Position numbers and translations under genes: made by a program
Notes under the pieces: generated by a model
What the model was told of the DNA's origin: nothing
Databases searched by the model: none
Seen by the model: the letters and a program-made list of their open reading frames with translations, nothing else
Part shown: one piece after another, positions 1 through 64,000 of the stretch
Position numbering within the stretch: position 1 is the first letter of the stretch
Layout of the letters: each line of letters opens with the position of its first letter
Assembly (NCBI GenBank): GCA_934162125.1
Contig: CAKPHU010000005.1
Coordinates: 64,528 to 128,527 of the forward strand
Length of the DNA stretch: 64,000 nt
DNA from: an uncultured Bacilli bacterium
GTDB taxonomy: Bacteria; Bacillota_I; Bacilli_A; RF39; UBA660
Direction of reading: 5' to 3'

Positions 1-612
1 TTTCTTTAATAATTCCACATCATCTTTTGAAACATTTTCTTCAAAGAAACGTTCAACTTCAATACCAGTTGGGACAATATGAATATTTTTAGTAAACTCA
101 TACTTTTCTTTAAACAACTTATATATTTTGTTGGTTGGGACAATTAATTCATTAGCAGTTTTATCACAATAGAATTTAGTTAAATACTCAACTATTTTTT
201 TACTAGACTTATCAAAATAACCGTGTGTTATGTAATGAGTATAGTCTTCATATAAAGTGTGATAAGTATGTACTAATGGTATATTAAATTGCTTAGCAAC
301 TAATCGTGCTAAAATACCAATTCCAAACTCGGTATGTGAATGAATAACGTCAAGGTTCCAGTTTTTCATAATATTAATCATAGATAGTGGATAAATACGA
401 CTAAGGCGATAATCATAAATTCCTATTGGTATACCTGGTACTTTAACAATGTGTTCTTCCTCATCATATTCATACTTTAGAGCATTGTTACTTACGGTAA
501 CAACATAAACAGTGTGACCTTTCGTTTCTAAAGCTTTTTTTAGCATAGCTACACTTGTTGATACACCATTAATATATGGAGGATAAGAATCAGTAAATAA
601 TCCAATACGCAT
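1..612 (-). CDS. Glycosyltransferase family 4 (GT-B, glycolipid/diacylglycerol glycosyltransferase-like). Partial: the N-terminal ~204 aa are in the window and the gene continues past the window start.
   Basis: Reverse translation from ATG at 612..610 gives MRIGLFTDSYPPYINGVSTSVAMLKKALETKGHTVYVVT...HSHTEFGIGILARL, a typical GT4 N-terminal domain. It starts 1 nt after the stop of the upstream gene. Confidence 0.7.
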   Translation of the reverse strand, partial: MRIGLFTDSYPPYINGVSTSVAMLKKALETKGHTVYVVTVSNNALKYEYDEEEHIVKVPGIPIGIYDYRLSRIYPLSMINIMKNWNLDVIHSHTEFGIGILARLVAKQFNIPLVHTYHTLYEDYTHYITHGYFDKSSKKIVEYLTKFYCDKTANELIVPTNKIYKLFKEKYEFTKNIHIVPTGIEVERFFEENVSKDDVELLKK

Positions 613-613
613 T

Positions 614-1624
614 TTAATCATCTCTCTTTTCTGTACTCAATAATAGGGCTCCTAAAATCATACCTAAGTAATAAGTAATAAAACGCCAAACTATAAGGGC
701 AGAGTTTAGGGTTATAGTTGGTAGAAAATTACCAAAGAACTTAATAAAACCATATTCAATTCCACCACTGGCACCAGGAATAGGTACAAAAGCACCAATT
801 AATAAGACATAAGCTGAGGCTGTGATAGTATCAAATAAATGAAGACTTGTATAGTCATGAAGAGCATAGACAACAAATAAAGGTACAGCATATAAGCATG
901 CCAGACTAATAAAGTTAGCAAGTACTCCTAGGACAAATAGTCCCTTTTTATGACGAAGTTCACGAGCATTAGTATGGAACTCCATTAATTTATCTTCAAT
1001 AGAGTTCTCAGCTTTTGTTTGATCCTTAATAATTTTTATTTTACTTAGAAATTTAATACTTAAGTTAGCCACTTTCTTAGTAGTCTCTTCAGACCAGGTT
1101 ATTGCAAATAGACCTACTGCTACTAAGGTGTTGATAAGGAATCCTAAAAATACTAGATTTTGTAGAACTTTAACACTAGGAAAAATATGGAATATAGCAT
1201 TATAAACTACTGCAACTAGGCCAAAGATAACTAAAGCAGTTTGATAATAAATAAAATTTTGAATAACAATACTGGTTGCTTTACTTGCACTTATATGGTG
1301 ATTAGTAAGCATATATATTTCCATAGGTTGACCACCAGTAGAAAATGGAGTAATACCATTAAAAAATTGAGTTATTAAACCATGTTTAAAAGCCTCTAAA
1401 GAAGTAAAGTGTTTCTTTTCATTAGCACTTAGATAGAAAATATAATATCTTATGTAAATTGATAATAAAAAGAGAAGTATTGCTATTATAAAATAAAAAT
1501 AATTCATACCTATTAAGGCACTTAGTATTTCTTTAAAGCTATCTTTCAATACAAAAAAGAGAACAATTAGAGAAATAATTAAAATTATAATACTATTTTT
1601 CTTGACGTCCTTTACGTTCTTCAT
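614..1624 (-). CDS. Polytopic membrane protein resembling the lysylphosphatidylglycerol-synthase TM region / UPF0104 flippase-like family. Glycolipid-translocation partner of the downstream GT4.
   Basis: 336 aa with many TM helices and Gly-rich motifs (PIPGASGGIEYGF). Tightly coupled to the GT4 gene. Confidence 0.45.
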   Translation of the reverse strand: MKNVKDVKKNSIIILIISLIVLFFVLKDSFKEILSALIGMNYFYFIIAILLFLLSIYIRYYIFYLSANEKKHFTSLEAFKHGLITQFFNGITPFSTGGQPMEIYMLTNHHISASKATSIVIQNFIYYQTALVIFGLVAVVYNAIFHIFPSVKVLQNLVFLGFLINTLVAVGLFAITWSEETTKKVANLSIKFLSKIKIIKDQTKAENSIEDKLMEFHTNARELRHKKGLFVLGVLANFISLACLYAVPLFVVYALHDYTSLHLFDTITASAYVLLIGAFVPIPGASGGIEYGFIKFFGNFLPTITLNSALIVWRFITYYLGMILGALLLSTEKRDD

Positions 1625-2102
1625 TTTGTAACCTTTCTACCATTTGCCTTTCTTTAACAAAAGTTTCTTTTTTATTATCAAAGCCCAGGCTCTCATATCC
1701 ATATTCTAAAAGTTCTTTAGTTAAATCTTTGTCTGTAATTTCAGAAGTAGCATATATTTCATAGGCAGGAAGAGCGGCAAAAGCATACTCTGTCATAAGA
1801 GGGATTAATCTTGCTCTCTCTTTTCCTTCTACAAAACTAATATAACTACTTTTAACATCTTTATAACTGTGAAGCTTTCCACAAGCTTTAATAGTTCCCT
1901 TTTCAGAAAGAAATAGATACTCGTCTATTTCATTTGCTTCTCTTTTAGCATTTTGATAGTCTTCTTTAGACATGCTGTTTGCTAATTGTTTTAGAGATGA
2001 TGATACCGTTGGAGTTAAATCGTTCTCACGTTCAAAATTTTCAATTGCTGATACATGATCTTCGTTATATGGATCAGCTAAAATAAGTGTTCTTAGTGAC
2101 AC
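1593..2102 (-). CDS. Hypothetical protein, 169 aa
   Basis: ORF in an operon position between pgk and the flippase-like gene. Overlaps the next gene by 32 nt. No recognisable motif. Confidence 0.35.
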   Translation of the reverse strand: MSLRTLILADPYNEDHVSAIENFERENDLTPTVSSSLKQLANSMSKEDYQNAKREANEIDEYLFLSEKGTIKACGKLHSYKDVKSSYISFVEGKERARLIPLMTEYAFAALPAYEIYATSEITDKDLTKELLEYGYESLGFDNKKETFVKERQMVERLQNEERKGRQEK

Positions 2103-2113
2103 TTAAACCACCT

Positions 2114-3301
2114 CTACTTTACTGCGACTATACCAGGTAATTCTTTTCCTTCTAGATATTCTAGAGTTGCTCCACCACCAGTTGAAGCATGATAAACCTT
2201 GTCTTTATATCCAGCAGTTGAAGCAGCTGCAACTATGTCTCCACCGCCTAAAATTGTCTTTATATTATTTTCTACTAAATATTTTAATAATTTATCAGTA
2301 GACTCTTTATATTTATTAAATTCATAGACACCTAATGGTCCATTCCAAACTACTATTTTAGCAGATAATAGATTTTTTTCAAATATTTCTAATGTTTTTG
2401 GACCAATATCTAGACCCATTTCATTATAAGCTAGTTCATTTATATCTTTTACTTTATATTCTTCTGTTTCAGAATATTCTGTGGTTACAGCAACATCTAC
2501 TGGTAAGATAATCTTATCGCTGTGTTTCTTTAACATTTCAGTACAGAAGTCTAGGCTTTCTTCATCAAGTAGAGAAGTACCAATATTAAAGCCCTCTGCT
2601 TTTAAGAAAGTAAAAGCCATACCACCACCAATTAAAATCTTATCAGCTTTAGTTACTAAGTTTTCAATAACGCCTATTTTATCTTTTACTTTAGCTCCTC
2701 CTAAAACAACTACAAATGGATGTTCTGGATTGTCTAAAGTTTTTAGAGCAGTTAATTCTTTTTCAATTAAGAAACCAAAAGCTGAAGGTAAGTGTGTAGC
2801 AATACCGACATTTGAAGCATGAGCTCTATGAATAGTACCGAAAGCATCATTGATAAAAACGTCTCCTAGAGAAGCCCAATAAGTACCTAGTTCGACATCG
2901 TTAGAACTCTCTTTCTTACCATCTAAGTCTTCATAACGAGTATTTTGCATTAAAATTACGTCTTGAGGTTGCATTTCATTAATGGCATTTTCTAAAGCTT
3001 CTCCTCTAGTTACAGGAATAAATTTAACTTCTTTATTTAGAAGTGTACTAAGTCTTTCAGCAACTGGTTTTAAGTCATTCTTAGCTAAATCAGCTTCTTC
3101 TTTAACTCTACCTAAGTGAGACATTAATATTACTTTAGCATTATGTTCTAAGCAATAATTAATAGTTTCTAGACTAGCTTTTATTCTAGTATCATCTATT
3201 ATTTTTCCTTCTTTTATAGGTACATTAAAATCACATCTTATGATTACTTTTTTATTATTTAAATCCATATCTTTTATAGTTTTCATGGATATTCCTCCCA
3301 T
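2114..3301 (-). CDS. pgk: Phosphoglycerate kinase
   Basis: 395 aa. N-terminal sequence VIIRCDFNVPI...DDTRI...VILMSHLGR and the overall PGK signature. Confidence 0.95.
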   Translation of the reverse strand: MGGISMKTIKDMDLNNKKVIIRCDFNVPIKEGKIIDDTRIKASLETINYCLEHNAKVILMSHLGRVKEEADLAKNDLKPVAERLSTLLNKEVKFIPVTRGEALENAINEMQPQDVILMQNTRYEDLDGKKESSNDVELGTYWASLGDVFINDAFGTIHRAHASNVGIATHLPSAFGFLIEKELTALKTLDNPEHPFVVVLGGAKVKDKIGVIENLVTKADKILIGGGMAFTFLKAEGFNIGTSLLDEESLDFCTEMLKKHSDKIILPVDVAVTTEYSETEEYKVKDINELAYNEMGLDIGPKTLEIFEKNLLSAKIVVWNGPLGVYEFNKYKESTDKLLKYLVENNIKTILGGGDIVAAASTAGYKDKVYHASTGGGATLEYLEGKELPGIVAVK

Positions 3302-3330
3302 CTTTATTTATAGTATAGCATTATTTATAG

Positions 3331-3358
3331 TAAAAAAAAAGAAGCGAACTTCTTTTTA
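3331..3358 (-). terminator. Small rho-independent hairpin (AGAAG-cgaa-CTTCT) with a flanking A/T run, between gap and pgk
   Basis: Stem-loop at 3340-3353. On the minus strand it is followed by a 9-U run, immediately after the gap stop codon. Probably a partial terminator or attenuator of gap readthrough. Confidence 0.4.
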
Positions 3359-4357
3359 TTTCATTAAGTATGAAGCTGTTCTAACCATTTGTGAAGTGTA
3401 ACCCATTTCATTGTCATACCAGGCAACGACTTTTACTAATTGACCTGATTCAGTTTCTAGTACACTTGTTGATAAGCCATCTACAACTGAACCACATCTT
3501 CTACCGATTACATCGCTTGATACAATTGGATCATCAGTATATACTAATGTCTCGTTTTGAGCAGCTTTTAAAGTAGCATTTACTTCTTCTGCTGTTACTG
3601 TTTTATCTAATTCTAGTACTAAGTCAACAACTGAACCTGTTGGTACTGGTACACGCATAGCAACACCTGCAAGTTTTCCTTCTAGATTAGGGCAAACCTT
3701 ACCGATAGCTTTAGCTGCTCCAGTTGAAGCAGGCACAATGTTAGCAGCACATGCTCTACCACGACGAGCTTTAATACCTTTTTTATGAGCAATATCTAGA
3801 GTAGCTTGATCATTTGTGTAAGCATGAACAGTTGTCATGTAACCTTTTTTGATACCATAAGCTTTGTCTAGAACATCAACAACTGGTGCTAAGCAGTTAG
3901 TAGTACAGCTAGCTGCAGAAATAATTTGTTCATCACCAGTTAAAATTTCATGGTTAACGTTGTATACAATAGTTTTAACGTCACCCTTAGCAGGTGCAGA
4001 AATAATTACTTTCTTTGCTCCAGCATTGATATGAGCCATAGCCTTTTCTTTATCAGTAAATAGACCTGTACATTCAAAAACTACATCAATATCTAAATCT
4101 TTCCATGGTAACATAGCAGGATCTTTTTCAGCATATACTCTTACTTTACGATTACCTACAATTATATAGTCTCCTTCAAAACTAATTTCATCAATACGAT
4201 AATTGCCATGGTTTGTATCGTATTTTAATAAATATGCTAATTGTTCAGCATCTGTTAGATCATTAATAGCAACAACCTCAAAATCAGGATCTTCTTCCAT
4301 TAGACGAAATGCAAGACGGCCAATTCTGCCAAATCCATTAATTGCAACTTTTATCAT
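3356..4357 (-). CDS. gap: Glyceraldehyde-3-phosphate dehydrogenase (type I)
   Basis: MIKVAINGFGRIGRLAFR N-terminus and the catalytic SCTTNCLAP motif. Confidence 0.95.
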   Translation of the reverse strand: MIKVAINGFGRIGRLAFRLMEEDPDFEVVAINDLTDAEQLAYLLKYDTNHGNYRIDEISFEGDYIIVGNRKVRVYAEKDPAMLPWKDLDIDVVFECTGLFTDKEKAMAHINAGAKKVIISAPAKGDVKTIVYNVNHEILTGDEQIISAASCTTNCLAPVVDVLDKAYGIKKGYMTTVHAYTNDQATLDIAHKKGIKARRGRACAANIVPASTGAAKAIGKVCPNLEGKLAGVAMRVPVPTGSVVDLVLELDKTVTAEEVNATLKAAQNETLVYTDDPIVSSDVIGRRCGSVVDGLSTSVLETESGQLVKVVAWYDNEMGYTSQMVRTASYLMK

Positions 4358-4433
4358 TTAATATCCTCCTTATATTTTCATTATATATTCTTCACTTTTT
4401 AATGACAATATATTCTTATTTTATTGACACTTT

Positions 4434-6086
4434 TTAGTCATGAAAACAACCATTACCAATAAACTCTCTTAGAACTGAATCTTTTGGTATTTCATCAGCT
4501 GGTATTGGTAAGAAAATTCGTAAGAAGTTAAGTAAACGTTTACTTTCTTCATAATATGGTGAATCATATGGAACTGAATATAATAATGGTTCAACATATG
4601 TTTTTAGGGCTCCTATTTCATAGATTAAGGCAGAGTTCATTGTGAAGTCAGCTTCATCTTGATATGGGAAAATATATTTTTCTTCACCAGCACGTACTTT
4701 ACCCCATGCAGCTAAAGTCTTTTCAACACTATAATTTCTAGTACGATTATCACGGATTATACGACGAAGTAGGCGATTGTCTGTAGTAGATACACGGTTA
4801 TGATCATCCATATTTATTTCAGTTAATGGACAAATATAAATTTTAAATTTGTTTTCTCTAGGTATATTGGTTAAAATCTTTGGATTTAAGGCATGAATTC
4901 CTTCAATAACGATAATGTCATCTTCTGCTAATTGTAATTCGTGGCGATATTCCTTTTTACCTAAACCAAAATTGAAAGTTGGCACTTGAACTTTTTCACC
5001 TTTTAGAAGGTCTGCTAATTGACTATTAAATAATTTAAGATCAACTGCTTCTAGGCATTCAAAATCATAGTTACCGTTGGCATCCTTTGGAGTATCTTTT
5101 CTTTCGTGGAAATAATCATCCATAGATAATACTTTAGGAGTTAGACCAAAACTTTGTAGATACATACATAACTTTCTAGAAGTTGTAGTTTTACCTGATG
5201 ATGATGGTCCAGCCATTAAAACAATTTTGATTTTCTTGTTTTGATGAATAGTCTTTGCTAGGTTAAGTAGACGATTACTTTGAAGAGTTTCATCAATTCT
5301 AATTAGATCATTTATTTTACCACTAGAAATAATTCTATTTAAATCAACTGAAGTAGTAATTTTCATTATTTTTCCCCAATCACGGAATTCTTGGAAAGCA
5401 GAGAACATACCTGGATGTTCTTCATACTCCTTGATCTTGTTTGGTTGATATATTGTTGGGAAACGCATAACAAAGGCATTGTCTTTGATATAAGTTAAAT
5501 CAAAAGCACTGATTTTACTTGTAGATGTTGGCATTAAATTATAGAAATAATTGTAGTAATTACCTAGTCTATATAAAGTTACATAAGTATTAGTATTATA
5601 ACGTAGTACTTCAGCCTTTACTTCATTACCAACTGTTTTAAAATAATTAATTGCTTCTAGTCTATCGATTGTTGTTCTGATAATTGGTAGGTCATTTTCA
5701 ACAATACGATCCATTTCAGCTTTGATATTTTCTATTTTAGATGGAGTAAGTTTAAAACTTGTTTCTACATAGATTCCTTTATCTAGAGAATGTTGAACAT
5801 AGATATTAGTGTCTTTTCCATATAATCTTTTAACAGCATATAGTAAGATGTAAGTTAAACCACTAATATGAGTTCTATTTCCTTCTTTAGAAGTTAAATC
5901 AAGAAATTCAATATTAGAAGAGGCTTGAACTTTACAACTTAGTTCTTTGGTGATGCCATTTACTTTAGCTAAAAGAATAGGATATTTATATTCTTTTTGA
6001 AATTGAGCTGCTACTTCTTCTAATGTTACTCCAGAACTTACTCGATATTTTTGATTATTAATTGTTACTTCGATAGATTCGATCAT
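4434..6086 (-). CDS. Uridine kinase / phosphoribulokinase family nucleoside kinase with an N-terminal TGS/ThrRS-like domain
   Basis: 550 aa. P-loop LMAGPSSSGKTTTSRKL in the C-terminal half and a TGS-like N-terminus. Confidence 0.6.
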   Translation of the reverse strand: MIESIEVTINNQKYRVSSGVTLEEVAAQFQKEYKYPILLAKVNGITKELSCKVQASSNIEFLDLTSKEGNRTHISGLTYILLYAVKRLYGKDTNIYVQHSLDKGIYVETSFKLTPSKIENIKAEMDRIVENDLPIIRTTIDRLEAINYFKTVGNEVKAEVLRYNTNTYVTLYRLGNYYNYFYNLMPTSTSKISAFDLTYIKDNAFVMRFPTIYQPNKIKEYEEHPGMFSAFQEFRDWGKIMKITTSVDLNRIISSGKINDLIRIDETLQSNRLLNLAKTIHQNKKIKIVLMAGPSSSGKTTTSRKLCMYLQSFGLTPKVLSMDDYFHERKDTPKDANGNYDFECLEAVDLKLFNSQLADLLKGEKVQVPTFNFGLGKKEYRHELQLAEDDIIVIEGIHALNPKILTNIPRENKFKIYICPLTEINMDDHNRVSTTDNRLLRRIIRDNRTRNYSVEKTLAAWGKVRAGEEKYIFPYQDEADFTMNSALIYEIGALKTYVEPLLYSVPYDSPYYEESKRLLNFLRIFLPIPADEIPKDSVLREFIGNGCFHD

Positions 6087-6183
6087 ATTTTCACCCTCTT
6101 ATTCTATATATCATTATAACATGAGTTTTGTTGCAATAATATGAATATTTTTTTAGTTTTACACTATACTATGTATAGGTGAT

Positions 6184-6765
6184 ATGATGAACGTTCCAAT
6201 TATTGTGGAAAAAGAAATTGATTCTGAACGTAGTTATGATATTTTTTCGAGATTGTTGAAAGAAAGAATTATTTTTATTAGTGGAGAAATCAATGATATG
6301 TTGGCAAATAATGTTATTGCGGAACTATTATATTTAGACTCTATTAGTAATGATGATATTTATTTATATATTAATTCTCCTGGTGGTTCAGTGACGGCAG
6401 GAATGGCTATTTATGATACGATGAATTTTATTAAAAGTGATGTGGCAACAATTTGTATTGGGATTGCGGCTAGTATGGCGGCTTTCTTACTATCTAGTGG
6501 AAAGAAAGGTAAAAGAAGTGTTTTACCAAATGCTGATGTTATGATACATCAACCTTTAGGAGGAGCAGAGGGTCAGGCTAGTGATATAAAGATTGCAGCA
6601 GATAGAATTATTTGTATTAGAAAGAGACTTAATAAAATATTAGCTTCTAATACGGGACAAAGTCTTAAAAAAATAGAAAGAGATACAGAAAGAGATAACT
6701 ATTTAAGTGCTAGAGAAGCCCTTAGTTATGGACTTGTTGATGAAATAATAAAAAAAGAAAAGTAA
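6184..6765 (+). CDS. clpP: ATP-dependent Clp protease proteolytic subunit
   Basis: 193 aa with [21 protein letters not shown] and the catalytic-Ser and His context typical of ClpP. Confidence 0.9.
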
Positions 6766-7713
6766 TTAATCACTTTTCTTAGATTCTAGTTTTTCTAGTT
6801 GAATAGCTAAGTCACGGATTTTGCGATAGCGATGATTAAGTCCAGACTTAGTAATTGGCTTACCTGTTTCAACAGAGATTATTTCACTTAATTCTTTTAG
6901 TGAAGACTCTGGGTATTTTTTGCGAAACTCTAGAGCTATTTTAGTTCGATCATCCAGTAATTCAATACTACCAGTTTCTTCGATTAGGGCAATTTGCTCT
7001 AACTGTTGTTGGGCTGTTGCAAATATTTTATCCATGTTAGCTTGTTCGCAATTATTCAAACGATTAGTTTGATTCTTTTTTTCACGGTAAATACGAGCAT
7101 TTTCAAAATAAAGGACTGCTTGAGAAGCACCAAGAATACGAATATAATCACTTATCTTTTCTGCTTCTTTGATATATATCATGTAGCCTTTTTCACGATT
7201 TAAAATCTTGGCATTCAAATCAAAAATATTTAATAATTTTTGGACGAAGACAGCTTCATTTGGTTTAGAAATTAAAAGTTCCATATGGTAACGTGATGTT
7301 TTTGGATCGTTAATACTACCAGTGCATAGAAAGACACCTCTTAAGTAGGCACGTAGTTCTTCATTAGCTCCAACAATGTAAGTTGGTGGTGTTTCTATAT
7401 AGGTACCATTATTATCTAGATATGCAAGATCTTGTAATATCAAAGAAGTCTTTTGAGAAATACTTATTTGATAAAGATTCTTTTTACTAAAATTTAGATT
7501 GTCTTTTACTTCTACTTCGGCATCAATTTCATAGAGATTTTGAAAAAACTTTTTTAAACGTTCCACAGTAAATTCATTTTCAGTAGTTAGATGAAGAACG
7601 TTATTATGTAATACTCCATTGTTGCGAATAAAGCCAGATAGTTCGGCAATCATTTCAGATTTAGTAACATCTAGATTGGATATTTCTTCTTTTATTTTGA
7701 TTGTGTATGACAT
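6766..7713 (-). CDS. whiA: DNA-binding protein WhiA
   Basis: 315 aa. Degenerate LAGLIDADG-like N-domains plus a C-terminal HTH. Conserved synteny with yvcK upstream. Confidence 0.8.
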   Translation of the reverse strand: MSYTIKIKEEISNLDVTKSEMIAELSGFIRNNGVLHNNVLHLTTENEFTVERLKKFFQNLYEIDAEVEVKDNLNFSKKNLYQISISQKTSLILQDLAYLDNNGTYIETPPTYIVGANEELRAYLRGVFLCTGSINDPKTSRYHMELLISKPNEAVFVQKLLNIFDLNAKILNREKGYMIYIKEAEKISDYIRILGASQAVLYFENARIYREKKNQTNRLNNCEQANMDKIFATAQQQLEQIALIEETGSIELLDDRTKIALEFRKKYPESSLKELSEIISVETGKPITKSGLNHRYRKIRDLAIQLEKLESKKSD

Positions 7714-7716
7714 TTT

Positions 7717-8676
7717 CTACCTCATTAAGTATGAGAAAATTAGAGAACTTAACTTTAAACTATTATGTCTTAATATATTATCTTCCACAATAATTAAGTC
7801 GTCTTCTATTAATTCTACACCTACTTTTTCTAATTCTTGATAATCTATTTTAACAGGTTCTTTTTGCTCTGCTGTAGAATATTTTTCAGCTATCTTTTTA
7901 TCTATTTTTGTGTTACTGGCGATGACAGCATCAATTTTCTTTTTATGAAGATATTTATTTAATAATTTGATATGGTCACTTACTGTGAAACCATCTGTTT
8001 CGCCTGGTTGAGTTACTACATTGCAGGTATACATTAAAGGAGCTTTAGTTTCTTCTAGAGCAGCTTGAACTTCTTTACAAATAACGTTTGGAAGAACGCT
8101 AGTATAAAGACTACCCATACTAAATATTATTAAATCAGCTTCTTTGATAGCAGTTAGAACCTCTGGTAAAACTTTTGGTTCTTTTTTATAATATATTTTT
8201 TCAAATTGACGGTTGGCAGTAGTTATCTGCTCTTCTCCTTCAATGATGTTACCGTCTTTATCTTTACCCATTAGAGTTAGGCTTGGATCTTCAGAAATTG
8301 GTAGAACAGTATGTCTAACATCTAATAATTTACTTAAACTAGCAATAGACTCTTTTAAGGAACCAGTGATGTCTAACATAGCAGTTAGAATTAAGTTACC
8401 TAGGGCATGACCATCTAAGTCACTAGTTGTAGAAAAACGATAAGACATCATTTTTTTGATAGGTTCTTCAATTGATGATAATGATGTGATTACTTTTCTA
8501 ATATCGCCAACAGCAGGTGTATGGAACTCTTCTCTTAGACGACCAGTTGAACGACCATTATCAGAAACTGTTATAACCGCTGTTATATCAATAGGAAAAT
8601 CTTTTAAACCTTTTAATAAGTAGGAAATACCAGTTCCTCCTCCAAAAACGACTACTTTTTTATGCATATACTTCAC
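7717..8676 (-). CDS. yvcK: Gluconeogenesis factor YvcK (UPF0052/CofD-like family)
   Basis: VVVFGGGTGISYLLKGLK...ITAVITVSDNGRSTGRLR signature. Confidence 0.85.
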   Translation of the reverse strand: MKYMHKKVVVFGGGTGISYLLKGLKDFPIDITAVITVSDNGRSTGRLREEFHTPAVGDIRKVITSLSSIEEPIKKMMSYRFSTTSDLDGHALGNLILTAMLDITGSLKESIASLSKLLDVRHTVLPISEDPSLTLMGKDKDGNIIEGEEQITTANRQFEKIYYKKEPKVLPEVLTAIKEADLIIFSMGSLYTSVLPNVICKEVQAALEETKAPLMYTCNVVTQPGETDGFTVSDHIKLLNKYLHKKKIDAVIASNTKIDKKIAEKYSTAEQKEPVKIDYQELEKVGVELIEDDLIIVEDNILRHNSLKLSSLIFSYLMR

Positions 8677-9464
8677 CTCTGATTTGTTTTTTTCTTTTTA
8701 GTGCTTGTTTTAAGGCTATAAATATAGATAGTAAAACCAGCAATTATAAATAATAAGGAAACAAGTTGAGCTACTTTAAGACCACCTAACATTAAAGAAT
8801 CTGTACGTAGTCCTTCAACATATACTCTTTCTAGTCCATACCAAATTAGGTAAAAACCGGTTAATTGTGACCTCTTAATATTTTTTCTTTTCCTTAGTAA
8901 TAATAAAATTATAAAACCGATAAAACACCATAATGATTCATAGAAAAATGTTGGTTCACGGTAGAAACCATCAATATACATACCATTAATGATAAAATCT
9001 GGTAATTTTAAATTTTTTAAGGCAGTTATTGATGTTATGGGTCCATAGGCTTCTTGATTGAAAAAGTTACCCCAACGACCCATTGCTTGGCCAATGATAA
9101 GACCTGGAACAAAGATATCCAATATTTGGAAAAAATCTTTGTTATTTTTATGGCAATAGTAAATTATAAAAGCAAGACCAGCAAAAATACCACCGTGGAT
9201 GGCTAGGCCACCATTCCAAACCGCTAATATTTCTAGGGGATGCTTTGTGTAGTATGCTAAGTTAAAAATTACATAGTAAAGTCTCGCACCTAAAAGTCCA
9301 AAAAGAATGGTATAGAAAAGAAGATTAATTAAAAAATCTTCATCAATCTTTTGCCTTTTGGACTCTCTAAAAATTAGAATACTGGCAGTAAGCATACCTA
9401 GAAATATACAAATTGAATACCAGTATATATGAATGTTTCCAATTGAAAAAGCTACTCTACTCAT
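8673..9464 (-). CDS. lgt: Prolipoprotein diacylglyceryl transferase
   Basis: GRWGNFFNQEAYG signature motif in a polytopic membrane protein. Confidence 0.9.
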   Translation of the reverse strand: MSRVAFSIGNIHIYWYSICIFLGMLTASILIFRESKRQKIDEDFLINLLFYTILFGLLGARLYYVIFNLAYYTKHPLEILAVWNGGLAIHGGIFAGLAFIIYYCHKNNKDFFQILDIFVPGLIIGQAMGRWGNFFNQEAYGPITSITALKNLKLPDFIINGMYIDGFYREPTFFYESLWCFIGFIILLLLRKRKNIKRSQLTGFYLIWYGLERVYVEGLRTDSLMLGGLKVAQLVSLLFIIAGFTIYIYSLKTSTKKKKTNQR

Positions 9465-9888
9465 GATGTTTTACCTTCTTTATAATACTACCTATTAGGC
9501 CTTCAACAATAAGATTCATGATGGAAATTAGGATAGCCACAAAGAAAGCAATATAAATGTTTTCTAGTTGAAAATGTGATCCAAAAATCCAATCAGCCAA
9601 CTTTAGAATAAATAAGTTAATAAAAGGATAAAATAGTCCTAAGGTAATACCAGTTATAGGAATGGTTATAGTAAATAAGATTGGTTTTAGAGTTTTATTT
9701 AGAACGTAGAGAACAAGTTCTATTAAAATTGCATAGATTAAGAAATGATCTTTATCAATATAGACAGATTTGAACATACTACTAACTAAGATTAAGACTA
9801 AAGTATAGCCAATCATATAAATTAACCATTCTATAACTTTGTTTATTCTAGTGACATTTTTTTCTTTTATAATTAATTTCATAGTCAA
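9457..9888 (-). CDS. Small 4-TM membrane protein, phage-holin-4_2 / YvlD-like family
   Basis: 143 aa hydrophobic protein upstream of lgt and downstream of uvrA, as in the Bacillus yvl region. Family assignment is from memory. Confidence 0.4.
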   Translation of the reverse strand: MTMKLIIKEKNVTRINKVIEWLIYMIGYTLVLILVSSMFKSVYIDKDHFLIYAILIELVLYVLNKTLKPILFTITIPITGITLGLFYPFINLFILKLADWIFGSHFQLENIYIAFFVAILISIMNLIVEGLIGSIIKKVKHHE

Positions 9889-9893
9889 CGCTC

Positions 9894-12737
9894 CTATAGC
9901 ATTTTTTGTAAGAAAGCTCCTGTGTATGAATTTTTATTTTTAGCTACTTCTTCTGGTGTTCCGGTTGCGACTATTTGACCACCATCGTCTCCACCATTTG
10001 GTCCAAGATCTATAATATAGTCAGCAACTTTGATAACATCAAGGTTATGTTCTATGACAATAACTGTATCATTATTATCTACTATTTTCTCTAAAATTGC
10101 AAGTAAGTGGCGGATGTCTTCAGAATGTAGACCAGTAGTTGGTTCATCTAGGACGAATAAAGTCTTGCCTGTGGCCTTCTTTTGAAGTTCTTTAGCTAGC
10201 TTAACACGTTCTGCTTCACCACCTGATAAAGTTGGAGCACTTTGACCAAGTTTGATGTAGCCTAAACCAACGTCTTCTAAAACTTGAAGTTTACTTTTAA
10301 TTTTAGGAATGTTATCAAAGAACTCGAGAGCTTCACTTACACGCATGTCTAAAACTTCAGCAATATTTTTGCCCTTATATTTTATGTTTAAAGTTTCAGT
10401 ATTATACCTTGTGCCATGACACACTTCACATGGAACATATACATCAGGTAGGAAATGCATTTCAATCTTTTTAACACCATCACCACGGCAAGCTTCACAA
10501 CGGCCACCTTTGACATTGAATGAAAAACGATTCTTTTCAAAGCCATATATCTTAGCATCTTTGGTTGTAGTGAAAAGAGTTCTAATATCATCAAAGACAC
10601 CAGTGTAAGTCGCAGGATTAGAACGAGGTGTTCTACCGATTGGATTTTGAGATATTGCGACTATCTTATCTAGATTATCAATTCCCATAATTTTATCAAA
10701 TTTACCTGGTTTTTCTTTAGACTTGTAAATTTTATTATAAATTTCTTTACAAAGTATTTCATTAATTAAAGTACTCTTTCCACTACCAGAAACACCTGTT
10801 ACACAAGTGAAGGTTCCTAATGGGATATCAACATCAATATTTTTTAAATTATGTTCTTTAGCGCCACGGATTTTCAAATATTTTCCAGCACCTTTTCTTC
10901 TCTTTTTTGGAACTTCAATTCTTTTTTTACCACTTAAGTATTGTCCAGTTAAACTATTTTCATTTTTCATTACTTCTTCTGGTGTTCCAGCAGCAACTAC
11001 TCTACCACCCTTATCGCCAGCACCGGGACCAATATCTACTAAGTAATCAGCTGCTAACATCGTGTCAGTATCATGTTCTACAACGATTAAGGTGTTACCC
11101 AAATCACGCATTTCTAAAAGAGACTTTATTAATTTTTCATTATCTCTTTGATGAAGGCCAATACTTGGTTCATCTAAAACGTATAAGACGCCTGTTAAAT
11201 GAGAACCTATTTGAGTAGCAAGACGAATACGTTGAGCTTCCCCACCTGATAAAGTTCCGGCACTTCTACTTAGGGTTAAGTACTCTAGACCAACATTTGA
11301 TAAGAAGTTTAGACGATCAAGGACTTCTTTAAGAACTAATTTAGCTATTTCTTTCTTTTCTTCTGATAACTTTAAATTAGTAAAGAAAGGAATTAAATTC
11401 TTAATACTCATTTCAGTTACTTCATATATGTTTTTGCCACCTAGTTTTACGGCTAAGACACTATCGTTAAGTCTTGCACCATGGCAAGTTTCACAAGTAT
11501 GTTCAACCATGTAGTGCTCTAACCATTCTCTAATCCAAGTAGAATTAGTTTCTAAGTAACGTCTTTCTAGATTGTTGACAATACCTTCATAATAGTCTTT
11601 AGAATTGTATAGATTACCACTTTTAGACTTGTATTGGAAATGAATTAATTCATCAGAACCATATAAAATATAATTTTTTTGTTCTTTAGTTAGACTTTTC
11701 CAAGACTTAGTCATACTTATTTTGTAGTGTTTGCATAAACATTCTAGTTTTTTATAGTCGAGACCTTCTGGGTCATCAGTTAAAGTTTTAATGCAGCCAT
11801 CAGCAATAGATAATTTTTCATCTGGTATAAGAAGGTCTTCATCTATTTGAAGTTTTACACCTAATCCTTTACAATCAGGACATGCTCCATATGGGGCATT
11901 AAAACTAAATATTCTTGGTTCAAGTTCAGGTAGAGAAAATTCACAGTATGGACATGCAAAGTCTTCAGAAAAGACTAATTCCTTTTTATCTTCTCCTAAT
12001 ATTTCAATTACAACTTTACCATGAGATAATTTAGTAGCAGCTTCTAAAGCTTCAAAAAGACGGCTTCTAGAATCTGATTTTAAAACAATTCTGTCGATTA
12101 CAACATCTATTTTGTCTTTTTTATTTTTTTCTAAAGCTATTTCTTCACTTAGGTCAAGAACTTCGCCATTAACACGAACTCTAGTATAACCTTCTTTTCT
12201 AAGGTCATCTAATAGTTCTTTATGAGTTCCCTTTAAGCCATGAACAACTGGTGACATAATAATCATCTTTGTTCCTTCTGGATACTCCATAATTTTATTA
12301 GTCATTTCTTCTACACTTTGTGAAGTGATAGGAATATGATGAGTTGGACAGTATGGAACACCTACTCTAGCAAAAATAAGACGTAAGTAATCGTATATTT
12401 CCGTAACTGTTCCAACAGTAGAACGAGGATTATTATTAGTTGTCTTCTGATCGATACTAATAGCTGGAGATAGTCCTTCAATGCTATCAACATCTGGCTT
12501 TTCAGAATTGCCTAAAAATTGTCTAGCATAAGCAGATAAACTTTCAACATAACGTCTTTGACCTTCAGCATATATCGTATCAAAAGCAAGACTACTCTTG
12601 CCACTACCAGATAAGCCAGTCATAACTATTAATTTATTTTTGGGTAAAGTTATATCTATATTCTTTAAATTGTTTTCTCTTGCACCTTTTACAATTATTT
12701 CATCCATAGTAATCACCTGTTCCATATTATACCACAA
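9894..12737 (-). CDS. uvrA: Excinuclease ABC subunit A
   Basis: 947 aa. Two ABC ATPase modules (GLSGSGKSSLAFDT, GVSGSGKSTL) and zinc-finger Cys clusters. Confidence 0.97.
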   Translation of the reverse strand: MWYNMEQVITMDEIIVKGARENNLKNIDITLPKNKLIVMTGLSGSGKSSLAFDTIYAEGQRRYVESLSAYARQFLGNSEKPDVDSIEGLSPAISIDQKTTNNNPRSTVGTVTEIYDYLRLIFARVGVPYCPTHHIPITSQSVEEMTNKIMEYPEGTKMIIMSPVVHGLKGTHKELLDDLRKEGYTRVRVNGEVLDLSEEIALEKNKKDKIDVVIDRIVLKSDSRSRLFEALEAATKLSHGKVVIEILGEDKKELVFSEDFACPYCEFSLPELEPRIFSFNAPYGACPDCKGLGVKLQIDEDLLIPDEKLSIADGCIKTLTDDPEGLDYKKLECLCKHYKISMTKSWKSLTKEQKNYILYGSDELIHFQYKSKSGNLYNSKDYYEGIVNNLERRYLETNSTWIREWLEHYMVEHTCETCHGARLNDSVLAVKLGGKNIYEVTEMSIKNLIPFFTNLKLSEEKKEIAKLVLKEVLDRLNFLSNVGLEYLTLSRSAGTLSGGEAQRIRLATQIGSHLTGVLYVLDEPSIGLHQRDNEKLIKSLLEMRDLGNTLIVVEHDTDTMLAADYLVDIGPGAGDKGGRVVAAGTPEEVMKNENSLTGQYLSGKKRIEVPKKRRKGAGKYLKIRGAKEHNLKNIDVDIPLGTFTCVTGVSGSGKSTLINEILCKEIYNKIYKSKEKPGKFDKIMGIDNLDKIVAISQNPIGRTPRSNPATYTGVFDDIRTLFTTTKDAKIYGFEKNRFSFNVKGGRCEACRGDGVKKIEMHFLPDVYVPCEVCHGTRYNTETLNIKYKGKNIAEVLDMRVSEALEFFDNIPKIKSKLQVLEDVGLGYIKLGQSAPTLSGGEAERVKLAKELQKKATGKTLFVLDEPTTGLHSEDIRHLLAILEKIVDNNDTVIVIEHNLDVIKVADYIIDLGPNGGDDGGQIVATGTPEEVAKNKNSYTGAFLQKML

Positions 12738-12811
12738 ATATTAAAGAATATTACGTTTGACTGGCAGTTTTTTTAGATATTTATGTTATATTATTATTAG
12801 GATGTGATTAG

Positions 12812-14254
12812 ATGGATAATATCGTTTTAACAACTTTTATTTTAGGTAATAATAGAATACTTATTAATTGTGACTCAGATGAAGTTGAAGTACGTTATTT
12901 GAGTAGTGTTTCTGATATATATAATGCAAAAGGTAGATATATTTCATTTATTGATAGTAGTGATGGTGTTAGTAACGATTACTTTTCTGTTATTGTAGAT
13001 AAAATAAAACAAGGTGAATTTGACTCTTGTTTTATAAATTATAAGATTAATTATCAATTTAAAAGAGAGTTGAAAGTAAGACATGAAGAGAACGAATTAA
13101 AAAAGAATTGTCCAGTTAATGATTCTTATGTTTGGAATTATGTTTTTAATAAGAGGTTGCTTTTAGAACTTGTAGAAATTGGAGACTTTGAAATAGATAA
13201 TAGTTTATTTTTAGATAAATTTAAAAATAGACAAGTAATAAGCAGAGTATTATATTTCCATCATAGAGAAGGAAGCTATATTAAAATAGCTGGTATGGTT
13301 AATAGACGAGAAGAAGTTTACTATAAGAATATTGTCTATGTAGGAACTTTTTGTAATGGTACTTTTAATGGATATATTACATGGTTGATACAAATTGGGA
13401 AGGCTTTTGATTTTGATATTACTATTTTGTACGATAAGATTACAGAAATTACAAAGAAGAGATTTTCTAAGTACTTTAAGTGTGTTGAATATAATGACAA
13501 AATCAACTATGTTTGTGATAACTTGATAAGTACTTATTCTACTTATTTTTATCCTATGAATATTTATAGTTTAAAAGAGAATAGTCTTTTCATTCATGGA
13601 AATATGGCTGATTATGAAAGAGCTATTAGATTTAAGGATGATATATATGATAGGTACATTGCGGTATCAAAGATTTCACAAGAAAAAGCAAAAGGATATT
13701 TTCCAACAGATAATATAGAGTATATTTATAATCCTTATACTTTTGACAAGAGTGAAATTAAACCTCATTTAAAACTGATTTCAGCTTTTAGAAATGCCCC
13801 AGAAAAAGGAATGGATAGAGTTAAAAAGATGGCTGCTATCTTGGATGAAGAAAAAATTCCTTATACATGGTTAGTATTTACAGATACAGGACATGGTGTA
13901 TTTGGAGGACTTCTAGTTAGAAGTTCCGTAACAAATATTGGAGATTATTTAATGGATGCGGACTATTTAGTACAATTTAGTAGAAGTGAAGCTTTGTCTT
14001 ACTCTTTTACGGAAGCATTAATGGCAGGAGTAAAAATAATGTGTACTGATATTCCGGCAGCTAGAGAAATTGGGGTTGTGAATGGAAATAATGGTTTCTT
14101 AGTTCCTTGGGAAGCTTTTGATGATAATAATAAGGAACAGTTAAGAAAAATAGTTTTAGAAGCTTATAAGAATAAAGATATGAAATTTGAATATAATTAT
14201 GATTATAGTAAATTCCGTGATTATGAAAATGTATTTAGTAAAAATGACTTTTAA
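12812..14254 (+). CDS. Glycosyltransferase-like protein. The C-terminal half is GT4/GT-B Glycos_transf_1-like. The N-terminal region has a GT-A-like DxD segment (YISFIDSSDG).
   Basis: 480 aa. C-terminal motif SRSEALSYSFTEALMAGVKIM matches the E-x7-E region of GT4 enzymes. Divergent from uvrA and convergent with the radical SAM gene. Confidence 0.45.
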   Translation: MDNIVLTTFILGNNRILINCDSDEVEVRYLSSVSDIYNAKGRYISFIDSSDGVSNDYFSVIVDKIKQGEFDSCFINYKINYQFKRELKVRHEENELKKNCPVNDSYVWNYVFNKRLLLELVEIGDFEIDNSLFLDKFKNRQVISRVLYFHHREGSYIKIAGMVNRREEVYYKNIVYVGTFCNGTFNGYITWLIQIGKAFDFDITILYDKITEITKKRFSKYFKCVEYNDKINYVCDNLISTYSTYFYPMNIYSLKENSLFIHGNMADYERAIRFKDDIYDRYIAVSKISQEKAKGYFPTDNIEYIYNPYTFDKSEIKPHLKLISAFRNAPEKGMDRVKKMAAILDEEKIPYTWLVFTDTGHGVFGGLLVRSSVTNIGDYLMDADYLVQFSRSEALSYSFTEALMAGVKIMCTDIPAAREIGVVNGNNGFLVPWEAFDDNNKEQLRKIVLEAYKNKDMKFEYNYDYSKFRDYENVFSKNDF

Positions 14255-14263
14255 TATTTTACA

Positions 14264-15103
14264 TTAAAAGTCATTTTTGTTTTTATAAGTACATGATGCG
14301 CATAAAGGTTCTGATGGTTTATGGTTTTGAAATGATTTTTTTAGTTTTTGGTATCGTTCTGTTGCCATAATATTTTCTAGAGTATCAGTATAGATGTTAC
14401 CTAGATTAATAATACCTGAAGCATCTAGACAACAAGGTACTACCGTACCATCAACTAGAATAGCTAGATGAGTTTTTAGGGCATGACAATAACCATTTGA
14501 TTTTTCTTCTGTTACCGTAGGCCAGATAAACTCATTATCTTTATCCACATAAATATTGGAAGAAATTTTAACGTTTTGTTCTTTATAAAGTTTATCCACA
14601 ATTTGTGGGGATAAATTGTAGTAGTCTTTTAACTTTTCCACTATTTCTGTGGATTTTTTATCTAAAGTAGAATTACTTAAAGTCCATAGTCTATAAATTA
14701 CAGTAATGTCTTTAGGTAATTTATCAACACTTTGAAAAATGTTTTCAAAATAATTTGGATAGTTATTTTCAGAGTGAAGAGAAAAATTTACTTTTTTTAG
14801 AGCTTTAGAATTTTTTAAGTCATCTATTCTTTGAGAAAAAAGGGTTCCATTAGTAGTTAGATTTACTTTTAAGTCATTTTCTTCTGCTATTTTTAGAAAC
14901 TCTTTCAAGTCTTTATGAAGGAGTGGCTCTCCTTTGACATGAAGATAGATGTAGTCAGTATGAGATTTTATTTTAGAGATGATATTTTTAAATTCTTCAA
15001 TTGTCATAGTTCTTTTTGGTTTAGATGTTTTACTACAAAAACGGCAAGAAAGATTACAGCAATTCGTTATTTCAATATAGATTTTTTTAAAGGTCTTTTT
15101 CAT
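14264..15103 (-). CDS. Radical SAM protein with a C-terminal SPASM/twitch-type Cys cluster
   Basis: N-terminal CNLSCRFC (CxxxCxxC) and a C-terminal Cys-rich segment [14 protein letters not shown]...CASC. Its start overlaps the uvrB stop by 17 nt, so it is probably co-transcribed with uvrB. Confidence 0.75.
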
Positions 15104-17054
15104 TGGTTCCTAACTTCATTTCAAATAAGATGTCACGCAATTCCATAGCTCTTTCAAAATCTAAGTTCTTAGCTGCTTCACGCATTTCTCTTTCGACATT
15201 ATCAATCATTAGAGCAAGTTCTTTCTTAGTTGGTTTCTTAGTCTTTTCTTTCTTAGTATCATCAACGTTAGTAATAACATCACGAATTTCTTTAATTATT
15301 GTTTTAGGTACAATACCATGTTCTTTATTGTATTCCTCTTGAATATGACGACGACGAGCTGTTTCAGTGATAGCTTCATTCATAGAATCAGTTATTTTAT
15401 CACCGTACATTATAACATGTCCGTTAGCATTTCTAGCACAACGTCCGATAGTTTGAATTAAACTTCTAGTACTTCTTAAGAATCCTTCTTTATCAGCATC
15501 TAGAATCGCAATTAAAGATACTTCAGGTATATCAAGACCTTCTCTTAATAAGTTAATTCCAACAAGAACATCATATTTGCCACTACGTAAGTCATGAATT
15601 ATTTGAAGTCTTTGAAGTGTTTTAACTTCAGCATGTAGGTAAGCAACTTTAATATCTAATTCTTTTAAGTAGTTAGTCAATTCTTCAGCCATACGAATAG
15701 TTAACGTTGTGACTAAAACTTTTTCTTTTTTAGCAATGCGATCATTTATCTCAGATACTAAGTCATCTATTTGTCCTTCAGTTTTACGAACTTCAATAGT
15801 TGGGTCCAGAAGACCAGTTGGTCTAATTATTTGTTCAACAAACTCGCCATGTGTATCGGCCAACTCTTTATCACCAGGTGTTGCGGAAACATAAATTACT
15901 TGATTTATCTTCTGTTCAAACTCTTCATATTTTAAAGGTCTATTATCAAGCGCACTAGGCAATCTGAAACCATAATCAACAAGATTCTGTTTACGGGCTC
16001 TATCACCATTAAACATGCCTTTTACTTGAGGAAGAGTAACATGAGATTCATCTACTACTAATAAGTAATCTTTTGGGAAAAAGTCCATTAAAGTAGTTGG
16101 TGTTTCTCCTCTTTTACGACCAGCCATAGGAGCAGAATAGTTTTCAACCCCAGAGCAAAAGCCAGTCTCTTCAAGCATTTCAATATCATAGTTAGTTCTT
16201 TGCTCTAGACGTTCAGCTGCTAGAAGTTTATTTTCTGATTTTAGTTCAGCTAGACGTTCTTCTAGTTCTACTTTGATACGTTCAATTCCTTGATGAAGTT
16301 TTTCATCACTAACAACGAAGTGACTAGCGGGAAAGATACTAACATTTTTCATACTACTTATAATGTGACCAGTTAAGGTATCTATTTCACTAATACGATC
16401 TATTTCATCGTCAAAGAATTCAATACGATATCCCGTTGTCTTTTGATTGGCAGGAATTATTTCTAAGACGTCTCCACGAACACGAAAAGTACCACGTTTA
16501 AAGTCAAGGTCATTACGTTCATATAACATATCTACTAGTTTTTCTAAGACTTTATTTCTTTCTATTTTTTCTCCAGTAGATAGAGTTAACATTTTACTTT
16601 TGTATTCCTCTACTTCACCAATACCATATATGCAGGAAACGGAAGCAACAACAATAACATCTTTTCTAGATAAAAGTGCAGAAGTTGCGGCATGACGTAA
16701 TTCATCTATTTCATCATTAATTGATGAGTCTTTTTCAATATAAGTATCAGTAGATGGAACATAAGCTTCTGGTTGATAGTAATCGTAATATGAAACAAAG
16801 TACTCTACTTTATTTTCAGGAAATAGCTCTTTAAGCTCAGAATAAAGTTGACCAGCAAGAGTCTTATTATGAGCAAGCACTAAAGTAGTTTTATTAGTTT
16901 GGGCTATAACATTGGCAATAGTAAAAGTCTTACCTGTTCCAGTTGCACCTAGTAGGACTTGTTCTTTTTTACCTGCATTTAGGCCATCTACAAGTTCTTT
17001 GATAGCTTCTGGTTGATCTCCTGATGGTGAATATTTTGAAACTAGTTTAAACAT
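15087..17054 (-). CDS. uvrB: Excinuclease ABC subunit B
   Basis: 655 aa. Walker A GATGTGKT, helicase motifs and a UvrB C-terminal UVR domain. Confidence 0.97.
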
Positions 17055-17146
17055 AAGGCACCTCCTAAACTTAGTATTTTTTATTTTAGTATTAATATAC
17101 TAATAAATAATAATTCTTATATATTATAACATAGTAAAAGAACTTA

Positions 17147-18070
17147 TTATGAAATATTAAAAAGTTCTTGTATAGCTTTTTTATAAATGTCTTTGGCAAT
17201 ATTATAACCATCTTTATTTTCTTTAATTAAATTATCTGTCATAATACCACTGTTTACTTCTAAAACATAGTATTTGTTTTCCGTAGTTTTAATTATATCA
17301 ATACTTACAAAGCCAGTGGTTACTTTTAAAAAGTTTTGAATAGTTGAGACTATATCTTCTTTTATTTTAGGCGAAATATCAAAACTCATTTTGGCACCAC
17401 GTGATAAGTTGAATTTCCAATCGTAAGTATATTTTTCATCTTTTGCTAGAACTTTATCTTTATTTTCATCATCGTAATCAGCAAAATATTCTTGATTAAA
17501 CTCTATTAATAAATCTTTAATAGTACTTTTTCCATCACCAATAATTTCTGGTTTTATTTTTTTATACATTAGAACTACTTCGCCATTTAGGACAATTAGT
17601 CGATATTCATTTAAAGCTTCATAGTAAGGACAAACGCTTAAAGCATGATGTTTTTTAGATAGTTCATGATACTTAGAATTAAGTTCCTTGAAGTTCTTGT
17701 AGTGATAGACATCTCGACCACAGGCACCATTATTTATTTTTAGAACGACATCTTTTTGATATTTTTCAAAGAGTTTTTTTAGATATGTTGTGCCTTTAAA
17801 TTTTTTGGCATATTCTTCTTTAAAACTGTCGCTATAAATTAGTTCATGTTCAACTGCTGGTATGTTTAAATAATTTAGATATTCATAAGTTGCATATTTA
17901 TCGTCATAGATGATACCTAAAGAATGAGTATTATTGTCAAATTTATAGCCAGAAATAGTCTTTACTTGACTTTTATACGATAAGATCATTATCCAGTTTT
18001 TGGAAATATAAGTGTAGTCAATTGATAATTCATCGCAGATTTCTTCGATTATTTTGTTAAATGTGGGCAT
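17147..18070 (-). CDS. Putative ATP-grasp fold protein
   Basis: 307 aa. The central KINNGACGRDV and IIGDGKSTIKDLL segments resemble ATP-grasp ligases (RimK/Ddl-like). Tentative. Confidence 0.35.
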   Translation of the reverse strand: MPTFNKIIEEICDELSIDYTYISKNWIMILSYKSQVKTISGYKFDNNTHSLGIIYDDKYATYEYLNYLNIPAVEHELIYSDSFKEEYAKKFKGTTYLKKLFEKYQKDVVLKINNGACGRDVYHYKNFKELNSKYHELSKKHHALSVCPYYEALNEYRLIVLNGEVVLMYKKIKPEIIGDGKSTIKDLLIEFNQEYFADYDDENKDKVLAKDEKYTYDWKFNLSRGAKMSFDISPKIKEDIVSTIQNFLKVTTGFVSIDIIKTTENKYYVLEVNSGIMTDNLIKENKDGYNIAKDIYKKAIQELFNIS

Positions 18071-18139
18071 ACTTTCACCTGCTTTCTAAGTATATATTAT
18101 ACAATAAAATACGTAAAAAAAAGAACTATAAAGTTCTCC

Positions 18140-18436
18140 TTAGTTATTGAATGTTTGAGCAACGTCTTTATCAGTATCGATATTTCTATTAGTAACTTCA
18201 GCAATATGATTTACCATTGCGATTACTTTATCATAGAATACTTGATAATTCTTTCTTAGCTCTTCATAACGTCCATTTGAAACGTCTGCTCCAGAACTTT
18301 GCCAATTTTCTCCAAATAATTCTGTCATGCTTCTATCAACGTTATTAAATATTTCTAACATATCGTTAGCATCTGATTGAATAGTTGTTGCTAAAGAATA
18401 TGCTTGTTCATAATCTTTCTCTTCAAATTCGTTCAT
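18140..18436 (-). CDS. WXG100/ESAT-6-like small helical protein (paralog of 44274-44570)
   Basis: 98 aa, helix-turn-helix sized, with ENWQSSGA near the centre. Alignable to the 44274 ORF. Confidence 0.55.
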   Translation of the reverse strand: MNEFEEKDYEQAYSLATTIQSDANDMLEIFNNVDRSMTELFGENWQSSGADVSNGRYEELRKNYQVFYDKVIAMVNHIAEVTNRNIDTDKDVAQTFNN

Positions 18437-18446
18437 ACTTTACCTC

Positions 18447-18749
18447 CTAATCAAATAAATTTTGAGCACGAACTGTTGATTCTTGTTCATTTTCATCAAA
18501 TCTTTGTGCACCACTCATTATTTTTTCACCAAATTCGTTTAATAATTCTTTAAACTCATTTAAGTTTTGAACTTGATTATCTACTTGAGTACTGAATTCA
18601 GTAGCAGCTGGTCCTCTCCAAATTTCCATTAAACTTTCTTTATGAGATTTTAAATCAGTTATTTTGCCATTAAATTCTTCTGCATCTCTTACTGTTGAAT
18701 TTCCATTGTCATACATATCATTAGTATTAACTTTTAAACCGTTTTGCAT
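18447..18749 (-). CDS. WXG100 family protein (EsxA-like; paralog of 44570-44878)
   Basis: 100 aa with the canonical central motif EIWRGPAATEF (W-x-G...A..F). Confidence 0.7.
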   Translation of the reverse strand: MQNGLKVNTNDMYDNGNSTVRDAEEFNGKITDLKSHKESLMEIWRGPAATEFSTQVDNQVQNLNEFKELLNEFGEKIMSGAQRFDENEQESTVRAQNLFD

Positions 18750-18825
18750 AATTAACCTCCTATCATTAATTACATTTTAGCATAGTATTTTTTTTAATTA
18801 AAGTTTTTTAACGTTTGTTTACATA

Positions 18826-19746
18826 TTATTCGCCAACAAAATAAGTTTTCCATAAGTATTGAGCATCTTTAACTGTTGGAGCGTTATTAATTAAGTCTTT
18901 TACTAGTAGAGCTTGTGAATTTGTATAGCCAGATCCTTCAGTCATTTCAGCAATGGCAAAGTCCATTTGAACATCTACATTACTTGGATCAAGACCTTTT
19001 TCCTCTGCAAATTTAAATAGATTTGCTTTTCTTTCATCGTTCCATTTAAAGATTCCGTATCCATTACCATTTTCAGCAATTGTGGAAGTAACATTAGTAC
19101 CATCTTTAGCTTCATTGATAATACCTTTGATAGCTTGATCTGTGAAACCATTTTCTCCGAACTTATTAGTAATATTAGATTCAACTGTACTATCAATTGT
19201 AGTGTCTGTTCCAATTGGAGTTGTAACTTCTCCTGGATCGTCAGCATCATCTTCTGGTTCTGGTGTTGTATCTGGTTCAGAATAATCAGAGCCTCCAGCG
19301 TCTCCTCCAGAGTAACTTCCTCCAGATGATCCACCATAGCTACCACCTGAAGAACCACTATAACCACCGCTTGAGCTATCATAATAACCATCTGATGTAG
19401 CAGTACTATCAGCATTTACACCATCTGTTGCTTCTGTCTCTAGAGCAGTTTCTGCTTCGCTGATATAATCTTCGAATTTAAATACCATTGAACTTTGTAA
19501 GTCTTCTTGGGTATTCATTACATCAGTTATAAAACTAGATGCAGCTTTTACTTTTTGACCAGCCATAGAAATGTTATTTGCTATAGCTTGAGCAGCACCT
19601 CTGAAATTAAATTCAGCACTATCGATTGCATTAGCAGCTACAGAAGTAGCTAGTTCATCAAATTGACTAGAAAGGCTTTCTAATCCAGTTACTGCCTCTG
19701 TTAATTTTTGTGAATCCGTTTTAAAAATATTTCCCAACAATGACAT
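18826..19746 (-). CDS. Modular effector-like protein: WXG/LXG-type helical N-domain, Gly/Ser-rich linker, and a C-terminal phage-tail-lysozyme-like (Phage_lysozyme2-type) cell-wall hydrolase domain
   Basis: 306 aa. Helical N-terminus, then (GGYSGSSGGSYGGSSGG) low complexity, then a C-terminus GIFKWNDERKANLFKFAEEKG...MDFAIAEMTEGSGY resembling the GLFQWN-type lysozyme domain. Confidence 0.55.
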   Translation of the reverse strand: MSLLGNIFKTDSQKLTEAVTGLESLSSQFDELATSVAANAIDSAEFNFRGAAQAIANNISMAGQKVKAASSFITDVMNTQEDLQSSMVFKFEDYISEAETALETEATDGVNADSTATSDGYYDSSSGGYSGSSGGSYGGSSGGSYSGGDAGGSDYSEPDTTPEPEDDADDPGEVTTPIGTDTTIDSTVESNITNKFGENGFTDQAIKGIINEAKDGTNVTSTIAENGNGYGIFKWNDERKANLFKFAEEKGLDPSNVDVQMDFAIAEMTEGSGYTNSQALLVKDLINNAPTVKDAQYLWKTYFVGE

Positions 19747-19768
19747 AATACTTTCCCCTTTCTATCTT

Positions 19769-20071
19769 TTAAACACCATCTATATTTGTTCCAACTTCAT
19801 TATCCGTTTTAGCATATTCGGTAGCCGTATCTTTTAAATAATTTGAGAAGTTAGTTAAATCAGCAACATCTTCTAGAATTCCACCAATATCTTCTTGCCA
19901 TGCTTCTACTAGGCTATCAGCTGCTTTTCCTGATAATAGATTATTGTTATAAATATTACTTAACTCTGTATTTGCATTTTGAAGCATAGTATTTAATTTT
20001 TCTTTACTAGATTCAATTGTACTTGCTCCCTTATCAAAAAGAGAATAATCTTTTGCTTCGAAATCAGTCAT
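19769..20071 (-). CDS. LXG/WXG-like small helical protein. Homologous to the N-terminal domain of the 46199-47008 protein.
   Basis: 100 aa. NLLSGKAADSLVEAWQ aligns with VFMGPVAEECVNLI of 46199-47008, an (L/F)xG motif. Confidence 0.5.
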   Translation of the reverse strand: MTDFEAKDYSLFDKGASTIESSKEKLNTMLQNANTELSNIYNNNLLSGKAADSLVEAWQEDIGGILEDVADLTNFSNYLKDTATEYAKTDNEVGTNIDGV

Positions 20072-20081
20072 CTTATCACCT

Positions 20082-20369
20082 CTATATTCTTTTGGCAGCT
20101 AATGCTTTATCTGCTTCCTCGATTTTATCTGCTAGTTTGTTTAAATAAATAGACATAGCTTCGATTTTCAAAATTTTATCTTTTAATTGTGCATCTTTTT
20201 CAGTGTAAGAATTACTAAATGCTTCTTTGGCGATTCCATTCCAATCTGATGTATCGGCTGTTAATTCTGTTTTTCCTGCGTCTAAGTCAGCTTTAGCTTG
20301 GCGTGCTAGAGTATCTAATTGTTTTGCAGCTTGTCTTACTTCGTCAAAATGACATTCTATAACTGACAT
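20082..20369 (-). CDS. WXG100 family protein (paralog of 44966-45253)
   Basis: 95 aa. SDWNGIAKEAF canonical WxG motif. Good SD (GTGAGGG) upstream. First gene of cassette A. Confidence 0.7.
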   Translation of the reverse strand: MSVIECHFDEVRQAAKQLDTLARQAKADLDAGKTELTADTSDWNGIAKEAFSNSYTEKDAQLKDKILKIEAMSIYLNKLADKIEEADKALAAKRI

Positions 20370-20483
20370 AATGTGCCCTCACTTTCTACTATCTTATAAT
20401 TTATTATAACATATTTTTTTATTTTTAATTATTTTTTAAATATAAAGGGCAATAATTTACAGTTTAATTGATTTTTTTTAAAA

Positions 20484-20514
20484 TAAAAAAAGGCTCTTTA
20501 AAAGCCTTTTTTGT
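20484..20514 (-). terminator. Rho-independent terminator (bidirectional hairpin AAAGGCT-ctttaaa-AGCCTTT with flanking A and T runs)
   Basis: Perfect 7-bp stem at 20489-20510 overlapping the stop of the 20498-21478 gene. The U-run is on the minus strand. It separates that gene from cassette A. Confidence 0.5.
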
Positions 20515-21478
20515 GTTTAATTAACATTTTTGGGTTCTTTAAGGGCTTTTCTTGAAAGCCTAAAACTTCTTCTGATTCATGTTTTATTTGGGAATCTTTA
20601 CCAGAAATAAAGTCTAAGTAATCAACACCTGTATATGGTGTGGTAAAGGAGAAATCAGAAGTTTCTTCATAGTAGAGACCATTGCGATAAGAAAGGGCAA
20701 AACCATCAAAATAATTTTTCATATTTTGTTCAGTTAAAGGCATATAACCCTTTTTTAGAATTGTGCTGGCAACATTTAAGCGGTCTTCTGTCATGGTCAT
20801 AAAACATCCTGGTAGACAGCCAGAAATTCCCATGACTCCTAATCTGTTTAAAGAATTTGTTTTTTCCACAAAAAACTGTCGATAAGTACAATCTACTAAG
20901 TATTTTGAACCTTTAATTTTGACAATATTGAAGAAATGGAAGCCATCTCCACCTAAAAGATTAGCTTTTTCATCAAAGCCAGGGTGGATAACTACTTTTT
21001 TGCATGGAATAGAATGCTGTTTACAAATTTTTTCCACATAATTTGCGGAAACATAACAATAATTAGTAAAAGATAAATCTTCAATTCCTTTACGATTAAA
21101 GATTGGATGATAACTACGAGTAGCTAAGTATCCTCTTGTCTCATGAACGAGCCATGATAATATTTCTTCGGCAGAAGCTGATGATGATGGAGCTGATTTT
21201 TCTTTATCTTTTTGATATTCTGGGAGAGATTCAATTATAAATCCTTCAGGAAGAGCCATTTCGCAATCAGTAAGACGTTCTCTAAGAAGAACATAAGCTA
21301 TATTTATCTTACCATCCATGTAATAGTCAGGTCCTACATCTTTTATAAATTGATAAGCCTTATCTAATTCTTTTTTTGCTTCATCTAAGCTAGGTGCAGT
21401 TTTAATGTTTTTAGCATAAGTTGACATTTTATCTAGATAAGACATTTCTTCTTGATATGTTTTTTGAAATATATACAT
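20498..21478 (-). CDS. Transglutaminase-like superfamily protein (papain-like Cys-His-Asp fold)
   Basis: 326 aa. NYCYVSANYVEKICKQHSIPCKKV matches the transglutaminase-core consensus (G-x-C-x-x-[FY]-[AS]...R..GIPAR). A downstream His (GFHFFNIV) and Asp (LVDCTY) sit at appropriate spacing. Confidence 0.55.
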   Translation of the reverse strand: MYIFQKTYQEEMSYLDKMSTYAKNIKTAPSLDEAKKELDKAYQFIKDVGPDYYMDGKINIAYVLLRERLTDCEMALPEGFIIESLPEYQKDKEKSAPSSSASAEEILSWLVHETRGYLATRSYHPIFNRKGIEDLSFTNYCYVSANYVEKICKQHSIPCKKVVIHPGFDEKANLLGGDGFHFFNIVKIKGSKYLVDCTYRQFFVEKTNSLNRLGVMGISGCLPGCFMTMTEDRLNVASTILKKGYMPLTEQNMKNYFDGFALSYRNGLYYEETSDFSFTTPYTGVDYLDFISGKDSQIKHESEEVLGFQEKPLKNPKMLIKHKKGF

Positions 21479-21572
21479 AATAAATCTCCCTTGGACTTGT
21501 ATTATAACATAAATCTTTATTTATTACTTAATTTTATGTAAAAGAAAAAAAAGAATACTAAAAGATAGTATT

Positions 21573-23306
21573 CTATGAATTTGAGTTTTCATTCAAATAT
21601 AAGTTTTGGTAAACTTTGGATTTTTTTAAGAGTTCGGCATGAGTACCATAATTTTCTAACTTTCCTTTGTCTATAATATTGATAATGTCAGCATCAACTA
21701 TTGTAGAAAGACGATGAGCAACAATTATTACAGTATGATCTTTTACTAAATTATCAATAGTCTTTTTAATATATTCTTGTGATTCATTGTCAAGGGCTGA
21801 TGTAGCTTCATCAAATAAAATGATTTTAGTATTTAACATCAGCGTTCTAGCAATCGCAAGACGTTGTTTTTGACCACCTGATAAGTTTACGCCACCTTCA
21901 CCAATAATAGTGTCATATTGTTTTGGTAAAGACATGATGTATTTATCGATGTAGGCTTTCTTACAATATTTTCTTACTTCTTTTAAAGTTACATTTGGTT
22001 TTACTAATTTAAAGTTATCAATTATAGATAAATTAAATAAGAATGGTGCTTGTCTAATAATAGAAATGTTTTTTCTTAGATCTTTTTCTGTTAAATCTTT
22101 GATATCTATATCATCAATTAAAATTTGACCTGTTGTAGAATCAAAATAACGTAATAATAAGTTAAAGATTGTTGATTTACCATTACCACTCTTACCTACA
22201 ATAGCAACTTTTTTATGAGGTTCAATTTTTAGAGAAAGGCCTTTTAAAGTGAAGTCTTCATCTTCTGAGTATTTAAACTTAACATCTTTAAATTCAATAT
22301 TTCCTTTTATTGACTTAACTTTCTTAGTACCAAATTTCTCATCTTCATATAATTCATTATTAATAATTTCACCAATTCTCTTTAAAGAAACAGTTACTTT
22401 ATTATAACTTACACCAAAATCAGAGATACTTTCTACAACTTCATCAATACGCCAGATATACATTTCTAGCATAATGAATGTGGCATAAGTTATTTCGCCT
22501 TGGATAAAGAAATATCCAGCAGTTAGCAAAATAATAAATTGTAGCGAAAAGTAAACTAAATTATTTAATCCGTAATACCAGACTTCATAATTTCTAATTT
22601 TTTTGTTTTTATTAAACAAATCTGTTAATTGTTTTAAAATATTTTCTTCTATATTATTTTTGATTCCTAGAGATTTTATCTCTCTGATACCTGTAATATT
22701 TTCAGTTGCAACTTTAACGTAGTTGTCAGATTCTTTTTTAATAGACTCTTGTGTCTTCTTTATTTTTGGGAAGAACTTAGTAGAAATAAAGCCCATGGCT
22801 ACTCCGAAGATAACTATTTCTAAGCCTAGAACCCATGAGATAGAAAATGCTAAAACAGTGATAGCAACTACTACTAGTGCTTTACACAATAATTTAATTA
22901 GTTTAGCAAGTAGTTCCATTACACGATCTGGATCTGTGTATAGACGATTGATGAATTCACCTACTCCGATATCTTCAAAAGCTTTAGCTGGTAGATTATC
23001 AATTTTATGATATAAATCCATACTAACATTTTTCATAAATTTTAATTCCAAACTGTTATATAGTTTATCTTTTGGTATTTGAAGGATTGCATATAAAATA
23101 ATGTATGTTCCTTCCCATGAAGCTAGATAAATAAAGAATTGTTTTAAATCTTTTAAAATTAAGAATTCTAGAGCTTTACCCCAGAAGTAAGCTGCGAATA
23201 AAACAGGTAAATAAGTTAGAACCACTAAGAACATATAAAGAAATAATTTTAGTTTGTCTTCTTTTATGTAGTGCCATAGAATTTTAAAACTATCCATTTT
23301 TTTCAT
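21573..23306 (-). CDS. ABC transporter, fused permease/ATP-binding (ABCB-type exporter)
   Basis: 6-TM N-domain plus Walker A GKSGNGKST, signature LSGGQKQR and Walker B ILFDEATSALD. Start placed at MKKMDSF (23306), which has an AAGAGGTGA SD. The ORF-track start is 23342. Confidence 0.85.
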   Translation of the reverse strand: MKKMDSFKILWHYIKEDKLKLFLYMFLVVLTYLPVLFAAYFWGKALEFLILKDLKQFFIYLASWEGTYIILYAILQIPKDKLYNSLELKFMKNVSMDLYHKIDNLPAKAFEDIGVGEFINRLYTDPDRVMELLAKLIKLLCKALVVVAITVLAFSISWVLGLEIVIFGVAMGFISTKFFPKIKKTQESIKKESDNYVKVATENITGIREIKSLGIKNNIEENILKQLTDLFNKNKKIRNYEVWYYGLNNLVYFSLQFIILLTAGYFFIQGEITYATFIMLEMYIWRIDEVVESISDFGVSYNKVTVSLKRIGEIINNELYEDEKFGTKKVKSIKGNIEFKDVKFKYSEDEDFTLKGLSLKIEPHKKVAIVGKSGNGKSTIFNLLLRYFDSTTGQILIDDIDIKDLTEKDLRKNISIIRQAPFLFNLSIIDNFKLVKPNVTLKEVRKYCKKAYIDKYIMSLPKQYDTIIGEGGVNLSGGQKQRLAIARTLMLNTKIILFDEATSALDNESQEYIKKTIDNLVKDHTVIIVAHRLSTIVDADIINIIDKGKLENYGTHAELLKKSKVYQNLYLNENSNS

Positions 23307-23332
23307 ATTATTCACCTCTTTTTTCAAAATAA

Positions 23333-23358
23333 AAGAGATCACATAATAGTGACCTCTT
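23333..23358 (-). promoter_or_regulatory. Hairpin (AAGAGATCAC-ataata-GTGACCTCTT) between the small upstream ORF and the ABC exporter start. Possible attenuator.
   Basis: 9/10-bp inverted repeat followed on the minus strand by U-rich UUAUUUUG, located between the leader ORF stop (23371) and the ABC gene SD. Confidence 0.3.
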
Positions 23359-23370
23359 AATAAGTATTTG

Positions 23371-23481
23371 TTATACGTTAAATCGAGTGAAAAACATCAA
23401 ACGTTTTCCCCTCTGGTCATTATTACTTTTTGCCAATATTATTCTGTTTAAATTTTGTTTGTTTGAACTTATCATTCTCAT
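23371..23481 (-). CDS. Putative 36-aa leader peptide / small ORF (MRMISSNKQNLNRIILAKSNNDQRGKRLMFFTRFNV)
   Basis: ATG preceded by AAAGGAGAG (9-nt spacer). Lies downstream of a near-consensus sigma-A promoter and immediately upstream of the hairpin and ABC exporter. Not in the ORF track because it is short. Confidence 0.3.
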   Translation of the reverse strand: MRMISSNKQNLNRIILAKSNNDQRGKRLMFFTRFNV

Positions 23482-23514
23482 GTTTTTCACTCTCCTTTCC
23501 TCAAATTCGTCTTT

Positions 23515-23559
23515 AGCATATCATACTATTTAATTGGTGTCAACCTTTTTTTGTTGACA
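23515..23559 (-). promoter_or_regulatory. Sigma-A-type promoter (TTGACA, 17 nt spacer, TATGCT) reading into the leader ORF and ABC exporter. The -35 sits inside the palindrome TGTCAAC-N8-GTTGACA.
   Basis: Minus strand reads TTGACAccaattaaatagtatgaTATGCT. The palindrome arms are at 23538-23544 and 23553-23559. It may also act as a terminator or operator after the M23 peptidase gene. Confidence 0.4.
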
Positions 23560-23582
23560 TAAAAAAGATAAGGTTTGTAGCC

Positions 23583-24758
23583 TTATCTATTATTCCAATA
23601 TGATGGGAAGTTAATATAACGATATGGATTAATTGTACTTTGTTGGTATACCGCCCAAGTACAACCTCCTCCTCTATTCCAATCACAGGAAGTTATTTCT
23701 AAGTGTAAGTGTGGACCAGTTGAATAACCAGTTGATCCCATACGTCCAAGTGGAGTAAAAGCAGATATAAAGCTTCCTACTTTAACGTTACCATATACTT
23801 GACTCATATGAGCATAAGTTGAGTAAATGTAACCATTACCTGTGTTGTGTCTTATTTTTACAACCATAGCACCATATTTATCATAACTATTATAGAATAC
23901 TTCTCCATCAGCGATTGGATAAATTTCTATTGTTTTATCTTCACTTCCGATATCAATACCTAAGTGACCTCCATATCCATAGTAGCCTTGAGTAATATAG
24001 CCATGTTGGATAGGTCTATAATAACCATTAACACTAGGTAGAGAACCACCAGATTCTTGTTGTCTACGATATTGACAAGCTTGAATATCTTCTGTCTTAC
24101 CGCAGCCTAATTCTTTATAGTATTTAATATTAGCTTGAGCTGCTTTGATTTGTTCTTCTATAGCTGGCATTGTCTCACGTAGTGATGCTGAATCAGCATT
24201 TATACGAGCTTTCTCAGCTTCTAGAGAATCTTTCAAATCTTTTAGCTCCTTTTGTTTTTTCTCTAGCTCTTTTTGTTTCTCTTCATTAGCTTTTATTAAA
24301 TCTTCTAATTCTTTCATGATTTTATCATTATAGTCAGTTAATTGTTCAACTACGGCTAAACGATAAATCATATCAGTAATATCAGTAGCACCAAAAGCAT
24401 ATTCTAAGTAAACATTATCACCATTTGATATTTGATAATATTCCATAATTGTTTTACTTTCAGCACTTTTTGCTTTAATTTCTTGATTACTTTTATCAAT
24501 TTCATCTTGAAGAGCAGCAACTTCTTTTTCAGCTGATGCTATTTGATCTTCAATATTAGCAATTTTCTTTTTGATAGCAGCAACCTCAGCATCATTTTTT
24601 GCTAAGTTAGCTTGCTTCTCTTCTAGTTGTTTAGTATAATTTTCAACTTCTGCTTCAAATTGAGATATTGTCTTAGCTTTTACTTTAATAGGTAGTGCTA
24701 TTAAAGGAGTCAGCATAAGAATAATTGCAAGTGTGCAAAAAGCTTTTCTTCTTTTCAT
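23583..24758 (-). CDS. Coiled-coil M23 (LytM-family) metallopeptidase. EnvC/PcsB-like presumptive partner of FtsEX.
   Basis: 391 aa. Signal/TM N-terminus, a long heptad-rich coiled coil, and C-terminal M23 motifs (GHLGIDIG, STGPHLHLEI). Immediately downstream of ftsX. Confidence 0.8.
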   Translation of the reverse strand: MKRRKAFCTLAIILMLTPLIALPIKVKAKTISQFEAEVENYTKQLEEKQANLAKNDAEVAAIKKKIANIEDQIASAEKEVAALQDEIDKSNQEIKAKSAESKTIMEYYQISNGDNVYLEYAFGATDITDMIYRLAVVEQLTDYNDKIMKELEDLIKANEEKQKELEKKQKELKDLKDSLEAEKARINADSASLRETMPAIEEQIKAAQANIKYYKELGCGKTEDIQACQYRRQQESGGSLPSVNGYYRPIQHGYITQGYYGYGGHLGIDIGSEDKTIEIYPIADGEVFYNSYDKYGAMVVKIRHNTGNGYIYSTYAHMSQVYGNVKVGSFISAFTPLGRMGSTGYSTGPHLHLEITSCDWNRGGGCTWAVYQQSTINPYRYINFPSYWNNR

Positions 24759-25657
24759 TAGATTTTTAAATACTTTCTAACGGCACTTGCACTACCAATC
24801 ATACCAACTAGAATTCCTATTACGATAACGATACCAGAAACAGTATAAATGAACGGTTCTGGTAAAATTAATTTAATTAATTCAGAGAATAAATAACCAT
24901 TAAAATGTTTATAGAATGTTAAGTAACCATAAGTTGTGAAGATAACTGGAACGATAGATCCTAGAAGACCTAATATCATACCTTCAACAATAAATGGTGT
25001 TTTGATAGTGAAGTTACTAGCACCAACTAAACGCATAATACCAATCTCACGTTTTCTAGCGGAGATTGTTAATTTAATTGTATTAACTATTAGGAAGATA
25101 GTAACAATAACTAGGGCTATTACAACTCCATAAGTTACTTTTTTAACAGAGTCAAAAGCACTAATTAGTTTTTCAACCATTCCTTCACCATATCTTACAA
25201 CAGAAACATTTTTAATCTTTTTAATTTTTTCTGCTGTCGCACCAATTTTATTAACATCTTTTACTTTAATTTGATAAGTATCTTTTAATGGACTTTCATC
25301 TTCTGGCCAGGTTTCTAATATTTTAGAAAAGACTTCTGATTCATCTTGCATTTGCTTTTTTACATCTGTTTTAGATTGAAATTCAATCTTTTCAATATTA
25401 GAAATATCTTCTAAATCACTTTTTACATCTTTGATTTGGGCTTCTGTAACATCGTTATCTAAGAAGACAACTATCGTTAAGTCTTTTTCTATTTCAGAAG
25501 TAAAGTTATTAACGTTGAAAGAAGCAATTATAGCAATTGCGACTATAACTAAAGTAATTGTAATACAACTTATAGAAGCAAGAGAAAGGCTAAAGTTTCT
25601 GATAACACTTTTGAAAGCATCACGGATACTACGCCCTAGCATTCTGAACAGCTTCAT
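24758..25657 (-). CDS. ftsX: Cell division ABC transporter permease FtsX
   Basis: 4-TM FtsX topology with a large extracellular loop. Start set at MKLFRM (25657), which has a strong AAAGGAGG SD. It overlaps the ftsE 3' end by 28 nt. The ORF-track start is 25687. Confidence 0.9.
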   Translation of the reverse strand: MKLFRMLGRSIRDAFKSVIRNFSLSLASISCITITLVIVAIAIIASFNVNNFTSEIEKDLTIVVFLDNDVTEAQIKDVKSDLEDISNIEKIEFQSKTDVKKQMQDESEVFSKILETWPEDESPLKDTYQIKVKDVNKIGATAEKIKKIKNVSVVRYGEGMVEKLISAFDSVKKVTYGVVIALVIVTIFLIVNTIKLTISARKREIGIMRLVGASNFTIKTPFIVEGMILGLLGSIVPVIFTTYGYLTFYKHFNGYLFSELIKLILPEPFIYTVSGIVIVIGILVGMIGSASAVRKYLKI

Positions 25658-26342
25658 CGTCGTAGCCTCCTTTCTCTTTAAAGGCAACTAGACGGCCTTC
25701 TTTTAAAATTAAGACTTGTTTTTTCATAGTGTTTACAATATCTTTATCATGAGTTGCCATAATAATAGTTGTTCCTCTTGTCTTATTAATATTGTCTAAT
25801 ACTTTCATAATCTCCATACTTTTTTCAGGGTCCAAGTTTCCAGTAGGCTCATCACAAAGTAGAAGTTTAGGATTGTTTACTATTGCTCTAGCGATAGCAA
25901 CACGCTGTTGTTCTCCACCTGATAATTGATCTGGATAATTGTGAACTTTGTTTTTTAAGCCAACTTCTTCTAGAGCTTTTAAAACTTTTTCTCTAATTTC
26001 ATCTTTTTTTGCTCCAATAACTTCAAGAGCAAAAGCTACGTTTTCATAAACTGTTAATTTAGGAAGTAATCGATAGTCTTGGAAAACAATTCCTAACTTA
26101 CGACGTAATTTATATACTTTTTTATCTTTTAACTTTGCAACGTCAAGCCCACCAACAATGATTTGTCCTTTAGTTGGTTTTTCTTCACGATAAAGCATTT
26201 TTATTAATGTTGATTTACCACTTCCAGATCCTCCTATTACAAATACAAAGGATCCTTTTTCAATGGCTATATTTAAATCATAAATAGCAGTTACACCATT
26301 TTTGTATTTCTTTTCGACATGTTTTATTCTGATTAAATCCAA
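25629..26342 (-). CDS. ftsE: Cell division ATP-binding protein FtsE
   Basis: 237 aa. Walker A GGSGSGKST, LSGGEQQRVAIARA and LLCDEPTGNLD motifs. Confidence 0.9.
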   Translation of the reverse strand: MDLIRIKHVEKKYKNGVTAIYDLNIAIEKGSFVFVIGGSGSGKSTLIKMLYREEKPTKGQIIVGGLDVAKLKDKKVYKLRRKLGIVFQDYRLLPKLTVYENVAFALEVIGAKKDEIREKVLKALEEVGLKNKVHNYPDQLSGGEQQRVAIARAIVNNPKLLLCDEPTGNLDPEKSMEIMKVLDNINKTRGTTIIMATHDKDIVNTMKKQVLILKEGRLVAFKEKGGYDDEAVQNARA

Positions 26343-26444
26343 ATTTTTTCACCACCTTGTCATCTTGTATTATAACATAATTAAATACAATAGAAAAGAG
26401 AAGAAATACTTTCTCTCTCTTAAATCGAAGTTTTCTTCTCTTAT

Positions 26445-28664
26445 TTAACGTTTATAAGTACTGGCATTTACATTATTTATAATACTTATCTTATTACCAT
26501 CAGAAGTAATTAAAATGTTACCAGTCGATGAATCACTTTGTCGATAAGTAGTAATTCCATAACTGTTTAGTTTAGCTTTATTTTCTGCACTTGGATATTT
26601 AGGTGCATAATAATTTGGAACTATTACATATTTTGGCTTAGCAGTACTTAAGAATGTACTAGAAATGTAACCGTTTCCATGATGTGGATATTTTAAAACA
26701 TCTATCTTTAGGCTTATTCCTAGTGATGATGCATTACTTTGAAGAGCATCAACGCTTAACTGACTACCAGCATCTCCAGTAAACATAAAGGTATTATTTT
26801 TATATTTAAGAATGAAGATGAAGGAATTTTCATTTTTGTTGCTACCAATTTTATTAGGAGCTAAGAAGTATAAAGTCATGTCGCCAACTACAACCTTCTT
26901 TGGTGGTTTAATAATTTTTGGTGTTTTCTTACTACTTCTTAATGTATCTACAATGTGTTCTTGATCGAATGATGTACAAGTTCCATTCTTAACACAATTG
27001 AAGATGTCATCTGGATAATATATTTCACTTACTTGGAAGTTATTAATTATATCTGCTTGAGCTGCAATGTGGTCGTTGTCTAAGTGAGAACCAATCATTA
27101 AATCTATTTTCTTAACGCCTAATTGATTTAAGTATGGTATTACTTTTGTACGACAATCCCATCTTCCACTATCAATAAGAATAGTTTTACTACTTGTTCT
27201 AATTAGGATTGCATCATCGTAGTGACCACTTGCGATAAAGTGAATTTCAATACCTTTTAGAGCGATGCCTGTATTGCCACCTGTGTTACCTCCGGTATTG
27301 CCACCTGTGTTTCCACCAGTATTTCCTCCAGTGTTGCCTCCGGTATTTCCGCCGGTATTTCCGCCGGTGTTACCTCCAGTATTTCCTCCAGTGTTACCAC
27401 CTGTGTTACCTCCAGTATTTCCTCCAGTGTTGCCTCCGGTATTTCCGCCTGTATTGCCTCCAGTGTTACCGCCTGTATTTCCACCGGTATTTCCTCCAGT
27501 GTTGCCTCCGGTATTTCCGCCTGTGTTACCTCCAGTATTTCCTCCGGATGTACCATTTTTGTTTTCTAATTTACAAGTTATTGTTTTAACATTTCCAGCT
27601 TTATCATATATTTTTACTTCTGCTATGGCCATTTCTTTACCAATAACTATTTTTGAAACATTGTATGCATTGCCATTTATTACATATCTGTCAATACCAA
27701 CATTGTCTTTGGCATTAATTGTGATAATTGATTGACCATTTTTATAATATCCACTACAACTACCAGTTGGTGGTGTTTTATCAATTGTTCCAACAGAGAT
27801 AGTTTGTTCAATACAGTTGTTTTTAGCGTCATAAATGTAGAACTTATATTCTCCGTTTTTTGTTACTTTATATTGAATTGTAGTATTGGTACTCGTTTGA
27901 CCATTTGGTAATTTTATGTAGTTGTAATATGGACTATCAGTTTTAAATTCAATAACTTTGTAGCCATCAGAATAATTGTTACTTGCAAGACCTAAGCTAT
28001 AATTCATTTCATATACTATGACCGTTCGAACAGCTTTGGCTTCTTTACCACTACTATTTTTAGCAGTATAGGTTACTTGATAAGTTCCAACATTGTTAGT
28101 ATTTACGTTACTATCTACTTTAATACTACTAGTAAGATCACCATCTTTACCATCCTTAGCCGTAGCACCAGGATCTGTAAATGCTGTTCCTTTTAGGACA
28201 TGGAAGGTTTCTCCACCTTTTATTTTAATCATGAACTCATCATAAATAATAACGTATCTTGTTAACTGAGAAGTTATACCATTATAATTGAAGTCATAGG
28301 TTACTTGATATTTTCCTTTAGTAGTAGTATCTACTTCTCCTGTAATGGTTACATACTTTCTTAAGTCTTCTTTTGAACCAGTTAGAGAAAAACCTGGTTC
28401 TTCGTAAGTGTCACCAATATATAATTTGGTTACTTTATCACCATTTAAACTAAAACGTACTGTTTCTGTTCCAGTAGTGATAACCTCTTCTGCTTTGTTT
28501 TCACTTTGTTTGTTGGGTGTGAATAAAAATAAGACTAAGGCAAAAACAAAAACACCGACTGTAATACCGCAAATTATATTTGTTATTTTCTGAGCTTGGG
28601 TTTTCTTTTTTTTCTTTTTCTTTTTGTTTTTATTTAAATTTTCAAAACCAAAATTCATATCCAT
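26445..28664 (-). CDS. Membrane-anchored surface protein: poly-Lys N-terminus, one TM helix, Ig-like (DUF5011/Big-type) domains, a (GGNT)x~23 linker, and a C-terminal ComEC-like MBL-fold metallo-hydrolase domain
   Basis: 739 aa. TM segment [25 protein letters not shown]-domain motifs [11 protein letters not shown]...ILIDSG and [11 protein letters not shown] later in the sequence. Confidence 0.7.
27266..27545 (-). repeat. In-frame 12-nt tandem repeat, about 23 units, encoding (Gly-Gly-Asn-Thr)n inside the surface protein gene. Units differ mainly at synonymous positions.
   Basis: Directly visible as ctgtattgccac / ctgtgttacctc / cggtattgccac and so on. The two opposite-frame ORFs in the track (PVLPP.. 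and EATLEEI..) are artefacts of this repeat. Confidence 0.9.
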
Positions 28665-28745
28665 AATACCAAATCCTATCGTTTTCTATTTTTATTATAT
28701 CGCATAAATTGGCAATAGAAAAGAGAAGATTTTTATTCTTCCCTT

Positions 28746-29588
28746 TTATTTACCGCCTTGTACTTCATATGAGTCCGTTACTACAAAGAAGGCATGTTCA
28801 TCTATTAATTTTATACCTTCAGTAACTTGATAATATTCTCTTGTTGGGACTACGGTTAAAATAACTTTGTTTCTCTTAGATAGATAGCCACCTTTAGTTT
28901 CAAAAACAGTAGTACTATGTCCTAGTGTACGAATAATGTAGTCTTTAATTGCTTCATCTTCAGAACTAATTATGTAGAATGCTTTATTGTTAGAAGTTCC
29001 TAAAAGGACTTTATTAATCAAAAGACTATTTAGATAAATTATTATTCCAGCGTACATAACATTAGTCCATCCAAAGAAAAGACCACCAATTATTACAACA
29101 AGAAAGTTCATAACACCACTAGTTTTAGCAATAGGAACTTTATAGTACTTTTCAAATATTTGACTAATTACAGCAAGTCCTCCACTACTATAACCTGTTT
29201 TATACATAATACCATTTGCGATACCACTAAGGATACCAGCAAATAGAACAATAATCATAATGTCATTGTCTCCAGTTTGAATAATATCATTTAAAGGAGA
29301 AGTTAATTCAACAAATAATGGATATAGTAAAGCTCCAATCGAAGACATAATTGTTTTTTCAACACCTAAGTAAACAAGACTTAAGATAGCACAAGCAATA
29401 GCAATGATTAAAATCATGACTGCTGGATCAATACCATAAACATGGTTAGTGATAGTGGCAATTCCGCCAGAACCACCTGTTACTAAGCTTAGTGGAAATA
29501 GAAAAATATTATATATTACAGCACTCATAAAAAGGCCAACAATTAATAGTGCGATATTGCGTAGTTTTCTTTCAGTGAGTTTTTTCAT
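28746..29588 (-). CDS. YitT family membrane protein (DUF161/DUF2179)
   Basis: 280 aa. Polytopic N-domain plus a C-terminal DUF2179-like soluble domain. Paralogous to the adjacent gene. Confidence 0.75.
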   Translation of the reverse strand: MKKLTERKLRNIALLIVGLFMSAVIYNIFLFPLSLVTGGSGGIATITNHVYGIDPAVMILIIAIACAILSLVYLGVEKTIMSSIGALLYPLFVELTSPLNDIIQTGDNDIMIIVLFAGILSGIANGIMYKTGYSSGGLAVISQIFEKYYKVPIAKTSGVMNFLVVIIGGLFFGWTNVMYAGIIIYLNSLLINKVLLGTSNNKAFYIISSEDEAIKDYIIRTLGHSTTVFETKGGYLSKRNKVILTVVPTREYYQVTEGIKLIDEHAFFVVTDSYEVQGGK

Positions 29589-30470
29589 CTATTCACCTCC
29601 AAAAACTTCATAAGCGTCAGTTACAACGAAGAAGGCTTCTGGATCAATATCTGAAATACCTTCTTTTAGTCGATAATAATCTTTGGTAGGTAAAACACAC
29701 ATTAGAACAGTTTGTTTTTCTTTAGCAAAACCTCCACGAGCATTAAATTCTGTTACACCATGGTTTAATTCTTCCAAAATAAATTTCTTAATAGCTTTTT
29801 CTTCATCTGTTACGATATAAAATGCTTTACTATCAGATACACCTAGAATTACACGATCTGAGATATAACTAACAATGTATAAAACAACAATTGCGTACAT
29901 TATTTTAGTTATACCGAAGACAAACCCTGATGTTAGAACAATAACACCATCAGTGAAAAGCATACTTTTGCCCATACCCTTTTTAGCAAACTTACTAATT
30001 ATCTGGGTTAAGATATCTGTTCCGCCAGTAGTATAACCAGCTTTATAAATCATACCTGCACCAAAACCAAAAGTCACACCACCAAAAATAGCTGTTAATA
30101 AAAGTTGGCTGTTATCAAAGACGATTAAGTCTGTGATGTTGGCAGTTAAACGAACTAGTAATGGGTATAATAATGAGCCTAAAATCGTGGCTTGGGTTTT
30201 TTCTTTGCCTAGAAAGAAGTAACTTACAATAAGAAGTAAGACATTTCCAACAAAGATAATCATAGAATTATCCCAACCAAATAACTGATGAAGGATAATA
30301 GCTGCTCCGCCGACTCCGTTAGCTACCAAATTATTAGGAGCTAGAAACAGATTGTAGGATAAAGCAACTATCAAACAGCCAACAAAGAAACTTATAAATC
30401 TTTTAAGACGTGATTTGTGCTTTATTTGATCTAAAATCCTAAAATTTTTAGTTTGTGAAATAATATGCAT
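29589..30470 (-). CDS. YitT family membrane protein (second tandem paralog)
   Basis: 293 aa with the same architecture. Shares blocks such as AGY(T/S)(T/S)GG and FFVVTD.YEV.GG with the neighbouring gene. Confidence 0.75.
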   Translation of the reverse strand: MHIISQTKNFRILDQIKHKSRLKRFISFFVGCLIVALSYNLFLAPNNLVANGVGGAAIILHQLFGWDNSMIIFVGNVLLLIVSYFFLGKEKTQATILGSLLYPLLVRLTANITDLIVFDNSQLLLTAIFGGVTFGFGAGMIYKAGYTTGGTDILTQIISKFAKKGMGKSMLFTDGVIVLTSGFVFGITKIMYAIVVLYIVSYISDRVILGVSDSKAFYIVTDEEKAIKKFILEELNHGVTEFNARGGFAKEKQTVLMCVLPTKDYYRLKEGISDIDPEAFFVVTDAYEVFGGE

Positions 30471-31568
30471 TATAATCCCCTCTTTAAACTCGCTTCTATA
30501 AATAAGTCTAGATTTCCATCTAATACTTTATCAACATTACTTGTTTCAACATTAGTTCTATGATCTTTGATTAAAGAATATGGATGAAGAACATAACTAC
30601 GTATTTGAGAACCAAATTCAATATTTTTTTGTTCTCCTTTTAGCTGACTTAACTCTCTATTTTGTTCTTCTATTTTTAACATTAAGAGTTTATTTTTTAA
30701 AACTCTAAGAGCTTCTTCCTTATTTTGAATTTGACTACGTTCATTTTGACAAGTTACTACTATTTTAGTTGGTAAGTGTGTAATTCTTACAGCTGAGTCG
30801 GTAGTATTAACGCTTTGTCCACCAGCACCTGATGAATGATAAACATCTATTTTCAAATCTTTTTCATCAATTACTATACTGTTGTCTTGTTCTATTTCTG
30901 GTGTTACATCAACAGAAGCAAAGGAAGTGTGACGCCTGTTATTGGAATCGAACGGAGAAAGACGAACAAGTCTATGAACTCCTTTTTCATTTTTTAAGTA
31001 GCCATAAGCATTAGATCCACATATCATAATTGATACACTTTTAATGCCAGCTTCATCACCATCTTGATAGTCAAGTACTTTTATTTTATAACCTTTTTTC
31101 TCACACCATCTTGTATACATACGATAAAGCATTAGAGCCCAATCACAAGATTCTGTACCACCTGCTCCTGGATGAATGTCTAAGATACAATTATTATGGT
31201 CATATGGTCCATTTAATAAAACTAAAAGACTTAATTTTTCTACTTTGCCTGGTAGTTCTTCAGTAAAATCAATAATTTGATTGTAGACATGTTCATCCAT
31301 TTCTATTGTTAATAATTCTAATAAGTCAATATTTTCATTAATAGTGTTTTTTAAATTTTCAACATTTTCGATCAGTTCTTTTTTTTCATTTATTTCTTTA
31401 ATAATTTCTTCAGCTTTATTACGGTCATCCCAAAAATTAGGAGCCTTAGTTTTTTCTTGTAAGTCTTCTAATTCTTTCTTTTTACTGTCGATGTCAAAGT
31501 GACCTCCATAAATCTGTTACTTTATCTAAATTTTCTTTTAAAGTACGTTCAAGTTCTTTTATATCCAT
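30470..31568 (-). CDS. prfB: Peptide chain release factor 2, with a programmed +1 ribosomal frameshift
   Basis: Frame 0 reads MDIKELERTLKENLDKVTDLWRSL then CTT TGA C, preceded by a GGAGG SD-like element. This is the classic RF2 autoregulatory site, at plus coords 31493-31499. The +1 frame continues DIDSKKKELEDL... into the 276-aa ORF that carries the GGQ motif. Confidence 0.85.
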
Positions 31569-31605
31569 AAAAACACCTCTCTTATAGATTGGCTATTATT
31601 AATAT

Positions 31606-31634
31606 TTTTTATGTTATAATAATAGCATACTTTT
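31606..31634 (-). promoter_or_regulatory. Candidate sigma-A promoter for prfB (TTGAAA, 17 nt spacer, TATTAT)
   Basis: Read on the minus strand upstream of the prfB ATG. Read by eye only. Confidence 0.3.
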
Positions 31635-31756
31635 GTCTTTTCAACAACTTAATATTTTGTGAATATTTGTTGTCATTTTGCATATATTATTAGTGAGGAA
31701 GGTTCACTATTACGTGTGAAGATCCTCTGTAAATAGATAGAGAGAACATTCTCTCA

Positions 31757-31786
31757 TGAAAAAGAGATATCTAAAAAATATCTCTT
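31757..31786 (-). terminator. Rho-independent terminator hairpin (AAGAGATAT-ctaaaaa-ATATCTCTT) downstream of the small membrane protein gene
   Basis: 9-bp perfect stem followed by a U-run on the minus strand. Lies between the 31787-32116 gene and the prfB promoter. Confidence 0.45.
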
Positions 31787-32116
31787 TTAATTTTCGTTTT
31801 TTAATGACTGAGCTCTTAATTTAATTATTTTAGCAACAATAAGTCCAAATATTGTGATTAAAATAGCAACAATATACATATTTCTAATATAGGAATCTGT
31901 TGCTTGATTAGACAATAAAAAAACTTTTATTGACATTATGACAATAATTAGAGCACTTATAGAAAAGGTAAAGTATTTGGTTAATTTACTAATAAACAAT
32001 AATAGTTCTTGCTTTTCTGTACTCTTAGTAAATTTTTGCCAACTTTTTTTATATTTACTTTGATGATTATTGTTTTTCTTTTTGGTGTCCCTTCCCATAT
32101 TCTTTTTTTCCTCCAT
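31787..32116 (-). CDS. Small basic membrane protein, hypothetical
   Basis: 109 aa. Lys-rich N-terminus, one or two TM helices. Followed by a terminator. Confidence 0.4.
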   Translation of the reverse strand: MEEKKNMGRDTKKKNNNHQSKYKKSWQKFTKSTEKQELLLFISKLTKYFTFSISALIIVIMSIKVFLLSNQATDSYIRNMYIVAILITIFGLIVAKIIKLRAQSLKNEN

Positions 32117-32159
32117 GAGTATTATATCATGAGAAATAAAAAGAGTAAAACATTTCGTC

Positions 32160-33659
32160 TTACTCTTCTGAGTAGCAAGAATCTAAGGCTTCTTCAAGTT
32201 CAGCTATTCTTTCATCTTTTTCTTTTATTGTTAGTTCGTAATTACTTAGAAGATTTTCATAATAAAGATTTCGTTCGTCCTCTAAAATTTTTCCGTAGTT
32301 GGCTTTTAGTTTGGCTATGTTTTCAGCCGTTGTGTAGATTTTAATTTCTTGATTACTGTAATCAACTATTTTCTTATTATTTATATCTTTAATAATTGTA
32401 TTTATAGCTTGAAACGGATTATCTTTACCTTGAACATTTATATATAGATAGTTATCAATTATATCTATTTTAGTGTCATAAACTTTAGAATGGGATGTAA
32501 CTATTCTAAGATCATTATCAGTAGATGGTTCTAGATAATTGATGTAACGATGATCTAGAACTAAGTCTTCTTGCATTGGAATTGTTTTTTCTTCAGTAAT
32601 ATAGTCACTATTTTCAATACTATTAACCATTTTGTAATTTGGTAAGTCAACAAAGACTAAACCTGTACCAACTCCAAAAGATAAAAGACTTATTAGGAAG
32701 ATTTTGCCATATAAAGTAGTATTTATTTTATGATTGGTTACAAAATTAAATATTATCAGAAGTAAAACAATGTTGACAGCTAAACAGCTAGCAATACTTA
32801 CAAATAGTCCAAGGAATGTTAAGGTTGTTTTGATAACTAAGAGAGACAATATTAGGAAGATAACCATTGATATCAAAGTAAAACATAAGAACGCTGCTAA
32901 AAAGATAGCAAAGGCTTTAACAACGCCGATAAAGAATTTAAGTAAACCATTAATAAATTTATATCCAGTGTGTTCAGGATCTCTTATAATGACTTTAGTA
33001 GTTCCTTTATAAATGGTATTGGTGTTAGTGTTATTTGAAGAATCTTTTTCAGATGGGGTTTTTGCACTATCTTCTTTTACTTCTTCTTTGATTGGTGGTG
33101 CTTCTTTAACTATTTCAAAATAGTCTAAGTATCTAGTTTTAAATGTATAAAATAAAACGATGATACTGATTGTTACACAGGCAAAAGTATAGATGCCACT
33201 GCTTATTAGATAAATTGGTCTGTAAACAGTAAAATGAAATGGACTTAATAAGCCATATAAAACACTAGAAATAGCTTTTCCAAAAATATACAATAAGATA
33301 TTAAGAACAACTAATATTACGGCTTCTTCAAAAATACATTTTATTTTCTCTTTAAATTTTAAGCTACCGAATAAATCTATTGTTTTAGTTAAATACATTA
33401 AGAAGTCATCAATAAACTTATTAATGTTATTCTTTCCTTGTTTAGTATTATTTATCTCTTTTACATCTTGATGCATTAGTTCATCTAAAGTTAAATTAAA
33501 TAGCTCACATATTTGTAATACTTTATCCATTTCTGGATAAGCTTGATTTGATTCCCATTTGGAAACTGACTGTCTAGAAACATTTAGTTTATCAGCTAGA
33601 GCTTCTTGTGATAAGTTATGTTCTTTTCTTAATTTCTTAAGATTGTCTGCTAAATTCAT
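32160..33659 (-). CDS. Membrane-tethered XRE-family transcriptional regulator (N-terminal HTH, multi-TM region, extracytoplasmic C-terminal domain)
   Basis: N-terminal LRKEHNLSQEALADKLNVSRQSVSKWESNQ (HTH_XRE), then at least 5 TM helices and a roughly 180-aa C-terminal soluble region ending in a coiled coil. Confidence 0.6.
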   Translation of the reverse strand: MNLADNLKKLRKEHNLSQEALADKLNVSRQSVSKWESNQAYPEMDKVLQICELFNLTLDELMHQDVKEINNTKQGKNNINKFIDDFLMYLTKTIDLFGSLKFKEKIKCIFEEAVILVVLNILLYIFGKAISSVLYGLLSPFHFTVYRPIYLISSGIYTFACVTISIIVLFYTFKTRYLDYFEIVKEAPPIKEEVKEDSAKTPSEKDSSNNTNTNTIYKGTTKVIIRDPEHTGYKFINGLLKFFIGVVKAFAIFLAAFLCFTLISMVIFLILSLLVIKTTLTFLGLFVSIASCLAVNIVLLLIIFNFVTNHKINTTLYGKIFLISLLSFGVGTGLVFVDLPNYKMVNSIENSDYITEEKTIPMQEDLVLDHRYINYLEPSTDNDLRIVTSHSKVYDTKIDIIDNYLYINVQGKDNPFQAINTIIKDINNKKIVDYSNQEIKIYTTAENIAKLKANYGKILEDERNLYYENLLSNYELTIKEKDERIAELEEALDSCYSEE

Positions 33660-33763
33660 ATTTTTCTCTCCTTTTCACTAAACATTGTAGACTTTCTACC
33701 AGTTGCATTCTACCAATTCTTAGTTGTTTTTTGTCAATTGATGGTTGCAAAAGATTTTTTCTA

Positions 33764-34126
33764 TCATATTATTGGTGTTTCAATAAACGATTTTTGCTTT
33801 TTTTGAAAATATAAAAGACATATTCCACCAACAATAAAGAGAATGCTACCTAGTAGTTTTATTTGATATAATTCTTTCTTTTCTTCTGATACTTTTTGAT
33901 AGGCCTTATAATTTCTGTACACAAAATAGAGATAAATTATTATGCTGATTGTAATACTTATTTCGAAAATTTTATTAGCTTGTTCTTTTTCGTGATAGTC
34001 ATGTTCTATTATATACTTTTTCTCATGTTTGTCACCTGAAATATTTAAAATAGCGACCACTATAAAGACTAGGCAAATAAAATCTTCGAAGTTTAATTCT
34101 TTTAAAATTTTTTCATAATCATTCAT
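33764..34126 (-). CDS. Small membrane protein, hypothetical
   Basis: 120 aa with 3 predicted TM helices. Confidence 0.35.
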   Translation of the reverse strand: MNDYEKILKELNFEDFICLVFIVVAILNISGDKHEKKYIIEHDYHEKEQANKIFEISITISIIIYLYFVYRNYKAYQKVSEEKKELYQIKLLGSILFIVGGICLLYFQKKQKSFIETPII

Positions 34127-34151
34127 AATATATTATATTTTTGATTATGAT

Positions 34152-34802
34152 TTATAAAACTTGTTCTTGAATATATTTAATGTCTTCTATTGATTTATCA
34201 ATGTTAAAGCGACCATTACCTACTGGATAGTAAATGGCATAGAATTTATAATCTTTGCCAGCTATATTTTGAACAAATTCTTTTTTACGGCAAGTAGATA
34301 CAGATATCTTTTCATTTAAAACTATTGATGAAACCTGATTACCAAATAGGATTATTACTTTAGGATTGATGATTTCAATTTCTTTTTTTAATAGTTCAAG
34401 ATATTCTTTATAAACGCTATCAGGTATTACTCTAGCATCAACTTGAGTACATTTTCCTAAGTTGGTTATAAAATATTTATGTTTTGTGACATTTTCATAA
34501 ACTTTTTTACTAAAGTCAACTGTCCAATCACTAGGTTTGTATTTTTTGATATCTTGATATATCTCTTCATCAAGTAAATTGACTTCATAAAATAAATCCC
34601 AAATGTTTTTGGTACCTATCCAAGGGGATTTAGGACCAGTCCAAGTTTTTGATGAAGCAATATTTCTACCTGTAGGGTTCATAAAAACAAAACAAATATC
34701 GGGATTTTCATTACAACCTCCATTGTATATTGAGGTTAGTTCTTCCGTTCCATACTTTTCTTGCAATTTATCATATTCTTTTTCTAAGTCTTTTAATTTC
34801 AT
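34152..34802 (-). CDS. Hypothetical protein, possibly of the uracil-DNA glycosylase-like superfamily (tentative)
   Basis: 216 aa. ICFVFMNPTG loosely resembles the UDG-superfamily motif A context. Weak call. Confidence 0.25.
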   Translation of the reverse strand: MKLKDLEKEYDKLQEKYGTEELTSIYNGGCNENPDICFVFMNPTGRNIASSKTWTGPKSPWIGTKNIWDLFYEVNLLDEEIYQDIKKYKPSDWTVDFSKKVYENVTKHKYFITNLGKCTQVDARVIPDSVYKEYLELLKKEIEIINPKVIILFGNQVSSIVLNEKISVSTCRKKEFVQNIAGKDYKFYAIYYPVGNGRFNIDKSIEDIKYIQEQVL

Positions 34803-34815
34803 GTTTTACTCCTAA

Positions 34816-35463
34816 TTAGCTTATTCGATAATGTCCTTCAATTTTATACATCTTTAATACGTCTTCCTCATAATATCTTTGATAAGGATTAGCATGATGA
34901 ATAAGGAAAGGCACCCCATCTTTATTTCTTTTATCTGATACGATTCCAATATGACTAGGAAAAATAACAATATCTCCTCCCTGCCAGTCACTAATATCAT
35001 CTAGTGACGTTGATAAGGAAATAGCATAATTATCAAAATATATTTTTAGATTTCTTACACGTCTAAAATCAATATTTTTATCAACTGTTTTAATATTATA
35101 TCTACTTCTGTTTTCTCTAATATCCTGATCAACCAATTCTTGAAGGTCATATCCAGCATCTTTTAATCCGAACGCTACTACATCAGTACAAACTCCATAA
35201 TTATCGTTAGGATATCCTGTATCATAATATTTACTTTTATATTTTGGTTTAGTGGCGATGTAGGTGCGGACATTATTTAAGATATCCGTTTGATCATCTA
35301 TTCCATCATTATCTGCATCAACACTACTTTTATAGGTTTCTATATTAAAGTCGGCATTAGTATATTTTCGATGTGGTAAGTAATTATAAACATATAAAGC
35401 ATATGTTGTACCAATTAAAATAGTTAAAAGTAAAATAATGATAATGACAGTTTTATTCTTCAT
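34816..35463 (-). CDS. Secreted or membrane-anchored hypothetical protein (possibly DUF1287-like)
   Basis: 215 aa with an N-terminal signal/anchor and conserved Cys/His residues. Family assignment uncertain. Confidence 0.3.
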   Translation of the reverse strand: MKNKTVIIIILLLTILIGTTYALYVYNYLPHRKYTNADFNIETYKSSVDADNDGIDDQTDILNNVRTYIATKPKYKSKYYDTGYPNDNYGVCTDVVAFGLKDAGYDLQELVDQDIRENRSRYNIKTVDKNIDFRRVRNLKIYFDNYAISLSTSLDDISDWQGGDIVIFPSHIGIVSDKRNKDGVPFLIHHANPYQRYYEEDVLKMYKIEGHYRIS

Positions 35464-36241
35464 TTGATTCTCCTTTAAATAAATCTACAATTACTCTAGG
35501 TATAATTTCATCTCTAACGTAATGTCTATAATCATTTTCTTCTTTACTGCGGCCACTATATAATGATTTATTTTCAACAGTACTATCAGATATACAGAAA
35601 AGGACAGCACAATTTAGTTTTAGGACATGGCAACTCTTGAAGAAAGCAGCTGTTTCCATTTCGATTGTGGCAGCACCTAATGATTTTATGTAATCAATAT
35701 GAGGAAACTGAGCAAAGATAGTGTCAAGACTATAATTTGGAGCTGATACAACGTCTTCACCAGTTATTTTTTTAATTGATTTTCTTAAGGAGTCAGTCAG
35801 ACTTCCAAAACTAGTTTCATGTACACCAAATTCATCTTTTAGGTCAGCATTTAGGTATCTTGAAGCTCCATCACCACAAATTGAATATGAAGGAATTACT
35901 AGCTGACCTATTTTCAAAGAAGTACTTAGTGCTCCAGCAGAACCAATAAATAAAACTCTTTTACATTTTGTTACTCCTAAAGCTAAAGTAGAATCCATAG
36001 TAGTTGGAGCTCCTATTGCACGTAGTTCAATAAAAGAAAAGGAAACATCATCTATTGTTATATTATATATTTTATCTGATATTTGTTCTATCTTTGTATT
36101 TTCTGACTCAAACATACTATGTGACCACCATGGGGCAATAACTACGTTTTCAAGAATGTTATCATAGCCTTTTCTTTTTTTGATATCACTTTCGCTTGTT
36201 CCATATCTGGCGTGAGCTTCTAAAAAATCAGTGTATTCCAT
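35453..36241 (-). CDS. Nucleoside phosphorylase family 1 (PNP/UDP-type; MTA/SAH nucleosidase-like)
   Basis: 262 aa. The ELRAIGAPTT...VLFIGSAGAL pattern is typical of phosphorylase family 1. Confidence 0.55.
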   Translation of the reverse strand: MEYTDFLEAHARYGTSESDIKKRKGYDNILENVVIAPWWSHSMFESENTKIEQISDKIYNITIDDVSFSFIELRAIGAPTTMDSTLALGVTKCKRVLFIGSAGALSTSLKIGQLVIPSYSICGDGASRYLNADLKDEFGVHETSFGSLTDSLRKSIKKITGEDVVSAPNYSLDTIFAQFPHIDYIKSLGAATIEMETAAFFKSCHVLKLNCAVLFCISDSTVENKSLYSGRSKEENDYRHYVRDEIIPRVIVDLFKGESNEE

Positions 36242-36313
36242 ATTAGCAATTCCTTTCTTATTTCTTTTTGTGTTATATTAATTCATATATAAGTTCTTTA
36301 TAATGATGTTAAA

Positions 36314-37132
36314 CTACATTATTTTGCTTTTTAATTGATATTTGGCGATTAAAGTCATTTCTTCAACTGTATTATTATCAACATATGTTTTTCTTTGATA
36401 ACTAAAATTATGTTTCTTCAAACACACTTCTAATACTAGTAGAAAAATGCCAATATCTATTTTATTAAAATAAGTAATTTTTTCTTCTGGCATTATTCCA
36501 CTTTTACCTGGTTTCTTATAACGGTAAACCTTAAGCTCTTTTTCTGAACTTTCTACAAACCATGGTTGACTGTTACAAGCACTAGGTGCAAATCTTACAA
36601 TGTTGGCAATTTCTAAATAATTATAATTTTGCCAGATTTCAGTTATTTCTTTTCTTTCACTCTTAAACATATTTTTTCTAAACATATCTTCTGATACTTT
36701 TTTGATAGCAATCATTATTACATAATCTAGGCCTTCATAAGTTAATTCTTGAGGCTTACTCATGCCTAGCCATAAAGTACCTATGTTTAGAGATGGTAGA
36801 TATAAATCTAGTTGTTCTCCTAAATAGCCAATATTAGTTAAATAATTATCTTTTTTCTCACTGTAAAATAGGAGACAATACTCAGCATGTCTAGGATTAG
36901 TTATTTCAGTAGCAGGTACAATCTTTACTTTTACTGTAATATCTTTTACAAGTGGGGTTAGCTGTGTAATCTTTTCATTTATTTTAGCTAGTTCTTTTTC
37001 AGTGATGTTTTCTTCAGTTTGGGGAAATTGATGAAATGATTTTCTTTTAAAAATCATTTTATACATATCGTTCAAAATTTTAACTCCTTTCATTTTAAAG
37101 ACTTTTACAATTCTATTATAACACAAAAACAA
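36314..37132 (-). CDS. Nitroreductase family protein
   Basis: FKRKSFHQF N-terminal motif and FAPSACNSQPW core. The true start is probably the internal MKGVKIL or MYKM. Confidence 0.6.
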   Translation of the reverse strand: MFLCYNRIVKVFKMKGVKILNDMYKMIFKRKSFHQFPQTEENITEKELAKINEKITQLTPLVKDITVKVKIVPATEITNPRHAEYCLLFYSEKKDNYLTNIGYLGEQLDLYLPSLNIGTLWLGMSKPQELTYEGLDYVIMIAIKKVSEDMFRKNMFKSERKEITEIWQNYNYLEIANIVRFAPSACNSQPWFVESSEKELKVYRYKKPGKSGIMPEEKITYFNKIDIGIFLLVLEVCLKKHNFSYQRKTYVDNNTVEEMTLIAKYQLKSKIM

Positions 37133-37165
37133 GCAGATTTTGTAGTCTGCTTGTTTAGTTAAGTA

Positions 37166-37330
37166 TAGTTATTTTTGTTCTTTAGCCATAGATTTTGCGA
37201 CTATATAAACACCTGTTAACATTTCACCGATTGAAAGTCCAACTAAAACTCCAGAAAAGAAATCTTTAACATCACTTCCACCAAGTGTTGAGGAGATAAG
37301 ATAGCAACAAATACCAAGAAAGATTAGTAG
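37166..37330 (-). pseudogene. Possible remnant (C-terminal 54 codons) of a small membrane-protein gene, lacking a start codon
   Basis: The reverse frame reads ILLIFLGICCYLISSTLGGSDVKDFFSGVLVGLSIGEMLTGVYIVAKSMAKEQK with a stop, preceded by an in-frame stop and no ATG/GTG/TTG with an SD. It sits in an otherwise unexplained 240-bp gap. Confidence 0.25.
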
Positions 37331-37376
37331 AATTTAGGTTGATTTCTTACTTTTTTCCACATTTGTTGTGGATATT

Positions 37377-37865
37377 TTATTTTTCATTTGTACTAATATC
37401 ATGTAGTTCATAATTAATGACTTTAGATAGTTCGCTTAAACTAGTTTCTACTTGATAACCAATTTTACCGGCACTGAAAATAATAGTAGGAAAGTTTGTT
37501 GCTGAAGAATCAATTACTGTTTTAAAGCTTTTCTTCATACCAACAGGAGAACATCCTCCATGAATGTAGCCAGTTAAATTCAATAAGTCTTTAGACTTTA
37601 ACATTTCAATATTCTTTTCTCCCACACTATTTGCAGCTTTTTTTAAATCTAATTCAGAAGAAACTGGTACTAAAAATACATAATGATTATTGGATTTTCC
37701 TGTTGTGACTAAAGTCTTAAAAACTTTATTAGGGTCTTGGTTTAAATAGCTAGCAACATCAAGCCCGCTTATTGCTTCAGAACTAGAGTAATCATAAACA
37801 TTAAAATTAATTTTTTTCTGTTCTAGAATACGCATTACATTGGTTTTTTCTTCAACTTTTTTCAT
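37377..37865 (-). CDS. ybaK: Cys-tRNA(Pro)/Cys-tRNA(Cys) deacylase YbaK (aminoacyl-tRNA trans-editing)
   Basis: 162 aa YbaK/EbsC-type sequence. Confidence 0.75.
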   Translation of the reverse strand: MKKVEEKTNVMRILEQKKINFNVYDYSSSEAISGLDVASYLNQDPNKVFKTLVTTGKSNNHYVFLVPVSSELDLKKAANSVGEKNIEMLKSKDLLNLTGYIHGGCSPVGMKKSFKTVIDSSATNFPTIIFSAGKIGYQVETSLSELSKVINYELHDISTNEK

Positions 37866-37875
37866 AAGAAGCTCC

Positions 37876-39612
37876 TTATTTGTTATATTTTATTTCTGAC
37901 TCATATAAATGTTTATATTCGTTGCATGTTTTTAACAATTCACTATGAGTTCCTGAATCTATAACTTTTCCGTTAGATATATAGTATATTTTATCACAGT
38001 TTACAATAGTAGAGAAACGATGCGCAATTATTAGAATTGTGTATTCTCTTTTTAAATTATTTAAAGCTGTGGCTATTTTACTTTGAGTTTCATTATCTAG
38101 TGCGCTTGTAGCTTCATCAAAAAGAATAATTTCTGTTTTTTGAATAAAGGCTCTGGCAATTGCTAAACGTTGTCTTTCACCACCAGATAAAGTAACTCCT
38201 CCTTCACCAATTACCGTGTCATATTTATTAGGTAGAGTATTAACAAAATCATCAAGACAAGCAATTTTACAAGCTTCAATCATTTCCTTGTCAGTTAAAT
38301 CATCTTTGACAAGCTTTAAGTTATCTCTAATACTCATGTTAAAGATATAGGGATTTTGACTAATAATGGTAATGCTACCTCTGATAGAGTCTTCATCTAA
38401 TGTATTAATGTTGTATCCGTCTATTTTTATTTCTCCATCGTCTATGTCATACATTTTGCATAGTAAATTGAAGATGGTAGTTTTACCAGATCCACTTTTC
38501 CCAACAAATCCAACTGTTTCATTGGCTTTAACATTAAAAGATAATTTGTTTAAGACTGTTCTATCTTTATTATAACCAAAAACTACATCTTTAAATTCAA
38601 AGTCACCATTAACTTTTTCTAAATGTTTAGAACCAAATTGTTCTTTCTTGAATTCTTTACTTTCAAGTAGAGAGAAAACTCTATTACAAGAAAGATTGAA
38701 GTCTTTTAATTCTTCTAATAAATTAGCTACTGCATACATTAAGGTTCCAAGTATATTATTTCTGTAAGAATATAATACTATGGCTAGTGCTATTGTTACG
38801 CTGTGATTTATTAATAAGTAAATCAAGATAATAACAAGTAGAACTTCAAATATTGAACCAACTACTGTTATGGCAAAATTATAGTTCATATGAGTATTAC
38901 GCATGGCATAGACTTTTTCTGATACCTCATTAATACTTTTTTCTAGTGTGTTTAAAAAAGATGCAGAAGCATTAAGCATTTTAATATCTCTTACACCACG
39001 AACAAGCTCGGCAGTTAATCCCATATTTTCTTCTCTCTTATGGCGTAGTTCTTTATCCTTTTCATTTACTGCTCTTACTTTGACAATATTTAAGTAAGCA
39101 ATACAACTTGCAGCAAAAATGTAAAAGAAGAAGACCATTTTATTGATTATGAAAACAGCGGCAAAAATACCAATATTAGTCAAAATACTTGTGACATTGC
39201 CCATCCCAATAGTAAAAATATGAGATAGTTCTTTACAGTCTTCATTTAATCTTTCAATAAATACTCCACTAGAATTATTGTCTAGTTCTTTAACTTTTAT
39301 TTTTAAGATTTCTTTACTTACGGCTAGTTGTAGTTTTTTAAAGACACCTCTAAAAAATATTTGAGTATTCCTTTTAATGACTAAAGTTTTTATACCATTT
39401 AAAATATCGAAGCCAAAAACAATTAGAGTTGCTATTATTAGGCCTTTATAATCTTCATTTGTTAAGGCAGTTAATTGCCTTGCTGTAAACATTGGATATA
39501 TTACACTAACAAATATAAATAAAAGTGTAATGATAGTAAAAGCATATAAATTTTTTCTATATTCTTTTCCATAATCATAAACTTTTTTTAAATTTTTAAT
39601 GGTTGTTTTCAT
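37876..39612 (-). CDS. ABC transporter, fused permease/ATP-binding (ABCB-type exporter)
   Basis: 578 aa. Walker A GKSGSGKTT, LSGGERQRLAIARA, ILFDEATSALD. Confidence 0.85.
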   Translation of the reverse strand: MKTTIKNLKKVYDYGKEYRKNLYAFTIITLLFIFVSVIYPMFTARQLTALTNEDYKGLIIATLIVFGFDILNGIKTLVIKRNTQIFFRGVFKKLQLAVSKEILKIKVKELDNNSSGVFIERLNEDCKELSHIFTIGMGNVTSILTNIGIFAAVFIINKMVFFFYIFAASCIAYLNIVKVRAVNEKDKELRHKREENMGLTAELVRGVRDIKMLNASASFLNTLEKSINEVSEKVYAMRNTHMNYNFAITVVGSIFEVLLVIILIYLLINHSVTIALAIVLYSYRNNILGTLMYAVANLLEELKDFNLSCNRVFSLLESKEFKKEQFGSKHLEKVNGDFEFKDVVFGYNKDRTVLNKLSFNVKANETVGFVGKSGSGKTTIFNLLCKMYDIDDGEIKIDGYNINTLDEDSIRGSITIISQNPYIFNMSIRDNLKLVKDDLTDKEMIEACKIACLDDFVNTLPNKYDTVIGEGGVTLSGGERQRLAIARAFIQKTEIILFDEATSALDNETQSKIATALNNLKREYTILIIAHRFSTIVNCDKIYYISNGKVIDSGTHSELLKTCNEYKHLYESEIKYNK

Positions 39613-40189
39613 TTATTATCCCCTCCTTTAACTTGGTTATTATGTTTTCTATTAGAAATGATATTTCTTTTTGACTAACAGATATGGAATTTGTTGCTAT
39701 TTGGCATGATAGACCATGAACGTAGAATCTAGTATCACGGTATAATTCGTTAGCTTGCTTTTTAGAAAAATTATATGTGTCCTCAATAAAGGCAATTGTT
39801 TCTTGATTTTGAGCTGATAATAAAACCTCAGAAATTGTTCTAGTACCAGCAAGGTCTGACATGAATAAAGCTTTAAAAAGATTAGGATTTTCAAAAGAAA
39901 AAGTAGCATAGGCATTACTAATGCTATATAAATAATCTTCTTTGTTCAATCTTTGTTCTACAAAAGAATTATAATAATCGTGCAAATAATCTTTTAATTT
40001 GCTTTTTAGTTCAGACATATTGGCAAAGTACTTAAATAATGGTTGAGTTGAACAACCTATATAACTGCATAACGATCTGGCATTTAAGGTCTCAATGTCA
40101 TTTTTCATAAGATAGTCTTTTGCCTTAGATAAGATTTTTTCTTTATCAAATACATTTTTTCTTGCCATATTTTTCTCCATAAATAACAT
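39596..40189 (-). CDS. TetR/AcrR family transcriptional regulator
   Basis: N-terminal HTH (LNARSLCSYIGCSTQPLFKYF) typical of TetR. Overlaps the ABC exporter start. Confidence 0.8.
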   Translation of the reverse strand: MLFMEKNMARKNVFDKEKILSKAKDYLMKNDIETLNARSLCSYIGCSTQPLFKYFANMSELKSKLKDYLHDYYNSFVEQRLNKEDYLYSISNAYATFSFENPNLFKALFMSDLAGTRTISEVLLSAQNQETIAFIEDTYNFSKKQANELYRDTRFYVHGLSCQIATNSISVSQKEISFLIENIITKLKEGIINENNH

Positions 40190-40290
40190 TTGTTATTTAA
40201 TATACACAATTGTTTAAGTTTTGTAAAGATATAAAATAACATTTGTTATTTATTATATAAAGAAACACATTAATGTTTAAAAAATATAAA

Positions 40291-40320
40291 AGAAAAAAAG
40301 AGCTTTGATTGCTCTTTTAT
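40291..40320 (-). terminator. Rho-independent terminator (AAAGAGC-tttgatt-GCTCTTT plus U-run)
   Basis: Immediately downstream of the 40333-40869 gene. On the minus strand the stem is followed by UUUUUUUCUUUU. Confidence 0.5.
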
Positions 40321-40332
40321 TGTGACTTTATT

Positions 40333-40869
40333 TTATTTACAAGTATAGCCTTGATTACTTAATTCTTTTTTTGCAGCATCGTAAGTATCAGCAGAAGTAA
40401 ATTTATCTGATTTAACATCAGCATCTACTGTAATAACGTTGCCATCAACAGATACTTTTGGATTTATTACATAATCTTCATCTTCTACTGTTTCAACAAC
40501 TGATTCTTTAGCAGCTTCAATTTCTTCACTTGTATAACTACTTGGAACTTCGTATTGTACACGCATTGAGGCACTTGAAGCTTTGTTATTTTTAAATTTA
40601 ATTGTAATTGACGCTGTTGTTTTTACTCCAAAATAAGATTGCGAATTAGTACATGTTAATGTTTTTGTGTTGAAAAATAACATGTATGCTGCACCTAATC
40701 CAATAACAACTATTATAGCAATTATAATTGGTATAATAGGTTTGTTTTTTGCTTTTTCATTTGTATCAGTTGGAACTGGAGTTGGCATAGCACCAGGTTG
40801 TGTAGTAGGTACAGGATTGTTGAATTGTTGTTGGTTATTTTGACCGTTTTCAAAGTTACCATTATTCAT
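40333..40869 (-). CDS. Membrane-anchored protein with a Gln/Asn/Pro-rich N-terminus and an extracytoplasmic domain, hypothetical
   Basis: 178 aa with a single TM helix (IIPIIIAIIVVIGLGAAYMLFF). Confidence 0.4.
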   Translation of the reverse strand: MNNGNFENGQNNQQQFNNPVPTTQPGAMPTPVPTDTNEKAKNKPIIPIIIAIIVVIGLGAAYMLFFNTKTLTCTNSQSYFGVKTTASITIKFKNNKASSASMRVQYEVPSSYTSEEIEAAKESVVETVEDEDYVINPKVSVDGNVITVDADVKSDKFTSADTYDAAKKELSNQGYTCK

Positions 40870-40937
40870 ATTTTCACTTCCTATTCTACAATGTAAAGTC
40901 TATCAAATATATTAAGATGTGTCAAACAAATATACTT

Positions 40938-41483
40938 TTAATCCATTATAATTAGTTCATGATTTAAGTACGGCATTAATTTATTTAATAAGTCTTCTGT
41001 TTTAATACGCACTGTTGCGGTATTTTCATTAGGATGAAATCTAAAATATTTTTTAGTAATTAAAGTTTTATCAATATAGACTGCTATAAGATTATCTTTA
41101 TCATAAGCCAGTTCCATAATACTAACGGCACCTTTATGAGTTCTTAATATCTCGTTAAGATTGTTTTCTGTTGCAAGATTGATTCTAGGAACACCATATT
41201 TTAAACGAAAAACCTTTTCATCAAACATTTTGTCTCGTGGCAAAATAATAAAGAAAAAATGTTTTTTATTTTTGGTACGAAATACTAAATTTTTGATTCC
41301 AGGAACATCTATCTTTTTATCAATCAACAACTGTTCTTCTAAAGTTTCAGGATAATAATTGTATTCTACTCTTTCATAATCTATATGAAGTTCATCTAGA
41401 ATATCATAGCACTCTTTTTCTTTACTTGATGTTATCTTCTTTGGGCGACCTTTTATTAACTCAGTTATTTCAAATGTTGGCAT
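40938..41483 (-). CDS. YbaK/ProX-like aminoacyl-tRNA deacylase-domain protein (tentative)
   Basis: 181 aa. Resembles prolyl-tRNA-synthetase-associated (ProX) domain proteins, for example HFFFIILPRDKMFDEKVF. Assignment from memory. Confidence 0.4.
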   Translation of the reverse strand: MPTFEITELIKGRPKKITSSKEKECYDILDELHIDYERVEYNYYPETLEEQLLIDKKIDVPGIKNLVFRTKNKKHFFFIILPRDKMFDEKVFRLKYGVPRINLATENNLNEILRTHKGAVSIMELAYDKDNLIAVYIDKTLITKKYFRFHPNENTATVRIKTEDLLNKLMPYLNHELIIMD

Positions 41484-41501
41484 ATTGATTCTCTTTTCTT
41501 A

Positions 41502-41984
41502 TTAAAGTTTTTTAATATCTATATACATTCTGGCATGATAGTCTTTTTTCTCATAGAATTTTATGGCGTTTTCGTTGTAGGCAAAGACATCAACCATAGA
41601 GTACTCACAACCTTTACTTTTGAAGTACTCTTCCATTTTCTCCATAAGTTGTTGGCCTACACCTTTGCTTCTTATTTTACTACTAACTATTAATTCGGTA
41701 ACCTTGCCTCTTTTTGGGCATTTGTAATCTAAGTAGTCATATTCATCATAGGGAGGAATTGTTCCCATTATAAGTCCAATCACCTTATCATCTTCTAAGG
41801 CTAGAAAACATTTACCATCTTGTTCTGATACTTCTTTTAAATCCAGTAGAGCCTTTTTTTCATGATATTCTGGGTGGACATGATCGAGGTTATCTTTATC
41901 AATAGATACAATGTATTCTTCTAATTCAACTAATAAATCTCTAACATCTTCTAAATATTTATCATTATATTCTATTATTTTCAT
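41502..41984 (-). CDS. GNAT family N-acetyltransferase
   Basis: 160 aa. Acetyl-CoA binding motif RSKGVGQQLM. Confidence 0.7.
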   Translation of the reverse strand: MKIIEYNDKYLEDVRDLLVELEEYIVSIDKDNLDHVHPEYHEKKALLDLKEVSEQDGKCFLALEDDKVIGLIMGTIPPYDEYDYLDYKCPKRGKVTELIVSSKIRSKGVGQQLMEKMEEYFKSKGCEYSMVDVFAYNENAIKFYEKKDYHARMYIDIKKL

Positions 41985-41997
41985 ACTACTCTCCTGC

Positions 41998-42594
41998 TTA
42001 TTTTTTGATATCTATATATGGTTTGTATATTTCTGCGTACTTTTCTAAGCATTCTTTGACATCAAACCAGTAGACATTAGTTAATATTCCATCACTTGGA
42101 TCTATTTCTGTTCTTTCAAGGACACCACCTAAGGCTTTAAGTGTTTTATCAGATCCTAAATTATTAACGTCACAGTCTAACATTACACGTTTTAGTCCTA
42201 ATTTTTGAGCTTCAACTAGACCTAAATACAAATTTATTTTATTATAGCCTTTTCTTCTTTCTGTTGGTCTGATCGCATAGCCAATATGGCCACCAAATTG
42301 TTGCATACTTAAAGATAAGTTCCATCTAACATTAATCATGCCAACTACTTTATTGTCATTTTTCCTAATAAGAAGAAAGGTTTTGGCTGGACATCTATTT
42401 ATTTTTTTTGCATACTCTTCATTTTCTGTATTTAAACATCTTTCAAGAGCTTTTTCAAAAGACATATCAGTCAACACCTTATCTAAGGAACCAGAACCAT
42501 TTATGTCTGAATTGTATTCTACAAACTCGTTAAAATATTCTAATATGTCTTTTTTTCTTTCAAGTGATGGTCTTTCCAAATAAAACTTTTCCAT
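41998..42594 (-). CDS. GNAT family N-acetyltransferase (RimJ/RimL-like)
   Basis: 198 aa. RRKGYNKINLYLGL motif and a RimL-like length. Confidence 0.65.
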   Translation of the reverse strand: MEKFYLERPSLERKKDILEYFNEFVEYNSDINGSGSLDKVLTDMSFEKALERCLNTENEEYAKKINRCPAKTFLLIRKNDNKVVGMINVRWNLSLSMQQFGGHIGYAIRPTERRKGYNKINLYLGLVEAQKLGLKRVMLDCDVNNLGSDKTLKALGGVLERTEIDPSDGILTNVYWFDVKECLEKYAEIYKPYIDIKK

Positions 42595-42610
42595 ATATAT
42601 TCTCCTTTGA

Positions 42611-43027
42611 TTATTTTTTAATCCACAAATACATACCTGTTATCTTATCAGGTTTATATTTAAATCCGGCTTTTTGATAAAACCCTTCATTTCCTGCTGT
42701 TGGAGTTAATTCAATTTGCATTTTTTCTCCTGGTTTTACATTTGATTCAATCATTCCTTTTAATTTATTAACAATCATCAAGCCATAGCCTTTTCCTTGA
42801 TATTCTGGTCTTACACAAATGTCTGATAGACAACAAACTATACTGAAGTCACCCACAACACGACCTATTCCTACTGCTTTACCATCTACCATAACTTTTA
42901 CCATGTACATGGTGTTTTTTAGAGCTTTCTCAACTTGTTCTTTTGAATAACTTTTAAATCCTACAGACTCTATTACGTCTAAGAATTCTTCAATACTAAT
43001 ATTTTCTTCTAATATTACTTCACTCAT
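42611..43027 (-). CDS. GNAT family N-acetyltransferase
   Basis: 138 aa. QGKGYGLMIV motif. Confidence 0.7.
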   Translation of the reverse strand: MSEVILEENISIEEFLDVIESVGFKSYSKEQVEKALKNTMYMVKVMVDGKAVGIGRVVGDFSIVCCLSDICVRPEYQGKGYGLMIVNKLKGMIESNVKPGEKMQIELTPTAGNEGFYQKAGFKYKPDKITGMYLWIKK

Positions 43028-43078
43028 TTTCTTACTCCTATTTTTAACAACTTGTTTTAACTTGCTTTTATGATAATT

Positions 43079-44152
43079 TTATTTTAATATTTCAGTATTT
43101 ATAAAAATTCTTTTGTTATCATAGTCGATAGTTGCTTCGGCATCATAAGGTAGAAGACATCTTGGGACAGAATGTCCAAAATTTACGTTATATAAAATTG
43201 GCGTCTCTAAGTCTGAAAAAACCTTTTTATATACTTCTTTATATTCTTCATAATATTTTTCATCTATAGGTTTACCAACGATAAGTCCTTGAACTAAATT
43301 GAAAATATTTCTCTTTTTTAATTCCAAAAGCATTTTTTCAAGTTCCTTAGGAGTGGCAGCTACTTCACTAGTTTCTAAGAATAATATTTTTTCTTTCCAT
43401 TCATCTTCTGTTGGGAATATTTGATATTTTTCATACACTGATGCTTGATCTGCAAATCTTGTTCCCATAAATGATTCATATATACTTTCTACGCATCCTC
43501 CATATAGTTTTCCAGTTGCTGTTCCTTGACCATTTAAAGTTTCAAAACCATGTATTTCTTGATGAGATTCTCTTGGTATTCCAATCTCTTCTGGTCCATA
43601 ACTTTTTCTATCACTATACCAAACTGGGCTTGATTTTATTTCATAAGATTTTCCACCTGTAAAAAATTTTTCAAATTGGTCTTTAGTGTAAGGCAACATT
43701 TCATTATCTAACTCTGCTATATCAACTAATAAGCATGGTCCATAAAATGTAGATAGACCTATTTTATTTAACATTAAATGATTATTTGTAGTGTCAGAAA
43801 AGCCGGTGAAAATTTTAGGGTTGTTTTTAACAGCTTCAATAAACTCTGGATCATCCATTAGATAAGGTATTGTTTTATAAGTATCAATGCCACCTATTGC
43901 GGTTATGATAGCTTTTATACTAGGATCCATAAAAGCATCCTTTAAATCACTTGCTCTAGCTTCTGGGTGTTCTTCAATGTACTTCATATCTTTTAAAGCA
44001 TTAGGCATTATTACTGGTTCTAATCCATATTCTTTTAGTCTATCTAAAGCAATAGACAATTCATGTTTACAAAATGGCATTCCTAAAAGTCCTCTTGATA
44101 GACTAACGATAGCTATTTTGTCTCCCTTTTTCAATCTTTGTGGTTTTAACAT
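43079..44152 (-). CDS. S66 family serine peptidase (LD-carboxypeptidase / MccF-like)
   Basis: 357 aa. N-terminal LKKGDKIAIVSLS and the TGFSDTT Ser-nucleophile motif. Its size fits MccF-like rather than short LdcA. Confidence 0.7.
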   Translation of the reverse strand: MLKPQRLKKGDKIAIVSLSRGLLGMPFCKHELSIALDRLKEYGLEPVIMPNALKDMKYIEEHPEARASDLKDAFMDPSIKAIITAIGGIDTYKTIPYLMDDPEFIEAVKNNPKIFTGFSDTTNNHLMLNKIGLSTFYGPCLLVDIAELDNEMLPYTKDQFEKFFTGGKSYEIKSSPVWYSDRKSYGPEEIGIPRESHQEIHGFETLNGQGTATGKLYGGCVESIYESFMGTRFADQASVYEKYQIFPTEDEWKEKILFLETSEVAATPKELEKMLLELKKRNIFNLVQGLIVGKPIDEKYYEEYKEVYKKVFSDLETPILYNVNFGHSVPRCLLPYDAEATIDYDNKRIFINTEILK

Positions 44153-44273
44153 ATTATCACCTCTTATTTAGATTATATCATACGCTTAACTAATATCTAT
44201 AGAATAGCTTTTTGACTGTTGCATAAAAAAAAGGCTCAATATGCAATTAAGTCTCTTTCAACGTTATTCTTTT

Positions 44274-44570
44274 TTAGTTATCTATTTCAACAGCATTAGT
44301 AGCAGCAGCATCAGCAGCTTCATAAGTATTAGCAGCTTCATTGATTACTTTATTCATTTCTACTACTTGTTCATAGAATGCAGAGTATTTTTCATGAAAT
44401 TGTCTCATATAATCTGATTCAATATCACGAGCACCAATACTATTCCAGTGATCTGAAAATAAACCGTTCATAACTATATCTTCATTATCAAATACTTCTT
44501 TGATTTGATTTGCTAAATTTAAAATTTCATTTGCACTACTACGTGCTTGTTCATAATTATCTATTTGCAT
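44274..44570 (-). CDS. WXG100/ESAT-6-like small helical protein (paralog of 18140-18436)
   Basis: 98 aa with DHWNSIGA. Its SD is embedded in the end of the upstream gene. Last gene of cassette B. Confidence 0.55.
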   Translation of the reverse strand: MQIDNYEQARSSANEILNLANQIKEVFDNEDIVMNGLFSDHWNSIGARDIESDYMRQFHEKYSAFYEQVVEMNKVINEAANTYEAADAAATNAVEIDN

Positions 44571-44878
44571 TAAAAACCAATCCTTCCTGCACTACTTGCT
44601 ACGTCATTTTCAGCCTCTTCTAAGATGTTAGCTGCCCTTCCTAAACCTTCACCTAAATTAGCAACTTGCTCATTAAATGTATTTAACAATACAGCAAGAT
44701 CTTCATATGCAGCCATAAATTTTTCTCTACCACCACCAGATTTCCAGTTAGAGCCTAATTCATCAACTTTTGCTTTTAATGATGATAATTTTTCACGAAA
44801 TTCTTCTGAGTTTTCAATTGTTTCTCTACTGTTGCGGTTCATACCACCAAAATCAACTTGTAAACCATTTGTATTCAT
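44570..44878 (-). CDS. WXG100-like protein (paralog of 18447-18749)
   Basis: SNWKSGGG central motif. Start placed at MNTNGLQ (44878), preceded by an AGGAGG SD. The ORF-track start at 44905 appears to be a TTG. Confidence 0.6.
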   Translation of the reverse strand: MNTNGLQVDFGGMNRNSRETIENSEEFREKLSSLKAKVDELGSNWKSGGGREKFMAAYEDLAVLLNTFNEQVANLGEGLGRAANILEEAENDVASSAGRIGF

Positions 44879-44965
44879 TAATAAATACCTCCTACTTATT
44901 TTCAATATATCGTTTAATTGTTTACTTGTATATATTTTATATTAAAATGTTACATAATTTTACAT

Positions 44966-45253
44966 CTAAATACTTAAACTTGCTAACTGATTTTCTAAAT
45001 CTTGGATACTTTTAGCAGATGATTTGATAAATTCACCAACTTCACTCATTTTTTCTGCTTTTGCAGTAGCTAGTTCAACTTGACTTGTACATTGAGCAGT
45101 AAAATTATTTTTAGCTTTTCCACTCCAAGCCGAAAGATCGCTTGTAACATTAGTATCATAATTTTGAATAGCTGTTTTTATATTGTTGGCAGCTGAACAT
45201 AACTTTTCTCCTGCTGCTATTACTTCAGCAAAATCACATACATATTTGGCCAT
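44966..45253 (-). CDS. WXG100 family protein (paralog of 20082-20369)
   Basis: 95 aa. SAWSGKAKNNF canonical WxG motif. AAAGGAG SD. Confidence 0.7.
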   Translation of the reverse strand: MAKYVCDFAEVIAAGEKLCSAANNIKTAIQNYDTNVTSDLSAWSGKAKNNFTAQCTSQVELATAKAEKMSEVGEFIKSSAKSIQDLENQLASLSI

Positions 45254-45267
45254 TGATAAACTCCTTT

Positions 45268-46188
45268 CTATATTTCGACTGTTTCATTTCCTGAACTTTG
45301 ATTATCAGTTGAGCTAGCTAAATTAGTTAATATAGTACTTTCATTTACTATTTTGTTAGCATTAAGGTCAAATTGTCCATTATTTGTAACAGTATATTTA
45401 GTCATATCAATATTTATATTATTTTCATTTTCACTATTCCAATTTTCATTAACGATAAAACTAACATTAGATTTAGCATTGTCAGTAGTAGGCTTTTCAA
45501 AACTGATACCAACAATACACTTAACTTCTTCACCATTATTGTTTTTGAAAATAATTTCATCACCAACTGTTCCGATTGATTCATTACATAAAACTACATA
45601 GTGATCGTCAATCATGGCGTAACCATTGCCATTATAGGTAACTTTATTTATATAGTCGTTCTTTAGCGAATCATCTAATTTATCTAAATTAATACCAACA
45701 TGATTTACTTCTTCAATTTTATCTGTAATAGCATTTTCATCTTTTTCTTTGTCTTCTGGCTCTGTGTTTGTTTCATCTAATCCCGAAATAGCACTAGCTA
45801 TTCCAGCTGCTATGCCTCCTGAAATTGTACTTGATGATCCTCCAGAGTAATAACTTCCTGAATAGCCTCCGCTTGATGAACTACTACTTGAATATCCACT
45901 ACTAGCAGTTTTATTAGTTTCTGTTTTGGCTAGCGTTAATGACTTTTGAAGGGAAGTGTGAGCACTAACTACATTATCAGCATAAATAGATGTATTTTTG
46001 AATTTTGTAACACAGGCTTCAACATTTGCGATCATTTGAGCTTTAACTGATGAGAAGTCAAAACCATCTTCACAACTTGTATCATAACCACTTATCGAAT
46101 CTACAACACTTGAGATTTGATTTGCTAAAGAATTTATTGTATTAGCTCCTGATATGACAGGATCACAATCTAACATAAATACACTCAT
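45268..46188 (-). CDS. Modular effector-like protein: WXG/LXG-type helical N-domain, Ser/Gly-rich linker, and a C-terminal beta-rich domain of unknown function
   Basis: 306 aa. Same architecture as 18826-19746, but the C-terminal domain (NGYAMIDDHYVVLCNESIGTVGDEIIFKNNNGEEVKCIVG...) has no motif I recognise. Confidence 0.5.
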   Translation of the reverse strand: MSVFMLDCDPVISGANTINSLANQISSVVDSISGYDTSCEDGFDFSSVKAQMIANVEACVTKFKNTSIYADNVVSAHTSLQKSLTLAKTETNKTASSGYSSSSSSSGGYSGSYYSGGSSSTISGGIAAGIASAISGLDETNTEPEDKEKDENAITDKIEEVNHVGINLDKLDDSLKNDYINKVTYNGNGYAMIDDHYVVLCNESIGTVGDEIIFKNNNGEEVKCIVGISFEKPTTDNAKSNVSFIVNENWNSENENNINIDMTKYTVTNNGQFDLNANKIVNESTILTNLASSTDNQSSGNETVEI

Positions 46189-46198
46189 ATATTATCTC

Positions 46199-47008
46199 CT
46201 ATTTTGGGTCCCATTGATCAAGACCATATTGTTCAACAATACTAATTAAATTTTCACTATAGGTTTGACTTGTTGCATAACCGCATTGTTTAACAGCGAC
46301 GCAAGCCTCCTTATAATTAGTAGCCTCTAAAACAGGCTTGTATCTGTCTTTAGTTAACAGTTCAGCATGATCAATAATAGAATCATTTACTGAATCATAA
46401 TCTCTGAAATCAGCACGTGTTTGATATCTAGTACCATCAGCATTTTGTTCTCCAGTTAAACAATTTACTCTTTTGCCAGTCCAACTACTACCAGCTTTAA
46501 TACCAAAAATATTGTTACCAATTCTTGATCTACCCCAACCTGTTTCTAGTATTGCTTGAGCAAGTGTTAAAGAAGGTAAAACTCCATATTTATTATAGGT
46601 TTCTATGGCACCAGCTTTGATTTCATTTACAAAGTCTAATCTGTAACCTGATAAGTTACCTGGATTTTTATAATCACTGTTGATTGCTGTTTGACTAACT
46701 CCATTAAGTTTTAATTGAACTGCTTGATTTGCTTCACTATCAGCATTTTTGTATGTTGCGGAAGCTGTAGTAAGAAAGTCTGCTATAGTTTTGAAATTTT
46801 CACCAATAGTATTTAGAGATGTATCCAATTCATTAATTAAATTAACACATTCTTCTGCTACTGGTCCCATGAAAACACTTTCGTTGCTAAGTTTGGTTAA
46901 GGAATCATTTAGGCTGGTATTACATTCAGTTACTTTGGAATTTGTTAAAGTAGTAGTAGATATTGCATTATTGAAAATGCCATAATCTGTAATTGAAACT
47001 TTATCCAT
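46199..47008 (-). CDS. LXG/WXG-like helical N-domain fused to a GH73 N-acetylglucosaminidase (FlgJ/mannosyl-glycoprotein endo-beta-N-acetylglucosaminidase-type) domain
   Basis: 269 aa. The N-terminus aligns with the 19769-20071 protein. The C-terminus carries LPSLTLAQAILETGWGRS, the GH73 consensus around the catalytic Glu. Confidence 0.7.
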   Translation of the reverse strand: MDKVSITDYGIFNNAISTTTLTNSKVTECNTSLNDSLTKLSNESVFMGPVAEECVNLINELDTSLNTIGENFKTIADFLTTASATYKNADSEANQAVQLKLNGVSQTAINSDYKNPGNLSGYRLDFVNEIKAGAIETYNKYGVLPSLTLAQAILETGWGRSRIGNNIFGIKAGSSWTGKRVNCLTGEQNADGTRYQTRADFRDYDSVNDSIIDHAELLTKDRYKPVLEATNYKEACVAVKQCGYATSQTYSENLISIVEQYGLDQWDPK

Positions 47009-47019
47009 TCTATCACTCC

Positions 47020-47916
47020 TTATTTATTTCCTTCATATCTTAAGTAACCATCCCATCCACTGCTATAAAATGGAACAACGTTTATTTCTTTACCAGTTGA
47101 ATCACCATCTTGGCCGTCTCTATCACCATGGGCTCCAATCATTTGTCCATCGCCTATATACATTTCGGTATGAGAATTTTCATCTAATAAAACGTCACCT
47201 GGTAATAGGTCTTCTGCTCTTGGTGTACCTGGATACCATGTAAATCCACATTGAGTAAATGATCTTTTCATATTTCCTGTGAATCCTGCTCCGGCTTCTT
47301 TAACCGGGATACCCGCATTTTCATAAGCATTGATGACAAAAGATGAACAGTCATAATTTGGATTACCATTTCTTGTCTTTTGTGAGTAACCGTGTGTGTC
47401 GTCATTGGCAATGTCAAAGGCCCAATTGATAGCATTTTGAATATATGGAGAACTCGATCTTATTGCATAAGAATTAGAACCAGATGTGCTTGTGGTACTA
47501 TCTCCATTGATACTAACAGTGGCTAATTTAACAGAGGCAGCACTCTGTAGTTGACTTTCAATTTGAGTTTTTAAAGTTTCCATTTCCGACTCGTAGCTAT
47601 TCATTTCAGAAAGATAACTACGGGCTGAACTTGTATTATTAGCAGCGTATGCAGTATTGTAGTTACTCTTAGCAATATTATATTTTGGTTTTAGTTCTTT
47701 ATATTTGGCATATAAATCACAGGCAGATGCAAAAGCTGTGAACTGAGTTTTTAAGCTACTTGCATATTCTGAACTAAAATCATTTGCTTTAGATGAAAAG
47801 TTATTATATGAGTTACCTTTCCATGATGAAGCAAGCTCATTTACGCAATTAGAATAATTTGTTATAGCTGAAGTAATACTACTTAAATCAGAATTAACTT
47901 GACTTCCACTTACCAT
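47020..47916 (-). CDS. WXG100-domain N-terminus fused to an NlpC/P60 cysteine peptidase domain
   Basis: N-terminal LASSWKGNSYNNF (W-x-G). C-terminal NYDCSSFVINAY...NSHTEMYIG (NlpC/P60 Cys and His). Start placed at the second ATG (47916), preceded by GGAGG. The ORF-track start is 47928. Confidence 0.7.
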   Translation of the reverse strand: MVSGSQVNSDLSSITSAITNYSNCVNELASSWKGNSYNNFSSKANDFSSEYASSLKTQFTAFASACDLYAKYKELKPKYNIAKSNYNTAYAANNTSSARSYLSEMNSYESEMETLKTQIESQLQSAASVKLATVSINGDSTTSTSGSNSYAIRSSSPYIQNAINWAFDIANDDTHGYSQKTRNGNPNYDCSSFVINAYENAGIPVKEAGAGFTGNMKRSFTQCGFTWYPGTPRAEDLLPGDVLLDENSHTEMYIGDGQMIGAHGDRDGQDGDSTGKEINVVPFYSSGWDGYLRYEGNK

Positions 47917-48059
47917 ATTTACCTCCATTTATTTTATCTTAATATTATTTTATCATTATAAATAAAGGAAAAACAATTTTATTTGTGAAAAGACAAGATG
48001 TTTACATTTTTTAGGACATAGTGCTTTCTCTATTATAAATTATTTTTGTTTTAAATATG

Positions 48060-48098
48060 AAAATAGAGCATTTTGTATGGATGCTCTATTTATTTTTA
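48060..48098. terminator. Bidirectional hairpin (ATAGAGCAT-N9-ATGCTCTAT) with flanking A and T runs
   Basis: 9-bp perfect stem at 48063-48089 followed by TTATTTTTA. Lies in the 420-bp AT-rich spacer between the LRR gene and cassette B. Confidence 0.4.
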
Positions 48099-48252
48099 TC
48101 TTTATTTTAATTTTTGTAGAGATTAGGCGATTATGCACTTAAAGATGCTTAAGCATTTTGTTTTTTATATACTTCTTGCACATATAATTTTTGATATATA
48201 TTATACTAATTTTTATTGTTTTTAACAATTGATTTGGTTGAATGTGACTAAA

Positions 48253-48296
48253 TAGTAAAAAAAAGAAAAGTCAACATACTATAATGAATTGACTTT
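48253..48296 (-). terminator. Rho-independent terminator for the pilin-LRR operon (AAAGTCAA-N14-TTGACTTT plus a U8 run on the minus strand)
   Basis: About 50 nt downstream of the LRR gene stop (48348). On the minus strand the stem is followed by UCUUUUUUUU. Confidence 0.5.
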
Positions 48297-48347
48297 CCTT
48301 ATAATTATATTTTTAACGCATTAAAGTTAAATTTTTTTGCTATGATG

Positions 48348-49748
48348 TTACTCTTTAACAACTTCAATATCTCCATACCAGTTTTCGACGGTTCCATAAT
48401 CAAAATTAGCTTCTGATGGCCCTCCTGTTATTGATTTCCAGTCGAATTTTCTACCTGTTTTATTTACTATTTTTGTTAGAGAAGAATTGTAATTGTCATA
48501 AGTAATTTCTTTTCTAAAAGCATCCGTTCCTATACTTGTTACTGTTGAAGGAATGGTTAATGACCTTAGTTTGCAATTTCTGAAAGCATTATTCCCAATT
48601 TTTATCAATCCTTCAGGTAAAGTTACAGCTTTGATATTACTATAATAAAATGCTGAGTTAGAGATTGTTTTTACTTTTTCTGGAATTATTACATTGTCAG
48701 TTCCATATGCAGCATAACCTATTATATTTGTGTAATCAATTTTGCCATTGTTGTCTCTAGCATAAACGAAGCCAGGTACTAAATTACCATCACCATTGTC
48801 TACATATGTAACATAATTTAGCATAAAAGCGTTAGTTCCTATACTTGTTACTGTTGAAGGAATTTTTAACGTGCCAGTAAAATAGCTTACACCCAAAGCT
48901 CCACTGGCAATTGTTTTTAGTTTTACACCGTTTTTTTCTGCCGGAATAGTTACATCTTTCTTTTTAGCTCCAGCATAACCTACTAATGTACTATAATCTA
49001 TGCCGCTTGTAGTTCTTTTATATATCCATGCCTGACTATCATCTTGAACAGCATTTGTATTGAATGCTTGCCCTCCTAGTATTACTACGCTTTGAGGAAT
49101 TTTTAATTCTTTTATTTTGTTACTATAAAATGCACTACCGCCAATACTTATTACTCCGTTCGGAATATTTACTTTTGAAATACCATCAAAAGCAAAAGCA
49201 CTACTTTGAATATCAATAACAGTATCAGGTATTACAACTTCCCAGTCACTTAAAGACATTCGTTGAAAAGCTCCTGATTCAATAACTTTTAATTTCACAC
49301 CATTTATTTCTCCTGGTATTCTAAATACTTTATCTGGAAATTCTGATAAATCACCAATGTAACCTCTTATTCTAGTATAATCATACGAATCACCTTTTTT
49401 AACATATAAAAATGATGGGTTTGGGATTGGGTTGTTACAGTACGCGCACGCTCCTAGAGAAGTTACTGAATCGGGTATTATGGCTTCTGTCAATTGATTA
49501 TATTGAAATGCCGATGCTCCTATCGTTTTTATTCCTTCATCGTATGTTAAATCTTTTATTTTGTTATTAGCGAAAGCCCAGATTTTTATCTCTATTACAC
49601 TTGATGGAATATGTAGACTTTTAATGTTATTATTTTTAAATGATTCATTACCGATTTTTTTTATTGTGTCTGGGATATAAACACTAGTTATTCCCATGTT
49701 TCTAAATGTATAATTGTGAATAGAAGTCACTTCTCTATCACCTATCAT
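48348..49748 (-). CDS. BspA-type leucine-rich repeat (LRR_5) protein
   Basis: 466 aa made of repeated units of the type IP(D/S)(S/T)V(T/I)SIG..AF..N..(K/T). No N-terminal signal peptide. Its ATG overlaps the TGA of the upstream pilin gene (ATGA). Confidence 0.7.
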   Translation of the reverse strand: MIGDREVTSIHNYTFRNMGITSVYIPDTIKKIGNESFKNNNIKSLHIPSSVIEIKIWAFANNKIKDLTYDEGIKTIGASAFQYNQLTEAIIPDSVTSLGACAYCNNPIPNPSFLYVKKGDSYDYTRIRGYIGDLSEFPDKVFRIPGEINGVKLKVIESGAFQRMSLSDWEVVIPDTVIDIQSSAFAFDGISKVNIPNGVISIGGSAFYSNKIKELKIPQSVVILGGQAFNTNAVQDDSQAWIYKRTTSGIDYSTLVGYAGAKKKDVTIPAEKNGVKLKTIASGALGVSYFTGTLKIPSTVTSIGTNAFMLNYVTYVDNGDGNLVPGFVYARDNNGKIDYTNIIGYAAYGTDNVIIPEKVKTISNSAFYYSNIKAVTLPEGLIKIGNNAFRNCKLRSLTIPSTVTSIGTDAFRKEITYDNYNSSLTKIVNKTGRKFDWKSITGGPSEANFDYGTVENWYGDIEVVKE

Positions 49749-50377
49749 ACCTGGTATTGTAACATCTGTTCCACACTTTTTTTATAGTATGTAAGTTCTG
49801 CTTCCGAATCAGATAAATTTTTAAAACTAAAACATTTCTTAGCTTCTTCTTCGGTTAAACTGTGTCTAGCAGGAAGTATTTCAGTAACGCCATCTTTATT
49901 CATTACAGATATTATGTTCTTGCCTTTTATTGGTTGCCTATTATTTACGTACTTTCTGCCGAGATGAACATCTTGGGCAGTTATTGTTTTAGATGATTTT
50001 AAGTTTATTTTCCAACCAGTTTGATCACAACTTACCCAATAATAATCATTGGTACCATCTTTATTTAGTGTTATTACAACATATGCATCTAACCAGTCTG
50101 AAAAAGGGCTTTTTGTTATGTCACTATTATCATTTAACAAATTGTTTATATGAATATAATAGGTCGTATCATAATCATCAATTTTAAGTGTTTCATTTGT
50201 AACCATTGCATTAGCAGTGCTTACAAAACTAAGTGCATCTTGAACATATACTTTTGCCTTAGATTTATTAATAATACTACTTACAGATGGAATTGCTATT
50301 GCCATTAAAATTCCCATTATTACTATGACTGCTAGTAACTCTACTAGCGTAAAACCTTTTTTATTACTATACCACAT
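49745..50377 (-). CDS. Type IV pilin / pseudopilin-like protein with a class III (prepilin peptidase) signal
   Basis: MWYSNKKG|FTLVELLAVIVIMGILMAIAIP is the canonical prepilin leader, with G-F cleavage and methylation of F and Glu+5. 210 aa. Confidence 0.75.
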   Translation of the reverse strand: MWYSNKKGFTLVELLAVIVIMGILMAIAIPSVSSIINKSKAKVYVQDALSFVSTANAMVTNETLKIDDYDTTYYIHINNLLNDNSDITKSPFSDWLDAYVVITLNKDGTNDYYWVSCDQTGWKINLKSSKTITAQDVHLGRKYVNNRQPIKGKNIISVMNKDGVTEILPARHSLTEEEAKKCFSFKNLSDSEAELTYYKKSVEQMLQYQV

Positions 50378-50528
50378 TTTTTCTCACCCTCTTTTACCTG
50401 AAGTATACCAGCTTCTTATGCTTTTTTCAACCATTATCAAACGGAACATAAGAAAAGAAAATGTTATCTAATAGTTTAATGACTTTTTATTAGAAATTTG
50501 CTACAATTATAATCGGAAGATGGTTTAA

Positions 50529-52748
50529 ATGAATAGTAAAGAGAAGAAAGAAAATAATTATTTTAAATATTTAGATTTTATTAGAGTATTTGCTTGTATT
50601 GCAATACTTCTATATCATTTTGGTATATTGAAGGGTGGCTATTTGGCAGTATGTACTTTTTTTGTTCTTAGTGGCTTTTTATCTACCAATTCATTATTTA
50701 GTAAAGAAAAGATATCTTTAAAGGAATATTATCTTAATAAATTCTTTAGACTTTATTTACCATTAATAGTAGTTGTTTTTATTTCTATTGCGGCAACTTT
50801 TATTCTTAATAAGACATGGTTTAATTTGAAACCCGAAAGTACTTCGATTATACTGGGGTATAACAATTATTGGCAATTATCTTCAAATAATGATTATTTT
50901 GCAGGAACGCTTAATTCTCCTTTTATTCATTTATGGTATATTGCAATTTTACTTCAGTTTGATTTGATTTTTCCTTTTATATTTATGCTTTTTAAAAAAA
51001 TAGGTGATAAATTTAATAAGGTTATTCCAACAATTCTTCTTTCTATTATTACTCTTGCTAGTACTATTTATTTTTGGATTAGTGGAAATAATAATAGTTT
51101 AATGTTTACTTATTATAATACTTTAACAAGAGTATTTTCCTTGTTATTTGGTGTTCTAATTTGTTTTATTTACCATTACTATGGAGATATGATATTTAAG
51201 GAGTTAAAGAAAAATGTTCTTAGTAAAATTATTTTTTATTTATATATTCTAATTTTAACTGGACTATTTGTTTTTGTTGATTCTAATAGCAGTTTTATGT
51301 TTATTAGTATGATTTTAACTACTTTGATTTCTACAAGAATTATCTTATATAGTACTTTAATTAATAATAATTTACCTATTTTTGATAAAGTGATTAAATC
51401 TTTATCTAGTGTTAGTTATGAAGTTTATTTAGTTCAATACCCTATTATTTATTTATTTTTAAATTCTTCTATTAATATTTATCTTAAGTATGGGATTATG
51501 CTTATTTTAATTATTAGTATATCTTATTTATTACATTTCTGTATTTTTTCTCGTAAAAGTAAATGTAAGATTATTAGATATATTCTTTGTTTTATTATTT
51601 TGATTGCTGCTTCATATGGCGTTTATGTTTACTGTTTAAGTGAAGACTATACTGATGAAATGAATGCTTTAAGAGAACAAATGAATAGTAATCAGAAGCT
51701 GATGTCTAATCATAAAGAATCTTATTTATCAAATAAGAAAAAAGAAAATGATGATTGGAATGCTACACTTGAAGAACTTGACAACAATAAAAATAATCTT
51801 GGTAATGTTGTTACTAATTTACCGGTTGTTGGTATTGGGGATTCCGTTCTTCTCGGAGCAATTCCTAATTTATATAATGCTTTTCCTAATGGCTATTTTG
51901 ATGGAAAAGTTTCTAGAACAGCTTATGAAGCTAATCGTATTTTACTTGATTTAAAGAACAAAGGTGCTCTTGGTAATCCTATTGTATTTAATCTTGGTAC
52001 TAATGGAGATTGTCCATATGAGTGTAAGGTGGAGATTTTAAATACTTGTGGTGATAGAGATATCTTTTGGGTTAATACCGTTAATTATACTTATGTTAAT
52101 GATAGGCTTGCTAGCTTAGCAAATGAATTTCCTAACTTGCATATTATTGATTGGAATTCTATTTCTAAGGGTCATAGTGAGTATTTTGCTTATGATGGTG
52201 TACATCTTACTAGTACAGGTAGAGATGTTTTTACCAAAGCTATTTATGATAGTATTTATAATTTATATCTTGATAGATACAATAAGGAGAAAGATGAAAT
52301 TATTAATAAACATAATGATGATGTTATGAAAAAAGTTACTTTTTATGGTAATGACCTTCTTATTAATTTATTTGAAAATATTAAAGATGATTTTAGTGAT
52401 AGTAATTTTATTACTTTTAACGATGTTTCCTATGATGTTTTAATAAATAATCTTAAAAAAGATATTAACGATAATAATATTAATCATAAACTTGTTTTTC
52501 TTTTTGATAATAGTCTTGAACTAAATACTCTTGAATACGAGAATTTAATTAATCTATGTAAGGACTATGATATTTATATTGTTTCTTTAAATAAAGATAT
52601 TAATTCTAATTCTATTAAGGGTGATAATGTTAAAGTTATTGATTTTTATAAAGAAGAAAAAACGGTAATGATGCCTGATAACATTCATTTGAATGATAAT
52701 GGTAATAAGACTTTGGCCTCTATTCTTAAAGATACTGTTTATAATTAG
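50529..52748 (+). CDS. Acyltransferase-3 (OatA-like) membrane domain fused to an SGNH/GDSL hydrolase domain and a long C-terminal extension
   Basis: 739 aa. About 10 TM helices in the N-terminal 370 aa and VVGIGDSVLLGA (GDS motif) in the SGNH domain. Confidence 0.7.
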   Translation: MNSKEKKENNYFKYLDFIRVFACIAILLYHFGILKGGYLAVCTFFVLSGFLSTNSLFSKEKISLKEYYLNKFFRLYLPLIVVVFISIAATFILNKTWFNLKPESTSIILGYNNYWQLSSNNDYFAGTLNSPFIHLWYIAILLQFDLIFPFIFMLFKKIGDKFNKVIPTILLSIITLASTIYFWISGNNNSLMFTYYNTLTRVFSLLFGVLICFIYHYYGDMIFKELKKNVLSKIIFYLYILILTGLFVFVDSNSSFMFISMILTTLISTRIILYSTLINNNLPIFDKVIKSLSSVSYEVYLVQYPIIYLFLNSSINIYLKYGIMLILIISISYLLHFCIFSRKSKCKIIRYILCFIILIAASYGVYVYCLSEDYTDEMNALREQMNSNQKLMSNHKESYLSNKKKENDDWNATLEELDNNKNNLGNVVTNLPVVGIGDSVLLGAIPNLYNAFPNGYFDGKVSRTAYEANRILLDLKNKGALGNPIVFNLGTNGDCPYECKVEILNTCGDRDIFWVNTVNYTYVNDRLASLANEFPNLHIIDWNSISKGHSEYFAYDGVHLTSTGRDVFTKAIYDSIYNLYLDRYNKEKDEIINKHNDDVMKKVTFYGNDLLINLFENIKDDFSDSNFITFNDVSYDVLINNLKKDINDNNINHKLVFLFDNSLELNTLEYENLINLCKDYDIYIVSLNKDINSNSIKGDNVKVIDFYKEEKTVMMPDNIHLNDNGNKTLASILKDTVYN

Positions 52749-52827
52749 TTTGCATAATTATTGTATTGTTTTTTCGTTCATATAAAAAGGAGTGTTAACA
52801 AGACTATTAACACTCTTTTTATTATTA

Positions 52828-53331
52828 TTAAATTTCATATAAATATATATTTTCTTTGTAACATTCATCAAATATATTCCAGTCTTCTTGTCTTATAAAC
52901 TTTCCACCTAAATGTTTATAAAACTCATTTGAAGGATTGCCATCTAAACACCCTATGATAACTTTATTAAAGCCCTTTTCTCTCAATTTAGAAAAGGCTG
53001 CGTTAATTAGAGCTTTTCCATATCCTTTTCCTTTAACAGAAGATAAAAGATATAATATTTGAACCTCTCCACAGTCAGTAAAATCAGTTCTATCTGATTT
53101 TTTTATTTTTAGAATTCCAACTACTTTCTCATTTTCTTCTAATACATAATGGTAATCGTCTTGTTTAAAATTTTCTTTTTCCTTTTCAATTCTTTCGGCT
53201 CTATTAGAAGAAATCTTTTCTAATAATTTATCAGATACTACTCCGCACAAACTATCATTCCAGCTTGAAATATTTACATTAACCCAAGCTTCACAGTCCT
53301 TTAATTCTTTTTCTCTAATAATATATTCCAT
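52828..53331 (-). CDS. GNAT family N-acetyltransferase
   Basis: 167 aa. VKGKGYGKALINAA motif. Confidence 0.7.
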   Translation of the reverse strand: MEYIIREKELKDCEAWVNVNISSWNDSLCGVVSDKLLEKISSNRAERIEKEKENFKQDDYHYVLEENEKVVGILKIKKSDRTDFTDCGEVQILYLLSSVKGKGYGKALINAAFSKLREKGFNKVIIGCLDGNPSNEFYKHLGGKFIRQEDWNIFDECYKENIYLYEI

Positions 53332-53410
53332 TATTGTATCTCCTATATCTTTATTTTTTATGTATGACTTATTTTTTAGATTTTAAATTGTCTTATAAGT
53401 AATAATTTCT

Positions 53411-53896
53411 TTATTTTAAATCTTTTTTCATAGGATAAAATCTTAATCCTTTGATACATTGTTCTTTGTCTGTATCTACAAATCCTAAATGTTTATAAAT
53501 TTCATGTGCATATGGAGAAGAATTGACGGTAAAGAATTCATTGTTATTTAAGGATTCTGCTTTATTATATAACTTTCTTCCTATTCCTTGTTTGTGATAT
53601 TTTCCATCTACAAAGAATAATGCTATATGCGTGGTGTCTTTAGTCGCAATAACCCCTAATATTTTGTTGCTTTCATCGTATGCTCCATAAAAGTCTCTTG
53701 CTTCAACCCATGAAACATCATCAATTGTTTTTTTAAATTCTTTTATACCTTCTTCGGTGTAGTCTGGTGCTTCAAACTCCATAAATACTTCCCAAACTAA
53801 TTTTAGTGCTTCTGGCATTTCTTCTTTTAATATTTTTCTAATTTCCATTAATATCATCTCCTTTTTTGATTTTAAAATTTTATAGCATTTTCGCAT
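53411..53896 (-). CDS. GNAT family N-acetyltransferase
   Basis: 161 aa. HKQGIGRKLYNKA motif. Confidence 0.7.
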   Translation of the reverse strand: MRKCYKILKSKKEMILMEIRKILKEEMPEALKLVWEVFMEFEAPDYTEEGIKEFKKTIDDVSWVEARDFYGAYDESNKILGVIATKDTTHIALFFVDGKYHKQGIGRKLYNKAESLNNNEFFTVNSSPYAHEIYKHLGFVDTDKEQCIKGLRFYPMKKDLK

Positions 53897-53966
53897 ACAA
53901 TTGATTGGATTAATTATAACACGAAGTTTAAGTGTTCTTATAATAAAGTAGAAGCTTTTGTAAAAT

Positions 53967-54614
53967 CTAAAAAAGTTTAATGTTTTCTATATTTATTAAA
54001 TTATTATTATCATCAAACTCTGTTTTAAATAGTTCAGGGCTTTTCCAGTTTCCATCAAAAATTAATTTATTATTAAAATATATTTCAATTAACTTTGTTT
54101 CTTCATTTAATTTTACATCACACCATTTTTTTAACATAGCTGATATGGCAGTTCCATGTGATATGACTGCGACTTTTTTACCTTTATTATTATTTAATAT
54201 TTCTAATAAGGCTTCATTCATTCTTTTAGAAACTTCATTGGTAGATTCGCCATTTGGAAGTTTATAATCCCAATTTCGGAATTGTTCTTCAAAAAATATT
54301 GATGGTAATTCTGATAATTCATTAACGCCAAATTTTCTTTCTCCCAATCTTTCGTCAACATTTAATGTAATGTTGTTTTTTTCTGCTATATATTTGGCAG
54401 TTGACATAGCTCTCACATAATGTGAAGAATATAAAGTTTCTACTTTTGATAAATCAGGATAATTACTCATTTGCTCTGCGTATTTTTCTCCAGCAACACT
54501 TAATGGATTCTTTTCATTTCTTATTTGCTCTATTTCATTGACTTTATATTCTCCTAAAAGCTTTCTAAATGGTTGAGAGTGCCTTGAAATGTATATAGTA
54601 GTCATTAAAATCAC
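53967..54614 (-). CDS. Histidine phosphatase family protein (phosphoglycerate-mutase-like)
   Basis: IYISRHSQP N-terminal catalytic RHS/RHG motif and a downstream SHGTAISAM. Confidence 0.6.
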   Translation of the reverse strand: MILMTTIYISRHSQPFRKLLGEYKVNEIEQIRNEKNPLSVAGEKYAEQMSNYPDLSKVETLYSSHYVRAMSTAKYIAEKNNITLNVDERLGERKFGVNELSELPSIFFEEQFRNWDYKLPNGESTNEVSKRMNEALLEILNNNKGKKVAVISHGTAISAMLKKWCDVKLNEETKLIEIYFNNKLIFDGNWKSPELFKTEFDDNNNLINIENIKLF

Positions 54615-54760
54615 GTTCCTTTCTATTTCATTATATCATGGAGCTATTTATTTTTATATTTCATTTGAAGCTTGCCTTATTATATGAAATGCTTTATTTT
54701 CAAAAAAACAGTAACAACAAAAGTTATTACTGTTCTTATACTACTTTATTCCTATTTTTA

Positions 54761-55684
54761 TTATTCCTCATATCTAACTTCACTCATATAATTAAATCCA
54801 CTTAAAAAATAATCGTATGAATAATCTCTTACTCTATTTTCCATAACATCATTTATAGGTATAAGTGTGTAATTTTTTAATATTACATATTTGTATGTAA
54901 ACGTTAATACTTCATCATAATATTTAGTTAACATATTAATTTTAACTGTTGTGACAATCTTTTTGTTTGAGTTAGTGTCAAAATAACTCATTAATTCATA
55001 GAAGCCTTTATCTGTCTTTACTATTCTCTCGTTGTAGATTCTAATTACTTTTTCTCCTTCATAATTACCGCTTATTTTTTCAATGGTTGGATATTTTTCA
55101 TTGCCATAGTTTTTACTATACAAAATATTATCTTTTACATAAGCATATTTAGACATAAAATCATAATCAGTTTTTCTACCAAGAAACTCTTTAGAATACT
55201 CCCATTTAAGATAATCACTTAAATTATAATTTGCATTTAAATACATATCATAACTATCACTAACTTTATTATCCGTATTATCATCGTGTAGTGTATATAT
55301 AGTATCATTATAATCGTAAAATTTTATGTCCGCTCCTGAGTTTGGAGTAATATTCATAACCTTAATATTCTTATCTATATCATATACTTTTTTATAAATA
55401 AATTCTCCATTATCTAATTTTTGTGGATTAAAAATATATATAGAATTATTGGTTATAAATGAATATTTACTAAATGAAGTATCTTCAGTTAATATTTCCC
55501 CACCCTTTAACTTTTGATACTCTTTATCTGGATGTTTTTTCTTAAGTGCATCCAATATTGAGTTTGCACCTGGTGGAGTATGATCATTTAATTCCTGTTT
55601 TCCATTTTTAATAATGACTATAGAAATAATACCTATTAATACGATAGATGCAATAATAACATAAATTATTTTTTTATTCTTCAT
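54761..55684 (-). CDS. Secreted or membrane-anchored hypothetical protein
   Basis: 307 aa. N-terminal TM/signal (IIYVIIASIVLIGIISIVII). Tyr/Asn-rich and beta-rich, no recognisable motif. Confidence 0.4.
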   Translation of the reverse strand: MKNKKIIYVIIASIVLIGIISIVIIKNGKQELNDHTPPGANSILDALKKKHPDKEYQKLKGGEILTEDTSFSKYSFITNNSIYIFNPQKLDNGEFIYKKVYDIDKNIKVMNITPNSGADIKFYDYNDTIYTLHDDNTDNKVSDSYDMYLNANYNLSDYLKWEYSKEFLGRKTDYDFMSKYAYVKDNILYSKNYGNEKYPTIEKISGNYEGEKVIRIYNERIVKTDKGFYELMSYFDTNSNKKIVTTVKINMLTKYYDEVLTFTYKYVILKNYTLIPINDVMENRVRDYSYDYFLSGFNYMSEVRYEE

Positions 55685-55691
55685 ATCACAC

Positions 55692-56753
55692 CTACTTTTC
55701 TATATATCCACTTGTTTTTTGTGAATACATATCATCTGTTATAGCTTTATATCTTTTTCCATCATAATCGTCATTAAAGCCATTATATGCTTTATAAATT
55801 TCATTAGTTTCAGTGTCATAAACTCTTTCATAACCAAGTGTTGCATCACTTTGTTTTTGACTCATGATATCAAAAGATTTGTTTCTCTTATTCCAAGAAT
55901 CCATTATTCCATCACTTATTTGATTACCTATTGCTCTAATTTGTTGAAAGTTTTTCATGACCGCATCTTGTTGTTGATTAAATCCATTTATAAAGCTATC
56001 TGTGAAGTTAAGTGAAGAACAAATAGTATTCAATGTATCTTGCCAATCTATAAGTTCATCTTTTGGTGTAGTAATAAAAATTGTGTCATATACATTTAGA
56101 TATTGTATATCTATTTGTTTACCTGAAATTATATTTTCATAAACATAGTATGAACCCACATCATATACATAAGCAGTAAATATGCCTTCACCTTCTTTTC
56201 CATTTGCATCTTTAAATGTTGCTCGTAACATATCCCCACCTAAACTGCCTTTTCCTAAGTTTTCACTTACAGTAAAATCAGTTAATGTTGGAAATGTAAA
56301 TGTGCTAGTGTTATTTAATGTGCCTAAATCATTGAATATTTTATAAAATCCTTCTGTGTCTTTAGTTGCTATTACACTGGTTTTTGCAAATATATTATTG
56401 GGATAATACTTTTGTTGCCACTTTTTAGCATCTTCTGATTTATTATACCCTTCAGTTTTCATGTTAAAGAAAAACTGATAAGTTGGATTGTCTGGATTAT
56501 ATACTTTAATTGTATAATGAATGTAATCACCTAATGTATCAACTTTCCATCCTTTTGGCTTTTTGATGGAAAACTCATTTGTTGAATAGTCTTCAAGCTC
56601 TATTTTACTGGCTTCAGACTTTACTATTTTTATTTTTGCATCTGGATTTAAAAATCCTTTGGTGAGCAAAATAACACCTCCTATAACGCCCAGAATAGCT
56701 ACTCCAATTACAACAAGATTTTTTTGTGAAATATTTAACTTTCCTATTTTCAT
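55692..56753 (-). CDS. Membrane-anchored hypothetical protein
   Basis: 353 aa. N-terminal anchor NLVVIGVAILGVIGGVILL. No recognisable motif. Confidence 0.4.
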   Translation of the reverse strand: MKIGKLNISQKNLVVIGVAILGVIGGVILLTKGFLNPDAKIKIVKSEASKIELEDYSTNEFSIKKPKGWKVDTLGDYIHYTIKVYNPDNPTYQFFFNMKTEGYNKSEDAKKWQQKYYPNNIFAKTSVIATKDTEGFYKIFNDLGTLNNTSTFTFPTLTDFTVSENLGKGSLGGDMLRATFKDANGKEGEGIFTAYVYDVGSYYVYENIISGKQIDIQYLNVYDTIFITTPKDELIDWQDTLNTICSSLNFTDSFINGFNQQQDAVMKNFQQIRAIGNQISDGIMDSWNKRNKSFDIMSQKQSDATLGYERVYDTETNEIYKAYNGFNDDYDGKRYKAITDDMYSQKTSGYIEK

Positions 56754-56896
56754 AATATCACATTCTCCTCCTTATTTATTATTATAAGTAAAAATGATAA
56801 ACTCAACAACATTCTTGACTTAAAAAACATTGTTTTTAGTGGAAAGTTTTTTATTATTTTAAAATGTAGTATAATAATTATGAGGAATGATGTAAT

Positions 56897-58621
56897 ATGA
56901 AGTTTGAAGAATGCTTAAATAAATATTTAAAAGAGTTAGATTGCTCTTCTAAAAAACTAGCAAATAAATCCGGATTGTCCGAATCAGTTATAAGCAGATA
57001 TCGTAATGGTTCAAGAGCACCTCAAAAAGAAAGTAAACAAATAAGTAAATTAACTACAGCACTTTTTGATATTGCACAGGAAAGCGGTAAAAATAATTAT
57101 ACTCTTAATAAAATAATAGAGGATTTTAATTCTACATTATCATGTGATAACTTTGACTATGTGTCATTTAGTAATAATATAAATACTTTAATAACATCAC
57201 TTAACATTAACACTCATGAAATGTCAAAATATATCGTATTTGATGCTTCACATATTTCAAGAATTAGGTATGGTAAATCTAAGCCATCTAATCCAACAGA
57301 ATTTTCGAACAAAATATGTTCTTATATTTTTAACAGATATAAAAATCCTGATGATATAAATAAATTAATGACAATTATTGGATGCAAAAAAAAAGATTTA
57401 ACGAATAATAACTTTTATAACACTTTATTCACCTGGCTAACAAGTAAAGCAACACCTGGTAAAAATCAAATTTCTGACTTTTTAAATAATCTCGATTCAT
57501 TTAACTTAGATGATTATATAAAAGTAATAAAGTTTGATGAATTAAAAGTTCCAAATGTGCCTTTTTATAAGGCAAAAACAAGACATTACTATGGACTTGA
57601 AGAAATGAAAGAAGGAGAATTGAACTTTTTTAAGGCAACGGTTTTATCTAAATCAAAAGAAGATATTTTTATGCATAGTTGTATGCCTATGGAAGACATG
57701 GCAGAAGACGTTGACTTTGGTAAAAAATGGATGTTTGCAATTGCAATTTGCTTAAAGAAAGGACATCATTTAAATATTATTCACAATGTAGACAGACCTT
57801 TTAATGAGATGATGTTGGGTCTTGAGAGTTGGATTCCAATTTATATGACTGGACAAATATCACCATATTATTTAAAAGACTTAAAAGCTGAAGTATATAA
57901 TCACCTCGATTATGTTTCTGATACTGTTGCATTAACAGGAGAGTGTATTAAAGGCTTCCACGATAAAGGAATGTACTATTTAACAACTAATAAAACAGAA
58001 GTAAAATATTATAAAGAAAAAAGTAATCTACTTCTTAAAAAAGCTAAGCCATTAATGGAGATTTATAGAGAAAATAATATGAAAGAATATGAATTGTTTT
58101 TAAAAAAAGATAAAAATATACTTTTAGATAGAAAAAGATATCTTTCATCACTACCTTTATTTACTATTTCAGACAAATTACTAATTAAAATCTTAGATAG
58201 AAATAAAATATCAAAAGTTGATATTGAAAAAATAATTAAATATAAAACTGAAGAATTAAAATATATGAAGCATATTCTTAAAAACAGTAAAGTAAGTGAT
58301 TACATTTACGTAATTAAAGAAAACGAATTTAGTGATGATATTCCTTTACTTTGCTTAAACAATTTATTTTACAACAAGAAAATAAACTATACTTACGAAG
58401 AATATATGGAACATTTAGCACTTACTAACAAATATTCAGAAAAAGTAGGCAATTATGATATAAATTATACAAATAATAAAACATTTAAAAATATAACTAT
58501 AACTATTTTAAAAAGCAACTATGTAATTATTTCAAAAAATTCTAATCCAACAATACATTTTGTTATTAAACATCCAAAATTAATTGAATCTATTGAAAAT
58601 TTCAGCCCTATTGTGATTTAA
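56897..58621 (+). CDS. Putative transcriptional regulator with two N-terminal XRE-like HTH segments and a large C-terminal domain of unknown function
   Basis: 574 aa. LSESVISRYRNG and DASHISRIRYGKSKPS resemble HTH_XRE recognition helices. Divergent from the two upstream unknown secreted proteins. Confidence 0.45.
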   Translation: MKFEECLNKYLKELDCSSKKLANKSGLSESVISRYRNGSRAPQKESKQISKLTTALFDIAQESGKNNYTLNKIIEDFNSTLSCDNFDYVSFSNNINTLITSLNINTHEMSKYIVFDASHISRIRYGKSKPSNPTEFSNKICSYIFNRYKNPDDINKLMTIIGCKKKDLTNNNFYNTLFTWLTSKATPGKNQISDFLNNLDSFNLDDYIKVIKFDELKVPNVPFYKAKTRHYYGLEEMKEGELNFFKATVLSKSKEDIFMHSCMPMEDMAEDVDFGKKWMFAIAICLKKGHHLNIIHNVDRPFNEMMLGLESWIPIYMTGQISPYYLKDLKAEVYNHLDYVSDTVALTGECIKGFHDKGMYYLTTNKTEVKYYKEKSNLLLKKAKPLMEIYRENNMKEYELFLKKDKNILLDRKRYLSSLPLFTISDKLLIKILDRNKISKVDIEKIIKYKTEELKYMKHILKNSKVSDYIYVIKENEFSDDIPLLCLNNLFYNKKINYTYEEYMEHLALTNKYSEKVGNYDINYTNNKTFKNITITILKSNYVIISKNSNPTIHFVIKHPKLIESIENFSPIVI

Positions 58622-58741
58622 TATGCAAATTGATATTTTAGTAATCTTTTAGACTTTTAGAGCACTTTTGCTCATTAATTAAGTTAATTGTGCTTTTTAA
58701 ATATAGTAATTCAGAGATGCTTAAAATCTGTTTTGAATATA

Positions 58742-58772
58742 GAAAAAAGGAAACCTATAGTTTCCTTTTGTG
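58742..58772. terminator. Bidirectional rho-independent terminator (AGGAAAC-ctata-GTTTCCT flanked by A and T runs) between convergent genes
   Basis: 7-bp perfect stem at 58748-58766 with A6 upstream and T4GTGTG downstream. Confidence 0.5.
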
Positions 58773-58817
58773 TGTATGATTTCATAAATTATTTAGTTTT
58801 TCTATAATATATAAGTT

Positions 58818-59390
58818 TTAATATCTTAATACGTCTTTTGCGGAATCGTATTGTCTTTTAACAAGTACTTTTCCTTTTGAAGACATTTTATTATAACTTC
58901 TATCAAGCTTATCCATAACAAATTTGCTTCCATCATCAATTGATAGTTTTTTCTCTCTATAAACCATGCTTAATAATGAAGGAATACTATAAAAGTGTGC
59001 CATTGCATCTGAATCAGCTATACATATTTCTTCTGGTGTTGTTTTTTCTGCTAATCTACTTCCACGATGATTTAAAATACATTTTTTAATTAGTGCAATT
59101 TTATCTTCTGGATATTCTTCTTTTAATAAAAGTTCTTCTGCTATTTGGGCACCTATTATATGATGATCCTCTGTATAGCTTACATCAGTAACACTTGCTA
59201 TATCATGAAAAAGTGCTGCTAAAGATACTATTTCTACACTGGCTTCATATTCATTTGCATATTTTTTAGCAAGTTTATATACAATTTTTATATGGTGATC
59301 CCAAGCACCTATCCCATAGGCATTCGTTGGAAGTTCACATCTGTGTTTTACTTCATTATATATTATTTCTTCTGTTGTCAAGTAAATCAC
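58818..59390 (-). CDS. HD domain phosphohydrolase
   Basis: 190 aa. LAALFHDIAS (H..HD) plus downstream His/Asp residues. Confidence 0.65.
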   Translation of the reverse strand: MIYLTTEEIIYNEVKHRCELPTNAYGIGAWDHHIKIVYKLAKKYANEYEASVEIVSLAALFHDIASVTDVSYTEDHHIIGAQIAEELLLKEEYPEDKIALIKKCILNHRGSRLAEKTTPEEICIADSDAMAHFYSIPSLLSMVYREKKLSIDDGSKFVMDKLDRSYNKMSSKGKVLVKRQYDSAKDVLRY

Positions 59391-59391
59391 C

Positions 59392-60138
59392 TCATTGTTG
59401 TCTACTATTATAACATAACTTTTTTATATTAGCATTTTCTTTTAAGTCTATTTCTTGTAATTCTCCATTTTTAAAGAAATAAAATGGTCTATTACCTAGT
59501 ACTTCTAATTCATCATCATTAACAAAAATAGCATCTTCTTCTGGTATAGCTATAACGTTACTATTTACCACAGAAAATTCTTTTATTGCGTTAGTAAAAG
59601 TGTTTATTCTATTAAGATTTTCTTCTTCTGATAATTTTGATTTTTTATTTGTATAGTGGGGAAATATTGATATACCTTTCATTACATCAAACCCTTTAGT
59701 ATCATCTAGCTTTACATCATTAGGATCCATTGTAGAAATTATATTAATATCATATCCAAATATAACAGCTCCGGCACTTCCGCCTATAACTATTCCTCCG
59801 TTATTTATGAATTTTTCAATTTTTTCAAAAGCACCACTATCTTTAATTCCTTTTAATAGCTTGTACGTATTTCCGCCGCCTATAAATAATGCACAATATT
59901 TACTATAGTCTTTTTCAGCTAATTCTTCAAAACTTCTAACCATATCTATTCCGACTAATTGGACTTGAGCTAATTCTCCACATATCCATTCGTAACAACT
60001 ATCATATGAATGATCACTTTCATCCATAGCTAATGGAATATATAATAGTGGTTTACTATGGTCTATAATTTCATTTAACTTTTTATTTGCAAAATGATTT
60101 TGTTCTCCAGATCCTCCACCACATAATATTAATTTCAT
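59392..60138 (-). CDS. Peptidase S51 family (dipeptidase E / cyanophycinase-like, class I glutamine-amidotransferase-like fold)
   Basis: 248 aa. LILCGGGSG, IGGGNT and GGSAGAVIF motifs. Confidence 0.65.
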   Translation of the reverse strand: MKLILCGGGSGEQNHFANKKLNEIIDHSKPLLYIPLAMDESDHSYDSCYEWICGELAQVQLVGIDMVRSFEELAEKDYSKYCALFIGGGNTYKLLKGIKDSGAFEKIEKFINNGGIVIGGSAGAVIFGYDINIISTMDPNDVKLDDTKGFDVMKGISIFPHYTNKKSKLSEEENLNRINTFTNAIKEFSVVNSNVIAIPEEDAIFVNDDELEVLGNRPFYFFKNGELQEIDLKENANIKKLCYNSRQQ

Positions 60139-60247
60139 TCTATCAACTCCTATATAAATTATACCATAAACATTTAGTATTAATTTTGGCTATTAACACT
60201 TATTATAATGTTCTTTTCCTCTTTTTATAAACTTTATATCAAAAAAA

Positions 60248-60372
60248 GAATGCTAACAAAAACTGTTAGCATTCATACTACTAATTATTATTTTTTTCCA
60301 GTTATTCCATAATATCTTCTGATTAATTTGATACCTTTTTCAGTAGTGTTTTGTTCAACATATTTTTCAAAT
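60248..60372 (-). repeat. About 125-bp repeat, copy 1: terminator hairpin (GAATGCTAACA-N6-TGTTAGCATTC) plus the relic 3' end of a SAM-methyltransferase gene
   Basis: About 92% identical to 61592-61715. In copy 2 it forms the real 3' end (last ~28 codons) of the 61632-62393 gene plus its terminator. Here it is orphaned between the S51 peptidase and the RhuM gene. Confidence 0.8.
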
Positions 60373-60397
60373 ATTTCTTTTTGATAAAATGTATAAT

Positions 60398-61435
60398 TTA
60401 TTTATTTTCAATTTGCTTTGTTTCACTTAGCAGTCTATCAAAATCTGACACATAATTTTTATCCTGTATAACTTTATATTTTTCATATTCATTTTCTGCT
60501 TTTTGAGTTGCTTGTTTATGTGAAACTTTTCCTTTTCCTTCTAAAACTTTATAATGAAAAACTTTCAAAGCATTTTCTACTTCATTTTTCCAATCTTCCA
60601 TATACATAGTTATACTTCTTTCTGCATTATTTTCAGCAATGTCCAAAAATAAGTTTACTAAACTATTCAAATTTTTAATTTCTTGTTCGTTCAAATAATT
60701 CTTAGCAATAATTACATCAGATTTTAAAATTTTTCCATTAGGTGAGTTTTCCCAAGTAGTAAGTCCCATATTTTCCTTTTGCGAATCTACTCTGTTATAA
60801 ACTATTTCAGCAGCAGTGTTTCCAGTAATTGCATAGTGAAATTTATTTTGAATGGTTTTATAAAAAGCTATTGCAGTGTCACTATTCTTATCGTAATCAA
60901 TGGAACATTCAGCAAATATATCAGTGATTTTCTGATAAAACATTCTCTCACTTGTACGAATTAATTTAATTCTTTCAAGTAATCTTTTAAAATACTCTTG
61001 ATCAGATTTTTTTGCTTTTAAGAATCTTTCATCATTTAATGCAAAACCTTGAACCATATAATCTTTAATTATTTTATTTGCCCAAGTCCTAAATTTAATT
61101 GCTTTCTTAGAATTAACCCTAAATCCAATAGAAATAATCATATCAAGATTATAATACCTAGTATTGTAAGTTTGCTTACCATCATTACCCATATGTGTAA
61201 TTTTTGCACATGTGCTATTTTCATCTAGCTCTTCATCTTTATAAATATTGTTAATATGTCTTACAATTCCACTTCTATCAATATTAAAAAGTGTTGCTAG
61301 CGCTTCCGTATTTAGCCATACATCTTCGTTTTCTAATATTACTTCTACTTTTGTATTACCTTCTTCATCATTATAAAATAAAATGTTCTTTTCATTCCCA
61401 ATTAATTTTTTATCCATACTTGTCCCCCCTCGCAT
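60398..61435 (-). CDS. RhuM family (Virulence_RhuM) protein
   Basis: 345 aa. YNLDMIISIGFRVNSKKAIKFRTWANKII matches the RhuM family core (YNLD.IISVGYRVNS....FR.WAT). Confidence 0.7.
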   Translation of the reverse strand: MRGGTSMDKKLIGNEKNILFYNDEEGNTKVEVILENEDVWLNTEALATLFNIDRSGIVRHINNIYKDEELDENSTCAKITHMGNDGKQTYNTRYYNLDMIISIGFRVNSKKAIKFRTWANKIIKDYMVQGFALNDERFLKAKKSDQEYFKRLLERIKLIRTSERMFYQKITDIFAECSIDYDKNSDTAIAFYKTIQNKFHYAITGNTAAEIVYNRVDSQKENMGLTTWENSPNGKILKSDVIIAKNYLNEQEIKNLNSLVNLFLDIAENNAERSITMYMEDWKNEVENALKVFHYKVLEGKGKVSHKQATQKAENEYEKYKVIQDKNYVSDFDRLLSETKQIENK

Positions 61436-61591
61436 TTACCATTTTTTTTAGTTAATTTATAATAGATATTATACTATTTTTTACATTATTAAACAATCAA
61501 CTCACTCGAATTTAACCAAATTAAATCTTCATCTTCAAAATTTAATAATTTTTCTTATGTTTATCATTATTTTGGTTTTTATAAATAGAAA

Positions 61592-61715
61592 GAATACTAA
61601 CAAAAATTGTTAGCATTCATACTACTAATTATTATTTTCTTCCAATTATTCCATAATATCTTCTGATTAATTTGATACCTTTTTCAGTAGTGTTTTGTTC
61701 AACATATTTTTCAAA
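61592..61715 (-). repeat. About 125-bp repeat, copy 2 (terminator hairpin GAATACTAACA-N6-TGTTAGCATTC plus the 3' end of the methyltransferase gene)
   Basis: See copy 1. The hairpin has an 11-bp stem with one mismatch. Confidence 0.8.
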
Positions 61716-62393
61716 CGTTTCCTTCTCTATTGGTCTTCTTTCATATTCATCAAATGATTCTTCAGAGAAGTCATCTAATATTGGTGTTTTAACTAGTAAA
61801 GCATATAAATCTTCTTTTGTTTTATAATACTCTATTACATGAAGTGGGATTAATTCAACTTCTTTAAATCCTGCATCCATTATTGCTTCATAATCTATTA
61901 AACTTATAGGCTTAACATCGTGATATGCTTGGCCTCTTTCAAACATTCTTTTTAAAGACCAACAATCAAATTTATCAACACCTCTTATAATAAGTTGCCC
62001 ACCTTTTTTTAACGTTTTATATATTTGCAACGGGTCAATTATTGTATGACGTGCTGTTACTAAATCAAAATAATTATCTGGAGTATCCATTTTTAGATTG
62101 TCCATAACTCTAAATGAGATATTCTTTCTTCCACTTTGGAATAGATTTTTGTTTGCTGTTTCTATCATTTCATTAGAGAAATCTGTTCCCAATATCTCAG
62201 CACAATTTGGAAAATTTTTAAGTACTTTTTCTCCCGCTGCTGTTCCCAAATCTAGAATTTTTGTATTTTCTTTTACACGTTTTTTTATTTCGTCTTCATA
62301 AATCCAATTTGTAATTACTTCGCTAGTATAATCAATATCTTCAAAAGACCAATTGGCTATTTTACTGTAAAAATCATGTTCATTTATTTTCAT
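61632..62393 (-). CDS. Class I SAM-dependent methyltransferase (Methyltransf_11/25-like, small-molecule type)
   Basis: 253 aa. Motif I ILDLGTAAGEKV and post-I FDLVTARHT. Confidence 0.7.
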   Translation of the reverse strand: MKINEHDFYSKIANWSFEDIDYTSEVITNWIYEDEIKKRVKENTKILDLGTAAGEKVLKNFPNCAEILGTDFSNEMIETANKNLFQSGRKNISFRVMDNLKMDTPDNYFDLVTARHTIIDPLQIYKTLKKGGQLIIRGVDKFDCWSLKRMFERGQAYHDVKPISLIDYEAIMDAGFKEVELIPLHVIEYYKTKEDLYALLVKTPILDDFSEESFDEYERRPIEKETFEKYVEQNTTEKGIKLIRRYYGIIGRK

Positions 62394-62775
62394 TTTTTAT
62401 CATCCTCTCTTAATATAAAATAAAATGTGATTGAATATAAAAAGAACCTCCTTTCATGAATATACAACAAAAAACAATCACAAAATTAATGTGTATATTT
62501 TTTGTCATTCATGAGGAGATTCTTAAGGCTCTTCATTATTCCTTTAAACATTTGTTTATCTGGCAGTAAAACGCGAATGACTAATTGATTTACTACGTTT
62601 TTATTATAACAAATTAATATTAGTATGTCAAAAATCAATATGAGGTATCACAAATATAAACTTTTCTATGACTACCTATTGTTTTAGCAGTACTTCTTTT
62701 TCTTATGTAATCATTTTATCACTTTCCTTATCTCTGATTTACATATAAAAATAGAGTATATCTATATAATACACT

Positions 62776-63408
62776 CTATTCACTCTTTACTTTATCATCA
62801 ATTTTATTACTTATTGCTTTTAAAGTTTGTAAATACTCTTTTTCTATCGGACTTATTGTTTTTACTTGATATTTCTTATATTCATCTTTTGGGTTGTAGT
62901 CTACTGCAGTTGCATATAAATCAAGAACTTGTCTATATAATACTTTTTCAGATGATCTTATATCTTTAATTCTAGCAAGTAATTCTTTCCAATAATTTCC
63001 TCCACCATTTCCTTTAAGTCTTTCATCATCCATAGTGAAGCCTTTGATCATATATTCTTTTAATCTTTCAGTCGCCCATCTTCTAAAATTAGTAGCAACT
63101 TTTGATTTTATTCTATATCCTAAAGATATAATCATATCCAAATTGTAACATTTAACTTTTCTTTCAACTTTTCGGTTTCCTTCTTTTTGAACTGTCAAGA
63201 ATTCCTTGACAGTTGAATCTACAGATAACTCTTCTTCATCAAAGATATTTTTAATATGCAAACTTATATTTTGTTTAGTCGTATCATATAAGTCTGCCAT
63301 CTGTTGTTGTGATAGCCATACTGTTTCATCTTCAAGTTTTACATCTATTTTTGTCATTCCATCATTAGTTTGATAAATTACAATATTATTATTATTATTT
63401 TCTTCCAT
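62776..63408 (-). CDS. RhuM family (Virulence_RhuM) protein, short paralog
   Basis: 210 aa. YNLDMIISLGYRIKSKVATNFRRWATERL. Diverged from the 345-aa copy. Confidence 0.7.
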   Translation of the reverse strand: MEENNNNNIVIYQTNDGMTKIDVKLEDETVWLSQQQMADLYDTTKQNISLHIKNIFDEEELSVDSTVKEFLTVQKEGNRKVERKVKCYNLDMIISLGYRIKSKVATNFRRWATERLKEYMIKGFTMDDERLKGNGGGNYWKELLARIKDIRSSEKVLYRQVLDLYATAVDYNPKDEYKKYQVKTISPIEKEYLQTLKAISNKIDDKVKSE

Positions 63409-63800
63409 TGTTATACCTCTATTTCTATTAGATTTTAAAAGGTGTCAACAAATATAATCATTGTTCACACCTTTATTTTACTACATATTTTTAATATTTT
63501 GTGGATAAGTTCTGAGAACCGAACCTACTTAATAATTTTTTAATTTTAAATATTCTCTTATTTTATGCTACTTTCCACAACATTGTTTATATTTCTTACC
63601 AGAACCACAAGAACTATATTTTCTAGTGTTTATAGTATTTATTATATTATCATAACTATTGTTATTACTTTATTTACTAGACTAATAACAGTTTTTATTT
63701 ATGGTATTATTGGTACTATTAGTATTATCTTTTTCTGTGATTTACAAACAAATTACAAACATTGTTTGCATTTACTCTTTCAACCAACCTTTATTATTTT

Positions 63801-64000
63801 TTACTTAATTAACTTTTTTTCTAAACAATATGGTACAACTTTATGTTTTAAAGTATTTGATAAAATTTCATCCCCGTTTTTTGATTGATACCATAAGAAT
63901 TTTTCTATTTCAACGGATGTTGTTAACTCGCCATTAAGGATACCGTTATATTGAAAAACATAAAAGTGAATTGGTGTAACCCCATCACTAGTGGCTATCT
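63801..64000 (-). CDS. Hypothetical protein. Partial: the C-terminal ~66 aa are in the window and the gene starts beyond the window end.
   Basis: An open minus-strand frame entering from the window end reads ...IATSDGVTPIHFYVFQYNGILNGELTTSVEIEKFLWYQSKNGDEILSNTLKHKVVPYCLEKKLIK then stop at 63801-63803. Not in the ORF track because no start is inside the window. Confidence 0.35.
   Translation of the reverse strand, partial: IATSDGVTPIHFYVFQYNGILNGELTTSVEIEKFLWYQSKNGDEILSNTLKHKVVPYCLEKKLIK

Follow-up and report, generated by a model that had tools for sequence, protein, structure and literature searches.

The domain that characterises SPASM-type radical SAM enzymes carries a seven-Cys motif, CX9-15GX4C - gap - CX2CX5CX3C - gap - C. 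SPASM domains hold two auxiliary clusters, and the twitch domain of enzymes of the BtrN and MoaA type is a truncated form that holds one (PMC9012708). In BtrN, the 2-deoxy-scyllo-inosamine dehydrogenase of the butirosin pathway (PDB 4M7T), this cluster has been proposed to serve as an electron acceptor (PMC9012708). Spore photoproduct (SP) lyase provides the precedent for DNA repair by a radical SAM enzyme (PMC3467042).

The DNA analysed here is a stretch of 64,000 nt (the window) from an uncultured Bacilli bacterium (GTDB RF39; UBA660; assembly GCA_934162125.1, contig CAKPHU010000005.1, positions 64,528-128,527). The uvrB gene (15087-17054, minus strand) encodes a protein of 655 aa with the Pfam domains UvrB_inter, UvrB, Helicase_C, ResIII and UVR, and is followed on the same strand by an ORF for a radical SAM protein of 279 aa (14264-15103), designated rSAM, which was also recognised by Pfam. 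A gene on the plus strand, GT480 (12812-14254, 480 aa; Pfam PF00534 and PF13692), converges on rSAM with 9 nt between the two. The uvrA ORF (UvrA_inter, UvrA_DNA-bind and ABC_tran domains) spans 9894-12737 on the minus strand when opened at the TTG at 12737. Given a good AGGTGA ribosome-binding site 5 nt upstream, the ATG at 12707 is most likely the start of uvrA (9894-12707, 937 aa), and the uvrA of a 95%-identical relative (L100) is called likewise, at 937 aa. The gene calls of the first-pass annotation, including the convergent glycosyltransferase gene, were confirmed at every sequence-level coordinate, as was its uvrB-uvrA separation of 2.3 kb, which becomes ~2.38 kb with the uvrA start placed at 12707. 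Further downstream on the minus strand lie a yvlD-like Phage_holin_4_2 gene (9457-9888), lgt (8673-9464), cofD/yvcK (7717-8676) and whiA (6766-7713), all assigned by Pfam and forming a conserved backbone (6766-9888) whose gene order is common to related loci.

Domain architecture of the radical SAM protein

The rSAM protein matches the Pfam models Radical_SAM PF04055 (63.7 bits, cut-off 29.5) and SPASM (59.4 bits, above cut-off). Its cluster motif, CNLSCRFC, corresponds to C16-X3-C20-X2-C23, and CX3CX2C was found in 136-138 of the 143 family representatives over which invariant residues were scored, which is every one that covers these columns, the remainder being gaps due to N-terminal truncation. 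The GGE-type SAM-binding motif G58-E59-P60 ('KGEPLL') shows little or no variation, and H55, R138, W140, F192, W194 and D227 are invariant. The C-terminal residues C206, C224, C225, C268 and C271, likewise invariant, are arranged as C206-X12-G219-X4-C224(C225)...C268-X2-C271, with 8 residues after the last Cys.

Only the C206-X12-G219-X4-C224(C225) and C268-X2-C271 elements of the seven-Cys SPASM motif are present in rSAM. As the CX2CX5CX3C...C half is lacking, rSAM could bind no more than one auxiliary cluster; its match to the Pfam SPASM model comes from the portion common to both domain types, over which that model extends. The 4-5 invariant Cys residues follow the BtrN pattern, and BtrN was the best match both in a PDB profile search (E 3e-14, both domains aligned) and in a Foldseek search with the AF2 model of rSAM (pLDDT 81.9), where it ranked top (E 4e-10, TM 0.62/0.70) and was followed by BlsE, AbmM and SkfB. 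Judged by its Cys pattern and modelled fold, rSAM is a BtrN-like twitch enzyme and not a full SPASM enzyme. Of the radical SAM/SPASM assignment made earlier, both Pfam domains stand above their cut-offs, and the full SPASM part gives way to twitch.

No NCBIfam model matched rSAM at its cut-off. The best-scoring models, those for W-cofactor maturase, MoaA, spiro-SPASM, AhbD, NirJ, SkfB, PqqE and viperin scored far below their cut-offs, aligning with the N-terminal core only. An assignment to pVip defence proteins was also rejected, as the PADLOC pVip matches span residues 8-114, which is the generic core, and the NCBIfam viperin model scored 41.9 bits (cut-off 180).

A Pfam search found no RRE or PqqD-like domain in rSAM, the Cys motif of which begins at residue 16. 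Short Cys-rich precursor ORFs, which the first-pass annotation had suggested seeking in the intervals on either side of GT480, were not found: every ORF of at least 20 aa in 12700-15150 lies inside one of the long genes in another frame, and none is Cys-rich. The intergenic spaces around GT480 are 9 nt and 74-104 nt, and no conserved small gene was seen in relatives. Lacking both an RRE domain and a precursor ORF, rSAM would not be a RiPP maturase.

The Foldseek search also returned SkfB, EpeE, anSME, PqqE and SuiB at probability 1.0, which is compatible with an enzyme that modifies a macromolecule other than DNA, either a protein side chain (as anSME and the epimerase EpeE do) or an rRNA or tRNA nucleotide. 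The family persists in reduced genomes and is widespread in Clostridia as a single conserved gene, which would fit housekeeping maturation of this kind, and the extra invariant residue C225, beside a cluster ligand, could donate a hydrogen atom, as in epimerases. Such an activity is nevertheless rather unlikely, since neither an RRE, an adjacent substrate gene nor a conserved neighbour was found anywhere examined. Moreover, rSAM is shorter, at 279 aa, than the peptide- and protein-modifying SPASM enzymes in the PDB search (312-459 aa) and nearest to BtrN, and it lacks the second auxiliary cluster of most of them.

Linkage of rSAM to uvrB

The rSAM ATG at 15103 overlaps the uvrB stop codon, TAA at 15087-15089, by 17 nt (15087-15103, minus strand; ATGAAAAAGACCTTTAA), with AGGA upstream, and an identical 17-nt overlap occurs in the 95%-identical relative. 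No start codon other than M1 precedes the Cys motif, so ORF calling does not account for the overlap. It is a candidate site of translational coupling, and the spacing suggests that rSAM is co-transcribed and translationally coupled with uvrB, in agreement with the co-expression that the overlap had been taken to imply.

A candidate extended -10 promoter for the uvrB-rSAM transcript, TGtTATAAT, was read at 17123-17131 (minus strand), and in many relatives a similar TGnTAAAAT element precedes uvrB by 25-40 nt. Between this element and the uvrB ribosome-binding site lies a perfect palindrome, TTAGTAT-ATTA-ATACTAA (17086-17103), a possible operator; its one exact match in the window is statistically unremarkable, and the palindrome was not conserved in the relatives checked. 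No Cheo/LexA box (GAAC-N4-GTTC) was found anywhere in the 64-kb window, including upstream of uvrB; with the palindrome also not kept in relatives, SOS regulation of uvrB-rSAM was rejected. A conserved inverted repeat upstream of uvrB in one subclade was likewise rejected as an RNA structure, with compensatory change in 1 of 9 pairs, and looks more like protein-binding repeats. A search of the whole window against Rfam gave zero matches.

A 16-bp AT-rich hairpin (14240-14278) spans the stop codons of both rSAM and GT480. The 76-nt stretch that contains it (14225-14300) has a folding energy of -20 kcal/mol (z = -5.3), none of 200 shuffled sequences being as stable, and U-tracts flank the hairpin on both strands, so that it likely acts as a bidirectional terminator for uvrB-rSAM and GT480. 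The arms of the hairpin encode the C-terminal KNDF common to the two proteins. Candidate extended -10 promoters were also read for GT480 (TGtTATATT, 12784-12792, plus strand) and for uvrA (TGgTATAAT, 12726-12734, minus strand); the latter falls inside the 5' end of the called uvrA ORF and supports the ATG at 12707 as the start. With its own candidate promoter and the shared terminator hairpin, GT480 would make uvrA a separate transcription unit in the source genome.

Synteny was examined in the best 80 of 323 relatives, taken as species-level loci of an uncultured Bacilli/Mycoplasmatota clade whose boundary this sample covers in part. Among these best 80, the rSAM orthologue has uvrB no more than 2 kb upstream in 74 genomes and uvrA no more than 7 kb downstream in 59; uvrB and rSAM are kept together more faithfully in the clade than uvrB and uvrA. 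The uvrB of the window is 74-86% identical to the uvrB of 74 related loci. The junction falls between -8 and +40 nt from the uvrB stop in 45 of 70 related loci, rSAM is the sole gene between uvrB and uvrA in at least 13, and the uvrB-rSAM linkage persists in at least five lineages (L050, L065, L077, L079 and L085) with no uvrA within 9 kb downstream. On a neighbour-joining tree of uvrB, direct coupling is basal and widespread and appears as the ancestral state. The first-pass annotation had read rSAM as an insertion that splits uvrBA; comparison of the locus across relatives, the check it had proposed, found the same rSAM gene in place, pointing to conserved synteny and a long-standing resident and not to a recent insertion. 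The dN/dS ratio of rSAM against the 95%-identical relative is 0.10, indicating purifying selection. Base composition (GC 0.27-0.28 for rSAM and GT480, 0.29 for the window) was uninformative as a sign of transfer.

Linkage to uvrB this tight and this old is unusual and could reflect selection for co-expression instead of neutrality. It raises the question of whether rSAM is an accessory of nucleotide excision repair, produced stoichiometrically with UvrB, that reverses or pre-processes a lesion (a crosslink, or a lesion of the 5',8-cyclopurine or photoproduct type) or modifies or activates UvrB itself. Besides the start/stop coupling, which extends down to ~49% rSAM identity, and the persistence of the pair where uvrA is not nearby, this proposal draws on one outlier (L071), in which the rSAM orthologue follows addB-addA-like repair genes. 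BlsE and AbmM, which follow BtrN among the structural relatives, have nucleoside sugars as substrates, the twitch enzyme MoaA carries out a purine C8-ribose cyclisation, and SP lyase remains the precedent. However, rSAM has no similarity to SP lyase, which appeared neither among the PDB profile matches (E <= 1e-3) nor among the 50 highest-ranking Foldseek matches, and lacks an N-terminal or beta-hairpin DNA-binding module; it has a predicted auxiliary cluster that SP lyase lacks, and the LexA/Cheo box is absent. Clades differ in pI (8.35 vs 6.84), which was considered as a sign of DNA binding but can be put down to AT bias. Family members with the same invariant residues are solitary and far from uvrB, with neighbours unrelated to repair, in Clostridia and in 5 of the best 80 of 323 relatives. 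A role in DNA repair is therefore possible, unsupported and, overall, improbable, and the same grade applies to the excision repair accessory as set out here.

In some relatives another gene separates uvrB from rSAM. Among the 76 loci scored on the uvrB tree, this is a PgeF-like (Cu-oxidase_4) gene in 18 and a gene for a ~220-aa protein in six, and in the loci inspected these genes overlap the rSAM start, which hints at a partner-dependent function of rSAM. The ~220-aa family was rejected as a divergent Cu-oxidase_4 family (hhalign probability 3.5%). That rSAM is a second radical-based DNA repair or lesion-processing enzyme after SP lyase, acting in anaerobic gut Bacilli with UvrB and with PgeF-like or ~220-aa partners, is very improbable. 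If the linkage were functional, this would point to radical chemistry that aids nucleotide excision repair in strict anaerobes, which would be new.

Beyond the clade, the rSAM family comprises 563 clusters at 50% identity (E <= 1e-30), and the orthologues in C. botulinum, A. cellulolyticus, Tissierella and Herbinix each stand alone among unrelated genes. Because the family occurs alone in such varied contexts in Clostridia, linkage to uvrB is most readily explained as hitch-hiking in an operon of a compact genome, the pair being kept together because near-zero spacing leaves no neutral breakpoint. The apparent insertion would then come down to a clade-wide operon architecture and two hot spots for accessory genes. 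Names of cluster members gave generic labels only, and literature searches on uvrB-linked radical SAM genes, on the family accessions and on RF39/RFN20 with radical SAM returned nothing relevant. The family, which includes C. botulinum and C. sporogenes members, is a sizeable BtrN-like twitch family with only generic annotation and a tractable target for function discovery.

We consider rSAM to be, probably, a housekeeping radical SAM oxidoreductase with one auxiliary cluster, translationally coupled to uvrB and hitch-hiking in its operon, with GT480 as an independent gene. In these AT-rich gut and rumen Bacilli, rSAM would be transcribed from the uvrB promoter and translated through coupling to the uvrB stop codon. 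The cluster bound by the N-terminal CX3CX2C motif would cleave SAM to a 5'-deoxyadenosyl radical that abstracts a hydrogen atom from the substrate. The single auxiliary [4Fe-4S] cluster (C206, C224/C225, C268 and C271) would most likely take the second electron, giving a net two-electron oxidation, as proposed for BtrN. Both the type of reaction and the class of substrate are suggested by remote similarity alone, at 18% identity to BtrN. No N-terminal recognition domain is present, and the nearest structural relatives of rSAM use cyclitols or nucleoside sugars; rSAM therefore most likely acts on a small soluble metabolite, not on a ribosomal peptide.

GT480 and the variable islands

The conserved backbone of the locus is ftsEX-pcsB // uvrB-rSAM // uvrA-yvlD-lgt-cofD-whiA, in which each // marks a variable island. 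Island 1 (17147-23342), between uvrB and its upstream border pcsB (23583-24758), includes an ATP-grasp gene (17147-18070), a group (18140-20369) of two WXG100 pairs flanking a gene for a 306-aa protein whose C-terminus is lysozyme-like, a gene for a 326-aa protein (20498-21478) and an ABC exporter gene (21573-23342). All these genes of the island lie on the minus strand, and the ATP-grasp, WXG100 and ABC exporter assignments are from Pfam. The pcsB-uvrB spacer varies from 97 to 6728 nt across 42 related loci, and 65 ORFs from the rSAM-uvrA gap of related loci fall into 36 BLAST clusters.

The first-pass annotation had suggested that rSAM, GT480, the ATP-grasp gene, the WXG genes and the ABC exporter could form one unit, which would make them a single inserted RiPP- or glycopeptide-like cassette splitting uvrBA. 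The genes do sit no more than 10 kb apart in the window, and on one unrelated contig (L093) homologues of GT480, the ATP-grasp protein (43%) and the 326-aa protein (32%) occur within 6 kb, adjoined by a flippase and an ABC exporter. A looser link between the glycosyltransferase and ATP-grasp genes, excluding rSAM, is therefore possible. In most relatives, however, rSAM is accompanied by none of these genes, GT480 is found in the rSAM-uvrA gap in only ~6 loci, and homologues of the ATP-grasp gene were found in only three other loci, with a frameshift in the gene of the 95%-identical relative. There is no precursor ORF or RRE in the proposed cassette, and the WXG100 genes flanking a lysozyme-domain protein suggest a type VII secretion effector cassette instead. 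The proposed unit resolves into two variable islands, which hold different genes in different genomes, and the single inserted cassette, largely refuted by synteny, is extremely improbable. A defence-system reading of the islands was rejected, as PADLOC gave no match for GT480, the ATP-grasp protein or the 326-aa protein.

For GT480 itself, insertion was borne out: it is an independent gene in the variable rSAM-uvrA island, and in other relatives it is elsewhere or absent. Its family of ~200 proteins is narrow and clade-restricted, its homologues occur in unrelated contexts, and its dN/dS ratio against the 95%-identical relative is 0.12, indicating purifying selection. Proteins of 329-372 aa encoded downstream of rSAM in three loci (L001, L005 and L008) were considered as relatives of GT480 and found to be unrelated.

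GT480 matches Glycos_transf_1 (PF00534) at 34 bits (cut-off 26.4), and PF13692 also matched. EX7E is the C-terminal domain motif of retaining GT4 enzymes; in GT480 it is E393-x7-E401, and both Glu residues are invariant in 27 family members. The AF2 model (pLDDT 89.6) has a GT-B/GT4 part at approximately residues 165-480 and an alpha/beta domain at residues 1-160, and Foldseek returned BshA, GtfA, WbnH, TarM and SdgB at probability 1.0. The GT4-like C-terminus described earlier is thereby upheld. The GT-A-like N-terminal segment with a DxD motif was upheld in part: a few homologues match PF00535 or PF10111, but GT480 does not match the GT2 model (PF00535), and of D48-S-S-D51 only D51 reaches a conservation of at least 90% among family members. 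By sequence and model, GT480 is predicted to be a GT4-type glycosyltransferase of GT-B fold with an additional N-terminal degenerate GT-A-type domain, and it probably acts on the cell envelope or on surface proteins. Its best phage relatives (28% identity) are glycosyltransferases in the DNA-metabolism module of Butyrivibrio phages.

Comparison with known systems

Like the GT4 retaining enzymes BshA, TarM, GtfA, SdgB and WbnH, GT480 combines a PF00534 match with a GT-B fold and EX7E, but, unlike them, it bears an extra degenerate GT-A-type domain of ~160 residues at the N-terminus.

SP lyase resembles rSAM in being a radical SAM enzyme of Firmicutes, and the genomic link of rSAM to DNA repair genes recalls it. 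The architecture differs, SP lyase having a single cluster, an N-terminal domain and a beta-hairpin (PMC3467042). With the SPASM maturases AlbA, SkfB, PqqE, anSME and SuiB, rSAM shares the core fold, the start of the C-terminal domain and the Pfam SPASM match, whereas it lacks the CX2CX5CX3C...C half, an RRE or PqqD and a precursor or substrate gene.

The best match by both profile and fold is BtrN. In common with it, rSAM is a protein of 250-280 aa with CX3CX2C at the extreme N-terminus and a twitch domain of one Cys, ~18 residues, a PC motif and a terminal CX2C. It differs from BtrN in being only ~18% identical, in having no butirosin or aminoglycoside genes nearby, and in its extra invariant Cys, C225.

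Gene order and candidate expression signals around uvrB and rSAM

In the window, uvrB (15087-17054, minus strand; full UvrB domain set in Pfam) is followed by the 279-aa radical SAM gene (rSAM; 14264-15103, minus strand). The 17-nt overlap between the rSAM ATG and the uvrB stop codon (ATGAAAAAGACCTTTAA), described in the first-pass annotation, was confirmed by the ORF listing and by direct reading for both genes, and is considered real because no start codon other than M1 precedes the CX3CX2C motif at residues 16-23. The ORF listing likewise bore out the convergent 480-aa GT4-like gene (GT480; 12812-14254, plus strand; Glycos_transf_1, 34 bits against a Pfam cut-off of 26.4), the stop codon of which lies 9 nt from that of rSAM. 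The uvrA gene, with the full UvrA domain set in Pfam, occupies 9894-12737 (minus strand) as an ORF, and its true start is probably the ATG at 12707. AGGTGA is found 5 nt upstream of this codon, a candidate extended -10 element (TGgTATAAT) can be read at 12726-12734, and uvrA is called at 937 aa in L100, a 95%-identical relative.

A candidate extended -10 element for uvrB-rSAM (TGtTATAAT) is located at 17123-17131, and many relatives have a comparable TGnTAAAAT element. A 16-bp hairpin at 14240-14278, a putative terminator, spans the stop codons of both rSAM and GT480, and the 76-nt stretch containing it (14225-14300) folds at -20 kcal/mol (z = -5.3). As the hairpin arms encode the last four codons and the stops, both proteins end in K-N-D-F. 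Beyond the architecture, conservation and coupling geometry that are shown, we infer that uvrB and rSAM are transcribed from a promoter upstream of uvrB, and that translation of rSAM is coupled to uvrB termination. The transcript would end at the 14240-14278 hairpin, which would leave uvrA with its own promoter in the window genome. Neither a GAAC-N4-GTTC (LexA/Cheo) box nor an Rfam family at gathering score was found within the 64-kb window, and conservation of a palindrome downstream of the uvrB promoter was not found in relatives.

In one subclade, conserved inverted copies of ATTCGTGTCC / GGACACGAAT, 30-60 nt apart and absent from the window, lie just upstream of uvrB (loci L041:3060-3130, L056:6940-7010, L063:3060-3150, L066:6950-7020, L072, L075 and L062), alongside a conserved AAATTTGTGGCCGAC box. 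Only one of nine pairs in these repeats showed a compensatory change, and protein-binding sites therefore seem likelier than RNA structure.

Conservation of the uvrB-rSAM linkage

Relatives were sought in one genome per species (GTDB representatives), and the window proteins were compared by tblastn with loci from the best 80 of the 323 relatives found. In 74 of these 80 loci, uvrB lies no more than 2 kb upstream of rSAM, and one of the other six is cut by a contig end. The remaining five carry rSAM unlinked to uvrB among heterogeneous neighbours, as in Clostridia; in L071 it follows addB/addA-like genes. A uvrA gene is present within 7 kb downstream of rSAM in 59/80 loci, many of the remainder being truncated contigs. 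The uvrB-rSAM pair is kept with no uvrA within 9 kb in five loci (L050, L065, L077, L079 and L085), yvlD-lgt directly following rSAM in L085 (9001-11062). Hence, in this clade, rSAM is tied to uvrB more faithfully than uvrA is.

The rSAM start falls -8 to +40 nt from the uvrB stop in 45/70 loci, mostly at -4 to +3, and at least 13 loci have no gene between rSAM and uvrA (gaps of 21-150 nt). On a UvrB tree built by neighbour joining, direct coupling of uvrB and rSAM is basal and the most widespread arrangement (47/76). Under the criterion set in the first-pass annotation itself, the position of rSAM beside uvrB is conserved synteny, and its earlier interpretation as an insertion splitting uvrBA, for which comparison of related loci had been proposed as the check, does not hold.

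Two kinds of gene were found between uvrB and rSAM in relatives. A Cu-oxidase_4 (PF02578, YfiH/PgeF-like) gene of ~240 aa, absent from the 64-kb window, occurs in essentially one derived clade of the UvrB tree (18 loci, n=76), for example at L001:5292-6014, L008:5292-6017 and L058:5845-6564, with ~15 further loci. Three orthologues of 63-65% identity show the order uvrB, Cu-oxidase_4-like gene, rSAM, unknown gene, uvrA, lgt, cofD, whiA. In the loci inspected the Cu-oxidase_4-like stop overlaps the rSAM start, and as no His is invariant in the alignment, the usual metal site may have been lost. An unknown family (~220 aa; members ~200-230 aa) with the motif R-x-HFIMNG...LCD.LS.LLSD..PF.VSIY lies directly upstream of rSAM in six loci scattered on the same tree (n=76): L030:8310-9011, L044:3923-4582, L048:7676-9011 (two tandem copies), L052:6529-7119, L063:5145-5771 and L089:4242-4919. 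It has no Pfam match, and a relationship to Cu-oxidase_4 was ruled out by hhalign.

Variable stretches and the glycosyltransferase

The rSAM-uvrA stretch is between 21 nt and 5.9 kb long, depending on the locus, and BLAST clustering placed its 65 ORFs in 36 groups (DUF7666, zinc-ribbon, HAD and many unknowns), with GT480 in four. The pcsB-uvrB stretch measures 97-6728 nt (n=42 loci) and in the window holds an ATP-grasp gene, two WXG100 pairs, an unknown 326-aa protein and an ABC exporter. Given these variable stretches and the conserved uvrB-rSAM synteny, the window comprises two hot spots set in a conserved backbone (ftsEX-pcsB, uvrB-rSAM, uvrA-yvlD-lgt-cofD-whiA). At 18140-20369, a 306-aa protein with a Gly/Ser-rich linker and a C-terminal Phage_lysozyme2 domain is encoded between the WXG100 pairs, which suggests a type VII secretion cassette for a cell-wall-degrading effector.

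The first-pass annotation had suggested that rSAM, GT480, the ATP-grasp and WXG genes and the ABC exporter could form a single biosynthetic or modification unit. This is now highly improbable, as the island contents vary and GT480 occupies several unrelated positions. It is convergent on rSAM only in the window, L100, L024, L026, L027, L032 and L036, lies upstream of uvrB in L009, L012, L021, L088 and L089, and is elsewhere flanked by TED-domain surface proteins (L091) or has a GTPase and an ABC exporter as neighbours (L093). Moreover, ATP-grasp homologues occur in three other loci only, and the gene (17147-18070) is frameshifted and split in two frames at L100:6035-6957, where identity to the window is 95.1% over 18.1 kb; the gene is a pseudogene there unless the assembly is in error. 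In L093 (8001-16943), on a contig otherwise unrelated to the window, homologues of three genes from window positions 12812-23342, namely GT480 (53%), ATP-grasp (43%) and the gene for the 326-aa protein (32%), lie within 6 kb, adjoining a Polysacc_synt/MurJ-type flippase, a second ATP-grasp and an ABC exporter. Such genes may form a loose envelope-modification set independent of rSAM.

GT480 belongs to a clade-restricted family of ~200 proteins. Its AlphaFold2 model (pLDDT 89.6) gave matches of probability 1.0 to the GT-B/GT4 enzymes BshA, GtfA, WbnH, TarM and SdgB, with low TM scores due to an extra domain and a hinge, and E393-x7-E401 is invariant. The proposed GT-A-like DxD N-segment is borne out only in part: residues 1-160 form an additional alpha/beta domain, the DxD is degenerate, only D51 being conserved, and PF00535 has no match in GT480, though a few homologues match it. 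Given the TED-domain adhesin and flippase contexts, an acceptor at the cell surface is favoured. For the GT-B part, the sole phage relatives (28% identity, E 1e-17) are Butyrivibrio phage glycosyltransferases, encoded in a DNA-metabolism module with an SSB gene adjacent and a 'CMP glycosidase' gene close by. In phage Arawn (MN882550.2:25082-27506) the module contains a 'CMP glycosidase', a VRR-NUC nuclease and two SSB genes, and might serve in DNA modification. These relatives are a lead and not evidence.

The rSAM family and its relation to known enzymes

The earlier assignment of rSAM to the radical SAM/SPASM class agrees with Pfam (Radical_SAM 63.7 bits, SPASM 59.4 bits), but only the first half of the SPASM motif is present. 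The C-terminal domain contains five Cys in all (206, 224, 225, 268 and 271; C-X12-G-X4-CC ... C-X2-C), and the protein ends eight residues past the last of these. Hence, as read from the sequence, this is a twitch domain (as defined in PMC9012708) with room for one auxiliary cluster. All eight Cys are kept across 143 representatives with 34-52% identity to the window protein, as are H55, G58-E59-P60, S108, R138, W140, F192, W194, D227 and G235. The family is large and coherent, comprising 563 clusters (50% identity) at E <= 1e-30, the best 150 of which are mostly 250-330 aa and align nearly end to end. As judged by dN/dS between the window and L100 (rSAM 0.10, GT480 0.12, uvrB 0.016), both accessory genes are functional.

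Among cultured Clostridia, a profile of distant members recovered the family from C. botulinum, C. sporogenes, A. cellulolyticus, Tissierella, Alkaliphilus and Herbinix. The one name that it bears in all of these is 'radical SAM/SPASM domain-containing protein'. In four of these genomes the gene is solitary, with unrelated neighbours (ArsC-family and GlpA-like; HycI and CotH; MsrA and NrdDG; pseudouridine synthase and DEAD helicase). A genuine accessory role in excision repair is accordingly improbable, since in Clostridia the very same family occurs away from uvrB, and overlapping genes lacking a neutral breakpoint would alone explain the stability of the pair. Hitch-hiking is therefore favoured; a link to repair, if true, would be of high interest, and otherwise the interest is modest.

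The best solved relative of a profile of 16 orthologues was BtrN (E 3e-14), with core and C-terminal domain both aligned. BtrN was also the best match of the AlphaFold2 model (pLDDT 81.9; E 4e-10, TM 0.62/0.70), followed by BlsE, AbmM, SkfB, EpeE, PqqE and anSME. No NCBIfam model came near its cut-off, no RRE domain was found by Pfam search, and the check for short precursor ORFs around rSAM gave no candidate. By analogy with BtrN, the 5'-deoxyadenosyl radical would abstract a hydrogen atom and the second electron would pass to the auxiliary cluster, with a small metabolite of the sugar, cyclitol or nucleoside type as the likely substrate. A housekeeping role on such a small substrate is the best explanation and a reasonably probable one; modification of a macromolecule other than DNA is unlikely, though somewhat less so than a repair role.

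Literature searches yielded no account of this family or of any radical SAM gene linked to uvrB, and rSAM is an uncharacterised twitch enzyme in a conserved, previously unremarked operon position. It fails the criteria of full SPASM enzymes, RiPP maturases, SP lyase and viperins, whereas every sequence and fold criterion tested places it in the twitch subfamily with BtrN, which it would resemble in mode of action.

Follow-up and report, generated by a model that had tools for sequence, protein, structure and literature searches.

Does the five-gene cluster termed cassette A, which combines small WXG100-type proteins with a lysozyme-like protein, export a wall-cutting enzyme through a T7SS? Characterised T7SSb cargo consists mostly of LXG toxins, namely nucleases, NADases, pore-formers and a lipid II phosphatase. 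A 2026 review leaves open how T7SSb substrates pass through the thick wall and describes hydrolases in T7SS loci as having no established secretion link (PMC13492133). Cassette A lies in a 64-kb stretch of DNA (the window) from an uncultured, low-GC lineage of gut Bacilli; the NCBI label for the source MAG is 'Mycoplasmatota/Tenericutes bacterium'. The initial annotation described five co-directional genes, and the ORFs (A1 to A5) are all on the minus strand at the positions it gave, with the reading direction 20369→18140. The cassette consists of these five soluble genes only, and no hidden ORFs were found inside it. Comparison with the orthologous cassette in locus L034 gave dN/dS values of 0.04-0.10 across all five genes, which is purifying selection. 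The features of the locus are collected in Table 1.

Table 1. Positions of cassette A genes, domains and transcription signals, and of cassette B, in the window.
Feature	Position	Strand	Description
Terminator-like hairpin and U-run, 3' end of cassette A	18115..18141	(-)	10-bp stem
A5, 98-aa WXG100-like	18140..18436	(-)	PF06013 E=3.3e-5, 24.5 bits, under gathering score
A4, 100-aa WXG100, turn W44-R-G	18447..18749	(-)	PF06013 E=4.2e-9, 37.0 bits, above gathering score
A3 C-domain, residues 184-306 and stop codon	18826..19197	(-)	Phage_lysozyme2 / phi29 gp13-type, divergent
A3 linker, residues 106-183	19198..19431	(-)	disordered; G/S/Y and acidic residues
A3 N-domain, residues 1-105	19432..19746	(-)	helical hairpin, turn F46-N-F-R-G50
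A2, 100 aa	19769..20071	(-)	PF06013 E=1.2e-5, 25.9 bits, slightly under gathering score
A1, 95-aa WXG100, turn W43-N-G	20082..20369	(-)	PF06013 E=1.4e-9, 38.6 bits, above gathering score
Promoter-like extended -10 box TGtTATAAT	20403..20411	(-)	read from the sequence; consensus match only
Intrinsic terminator of upstream 326-aa gene	20486..20512	(-)	stop codon of that gene inside loop
Cassette B, six genes	44274..47928	(-)	paralogous to cassette A

Cassette A is a separate transcription unit, a self-contained five-gene operon. The -10 box lies about 34 nt from the A1 start and is followed by a GTGAGGG ribosome-binding site; the promoter scan overall showed no enrichment over shuffled sequences. 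The hairpin at the 3' end has a ΔG of -8.3 kcal/mol (z -2.9 against shuffles), and it was missed by the consensus scan because it has too few G-C pairs. It is weaker than the hairpin at 20486-20512. The latter had been reported at 20484-20514 as the terminator of cassette A; the structure is real, but it belongs to the upstream gene and shields the cassette from upstream transcription. The cassette had also been placed just upstream of uvrB (15087-17054), but a conserved ATP-grasp gene (17147-18070) separates the two and carries its own TATAAT -10 box after the cassette hairpin. On the other side, an ABC exporter was correctly anticipated and is an ABC_membrane and ABC_tran protein encoded two genes upstream (21573-23342). 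The transglutaminase-like label given to the 20498-21478 product found no support in Pfam, NCBIfam, PDB or PHROG.

The 306-aa A3 protein (18826-19746) contains the GGYSGSSGG linker, GIFKWNDERKANLF and MDFAIAEM. Its proposed division into a helical N-domain, a linker and a lysozyme-like C-domain was upheld by an AF2 hairpin model and by PF18013. The N-domain model, computed from a 17-sequence alignment, has helices at residues 12-38 and 48-86 with pLDDT values of 80-90, and Foldseek aligned it to EsxA and ESAT-6/CFP-10 without reaching significance. An HMM made from six external sequences matched A3 (E=3e-17) and the cassette B protein B3 (E=8e-30), and the next, weak matches were the WXG100 proteins B4 and A1. 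These profiles assign the A3/B3 N-domain to a putative WXG100-like family that has no existing model. This handle is rare: a search of 1.84 billion representative proteins gave 8 matches at E<=1e-3. The linker has pLDDT values of 30-35 and varies in length through indels among homologs. Selection on it is relaxed (dN/dS 0.23-0.64), and the values for the N- and C-domains are 0.066 and 0.058.

Residues 190-303 of A3 match PF18013 with E=2.8e-14 and 53.9 bits (gathering score 28.2), and the solved domain of phi29 gp13 (PDB 3CSR) is matched with E=1.2e-4. Identity to the Twort tail-associated lysin is 37%. The PF18013 alignment spans model positions 4-116 of 140, so that the last ~24 are absent. 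The sequence GIINEAKDGT replaces the motif G-[IM]-[ML]-[GA]-N-x-x-x-E-S, and a gapless alignment places Gly216-Thr opposite the catalytic Glu-Ser of the canonical motif. Shifting the alignment by one residue brings Asp215 opposite that Glu (Glu45 of gp13) and restores the conserved Asn; the homologs P0006, P0008 and P0009 have Glu in place of Asp215. The C-terminal segment W-x-x-[DY]-[FY]-E is incomplete and ends W299-KTYF-VGE, with Phe303 where the lysozyme2 domains of Twort and relatives have Glu; the gp13 stretch compared ends earlier. The C-domain model is of low confidence, and Foldseek returned nothing significant with it. Because the catalytic Glu-Ser is off register and the second Glu is lost, A3 may be a weak or inactive enzyme.

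These departures from the family pattern raise the possibility that A3 is a pseudo-enzyme, exported as a peptidoglycan-binding protein or as an adaptor or anchoring partner of the WXG100 proteins. The displaced N-x-x-x-E-S, the lost Glu and the truncated end of the domain fit this reading, and the C-domain is even so under strong purifying selection (ω=0.06). However, every A3 family member has an acidic residue (D/E) one position ahead of the canonical Glu, the substrate-groove motif G-Y-G-I-x-x-W is retained, and removal of one residue from the helix before the catalytic motif would recover the conserved Asn together with the acid. A pseudo-enzyme is an unlikely reading of A3.

The C-domain also raises the idea that A3 is a degraded phage tail lysin and the operon a mobile-element remnant, not a secretion cassette. 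NCBI names the product 'phage tail tip lysozyme', PF18013 and PHROG tail proteins are matched, and tail lysins of Staphylococcus and Synechococcus phages show 28-37% identity. However, phage matches are limited to residues ~184-303, and no phage or plasmid record carries the A3 N-domain. The flanks of the cassette are housekeeping genes (FtsEX-PcsB, uvrB/uvrA), its GC content is like that of the surroundings, and neither an integrase gene nor genes for phage structural proteins occur there. In diverged relatives the five genes and their neighbours keep this arrangement and chromosomal position, with 55-85% identity. A phage origin of the operon is extremely improbable on this evidence.

The four small proteins were compared with PF06013 (gathering score 27.3 bits) and with the stricter TIGR03930 profile (cut-off 44.85), and all four score beneath the latter. 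A1, described as a canonical WXG100 protein with the motif SDWNGIAKEAF, passes the PF06013 threshold and matches TIGR03930 with E=4.5e-9; its dN/dS is 0.04. It groups as a predicted divergent member of the 'first' small-partner class, with B4 as its paralog in the window. A4, with the motif EIWRGPAATEF, likewise proved to be a WXG100 protein. It is 35-44% identical to the second small cassette gene in 10 related loci, which assigns it to a predicted 'second' class together with B5. The ENWQSSGA motif of A5 is present as described, but its WXG-like assignment stops slightly short of the PF06013 gathering score. Related loci have a third small gene to which A5 is 44-54% identical, compared to 33-41% for B6, and A5 is the more conserved copy of a 'third' class that includes B6. 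The W-x-G turn is present in A1 and A4 and not in A2; A5 has W-QSS-G, and the A3 handle has F48-R-G.

A2 had been called LXG-like, but it has no PF04740 match and belongs with a WXG100-superfamily profile instead. An HMM of 16 external B2N N-domains matches A2 over its full length at E=4e-13, and TIGR04197 gives a weak full-length match (E=0.0055). A2 is best classified, from these profiles, as a stand-alone 'B2N-class' WXG100-superfamily protein and a putative Lap1-like targeting domain. It carries a YxxxD sequence pattern (Y86-AKT-D90) at the same position as Y86-KNA-D in B2, and Y-K-x-G-D is kept across the 16 external B2N domains. This pattern is a putative export-arm motif located on a partner. 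Hydrophobic segments and signal peptides were not found in any of the 11 proteins of cassettes A and B.

Cassette B encodes three larger proteins and three small WXG100 proteins (B4, B5 and B6). B1 joins a WXG-like N-domain to NlpC/P60-ELLD, B2 joins a B2N N-domain to a glucosaminidase, and B3 joins a B3N N-domain to a C-domain without assigned function. The four cassette A/B pairs proposed earlier are all significant. Three are found by blastp: A5 and B6 (38% identity, E=1e-12), A4 and B5 (30%, E=2e-8), and A1 and B4 (28%, E=7e-7). The fourth, A2 and the B2 N-domain, reaches only E=0.015 by direct blastp and is established by profile, as is a fifth pair, overlooked before, formed by the A3 and B3 N-domains. 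Both cassettes occur on one contig in about 20 assemblies. Cassettes A and B are old, mosaic paralogs and not a recent duplication.

Equivalent layouts were found in related MAGs labelled uncultured Bacilli, "Erysipelotrichaceae" and "Mollicutes", and the layout is common to fourteen genome loci and loci L003 and L006. The related cassettes place three classes of WXG100-like N-domain on wall hydrolases; three small WXG100 proteins come next, and this small-partner trio is kept in all related loci. The C-domains are interchangeable among NlpC/P60-ELLD, Peptidase_C39_2, CHAP, glucosaminidase, Phage_lysozyme2 and NAGPA. This lineage puts short WXG100-like handles on a full set of peptidoglycan hydrolases comprising glycosidases, endopeptidases and a phosphodiester glycosidase. 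DUF4176 adjoins the cassette in L003. In locus L024 of a related MAG, a complete orthologous B-type cassette directly adjoins the gene for a 1542-aa FHA and FtsK_SpoIIIE protein whose homologs carry the NCBI name EssC; related MAGs yielded 181 homologs. The essC loci of this lineage encode seven small soluble proteins beside EssC, and EsaA, EssA and EssB are not recognisable there.

Neither essC nor other T7SS core genes are present in the window or in the 10 kb on either side (84 kb in all), a result that counts against a T7SSb reading of cassette A and would suit export by another route, such as the nearby ABC exporter or a holin-type pathway for which a Phage_holin_4_2 gene in the window is a candidate. 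However, L033 has no ABC exporter at that position and no B-type locus has one, WXG100-type handles and partners are a T7SS hallmark, and essC adjoins the cassette in L024. A non-T7SS route is highly improbable. Taken together, the results suggest that cassette A is probably a T7SSb substrate module that exports the wall-cutting enzyme A3.

The gene structure, purifying selection, domain identities, paralogy with cassette B, lack of signal peptides and layout in relatives, with essC adjacency in one of them, are observed, whereas complex formation, EssC dependence, enzymatic activity and the target are inferred as follows. The ~100-aa WXG100-like hairpin of A3 would be an export handle, joined by the disordered linker to the lysozyme-like cargo. 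A1, A4 and A5 would supply the three conserved small-partner classes and A2 a stand-alone handle with the YxxxD motif. By analogy with EsaD–EsxBCD and LXG–Lap1–Lap2, these partners and the A3 handle may pack together as a long helical shaft that the EssC ATPase would recognise. The complex would be exported independently of a Sec signal peptide, and the cargo domain of A3 would then bind or cleave the glycan strands of peptidoglycan outside the cell.

The target of such an enzyme is the point on which the evidence divides. To our knowledge, every characterised T7SS toxin locus has an adjacent immunity gene. No membrane or lipoprotein (immunity-like) gene is present inside the cassette here or in 11 related loci. 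The initial annotation called A3 a lysozyme effector; the L024 essC adjacency strengthens the type VII part of that description, but the missing immunity gene weakens it in the antibacterial toxin sense. A classical T7SS antibacterial effector, exported by the same mechanism from a producer that chemically modifies its own wall to protect itself without a cognate immunity protein, is a possible though doubtful alternative. The hydrolase C-domains are shuffled among the three N-domain classes, and some relatives carry tandem expansions, such as L018 with three B2N-class and two B3N-class genes, as is common for polymorphic effectors. The cargo domains are similar to phage lysins, and genes for wall modification lie nearby, namely the ATP-grasp ligase next to cassette A, an OatA-like gene near cassette B and FemAB near the cassette in L003. 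Antagonism is the best-documented role of T7SSb (PMC10765036), and one wall glycanase toxin is known to be secreted by a T7SS (PMC13444075). Against an effector, besides the lack of an immunity-like gene, divergent genomes (~50% identity) keep the same enzymes in the same gene order, and selection is strongly purifying and not diversifying. Among the closest variant clusters recovered for the species, A3 is 94-98% identical and no swaps of its C-domain occur. We lean slightly toward an immunity-free, conserved wall-remodelling or autolysin role on the producer's own or kin wall over a classical antibacterial toxin.

A more speculative extension, which we regard as rather unlikely, is that the T7SS here is a stripped-down machine and that cassettes A and B form a wall-breaching module opening the producer's own wall. 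The hydrolases could then, with the same low expectation, be T7 substrates that take the place of the staphylococcal EsaA conduit and EssH hydrolase. An immunity gene would be absent in that case because the hydrolases are the cell's own machinery or autolysins and not toxins. If these enzymes are exported as the substrate-module reading proposes, the lineage offers a natural system to ask whether a T7SS delivers folded wall hydrolases, and it provides a candidate answer to the wall-crossing question.

Several known systems resemble parts of cassette A. The C-domain is homologous to the phi29 gp13 N-domain (PDB 3CSR/3CSQ) and the Twort lysin and keeps G-[FY]-G-[IL]-x-x-W and the helix–β-hairpin. 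In contrast to these lysins, its motif is altered to NEAKDG, and ~24 model positions to a third of the domain are missing from the C-terminal part. The A3 domain is fused to a secretion handle in place of a tail or LytM domain and is not a phage-tail part. EssH of S. aureus is exported with a signal peptide. It is a T7SSb-dedicated CHAP peptidoglycan hydrolase (PMC13059805) and, as a wall hydrolase tied to T7SSb, may open the wall for the apparatus or its substrates. Unlike A3, which is not a CHAP protein, EssH is a single protein that lacks a WXG100-like handle, and it is not known as a T7 substrate, whereas the hydrolases considered here carry T7-type handles themselves and no signal peptide. 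EatA of Mycobacterium abscessus is a T7SSa-secreted arabinanase toxin with the partners TapA1/TapA2 and the inhibitor EatI (PMC13444075). It shares with A3 a helical N-domain on an envelope glycan hydrolase, small helical partners and a gene located away from the secretion locus, but it belongs to an actinobacterial ESX-4 system, its cargo is GH183, and it has an adjacent lipoprotein inhibitor (EatI) of a kind that cassette A does not encode.

EsaD of S. aureus is exported with three small Esx partners, EsxB, EsxC and EsxD, in a T7SSb pre-secretion complex (PMC10653861). The likeness lies in a cargo with a helical N-terminal domain, several ~100-aa WXG100-type proteins and a cargo flexibly joined to a shaft, and the EsxBCD trio would correspond to the B4, A4-B5 and A5-B6 classes. 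The EsaD cargo is a nuclease with a domain of LXG type, and it is accompanied by the chaperone EsaE and the immunity protein EsaG, whereas cassette A has a ~100-aa non-LXG hairpin, a wall hydrolase cargo, partners that flank the cargo gene, and no chaperone or immunity gene. Lap1 and Lap2 and the FxxxD motif have been described for LXG modules (PMC9600955; PMC5555719). The LXG–Lap1 (DUF3130)–Lap2 (DUF3958) modules of Streptococcus intermedius resemble cassette A in their targeting N-domain with a swappable C-domain, their small partners and the FxxxD/YxxxD arm motif on a partner, seen in A2 along with its weak TIGR04197 match. However, neither A2 nor A3 matches PF04740 even at E<=1, and the A3 handle, at ~100 aa, is half as long as an LXG domain (~200 aa). 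The LXG cargoes are TelC, which degrades lipid II, NADases, nucleases and pore-formers, and they come with a Tip-like immunity gene that cassette A does not have. Distinguished by short non-LXG handles, hydrolase cargo and the lack of an immunity gene, cassette A, as a probable T7SSb substrate module, is closest in kind to EsaD–EsxBCD and LXG–Lap.

The five genes of cassette A (A1 to A5 in order of transcription) are tightly packed on the minus strand, as the initial annotation had described, and all the peptide strings that it cited are found in the cassette. All four small proteins match the Pfam WXG100 model, PF06013. A1 (38.6 bits) and A4 (37.0 bits) exceed its gathering score of 27.3, which bears out their assignment to this family, and A2 (25.9 bits) and A5 (24.5 bits) fall slightly under it. 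NCBIfam models likewise call the small proteins WXG100. The ribosome-binding site GTGAGGG precedes A1, and a promoter-like element and a 3′ terminator-like hairpin bracket the operon. The strong terminator at 20486-20512 (given as 20484-20514 in the initial annotation), thought to isolate the cassette, does exist, but its loop holds the stop codon with which the 326-aa protein gene upstream closes, so it ends that gene and not the cassette. The cassette is not just upstream of uvrB, since an ATP-grasp gene stands between them. Rfam elements were not detected in 17000-21700.

Coordinates of cassette A, its neighbors, and features of related loci
Feature	Sequence	Coordinates	Strand	Remarks
A1	window	20082-20369	-	95 aa
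A2	window	19769-20071	-	100 aa
A3	window	18826-19746	-	306 aa
A4	window	18447-18749	-	100 aa
A5	window	18140-18436	-	98 aa
Extended -10 box TGtTATAAT	window	20411-20403	-	5′ of A1
Strong terminator	window	20486-20512	-	Of the upstream 326-aa protein gene
10-bp hairpin and U-run	window	18141-18115	-	3′ of A5; ΔG -8.3 kcal/mol, z -2.9
TATAAT box for ATP-grasp gene	window			Beyond the A5 hairpin
RimK-like ATP-grasp protein	window	17147-18070	-	Pfam
326-aa protein	window	20498-21478	-	Upstream of cassette A
739-aa ComEC/Rec2-matching protein	window	26445-28664	-
B5	window	44570-44905	-	Start ambiguous
B3 C-terminal half	window	45268-45700	-
LRR_5 protein	window	48348-49748	-	Upstream of cassette B
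Prepilin-type N_methyl protein	window	49745-50377	-	Upstream of cassette B
739-aa Acyl_transf_3 protein	window	50529-52748	+	Upstream of cassette B; divergent; C-terminal GDS motif
Polytopic membrane gene	L003; L006	5351-6964; 4150-5802		Pfam Polysacc_synt/MurJ-like
Polytopic membrane gene	L015; L016; L019; L022; L026	6336-7994; 5699-7351; 6560-8188; 6442-8106; 7098-8783		Size, hydrophobicity, similar N-termini
vanG-type gene set	L010	786-7419		Just past the window's right end
FemAB-family genes	L003	13268-15845		Close to cassette
FemAB-family genes	L024; L031	4169-5410; 1968-3209		Close to essC locus
essC locus	L028; L031; L024	10001-16999; 10001-17010; 12169-19172

The identical five-gene arrangement, bounded by the 326-aa and ATP-grasp genes, recurs in diverged relatives, and A3 is 85% identical to its counterpart in one related locus (L034) and 55% in another (L033). 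The dN/dS values against L034 are 0.04-0.10 for all five genes; within A3, ω is 0.066 for the N-domain, 0.058 for the C-domain, and 0.23-0.64 for the linker. In about 20 independent assemblies, cassettes A and B lie on the same contig. The window has a GC content of 29% and surrounds the cassettes with housekeeping genes (FtsEX-PcsB, uvrA/uvrB, lgt), with Spo0A in the flank. NCBI names the exact A3 protein family 'phage tail tip lysozyme [Mycoplasmatota / Tenericutes bacterium]'. Residues ~480-728 of a 739-aa protein elsewhere in the window match ComEC/Rec2 and MBL-fold models (NCBIfam; no precomputed Pfam hit), and this protein is probably a competence DNA-uptake channel.

The label 'transglutaminase-like' for the 326-aa protein found no support in Pfam, NCBIfam, PDB, or PHROG; inspection by eye showed only a Cys…His…Asp spacing. 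This gene and the ATP-grasp gene flank the cassette in the window and in L033; in L034 the 326-aa gene is again a neighbor, and the contig ends inside the downstream gene. Either protein could be functionally linked to cassette A, for example in wall modification or self-protection. The nearby ABC exporter is absent in L033, and L034 has it only in the form of split ORFs. It was rejected as a dedicated export route because it is not conserved as a neighbor.

The small proteins of cassette A were compared by blastp with those of cassette B, the six-gene cassette in the same window. A5 pairs with B6 (38% identity, E=1e-12), A4 with B5 (30%, E=2e-8), and A1 with B4 (28%, E=7e-7). A2 aligns with the N-domain of the glucosaminidase B2 at 24% identity and E=0.015. 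An HMM of this N-domain class (B2N), built from 16 N-domains of other genomes, matched B2 at E=1e-33 and A2 at E=4e-13, so all four proposed pairs are supported. The A2 match spans its full length, which identifies A2 as a stand-alone copy of the B2N handle; its earlier description as LXG-like fails, and cassette A has no LXG domain. A fifth pair, absent from the initial annotation, consists of the N-termini of A3 and B3. An HMM from six external sequences (P0010, P0011, P0043-P0046) matched the B3 N-terminus at E=8e-30 and the A3 N-terminus at E=3e-17, and its next-best matches in the window were the WXG100 proteins B4 (7e-4) and A1 (0.04). A3 and B3 have the same length (306 aa) and the same type of handle and linker, and their C-domains are unrelated. 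The first small gene of the relatives is 46-55% identical to B4 versus 21-28% to A1, whereas the third is 44-54% identical to A5 versus 33-41% to B6. A recent duplication of cassette B is ruled out by this pattern: A1 is distant from the 'first' class, yet among the 'third' members A5 is better conserved than B6. Cassettes A and B are old paralogs of mosaic composition.

Two further details concern cassette B. The longest B5 ORF starts at a TTG (111 aa), and the gene callers of public assemblies take a downstream ATG (102 aa). The C-terminal half of B3 shares GYAxIDxxYVxxCxESxGxVGDxIxF…G…VxCVxG with P0011, P0043, and P0046 from other MAGs. Neither Pfam and NCBIfam nor PHROG and PDB gave a match for it, and the conserved cassette therefore has a third type of cargo domain, one that is uncharacterised.

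A search of 1.84 billion representative proteins with the A3 handle returned just 8 at E<=1e-3, and the handle has no Pfam model. AF2 with a 17-sequence alignment predicted a hairpin of two helices (12-38 and 48-86, pLDDT 80-90) with a conserved F-x-F-x-G at its turn, and disorder over residues 105-182. The single-sequence prediction was poor (pLDDT 52, one long helix), and the alignment improved the model for the N-domain only. Foldseek of the model against PDB found nothing significant, just generic helical hairpins. Other C-domains carried by A3-type handles include NlpC/P60-ELLD (P0010) and a B3-like domain (P0011, P0043, P0046).

The A3 C-terminus had been read as phage-tail-lysozyme-like, and residues 190-303 match PF18013 (Phage_lysozyme2) in Pfam at E=2.8e-14, covering model positions 4-116 of 140. 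This region also matches the N-terminal lysozyme-like domain of phi29 gp13 (PDB 3CSR) at E=1.2e-4. Homology to PF18013 is secure, and the domain is atypical. The motif G-[IM]-[ML]-[GA]-N-x-x-x-E-S of gp13, the Twort tail lysin, and the relatives' lysozyme2 domains reads G-I-I-N-E-A-K-D-G-T in A3. A gapless alignment puts Gly216 at the catalytic Glu position; a one-residue deletion aligns both Asp215 and the conserved Asn, and Asp215 is Glu in the homologs P0006, P0008, and P0009. The conserved later [YF]-E reads Y-F, and the protein stops four residues further. The low-confidence model (pLDDT 53-80) predicts a helix at 203-214 followed by a β-hairpin. Asp215 would then sit at the helix end, which we take to be the expected site of a lysozyme catalytic acid.

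Phage tail lysins are nearest to the A3 lysozyme domain, which is 37% identical to the Twort lysin versus 25-27% to the relatives' T7-linked B2N–lysozyme2 domains. These identities rule out derivation from the relatives' B2N–lysozyme2 genes, and sequence comparison suggests that the two kinds of lysozyme domain were recruited separately. Phages and plasmids are also rejected as the source of the entire A3 gene, since phage records match only the C-domain and plasmid records do not match A3. A homolog search with the C-domain alone returned nothing, its own family included.

A genome scan with an N-domain alignment of four sequences as the query yielded 14 loci in gut MAGs (human, rumen, and goat) whose labels are uncultured Bacilli, Bacillales, Erysipelotrichaceae, or Mollicutes. 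These loci, with L003 and L006, have a common order: one or more handle-hydrolase genes of the B1N, B2N, or B3N class, then B4-like, A4-like, and A5-like small genes. NlpC/P60-ELLD, Peptidase_C39_2, CHAP, glucosaminidase, Phage_lysozyme2, and NAGPA C-domains are exchanged freely between handle classes. One 340-kb contig with a Bacilli-type cassette (L019, CAZHBS010000001.1) is titled 'uncultured Muribaculaceae bacterium' (Bacteroidota), and this bin is probably mislabelled or contaminated.

Genes with possible envelope functions occur around the cassettes. In seven related loci, the hydrolase/WXG100 cassette is immediately preceded by a gene for a polytopic membrane protein of about 540-560 aa, whose Pfam identity was confirmed in L003 and L006 only; no such gene adjoins cassette A or B in the window. 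FemAB-family genes build peptidoglycan cross-bridges, and FemABX-like proteins are known immunity factors for secreted bacteriolysins; their nearness to the cassette or essC in three loci may be coincidental synteny. The Acyl_transf_3 protein near cassette B is OatA-like and a possible peptidoglycan O-acetyltransferase. The vanG-type set (two-component system, VanW, a D-Ala-D-Ala-ligase-family gene, VanY, an Acyl_transf_3 gene, and an alanine racemase gene) suggests that the organism's peptidoglycan stem-peptide terminus is altered.

Several observations connect the cassettes to type VII secretion. The gene directly after the complete B-type cassette of L024 encodes a protein of 1542 aa that has FHA and FtsK/SpoIIIE domains, and some of this protein's 181 close homologs are called EssC by NCBI. 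L003 has a DUF4176 gene, a family typical of T7SSb loci (PMC10765036), ahead of its small WXG100 genes. Hydrophobic segments are missing from all 11 proteins of cassettes A and B, which makes export by Sec unlikely. A YxxxD at residues 86-90 of both A2 and B2, conserved in the class, resembles the T7SSa substrate export arm and the FxxxD of Lap1 (PMC9600955). T7SS core genes were not found in the window or 10 kb beyond either end; it is well established that T7SSb substrates can be encoded apart from the core locus, examples being TspA and the LXG toxins of B. subtilis (PMC10765036). EssC cluster names and tetranucleotide similarity (all loci correlate at 0.97-0.99) do not discriminate which EssC cluster, if any, is the species' own.

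In three related MAG loci, EssC combines FHA and FtsK/SpoIIIE domains with a single hydrophobic region around residues 298-325. It is followed 3′ by seven small soluble genes, all of them conserved (about 84, 102, 96, 100, 105, 101, and 156 aa). None of the seven matched EsaA, EssA, EssB, or YukD in Pfam, and none of these appears among the flanking genes in precomputed Pfam tables. Just one of the seven carries a weak WXG100 signal, and none is closely homologous to the cassette proteins. These loci may represent a T7SSb that is reduced or very divergent.

Cassette A probably encodes T7SS substrates. The observed grounds are the structure of the operon and the selection on it, the domain identities, proteins that lack signal peptides, a modular plan that is conserved, and the essC adjacency in one relative. 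By analogy with EsaD–EsxBCD (PMC10653861), LXG–Lap1–Lap2 (PMC9600955), and EatA–TapA1/A2 (PMC13444075), the A3 hairpin and its small partners would bundle into a shaft that EssC recognises and exports. The linker would allow the cargo domain to trail, and the cargo would act on peptidoglycan outside the cell.

If A3 is such a substrate, a conserved wall-remodelling or autolysin-type role is our first choice, held at somewhat less than even strength. It is favored because the cassettes examined contain no membrane or lipoprotein gene fit for an immunity role, diverged genomes keep one fixed set of enzymes, and within-species sequences are near-identical. The same three features speak against antagonism, a close but likewise tentative second candidate to which the shuffling of domains between handle classes and the tandem expansions in some relatives point; some other role is improbable. 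Acting on the producer's own wall, A3 might resemble EssH (PMC13059805) in aiding traffic across it.

Cassette A works like known T7SSb effector-plus-partner modules, and this class assignment is fairly secure and would not surprise a T7SS specialist. It differs from LXG toxin systems in missing two of their defining features, the LXG domain and the immunity gene. Its hosts are also distinctive, being uncultured gut Bacilli with essC loci without recognisable EsaA, EssA, and EssB. Cassette A is further set apart by the short WXG100-like handles, one from an unmodelled and very rare family, the peptidoglycan-hydrolase cargo, the conserved trio of small partners, and the lack of an immunity gene. 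This immunity-free hydrolase theme bears directly on how T7SSb substrates pass across the wall, a question that is still open (PMC13492133).

Follow-up and report, generated by a model that had tools for sequence, protein, structure and literature searches.

The described systems that come closest to the locus considered here are the LXG toxin–Lap1–Lap2 pre-secretion complexes of the secretion system of type VIIb (T7SSb), known from TelC and TelD of Streptococcus intermedius. They combine an N-terminal helical targeting domain with a variable C-terminal enzyme, have no Sec signal and are co-encoded with small WXG100-like partners, one of which, Lap1, bears an export-arm motif (PMC9600955, PMC10801868). 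This FxxxD motif and YxxxD are established T7SS export signals (PMC9600955). A second precedent is the mycobacterial EatA–TapA1/A2–EatI system, in which a T7SS-exported wall glycoside hydrolase, a GH183 arabinanase toxin, has a helical N-domain and co-encoded small helical accessory proteins; NlpC/P60 enzymes are also among the predicted T7 cargo (PMC13444075). In Staphylococcus aureus, the CHAP peptidoglycan hydrolase EssH is genetically and functionally tied to the T7SS and is required for substrates to pass the wall (PMC13059805). Phage tail lysins, such as the Eggerthella phage LE1-1 protein QXG83154.1, provide a further point of comparison for the enzymes. Mycobacterial PE/PPE-fused enzymes, including LipY, join a short hairpin of the Esx/PE/PPE superfamily, with a YxxxD/E motif, to an enzyme and are secreted with a partner. 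EssH itself carries a Sec signal and is not known to be exported by the T7SS.

The window, a 64-kb stretch of the chromosome of an uncultured gut Bacilli bacterium, contains two cassettes that are probably operons of T7SS substrates carrying peptidoglycan-degrading enzymes, and type VII secretion, an export route that the preliminary description does not name, is likely the organising principle of the locus. Three WXG100 subfamilies are designated W1–W3, and three types of WXG100-like N-terminal hairpin T1–T3. Cassette A (20369→18140, minus strand) has the order W1, free-standing T2, T3::phage-tail lysozyme, W2, W3, and cassette B (47928→44274, minus strand) the order T1::NlpC/P60, T2::GH73, T3::unnamed β-domain, W1, W2, W3. 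Between them, within 18140–47928, lie ~24 kb of unrelated housekeeping genes. All 11 open reading frames (ORFs), verified at the coordinates below, are on the minus strand and are spaced by 10–87 bp or overlap. The proteins were assigned with profiles (HMMs) made solely from other species' sequences, each unambiguously (E 1e-13 to 1e-49), and a six-frame search revealed no further members of these families elsewhere in the window.

Terminator-like hairpin, 20486..20512, minus strand: stem of 12 bp with a T-run behind it, seen in a consensus scan only
A1, 20082..20369, minus strand: 95-aa WXG100 protein, subfamily W1, divergent copy (PF06013 E 1.4e-9; W1 HMM E 1.8e-14)
A2, 19769..20071, minus strand: 100-aa free-standing T2-type hairpin (T2 HMM E 9.5e-14; WXG100 E 1.2e-5)
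A3, 18826..19746, minus strand: T3-type hairpin (~19471-19746), Ser/Gly/Tyr-rich linker (~19180-19470) and Phage_lysozyme2 (~18838-19179)
A4, 18447..18749, minus strand: 100-aa WXG100 protein, subfamily W2, IWRG motif (PF06013 E 4.2e-9; W2 HMM E 5e-33)
A5, 18140..18436, minus strand: 98-aa WXG100-like protein, subfamily W3 (W3 HMM E 4.4e-36; TIGR03930 E 1.3e-4)
B1, 47020..47928, minus strand: T1-type WXG100-like N-domain (~47509-47928, SWKG motif; T1 HMM E 6.8e-49) and NlpC/P60 / ELLD endopeptidase (~47023-47439)
B2, 46199..47008, minus strand: T2-type N-domain (~46700-47008, YKNAD export motif; T2 HMM E 1.1e-33) and GH73 glucosaminidase (~46223-46609)
B3, 45268..46188, minus strand: T3-type hairpin (~45910-46188, invariant YDTxCEDGFDF; T3 HMM E 9.2e-38), Ser/Gly/Tyr linker (~45739-45909) and unnamed β-domain, B3C (~45358-45738)
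B4, 44966..45253, minus strand: 95-aa WXG100 protein, subfamily W1, canonical copy (W1 HMM E 3.4e-42; PF06013 E 1.7e-6)
B5, 44570..44878, minus strand: 102-aa WXG100 protein, subfamily W2 (PF06013 E 3.9e-11; W2 HMM E 1.6e-23)
B6, 44274..44570, minus strand: 98-aa WXG100-like protein, subfamily W3 (W3 HMM E 4.2e-25; PF06013 E 2.7e-5)

A1–A5 appear to form their own transcription unit, since the terminator-like hairpin lies between the upstream 326-aa gene and cassette A. The start of B5 reads MNTNG, and the public gene call is likewise 102 aa.

The small W proteins and A2, at 95–102 aa, are in line with the ~100-aa WXG100/ESAT-6 family and match its models (PF06013, E 4e-11 to 3e-5; TIGR03930, E 2e-10 to 1e-4). 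The PF06013 gathering score of 27.3 is exceeded by A1 (38.6), A4 (37.0), B4 (28.6) and B5 (43.5), with A2 (25.9), A5 (24.5) and B6 (24.8) just under it (E 1e-5 to 3e-5), and all small proteins score lower than the TIGR03930 (NCBIfam) cut-off of 44.85. The preliminary description proposed that three WXG100 subfamilies are common to both cassettes, and this is borne out by reciprocal pairs: A1 with B4 (W1; 28% identity, E 7e-7), A4 with B5 (W2; 29%, E 2e-8) and A5 with B6 (W3; 38%, E 1e-12). The W-x-G turn motif is SWxG in W1 (DWNG in A1, AWSG in B4), IWRG in A4 and NWKSG in B5 of W2, and the spaced variant NWxSxG in W3.

The homology of the N-domains of A2 and B2 (T2 profile, E 9.5e-14 and 1e-33) and of A3, residues 7-92, and B3 (T3 profile, E 5.2e-14 and 9e-38) emerges from the other-species profiles; direct BLAST does not make it visible. 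T1 relatives match PF06013 at E 9e-7, and profile–profile comparison links W1 with W2 (96.7%), T2 with W3 (80%), T3 with W1 (72%) and T1 with W1 (68%). The turn motif is SWKG in T1 and FMG in T2; T3 has no W-x-G motif. In an AF2 model of B3, a hairpin (9-33/45-93) and a disordered region (91-150) precede a β-domain with pLDDT 80-95, and among the T types only T3, in both A3 and B3, is joined to its C-terminal domain through a linker rich in Ser, Gly and Tyr. The label 'LXG-like', given earlier to an N-domain, does not hold, as A3, B1, B2 and B3 have no match to LXG (PF04740) at E≤1 and the domains measure 95-140 aa versus ~200 aa for LXG. A2 matches TIGR04197 (Lap1/DUF3130) weakly (E 0.0055, 17.2 bits versus a cut-off of 26), and there is no match to DUF3958 (Lap2). 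One member of the T3 family matches the PPE Pfam model.

The enzymatic domains agree with their first reading as lysozyme-like in cassette A, and as NlpC/P60, GH73 and an unknown domain in cassette B. A3 carries Phage_lysozyme2 (PF18013 E 2.8e-14, residues 190-303), and its homologues are confined to close relatives. B1 matches ELLD (3.1e-13, 50.4 bits) and NLPC_P60 (7.2e-6, 26.4 bits versus a threshold of 23) and retains the NlpC/P60 Cys-His-His catalytic residues in YDCSSF, SHTEMY and GAHG; B2 matches Glucosaminidase/GH73 (PF01832 E 1.4e-33, 116.6 bits versus a threshold of 30.2), with the catalytic Glu motif AILETGWG and GYATSQTY in its sequence. A3C and B1C both match phage-lysin Pfam families. 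B3C has no sequence match in Pfam or PDB, and its confident model (pLDDT 87.8) retrieves, in Foldseek against PDB, top matches that are all weak and all double-psi β-barrel (DPBB) proteins: expansin 7wvr (E 6e-3, TM ~0.28), then kiwellin, cerato-platanin and PA4485. Matches to phage RlpA-like proteins are weak as well (E 0.015-0.06). A conserved catalytic Asp marks the RlpA-like lytic transglycosylases; the nearly invariant Asp202 is replaced by Asn in the window protein. Over 67 aa, B3C is 33% identical to the N-terminus of the LE1-1 tail lysin; it thus resembles a phage tail-lysin N-domain, and DPBB/RlpA-like folds only weakly.

All 11 proteins lack signal peptides and transmembrane segments (maximum KD19 ≤1.19), whereas the adjacent PcsB-like M23 hydrolase clearly does possess one (KD19 2.4-2.7). 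The enzymes are probably exported by a T7SS, because a WXG100-type hairpin takes the place of a secretion signal and small WXG100 partners are co-encoded. A YxxxD motif near residue 86 is conserved in 22 of 23 T2 members (YAKTD in A2, YKNAD in B2); T1, T3 and W1–W3 do not have it. In a single relative, L020, the cassette lies directly upstream of a 1542-aa FHA+FtsK/SpoIIIE EssC gene and a YukD-like gene. No essC lies beside the cassette in L035, a near relative whose flanking genes are the same, or in L031, L032 and L036; in all four it is located separately, and T7SS substrate loci distant from essC are known. As neither the window nor the 6.6 kb to its left contains EssC or another T7SS core gene, we infer an EssC in this organism from its relatives: EssC homologues occur widely among 'Bacilli bacterium' MAGs, and NCBI gives some of them the name EssC.

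In the mechanism that we propose, the NlpC/P60 endopeptidase, the GH73 glucosaminidase, the phage-tail-type lysozyme and the phage-tail-lysin-like β-domain would each use an N-terminal WXG100-like helix-turn-helix (T1, T2 or T3) instead of a Sec signal, connected to the enzyme in T3 by the disordered Ser/Gly/Tyr linker. W1, W2 and W3 would be co-expressed and form helical bundles with the hairpins, creating a composite export signal from WxG-type turns and the T2 unit's conserved YxxxD 'export arm'. This signal would be shown to an EssC-type ATPase whose gene lies at another place in the genome, and the hydrolase domain would leave with the bundle and cleave peptidoglycan outside the membrane.

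Cassette B is the lineage-wide canonical form, with B-type cassettes of identical order at 21 loci from ~19 species. In relatives, the N-types are combined with NlpC/P60, CHAP, GH73, lysozyme, C39-like, esterase and NAGPA domains, T1, T2 and T3 each occurring with at least three different enzyme domains between species, and a T3::B3C::NlpC/P60 architecture is also found. Because relatives recombine the same N-domain types with many wall-enzyme domains, the modular diversification of a wall-targeting toolkit suggested at the outset is real. The accompanying analogy with polymorphic toxins is only partly apt: constant N-domains do carry variable C-domains between species, but immunity genes are missing, B3 variants from ~30 metagenome clusters of the species are 92-97% identical and equal in length, and the cargo of the 121 family representatives is wall-related only, including LysM, CW_7 and an L,D-transpeptidase, with no nucleases, deaminases or other non-wall toxin classes.

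A target in the producer's own wall, in the form of autolysin-type remodelling or wall opening for secretion, is only slightly favoured over competitors. It is favoured because immunity genes are absent from inside or beside the window cassettes and from most relatives' cassettes, and because of the 92-97% conservation within species, the wall-only cargo and the wall-gene neighbours (ftsEX-pcsB, an ATP-grasp ligase, LdcA and an OatA-like gene in the window; murJ-like and femAB genes in relatives). No extra ORF follows the effectors in the window, where the genes are packed 10-87 bp apart and the downstream neighbours are the cytoplasmic LdcA and ATP-grasp. An EssH-like wall passage for T7SS substrates is a possible function of the cassettes.

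It is possible, though somewhat less likely, that the cassettes are instead an antibacterial arsenal whose T7SS-delivered lysins attack or open the peptidoglycan of neighbours, the producer being shielded because its own wall is chemically modified and not by a cognate immunity protein. Most of the T7SSb substrates characterised are toxins against bacteria and leave the cell together with small helical partners; mycobacteria have EatA, a T7-secreted toxin that is a cell-wall glycosidase, and T7 toxins predicted to be of the NlpC/P60 kind; and domains of the phage tail-lysin type cut walls from outside. Up to six lytic enzymes in one cassette and the extensive domain swapping between species would also suit such a role, but wall modules that are not lytic and an L,D-transpeptidase are among the cargo, T3 is never fused to a non-wall toxin domain, strain-level polymorphism is absent and the cassette occupies conserved core-genome positions across species. 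Adjacent FemABX-like immunity genes protect against lysostaphin and zoocin A, and wall-modifying genes do lie by the cassettes, as femAB pairs, a polysaccharide deacetylase at L026 and, in the window, the OatA-like gene and ATP-grasp ligase. L007 and L014 have an additional ~180-aa cytosolic ORF behind a C39-like effector, but no immunity-like lipoprotein or transmembrane gene follows any window effector.

That the proteins are not T7SS cargo at all, their hairpins being coiled coils with a regulatory or autoinhibitory role, as in PcsB/EnvC, and their exit due to an ABC exporter, holin or lysis, or the genes being remnants of phages or conjugative elements, is very improbable. The window has no T7SS core gene, yet the cassette is joined to an essC operon in L020; ABC exporters are encoded at 21573-23342 and 37876-39612 and ftsEX-pcsB adjoins cassette A, yet the syntenic L028 locus lacks the ABC exporter. 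The enzymatic domains are phage-lysin-like, but neither cassette is flanked by phage/ICE genes and T3 relatives are absent from the 2.9 million viral contigs of IMG/VR. Specific, family-wide WXG100 matches, the YxxxD motif, cross-species synteny and purifying selection likewise argue for T7SS cargo.

The two sets of genes are paralogous cassettes with five or six shared helical building blocks and different wall-degrading domains; the duplicated module proposed earlier is thus upheld, but recent or ongoing exchange between the copies through linker repeats is unsupported. Judged from sequence, the duplication is old, with 28–38% protein identity between cassettes and DNA similarity not above shuffled controls (best match 26.5 bits, with shuffles averaging 27.4 and reaching at most 31). 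'Shuffled gene order' is an overstatement, since with W1-T2-T3-W2-W3 in A against T1-T2-T3-W1-W2-W3 in B, the order change is limited to W1, and T1 is absent from A. Cassette A is an old paralogue restricted to the genus, in which T2 has turned into a free-standing adaptor and T3 bears a lysozyme and not the β-domain; purifying selection acts on its genes (dN/dS 0.04-0.10 versus L029). Least probable of all is the mechanism first suggested, in which the two copies swap catalytic domains by recombination at repetitive Ser/Gly-linker DNA: both T3 proteins do have the linker at the domain junction and C-terminal domains have clearly been traded over evolutionary time, but the linker DNA is non-repetitive (22 nt shared at 86%, no tandem repeat in either by Tandem Repeats Finder), DNA similarity between the cassettes does not exceed the shuffled controls, T1 and T2 swap domains too although the linker is confined to T3 proteins, and the architecture of cassette A is unchanged in species with A3 orthologues 52-85% identical to that of the window.

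Compared with the LXG–Lap1–Lap2 complexes (PMC9600955, PMC10801868), the cassettes share the helical targeting domain with a variable C-terminal enzyme, the co-encoded small partners, the lack of a Sec signal and an export-arm motif on one unit (YxxxD in T2, FxxxD in Lap1); A2 matches the Lap1 family weakly. They differ in having WXG100-like N-domains of three types and 95-140 aa instead of a ~200-aa LXG domain, three partners instead of two, an export-arm unit that is usually itself enzyme-fused, exclusively wall-related cargo without immunity genes, and a core-genome-like instead of strain-variable distribution. EatA likewise is a T7SS-exported wall hydrolase with a helical N-domain and small accessory proteins, but it comes from Actinomycetota and ESX-4, is paired with a cognate immunity gene that encodes a lipoprotein and works in competition (PMC13444075), whereas in the cassettes an immunity gene is missing and one partner set is shared by several enzymes. 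The PE/PPE-fused enzymes are similar in their hairpin–enzyme fusion and differ in phylum, secretion-system subtype and cargo class; EssH, unlike the cassettes, is a single gene beside esxA. Phage tail lysins are represented in Pfam by Phage_lysozyme2, ELLD and Amidase_5; A3C and B1C match phage-lysin families, and the B3C-like N-terminus of the LE1-1 protein continues into NlpC/P60 as in the T3::B3C::NlpC/P60 proteins of relatives; the cassette proteins, however, are chromosomal, are prefixed by a WXG100-like hairpin and linker, have no phage context and do not occur in IMG/VR. On the sequence evidence, the locus resembles known T7SS substrate loci, but in the form of hydrolase-fused cassettes with three types of hairpin and three partners.

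The two cassettes probably encode substrates of a type VII secretion system (T7SS), by which peptidoglycan hydrolases are predicted to be exported. The features concerned are:

20369-18140, minus strand: cassette A, genes A1 to A5
47928-44274, minus strand: cassette B, genes B1 to B6
45910-46188, minus strand: N-terminal domain of B3, residues 1-93
About 45358-45738, minus strand: unnamed C-terminal β-domain of B3 (B3C)

All eleven open reading frames of the preliminary description lie where it placed them, on the minus strand and tightly packed, and Pfam recovers the domains it named: WXG100 in the small proteins, Phage_lysozyme2 in A3 (E 2.8e-14), ELLD/NlpC_P60 in B1 and GH73 glucosaminidase in B2 (E 1.4e-33). 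The Pfam search of B3 returned no domain. Between the cassettes, BLASTP gives three reciprocal pairs (A1 and B4, 28%; A4 and B5, 29%; A5 and B6, 38%) and nothing significant for A2 against B2 or A3 against B3, whose homology is recovered only through profiles built from relatives. Twenty-one related loci were fetched through the B3 family, and six family profiles were built from members of other species only, covering three WXG100-like N-terminal hairpin types (T1, T2 and T3) and three small WXG100-type protein subfamilies (W1, W2 and W3). Every one of the 11 window proteins falls cleanly into one family, and a six-frame scan of the window found no further member.

Table. Family assignment of the cassette proteins (protein, family, profile E value)
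A1, W1, 1.8e-14
A2, T2, 9.5e-14
A3 (residues 7-92), T3, 5.2e-14
A4, W2, 5e-33
A5, W3, 4e-36
B1, T1, 7e-49
B2, T2, 1e-33
B3, T3, 9e-38
B4, W1, 3e-42
B5, W2, 2e-23
B6, W3, 4e-25

Cassette A reads W1-T2-T3::lysozyme-W2-W3 and cassette B reads T1::NlpC/P60-T2::GH73-T3::B3C-W1-W2-W3. The gene order had been described as shuffled, which holds for the place of W1; all else follows the same order, with T1 absent from A. The N-domains had been called LXG-like, a label that Pfam does not bear out, detecting no LXG domain. At the DNA level, a dot-plot made with blastn at word sizes of 11 and 7 finds matches between the cassettes at chance level: the best scores 26.5 bits, where 30 codon-shuffled controls averaged 27.4 and reached 31 at most. 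The Ser/Gly-linker DNA, which had been thought repetitive and a possible route of domain shuffling, has 22 nt in common at 86% between the two regions, neither of which contains a repeat according to Tandem Repeats Finder.

Cassette B is the canonical cassette. In about 19 species the recurrent order is [T1::enzyme]n-[T2::enzyme]n-T3::linker::B3C(±enzyme)-W1-W2-W3(-T2::lysozyme), usually flanked on one side by a murJ/polysaccharide-flippase-like gene and on the other by a convergent pair of femAB genes. Homologues of cassette A are confined to close relatives: when A3 was used to look for homologues beyond the genus, the search gave only proteins of at least 52% identity and two marginal matches. 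In these close relatives the architecture is unchanged and the position after ftsE-ftsX-pcsB and an uncharacterised gene of 320-326 aa is kept, and selection on the cassette A genes is purifying (dN/dS 0.04-0.10 relative to the related locus L029). B has kept the canonical T2, T3 and W1 (106-133 bits vs 41-44 for the A copies) and T1, which has no counterpart in A, whereas A has kept the more canonical W2 and W3 (103 and 113 bits vs 72 and 78 in B). This complementary divergence may have arisen because the copies subfunctionalised once duplicated, or because the W2-W3 pair was exchanged long ago.

Across relatives, N-terminal types and enzyme domains are freely recombined.

Table. Fusions of the N-terminal types in related species (counts in brackets)
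T1: NlpC/P60 (11), GH73 (2), Peptidase_C39_2, CHAP, α/β-esterase
T2: Phage_lysozyme2 (9), GH73 (6), CHAP, C39_2, NAGPA
T3 with B3C: alone (15), with NlpC/P60 (5)
T3 without B3C: CHAP or C39_2

An exhaustive HMMER search of public data places 542 clusters at 50% identity in the B3/T3 family. In 121 representatives, Pfam adds no domains other than ELLD/NlpC/P60, CHAP, Amidase_5, CW_7, LysM, YkuD, Phage_lysozyme2 and Hydrolase_2, while one N-domain matches PPE and another WXG100. All of this cargo is cell-wall related, and the idea of a modular wall-targeting toolkit is therefore correct at the level of the family, in which the N-types are recombined with wall-only cargo. Two loci (L007 9316-9945 and L014 9352-9984) carry an extra cytosolic ORF of ~180 aa between T1::Peptidase_C39_2 and T3; no other ORF within a cassette is a candidate for an inhibitor or immunity function.

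No signal peptide or membrane segment was found in any of the 11 cassette proteins, in contrast to the PcsB-like hydrolase next door, where one is clear. Profile-profile comparison relates W1 to W2 (96.7%), T2 to W3 (80%), T3 to W1 (72%) and T1 to W1 (68%), and the N-domains are, as judged from these profiles, distant relatives of WXG100. For B3, AlphaFold predicts a helical hairpin (9-33, 45-93) followed by a Ser/Gly/Tyr stretch that is disordered (91-150) and then by a folded β-domain. Of the 23 T2 members, 22 carry a YxxxD motif near residue 86 (YKNAD in B2, YAKTD in A2), which is conserved in no other of the six families; its position and form are those of a candidate T7SS 'export arm', and its counterpart in Lap1, FxxxD, is needed for the export of an LXG toxin (PMC9600955). 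A2 matches the Lap1 family model weakly. In the T3 N-domain of B3 and its relatives, the turn is invariably YDTxCEDGFDF and an NxEAC motif is present; the two cysteines are invariant, which is unusual for a protein exported by a Gram-positive bacterium. Both motifs have been lost from the T3 copy in A3.

By sequence, B3C has no match in Pfam (E≤10) or by profile against PDB sequences. A confident model of the domain only (pLDDT 87.8, pTM 0.83) gives Foldseek matches in the PDB that are weak but consistently to double-psi β-barrels, namely expansin (E 6e-3), kiwellin, cerato-platanin, PA4485, p97-N and MltA. The BFVD search gives good matches to four gut-phage proteins without characterised function (E 4e-6 to 3e-5, TMq about 0.6), followed by weak matches to phage RlpA-like proteins, and tblastn finds the B3C core motif at the N-terminus of the tail lysin of Eggerthella phage LE1-1 (33% over 67 aa), where NlpC/P60 follows, mirroring T3::B3C::NlpC/P60. 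Because of these phage-protein matches in structure and motif, B3C is classed as a putative wall domain of phage-tail-lysin type, which may be catalytic or may only bind. Residue 202 of B3 (45583-45585) is Asn in the window copy vs Asp in >90% of the family. The β-domain has few conserved acidic residues, of which this Asp is one, and Asn also occurs in the closest variant checked (P0027, about 90% identical).

Core genes of a T7SS were sought in the window and the 6.6 kb to its left, and none was found, the leftward stretch holding housekeeping genes and spo0A only; the dependence of the cassettes on a T7SS in this organism is therefore something that we infer. A comparison seeking essC of the same organism found no contig common to the EssC and the cassette matches. 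In one relative (L020 12169-19172), the cassette runs directly into a 1542-aa EssC gene (FHA and FtsK/SpoIIIE) and a YukD-like gene. Similar EssC homologues are common in Bacilli MAGs, and in four further loci (L031, L032, L035 and L036) a module of EssC, YukD and small helical proteins stands alone among housekeeping genes, with no EsaA, EssA, EssB, LXG toxin or immunity gene within 8-10 kb. The core loci of the lineage (these four and L020) comprise EssC, a YukD-like gene of 84-93 aa, five or six helical proteins of ~100 aa and a protein of ~150 aa, and look minimal, EsaA, EssA and EssB being absent from the 8-10 kb around EssC in L020 too; they may correspond to one of the T7SSc-j variants that have been published (PMC11217815).

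The window lies at 64506-128505 of a 134.5-kb metagenome record (ENA ERZ28613939 scaffold_183). Its gene content is ordinary for a chromosome (G+C ~30%; pgk, gap, clpP, whiA, uvrA, uvrB, prfB, ftsE, ftsX, a PcsB-like M23 hydrolase, ABC transporters and GNAT acetyltransferases), with ~24 kb of unrelated genes between the cassettes. Among public genomes, those closest are MAGs from the human gut, the rumen and the guts of other animals, named uncultured Bacilli, Bacillales, Erysipelotrichaceae or Mollicutes. A phage or mobile-element origin of the cassettes was considered and rejected: IMG/VR has no T3 relative, and no phage or ICE genes lie beside either cassette. A Spo0A gene (Response_reg and Spo0A_C; L033 15779-16555) on the same scaffold, ~5-6 kb left of window position 1, places the organism within, or in descent from, an endospore-forming lineage. 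Other features around the cassettes are:

17147-18070: RimK-like ATP-grasp ligase, abutting cassette A (also after it in L028 and L029)
43079-44152: LD-carboxypeptidase (S66), abutting cassette B
20498-21478, minus strand: 326-aa protein directly upstream of cassette A, likewise in L028 and L029
26445-28664, minus strand: protein of 739 aa encoded just upstream of ftsE, combining a metallo-β-lactamase domain with two Ig-like domains of the bacterial surface type
27271-27547: tandem repeat within that ORF, 12/24/36-nt periodicity (Tandem Repeats Finder score up to 330)
48348-50377, minus strand: prepilin-type (N_methyl) gene with a 4-nt overlap with a gene for a 466-aa BspA-type LRR_5 protein without signal peptide, directly upstream of cassette B
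50529-52748: OatA-like acyltransferase (Acyl_transf_3 and SGNH), ~2.6 kb from cassette B
60398-61435 and 62776-63408: paralogous ORFs with a common N-terminal sequence, resembling RhuM-type proteins by eye

The N_methyl and LRR_5 genes may form a pilus-associated adhesin pair, and 50000-64000, where G+C falls to about 0.25, may be an accessory region. The 326-aa protein has no Pfam or NCBIfam match; its conserved motifs with Cys, His and Asp (NYC, GFHFFN, VDCTYRQFF) have a transglutaminase- or papain-like look. The hhalign probabilities <1% rule it out as a helical T/W family member. A terminator-like hairpin separates its gene from A1.

Whether the enzymes act on the producer's own wall or on competitors is less certain than that they are T7SS cargo. 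Action on the own wall is favoured by the lineage-wide presence of the cassette in core positions, 92-97% identity within the species, the absence of immunity genes, a cargo of wall enzymes and binding modules only, including a transpeptidase, and wall-metabolism genes as neighbours. Use as a weapon, with lysins delivered by the T7SS against other bacteria, is likewise a less certain reading; it has precedents in T7SSb antagonism and in the mycobacterial T7-secreted wall glycosidase EatA, it fits the many lysins with their swapped domains, and the adjoining wall-modifying genes could confer immunity by modification. Of the own-wall reading we tentatively offer a stronger form, which we consider rather unlikely: the compact T7SS of the lineage (in the loci covered, EssC with a YukD-like protein and a small number of short helical proteins) would mainly be a housekeeping exporter of the cell's own wall hydrolases. 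These would derive from phage tail lysins and would have exchanged Sec signals for WXG100-type hairpins, with cassette A by ftsEX-pcsB as a specialised copy. If so, type VII secretion would gain a core role in wall remodelling or cell separation, not antagonism or virulence.

Two conserved and so far unnamed domains are defined here, the T3 hairpin with its invariant YDTxCEDGFDF and the B3C β-domain, which also occurs in a phage tail lysin. Export as proposed would add to T7SS biology a new cargo class and a short targeting domain of three types, would bear on how T7SS substrates pass through thick walls and would make available, from gut bacteria that cannot be cultured, a tractable set of phage-lysin-like enzymes and of modular domains for targeting. 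Known T7SS cargo in Bacillota consists mostly of LXG toxins with immunity proteins. Peptidoglycan hydrolases figure in the T7SS reviews searched only as helpers (EssH) or unexplained neighbours, EssH and the unexplained CHAP genes of T7SS loci being covered there and in papers, and cassettes of WXG100-fused peptidoglycan hydrolases are not described in the T7SS reviews and papers searched. A helical targeting domain with small partners is already known as a general principle; what is new is a cassette conserved throughout a lineage, several of whose wall hydrolases are constructed as WXG100-type substrates in their own right, with three small partners in common and no immunity genes.
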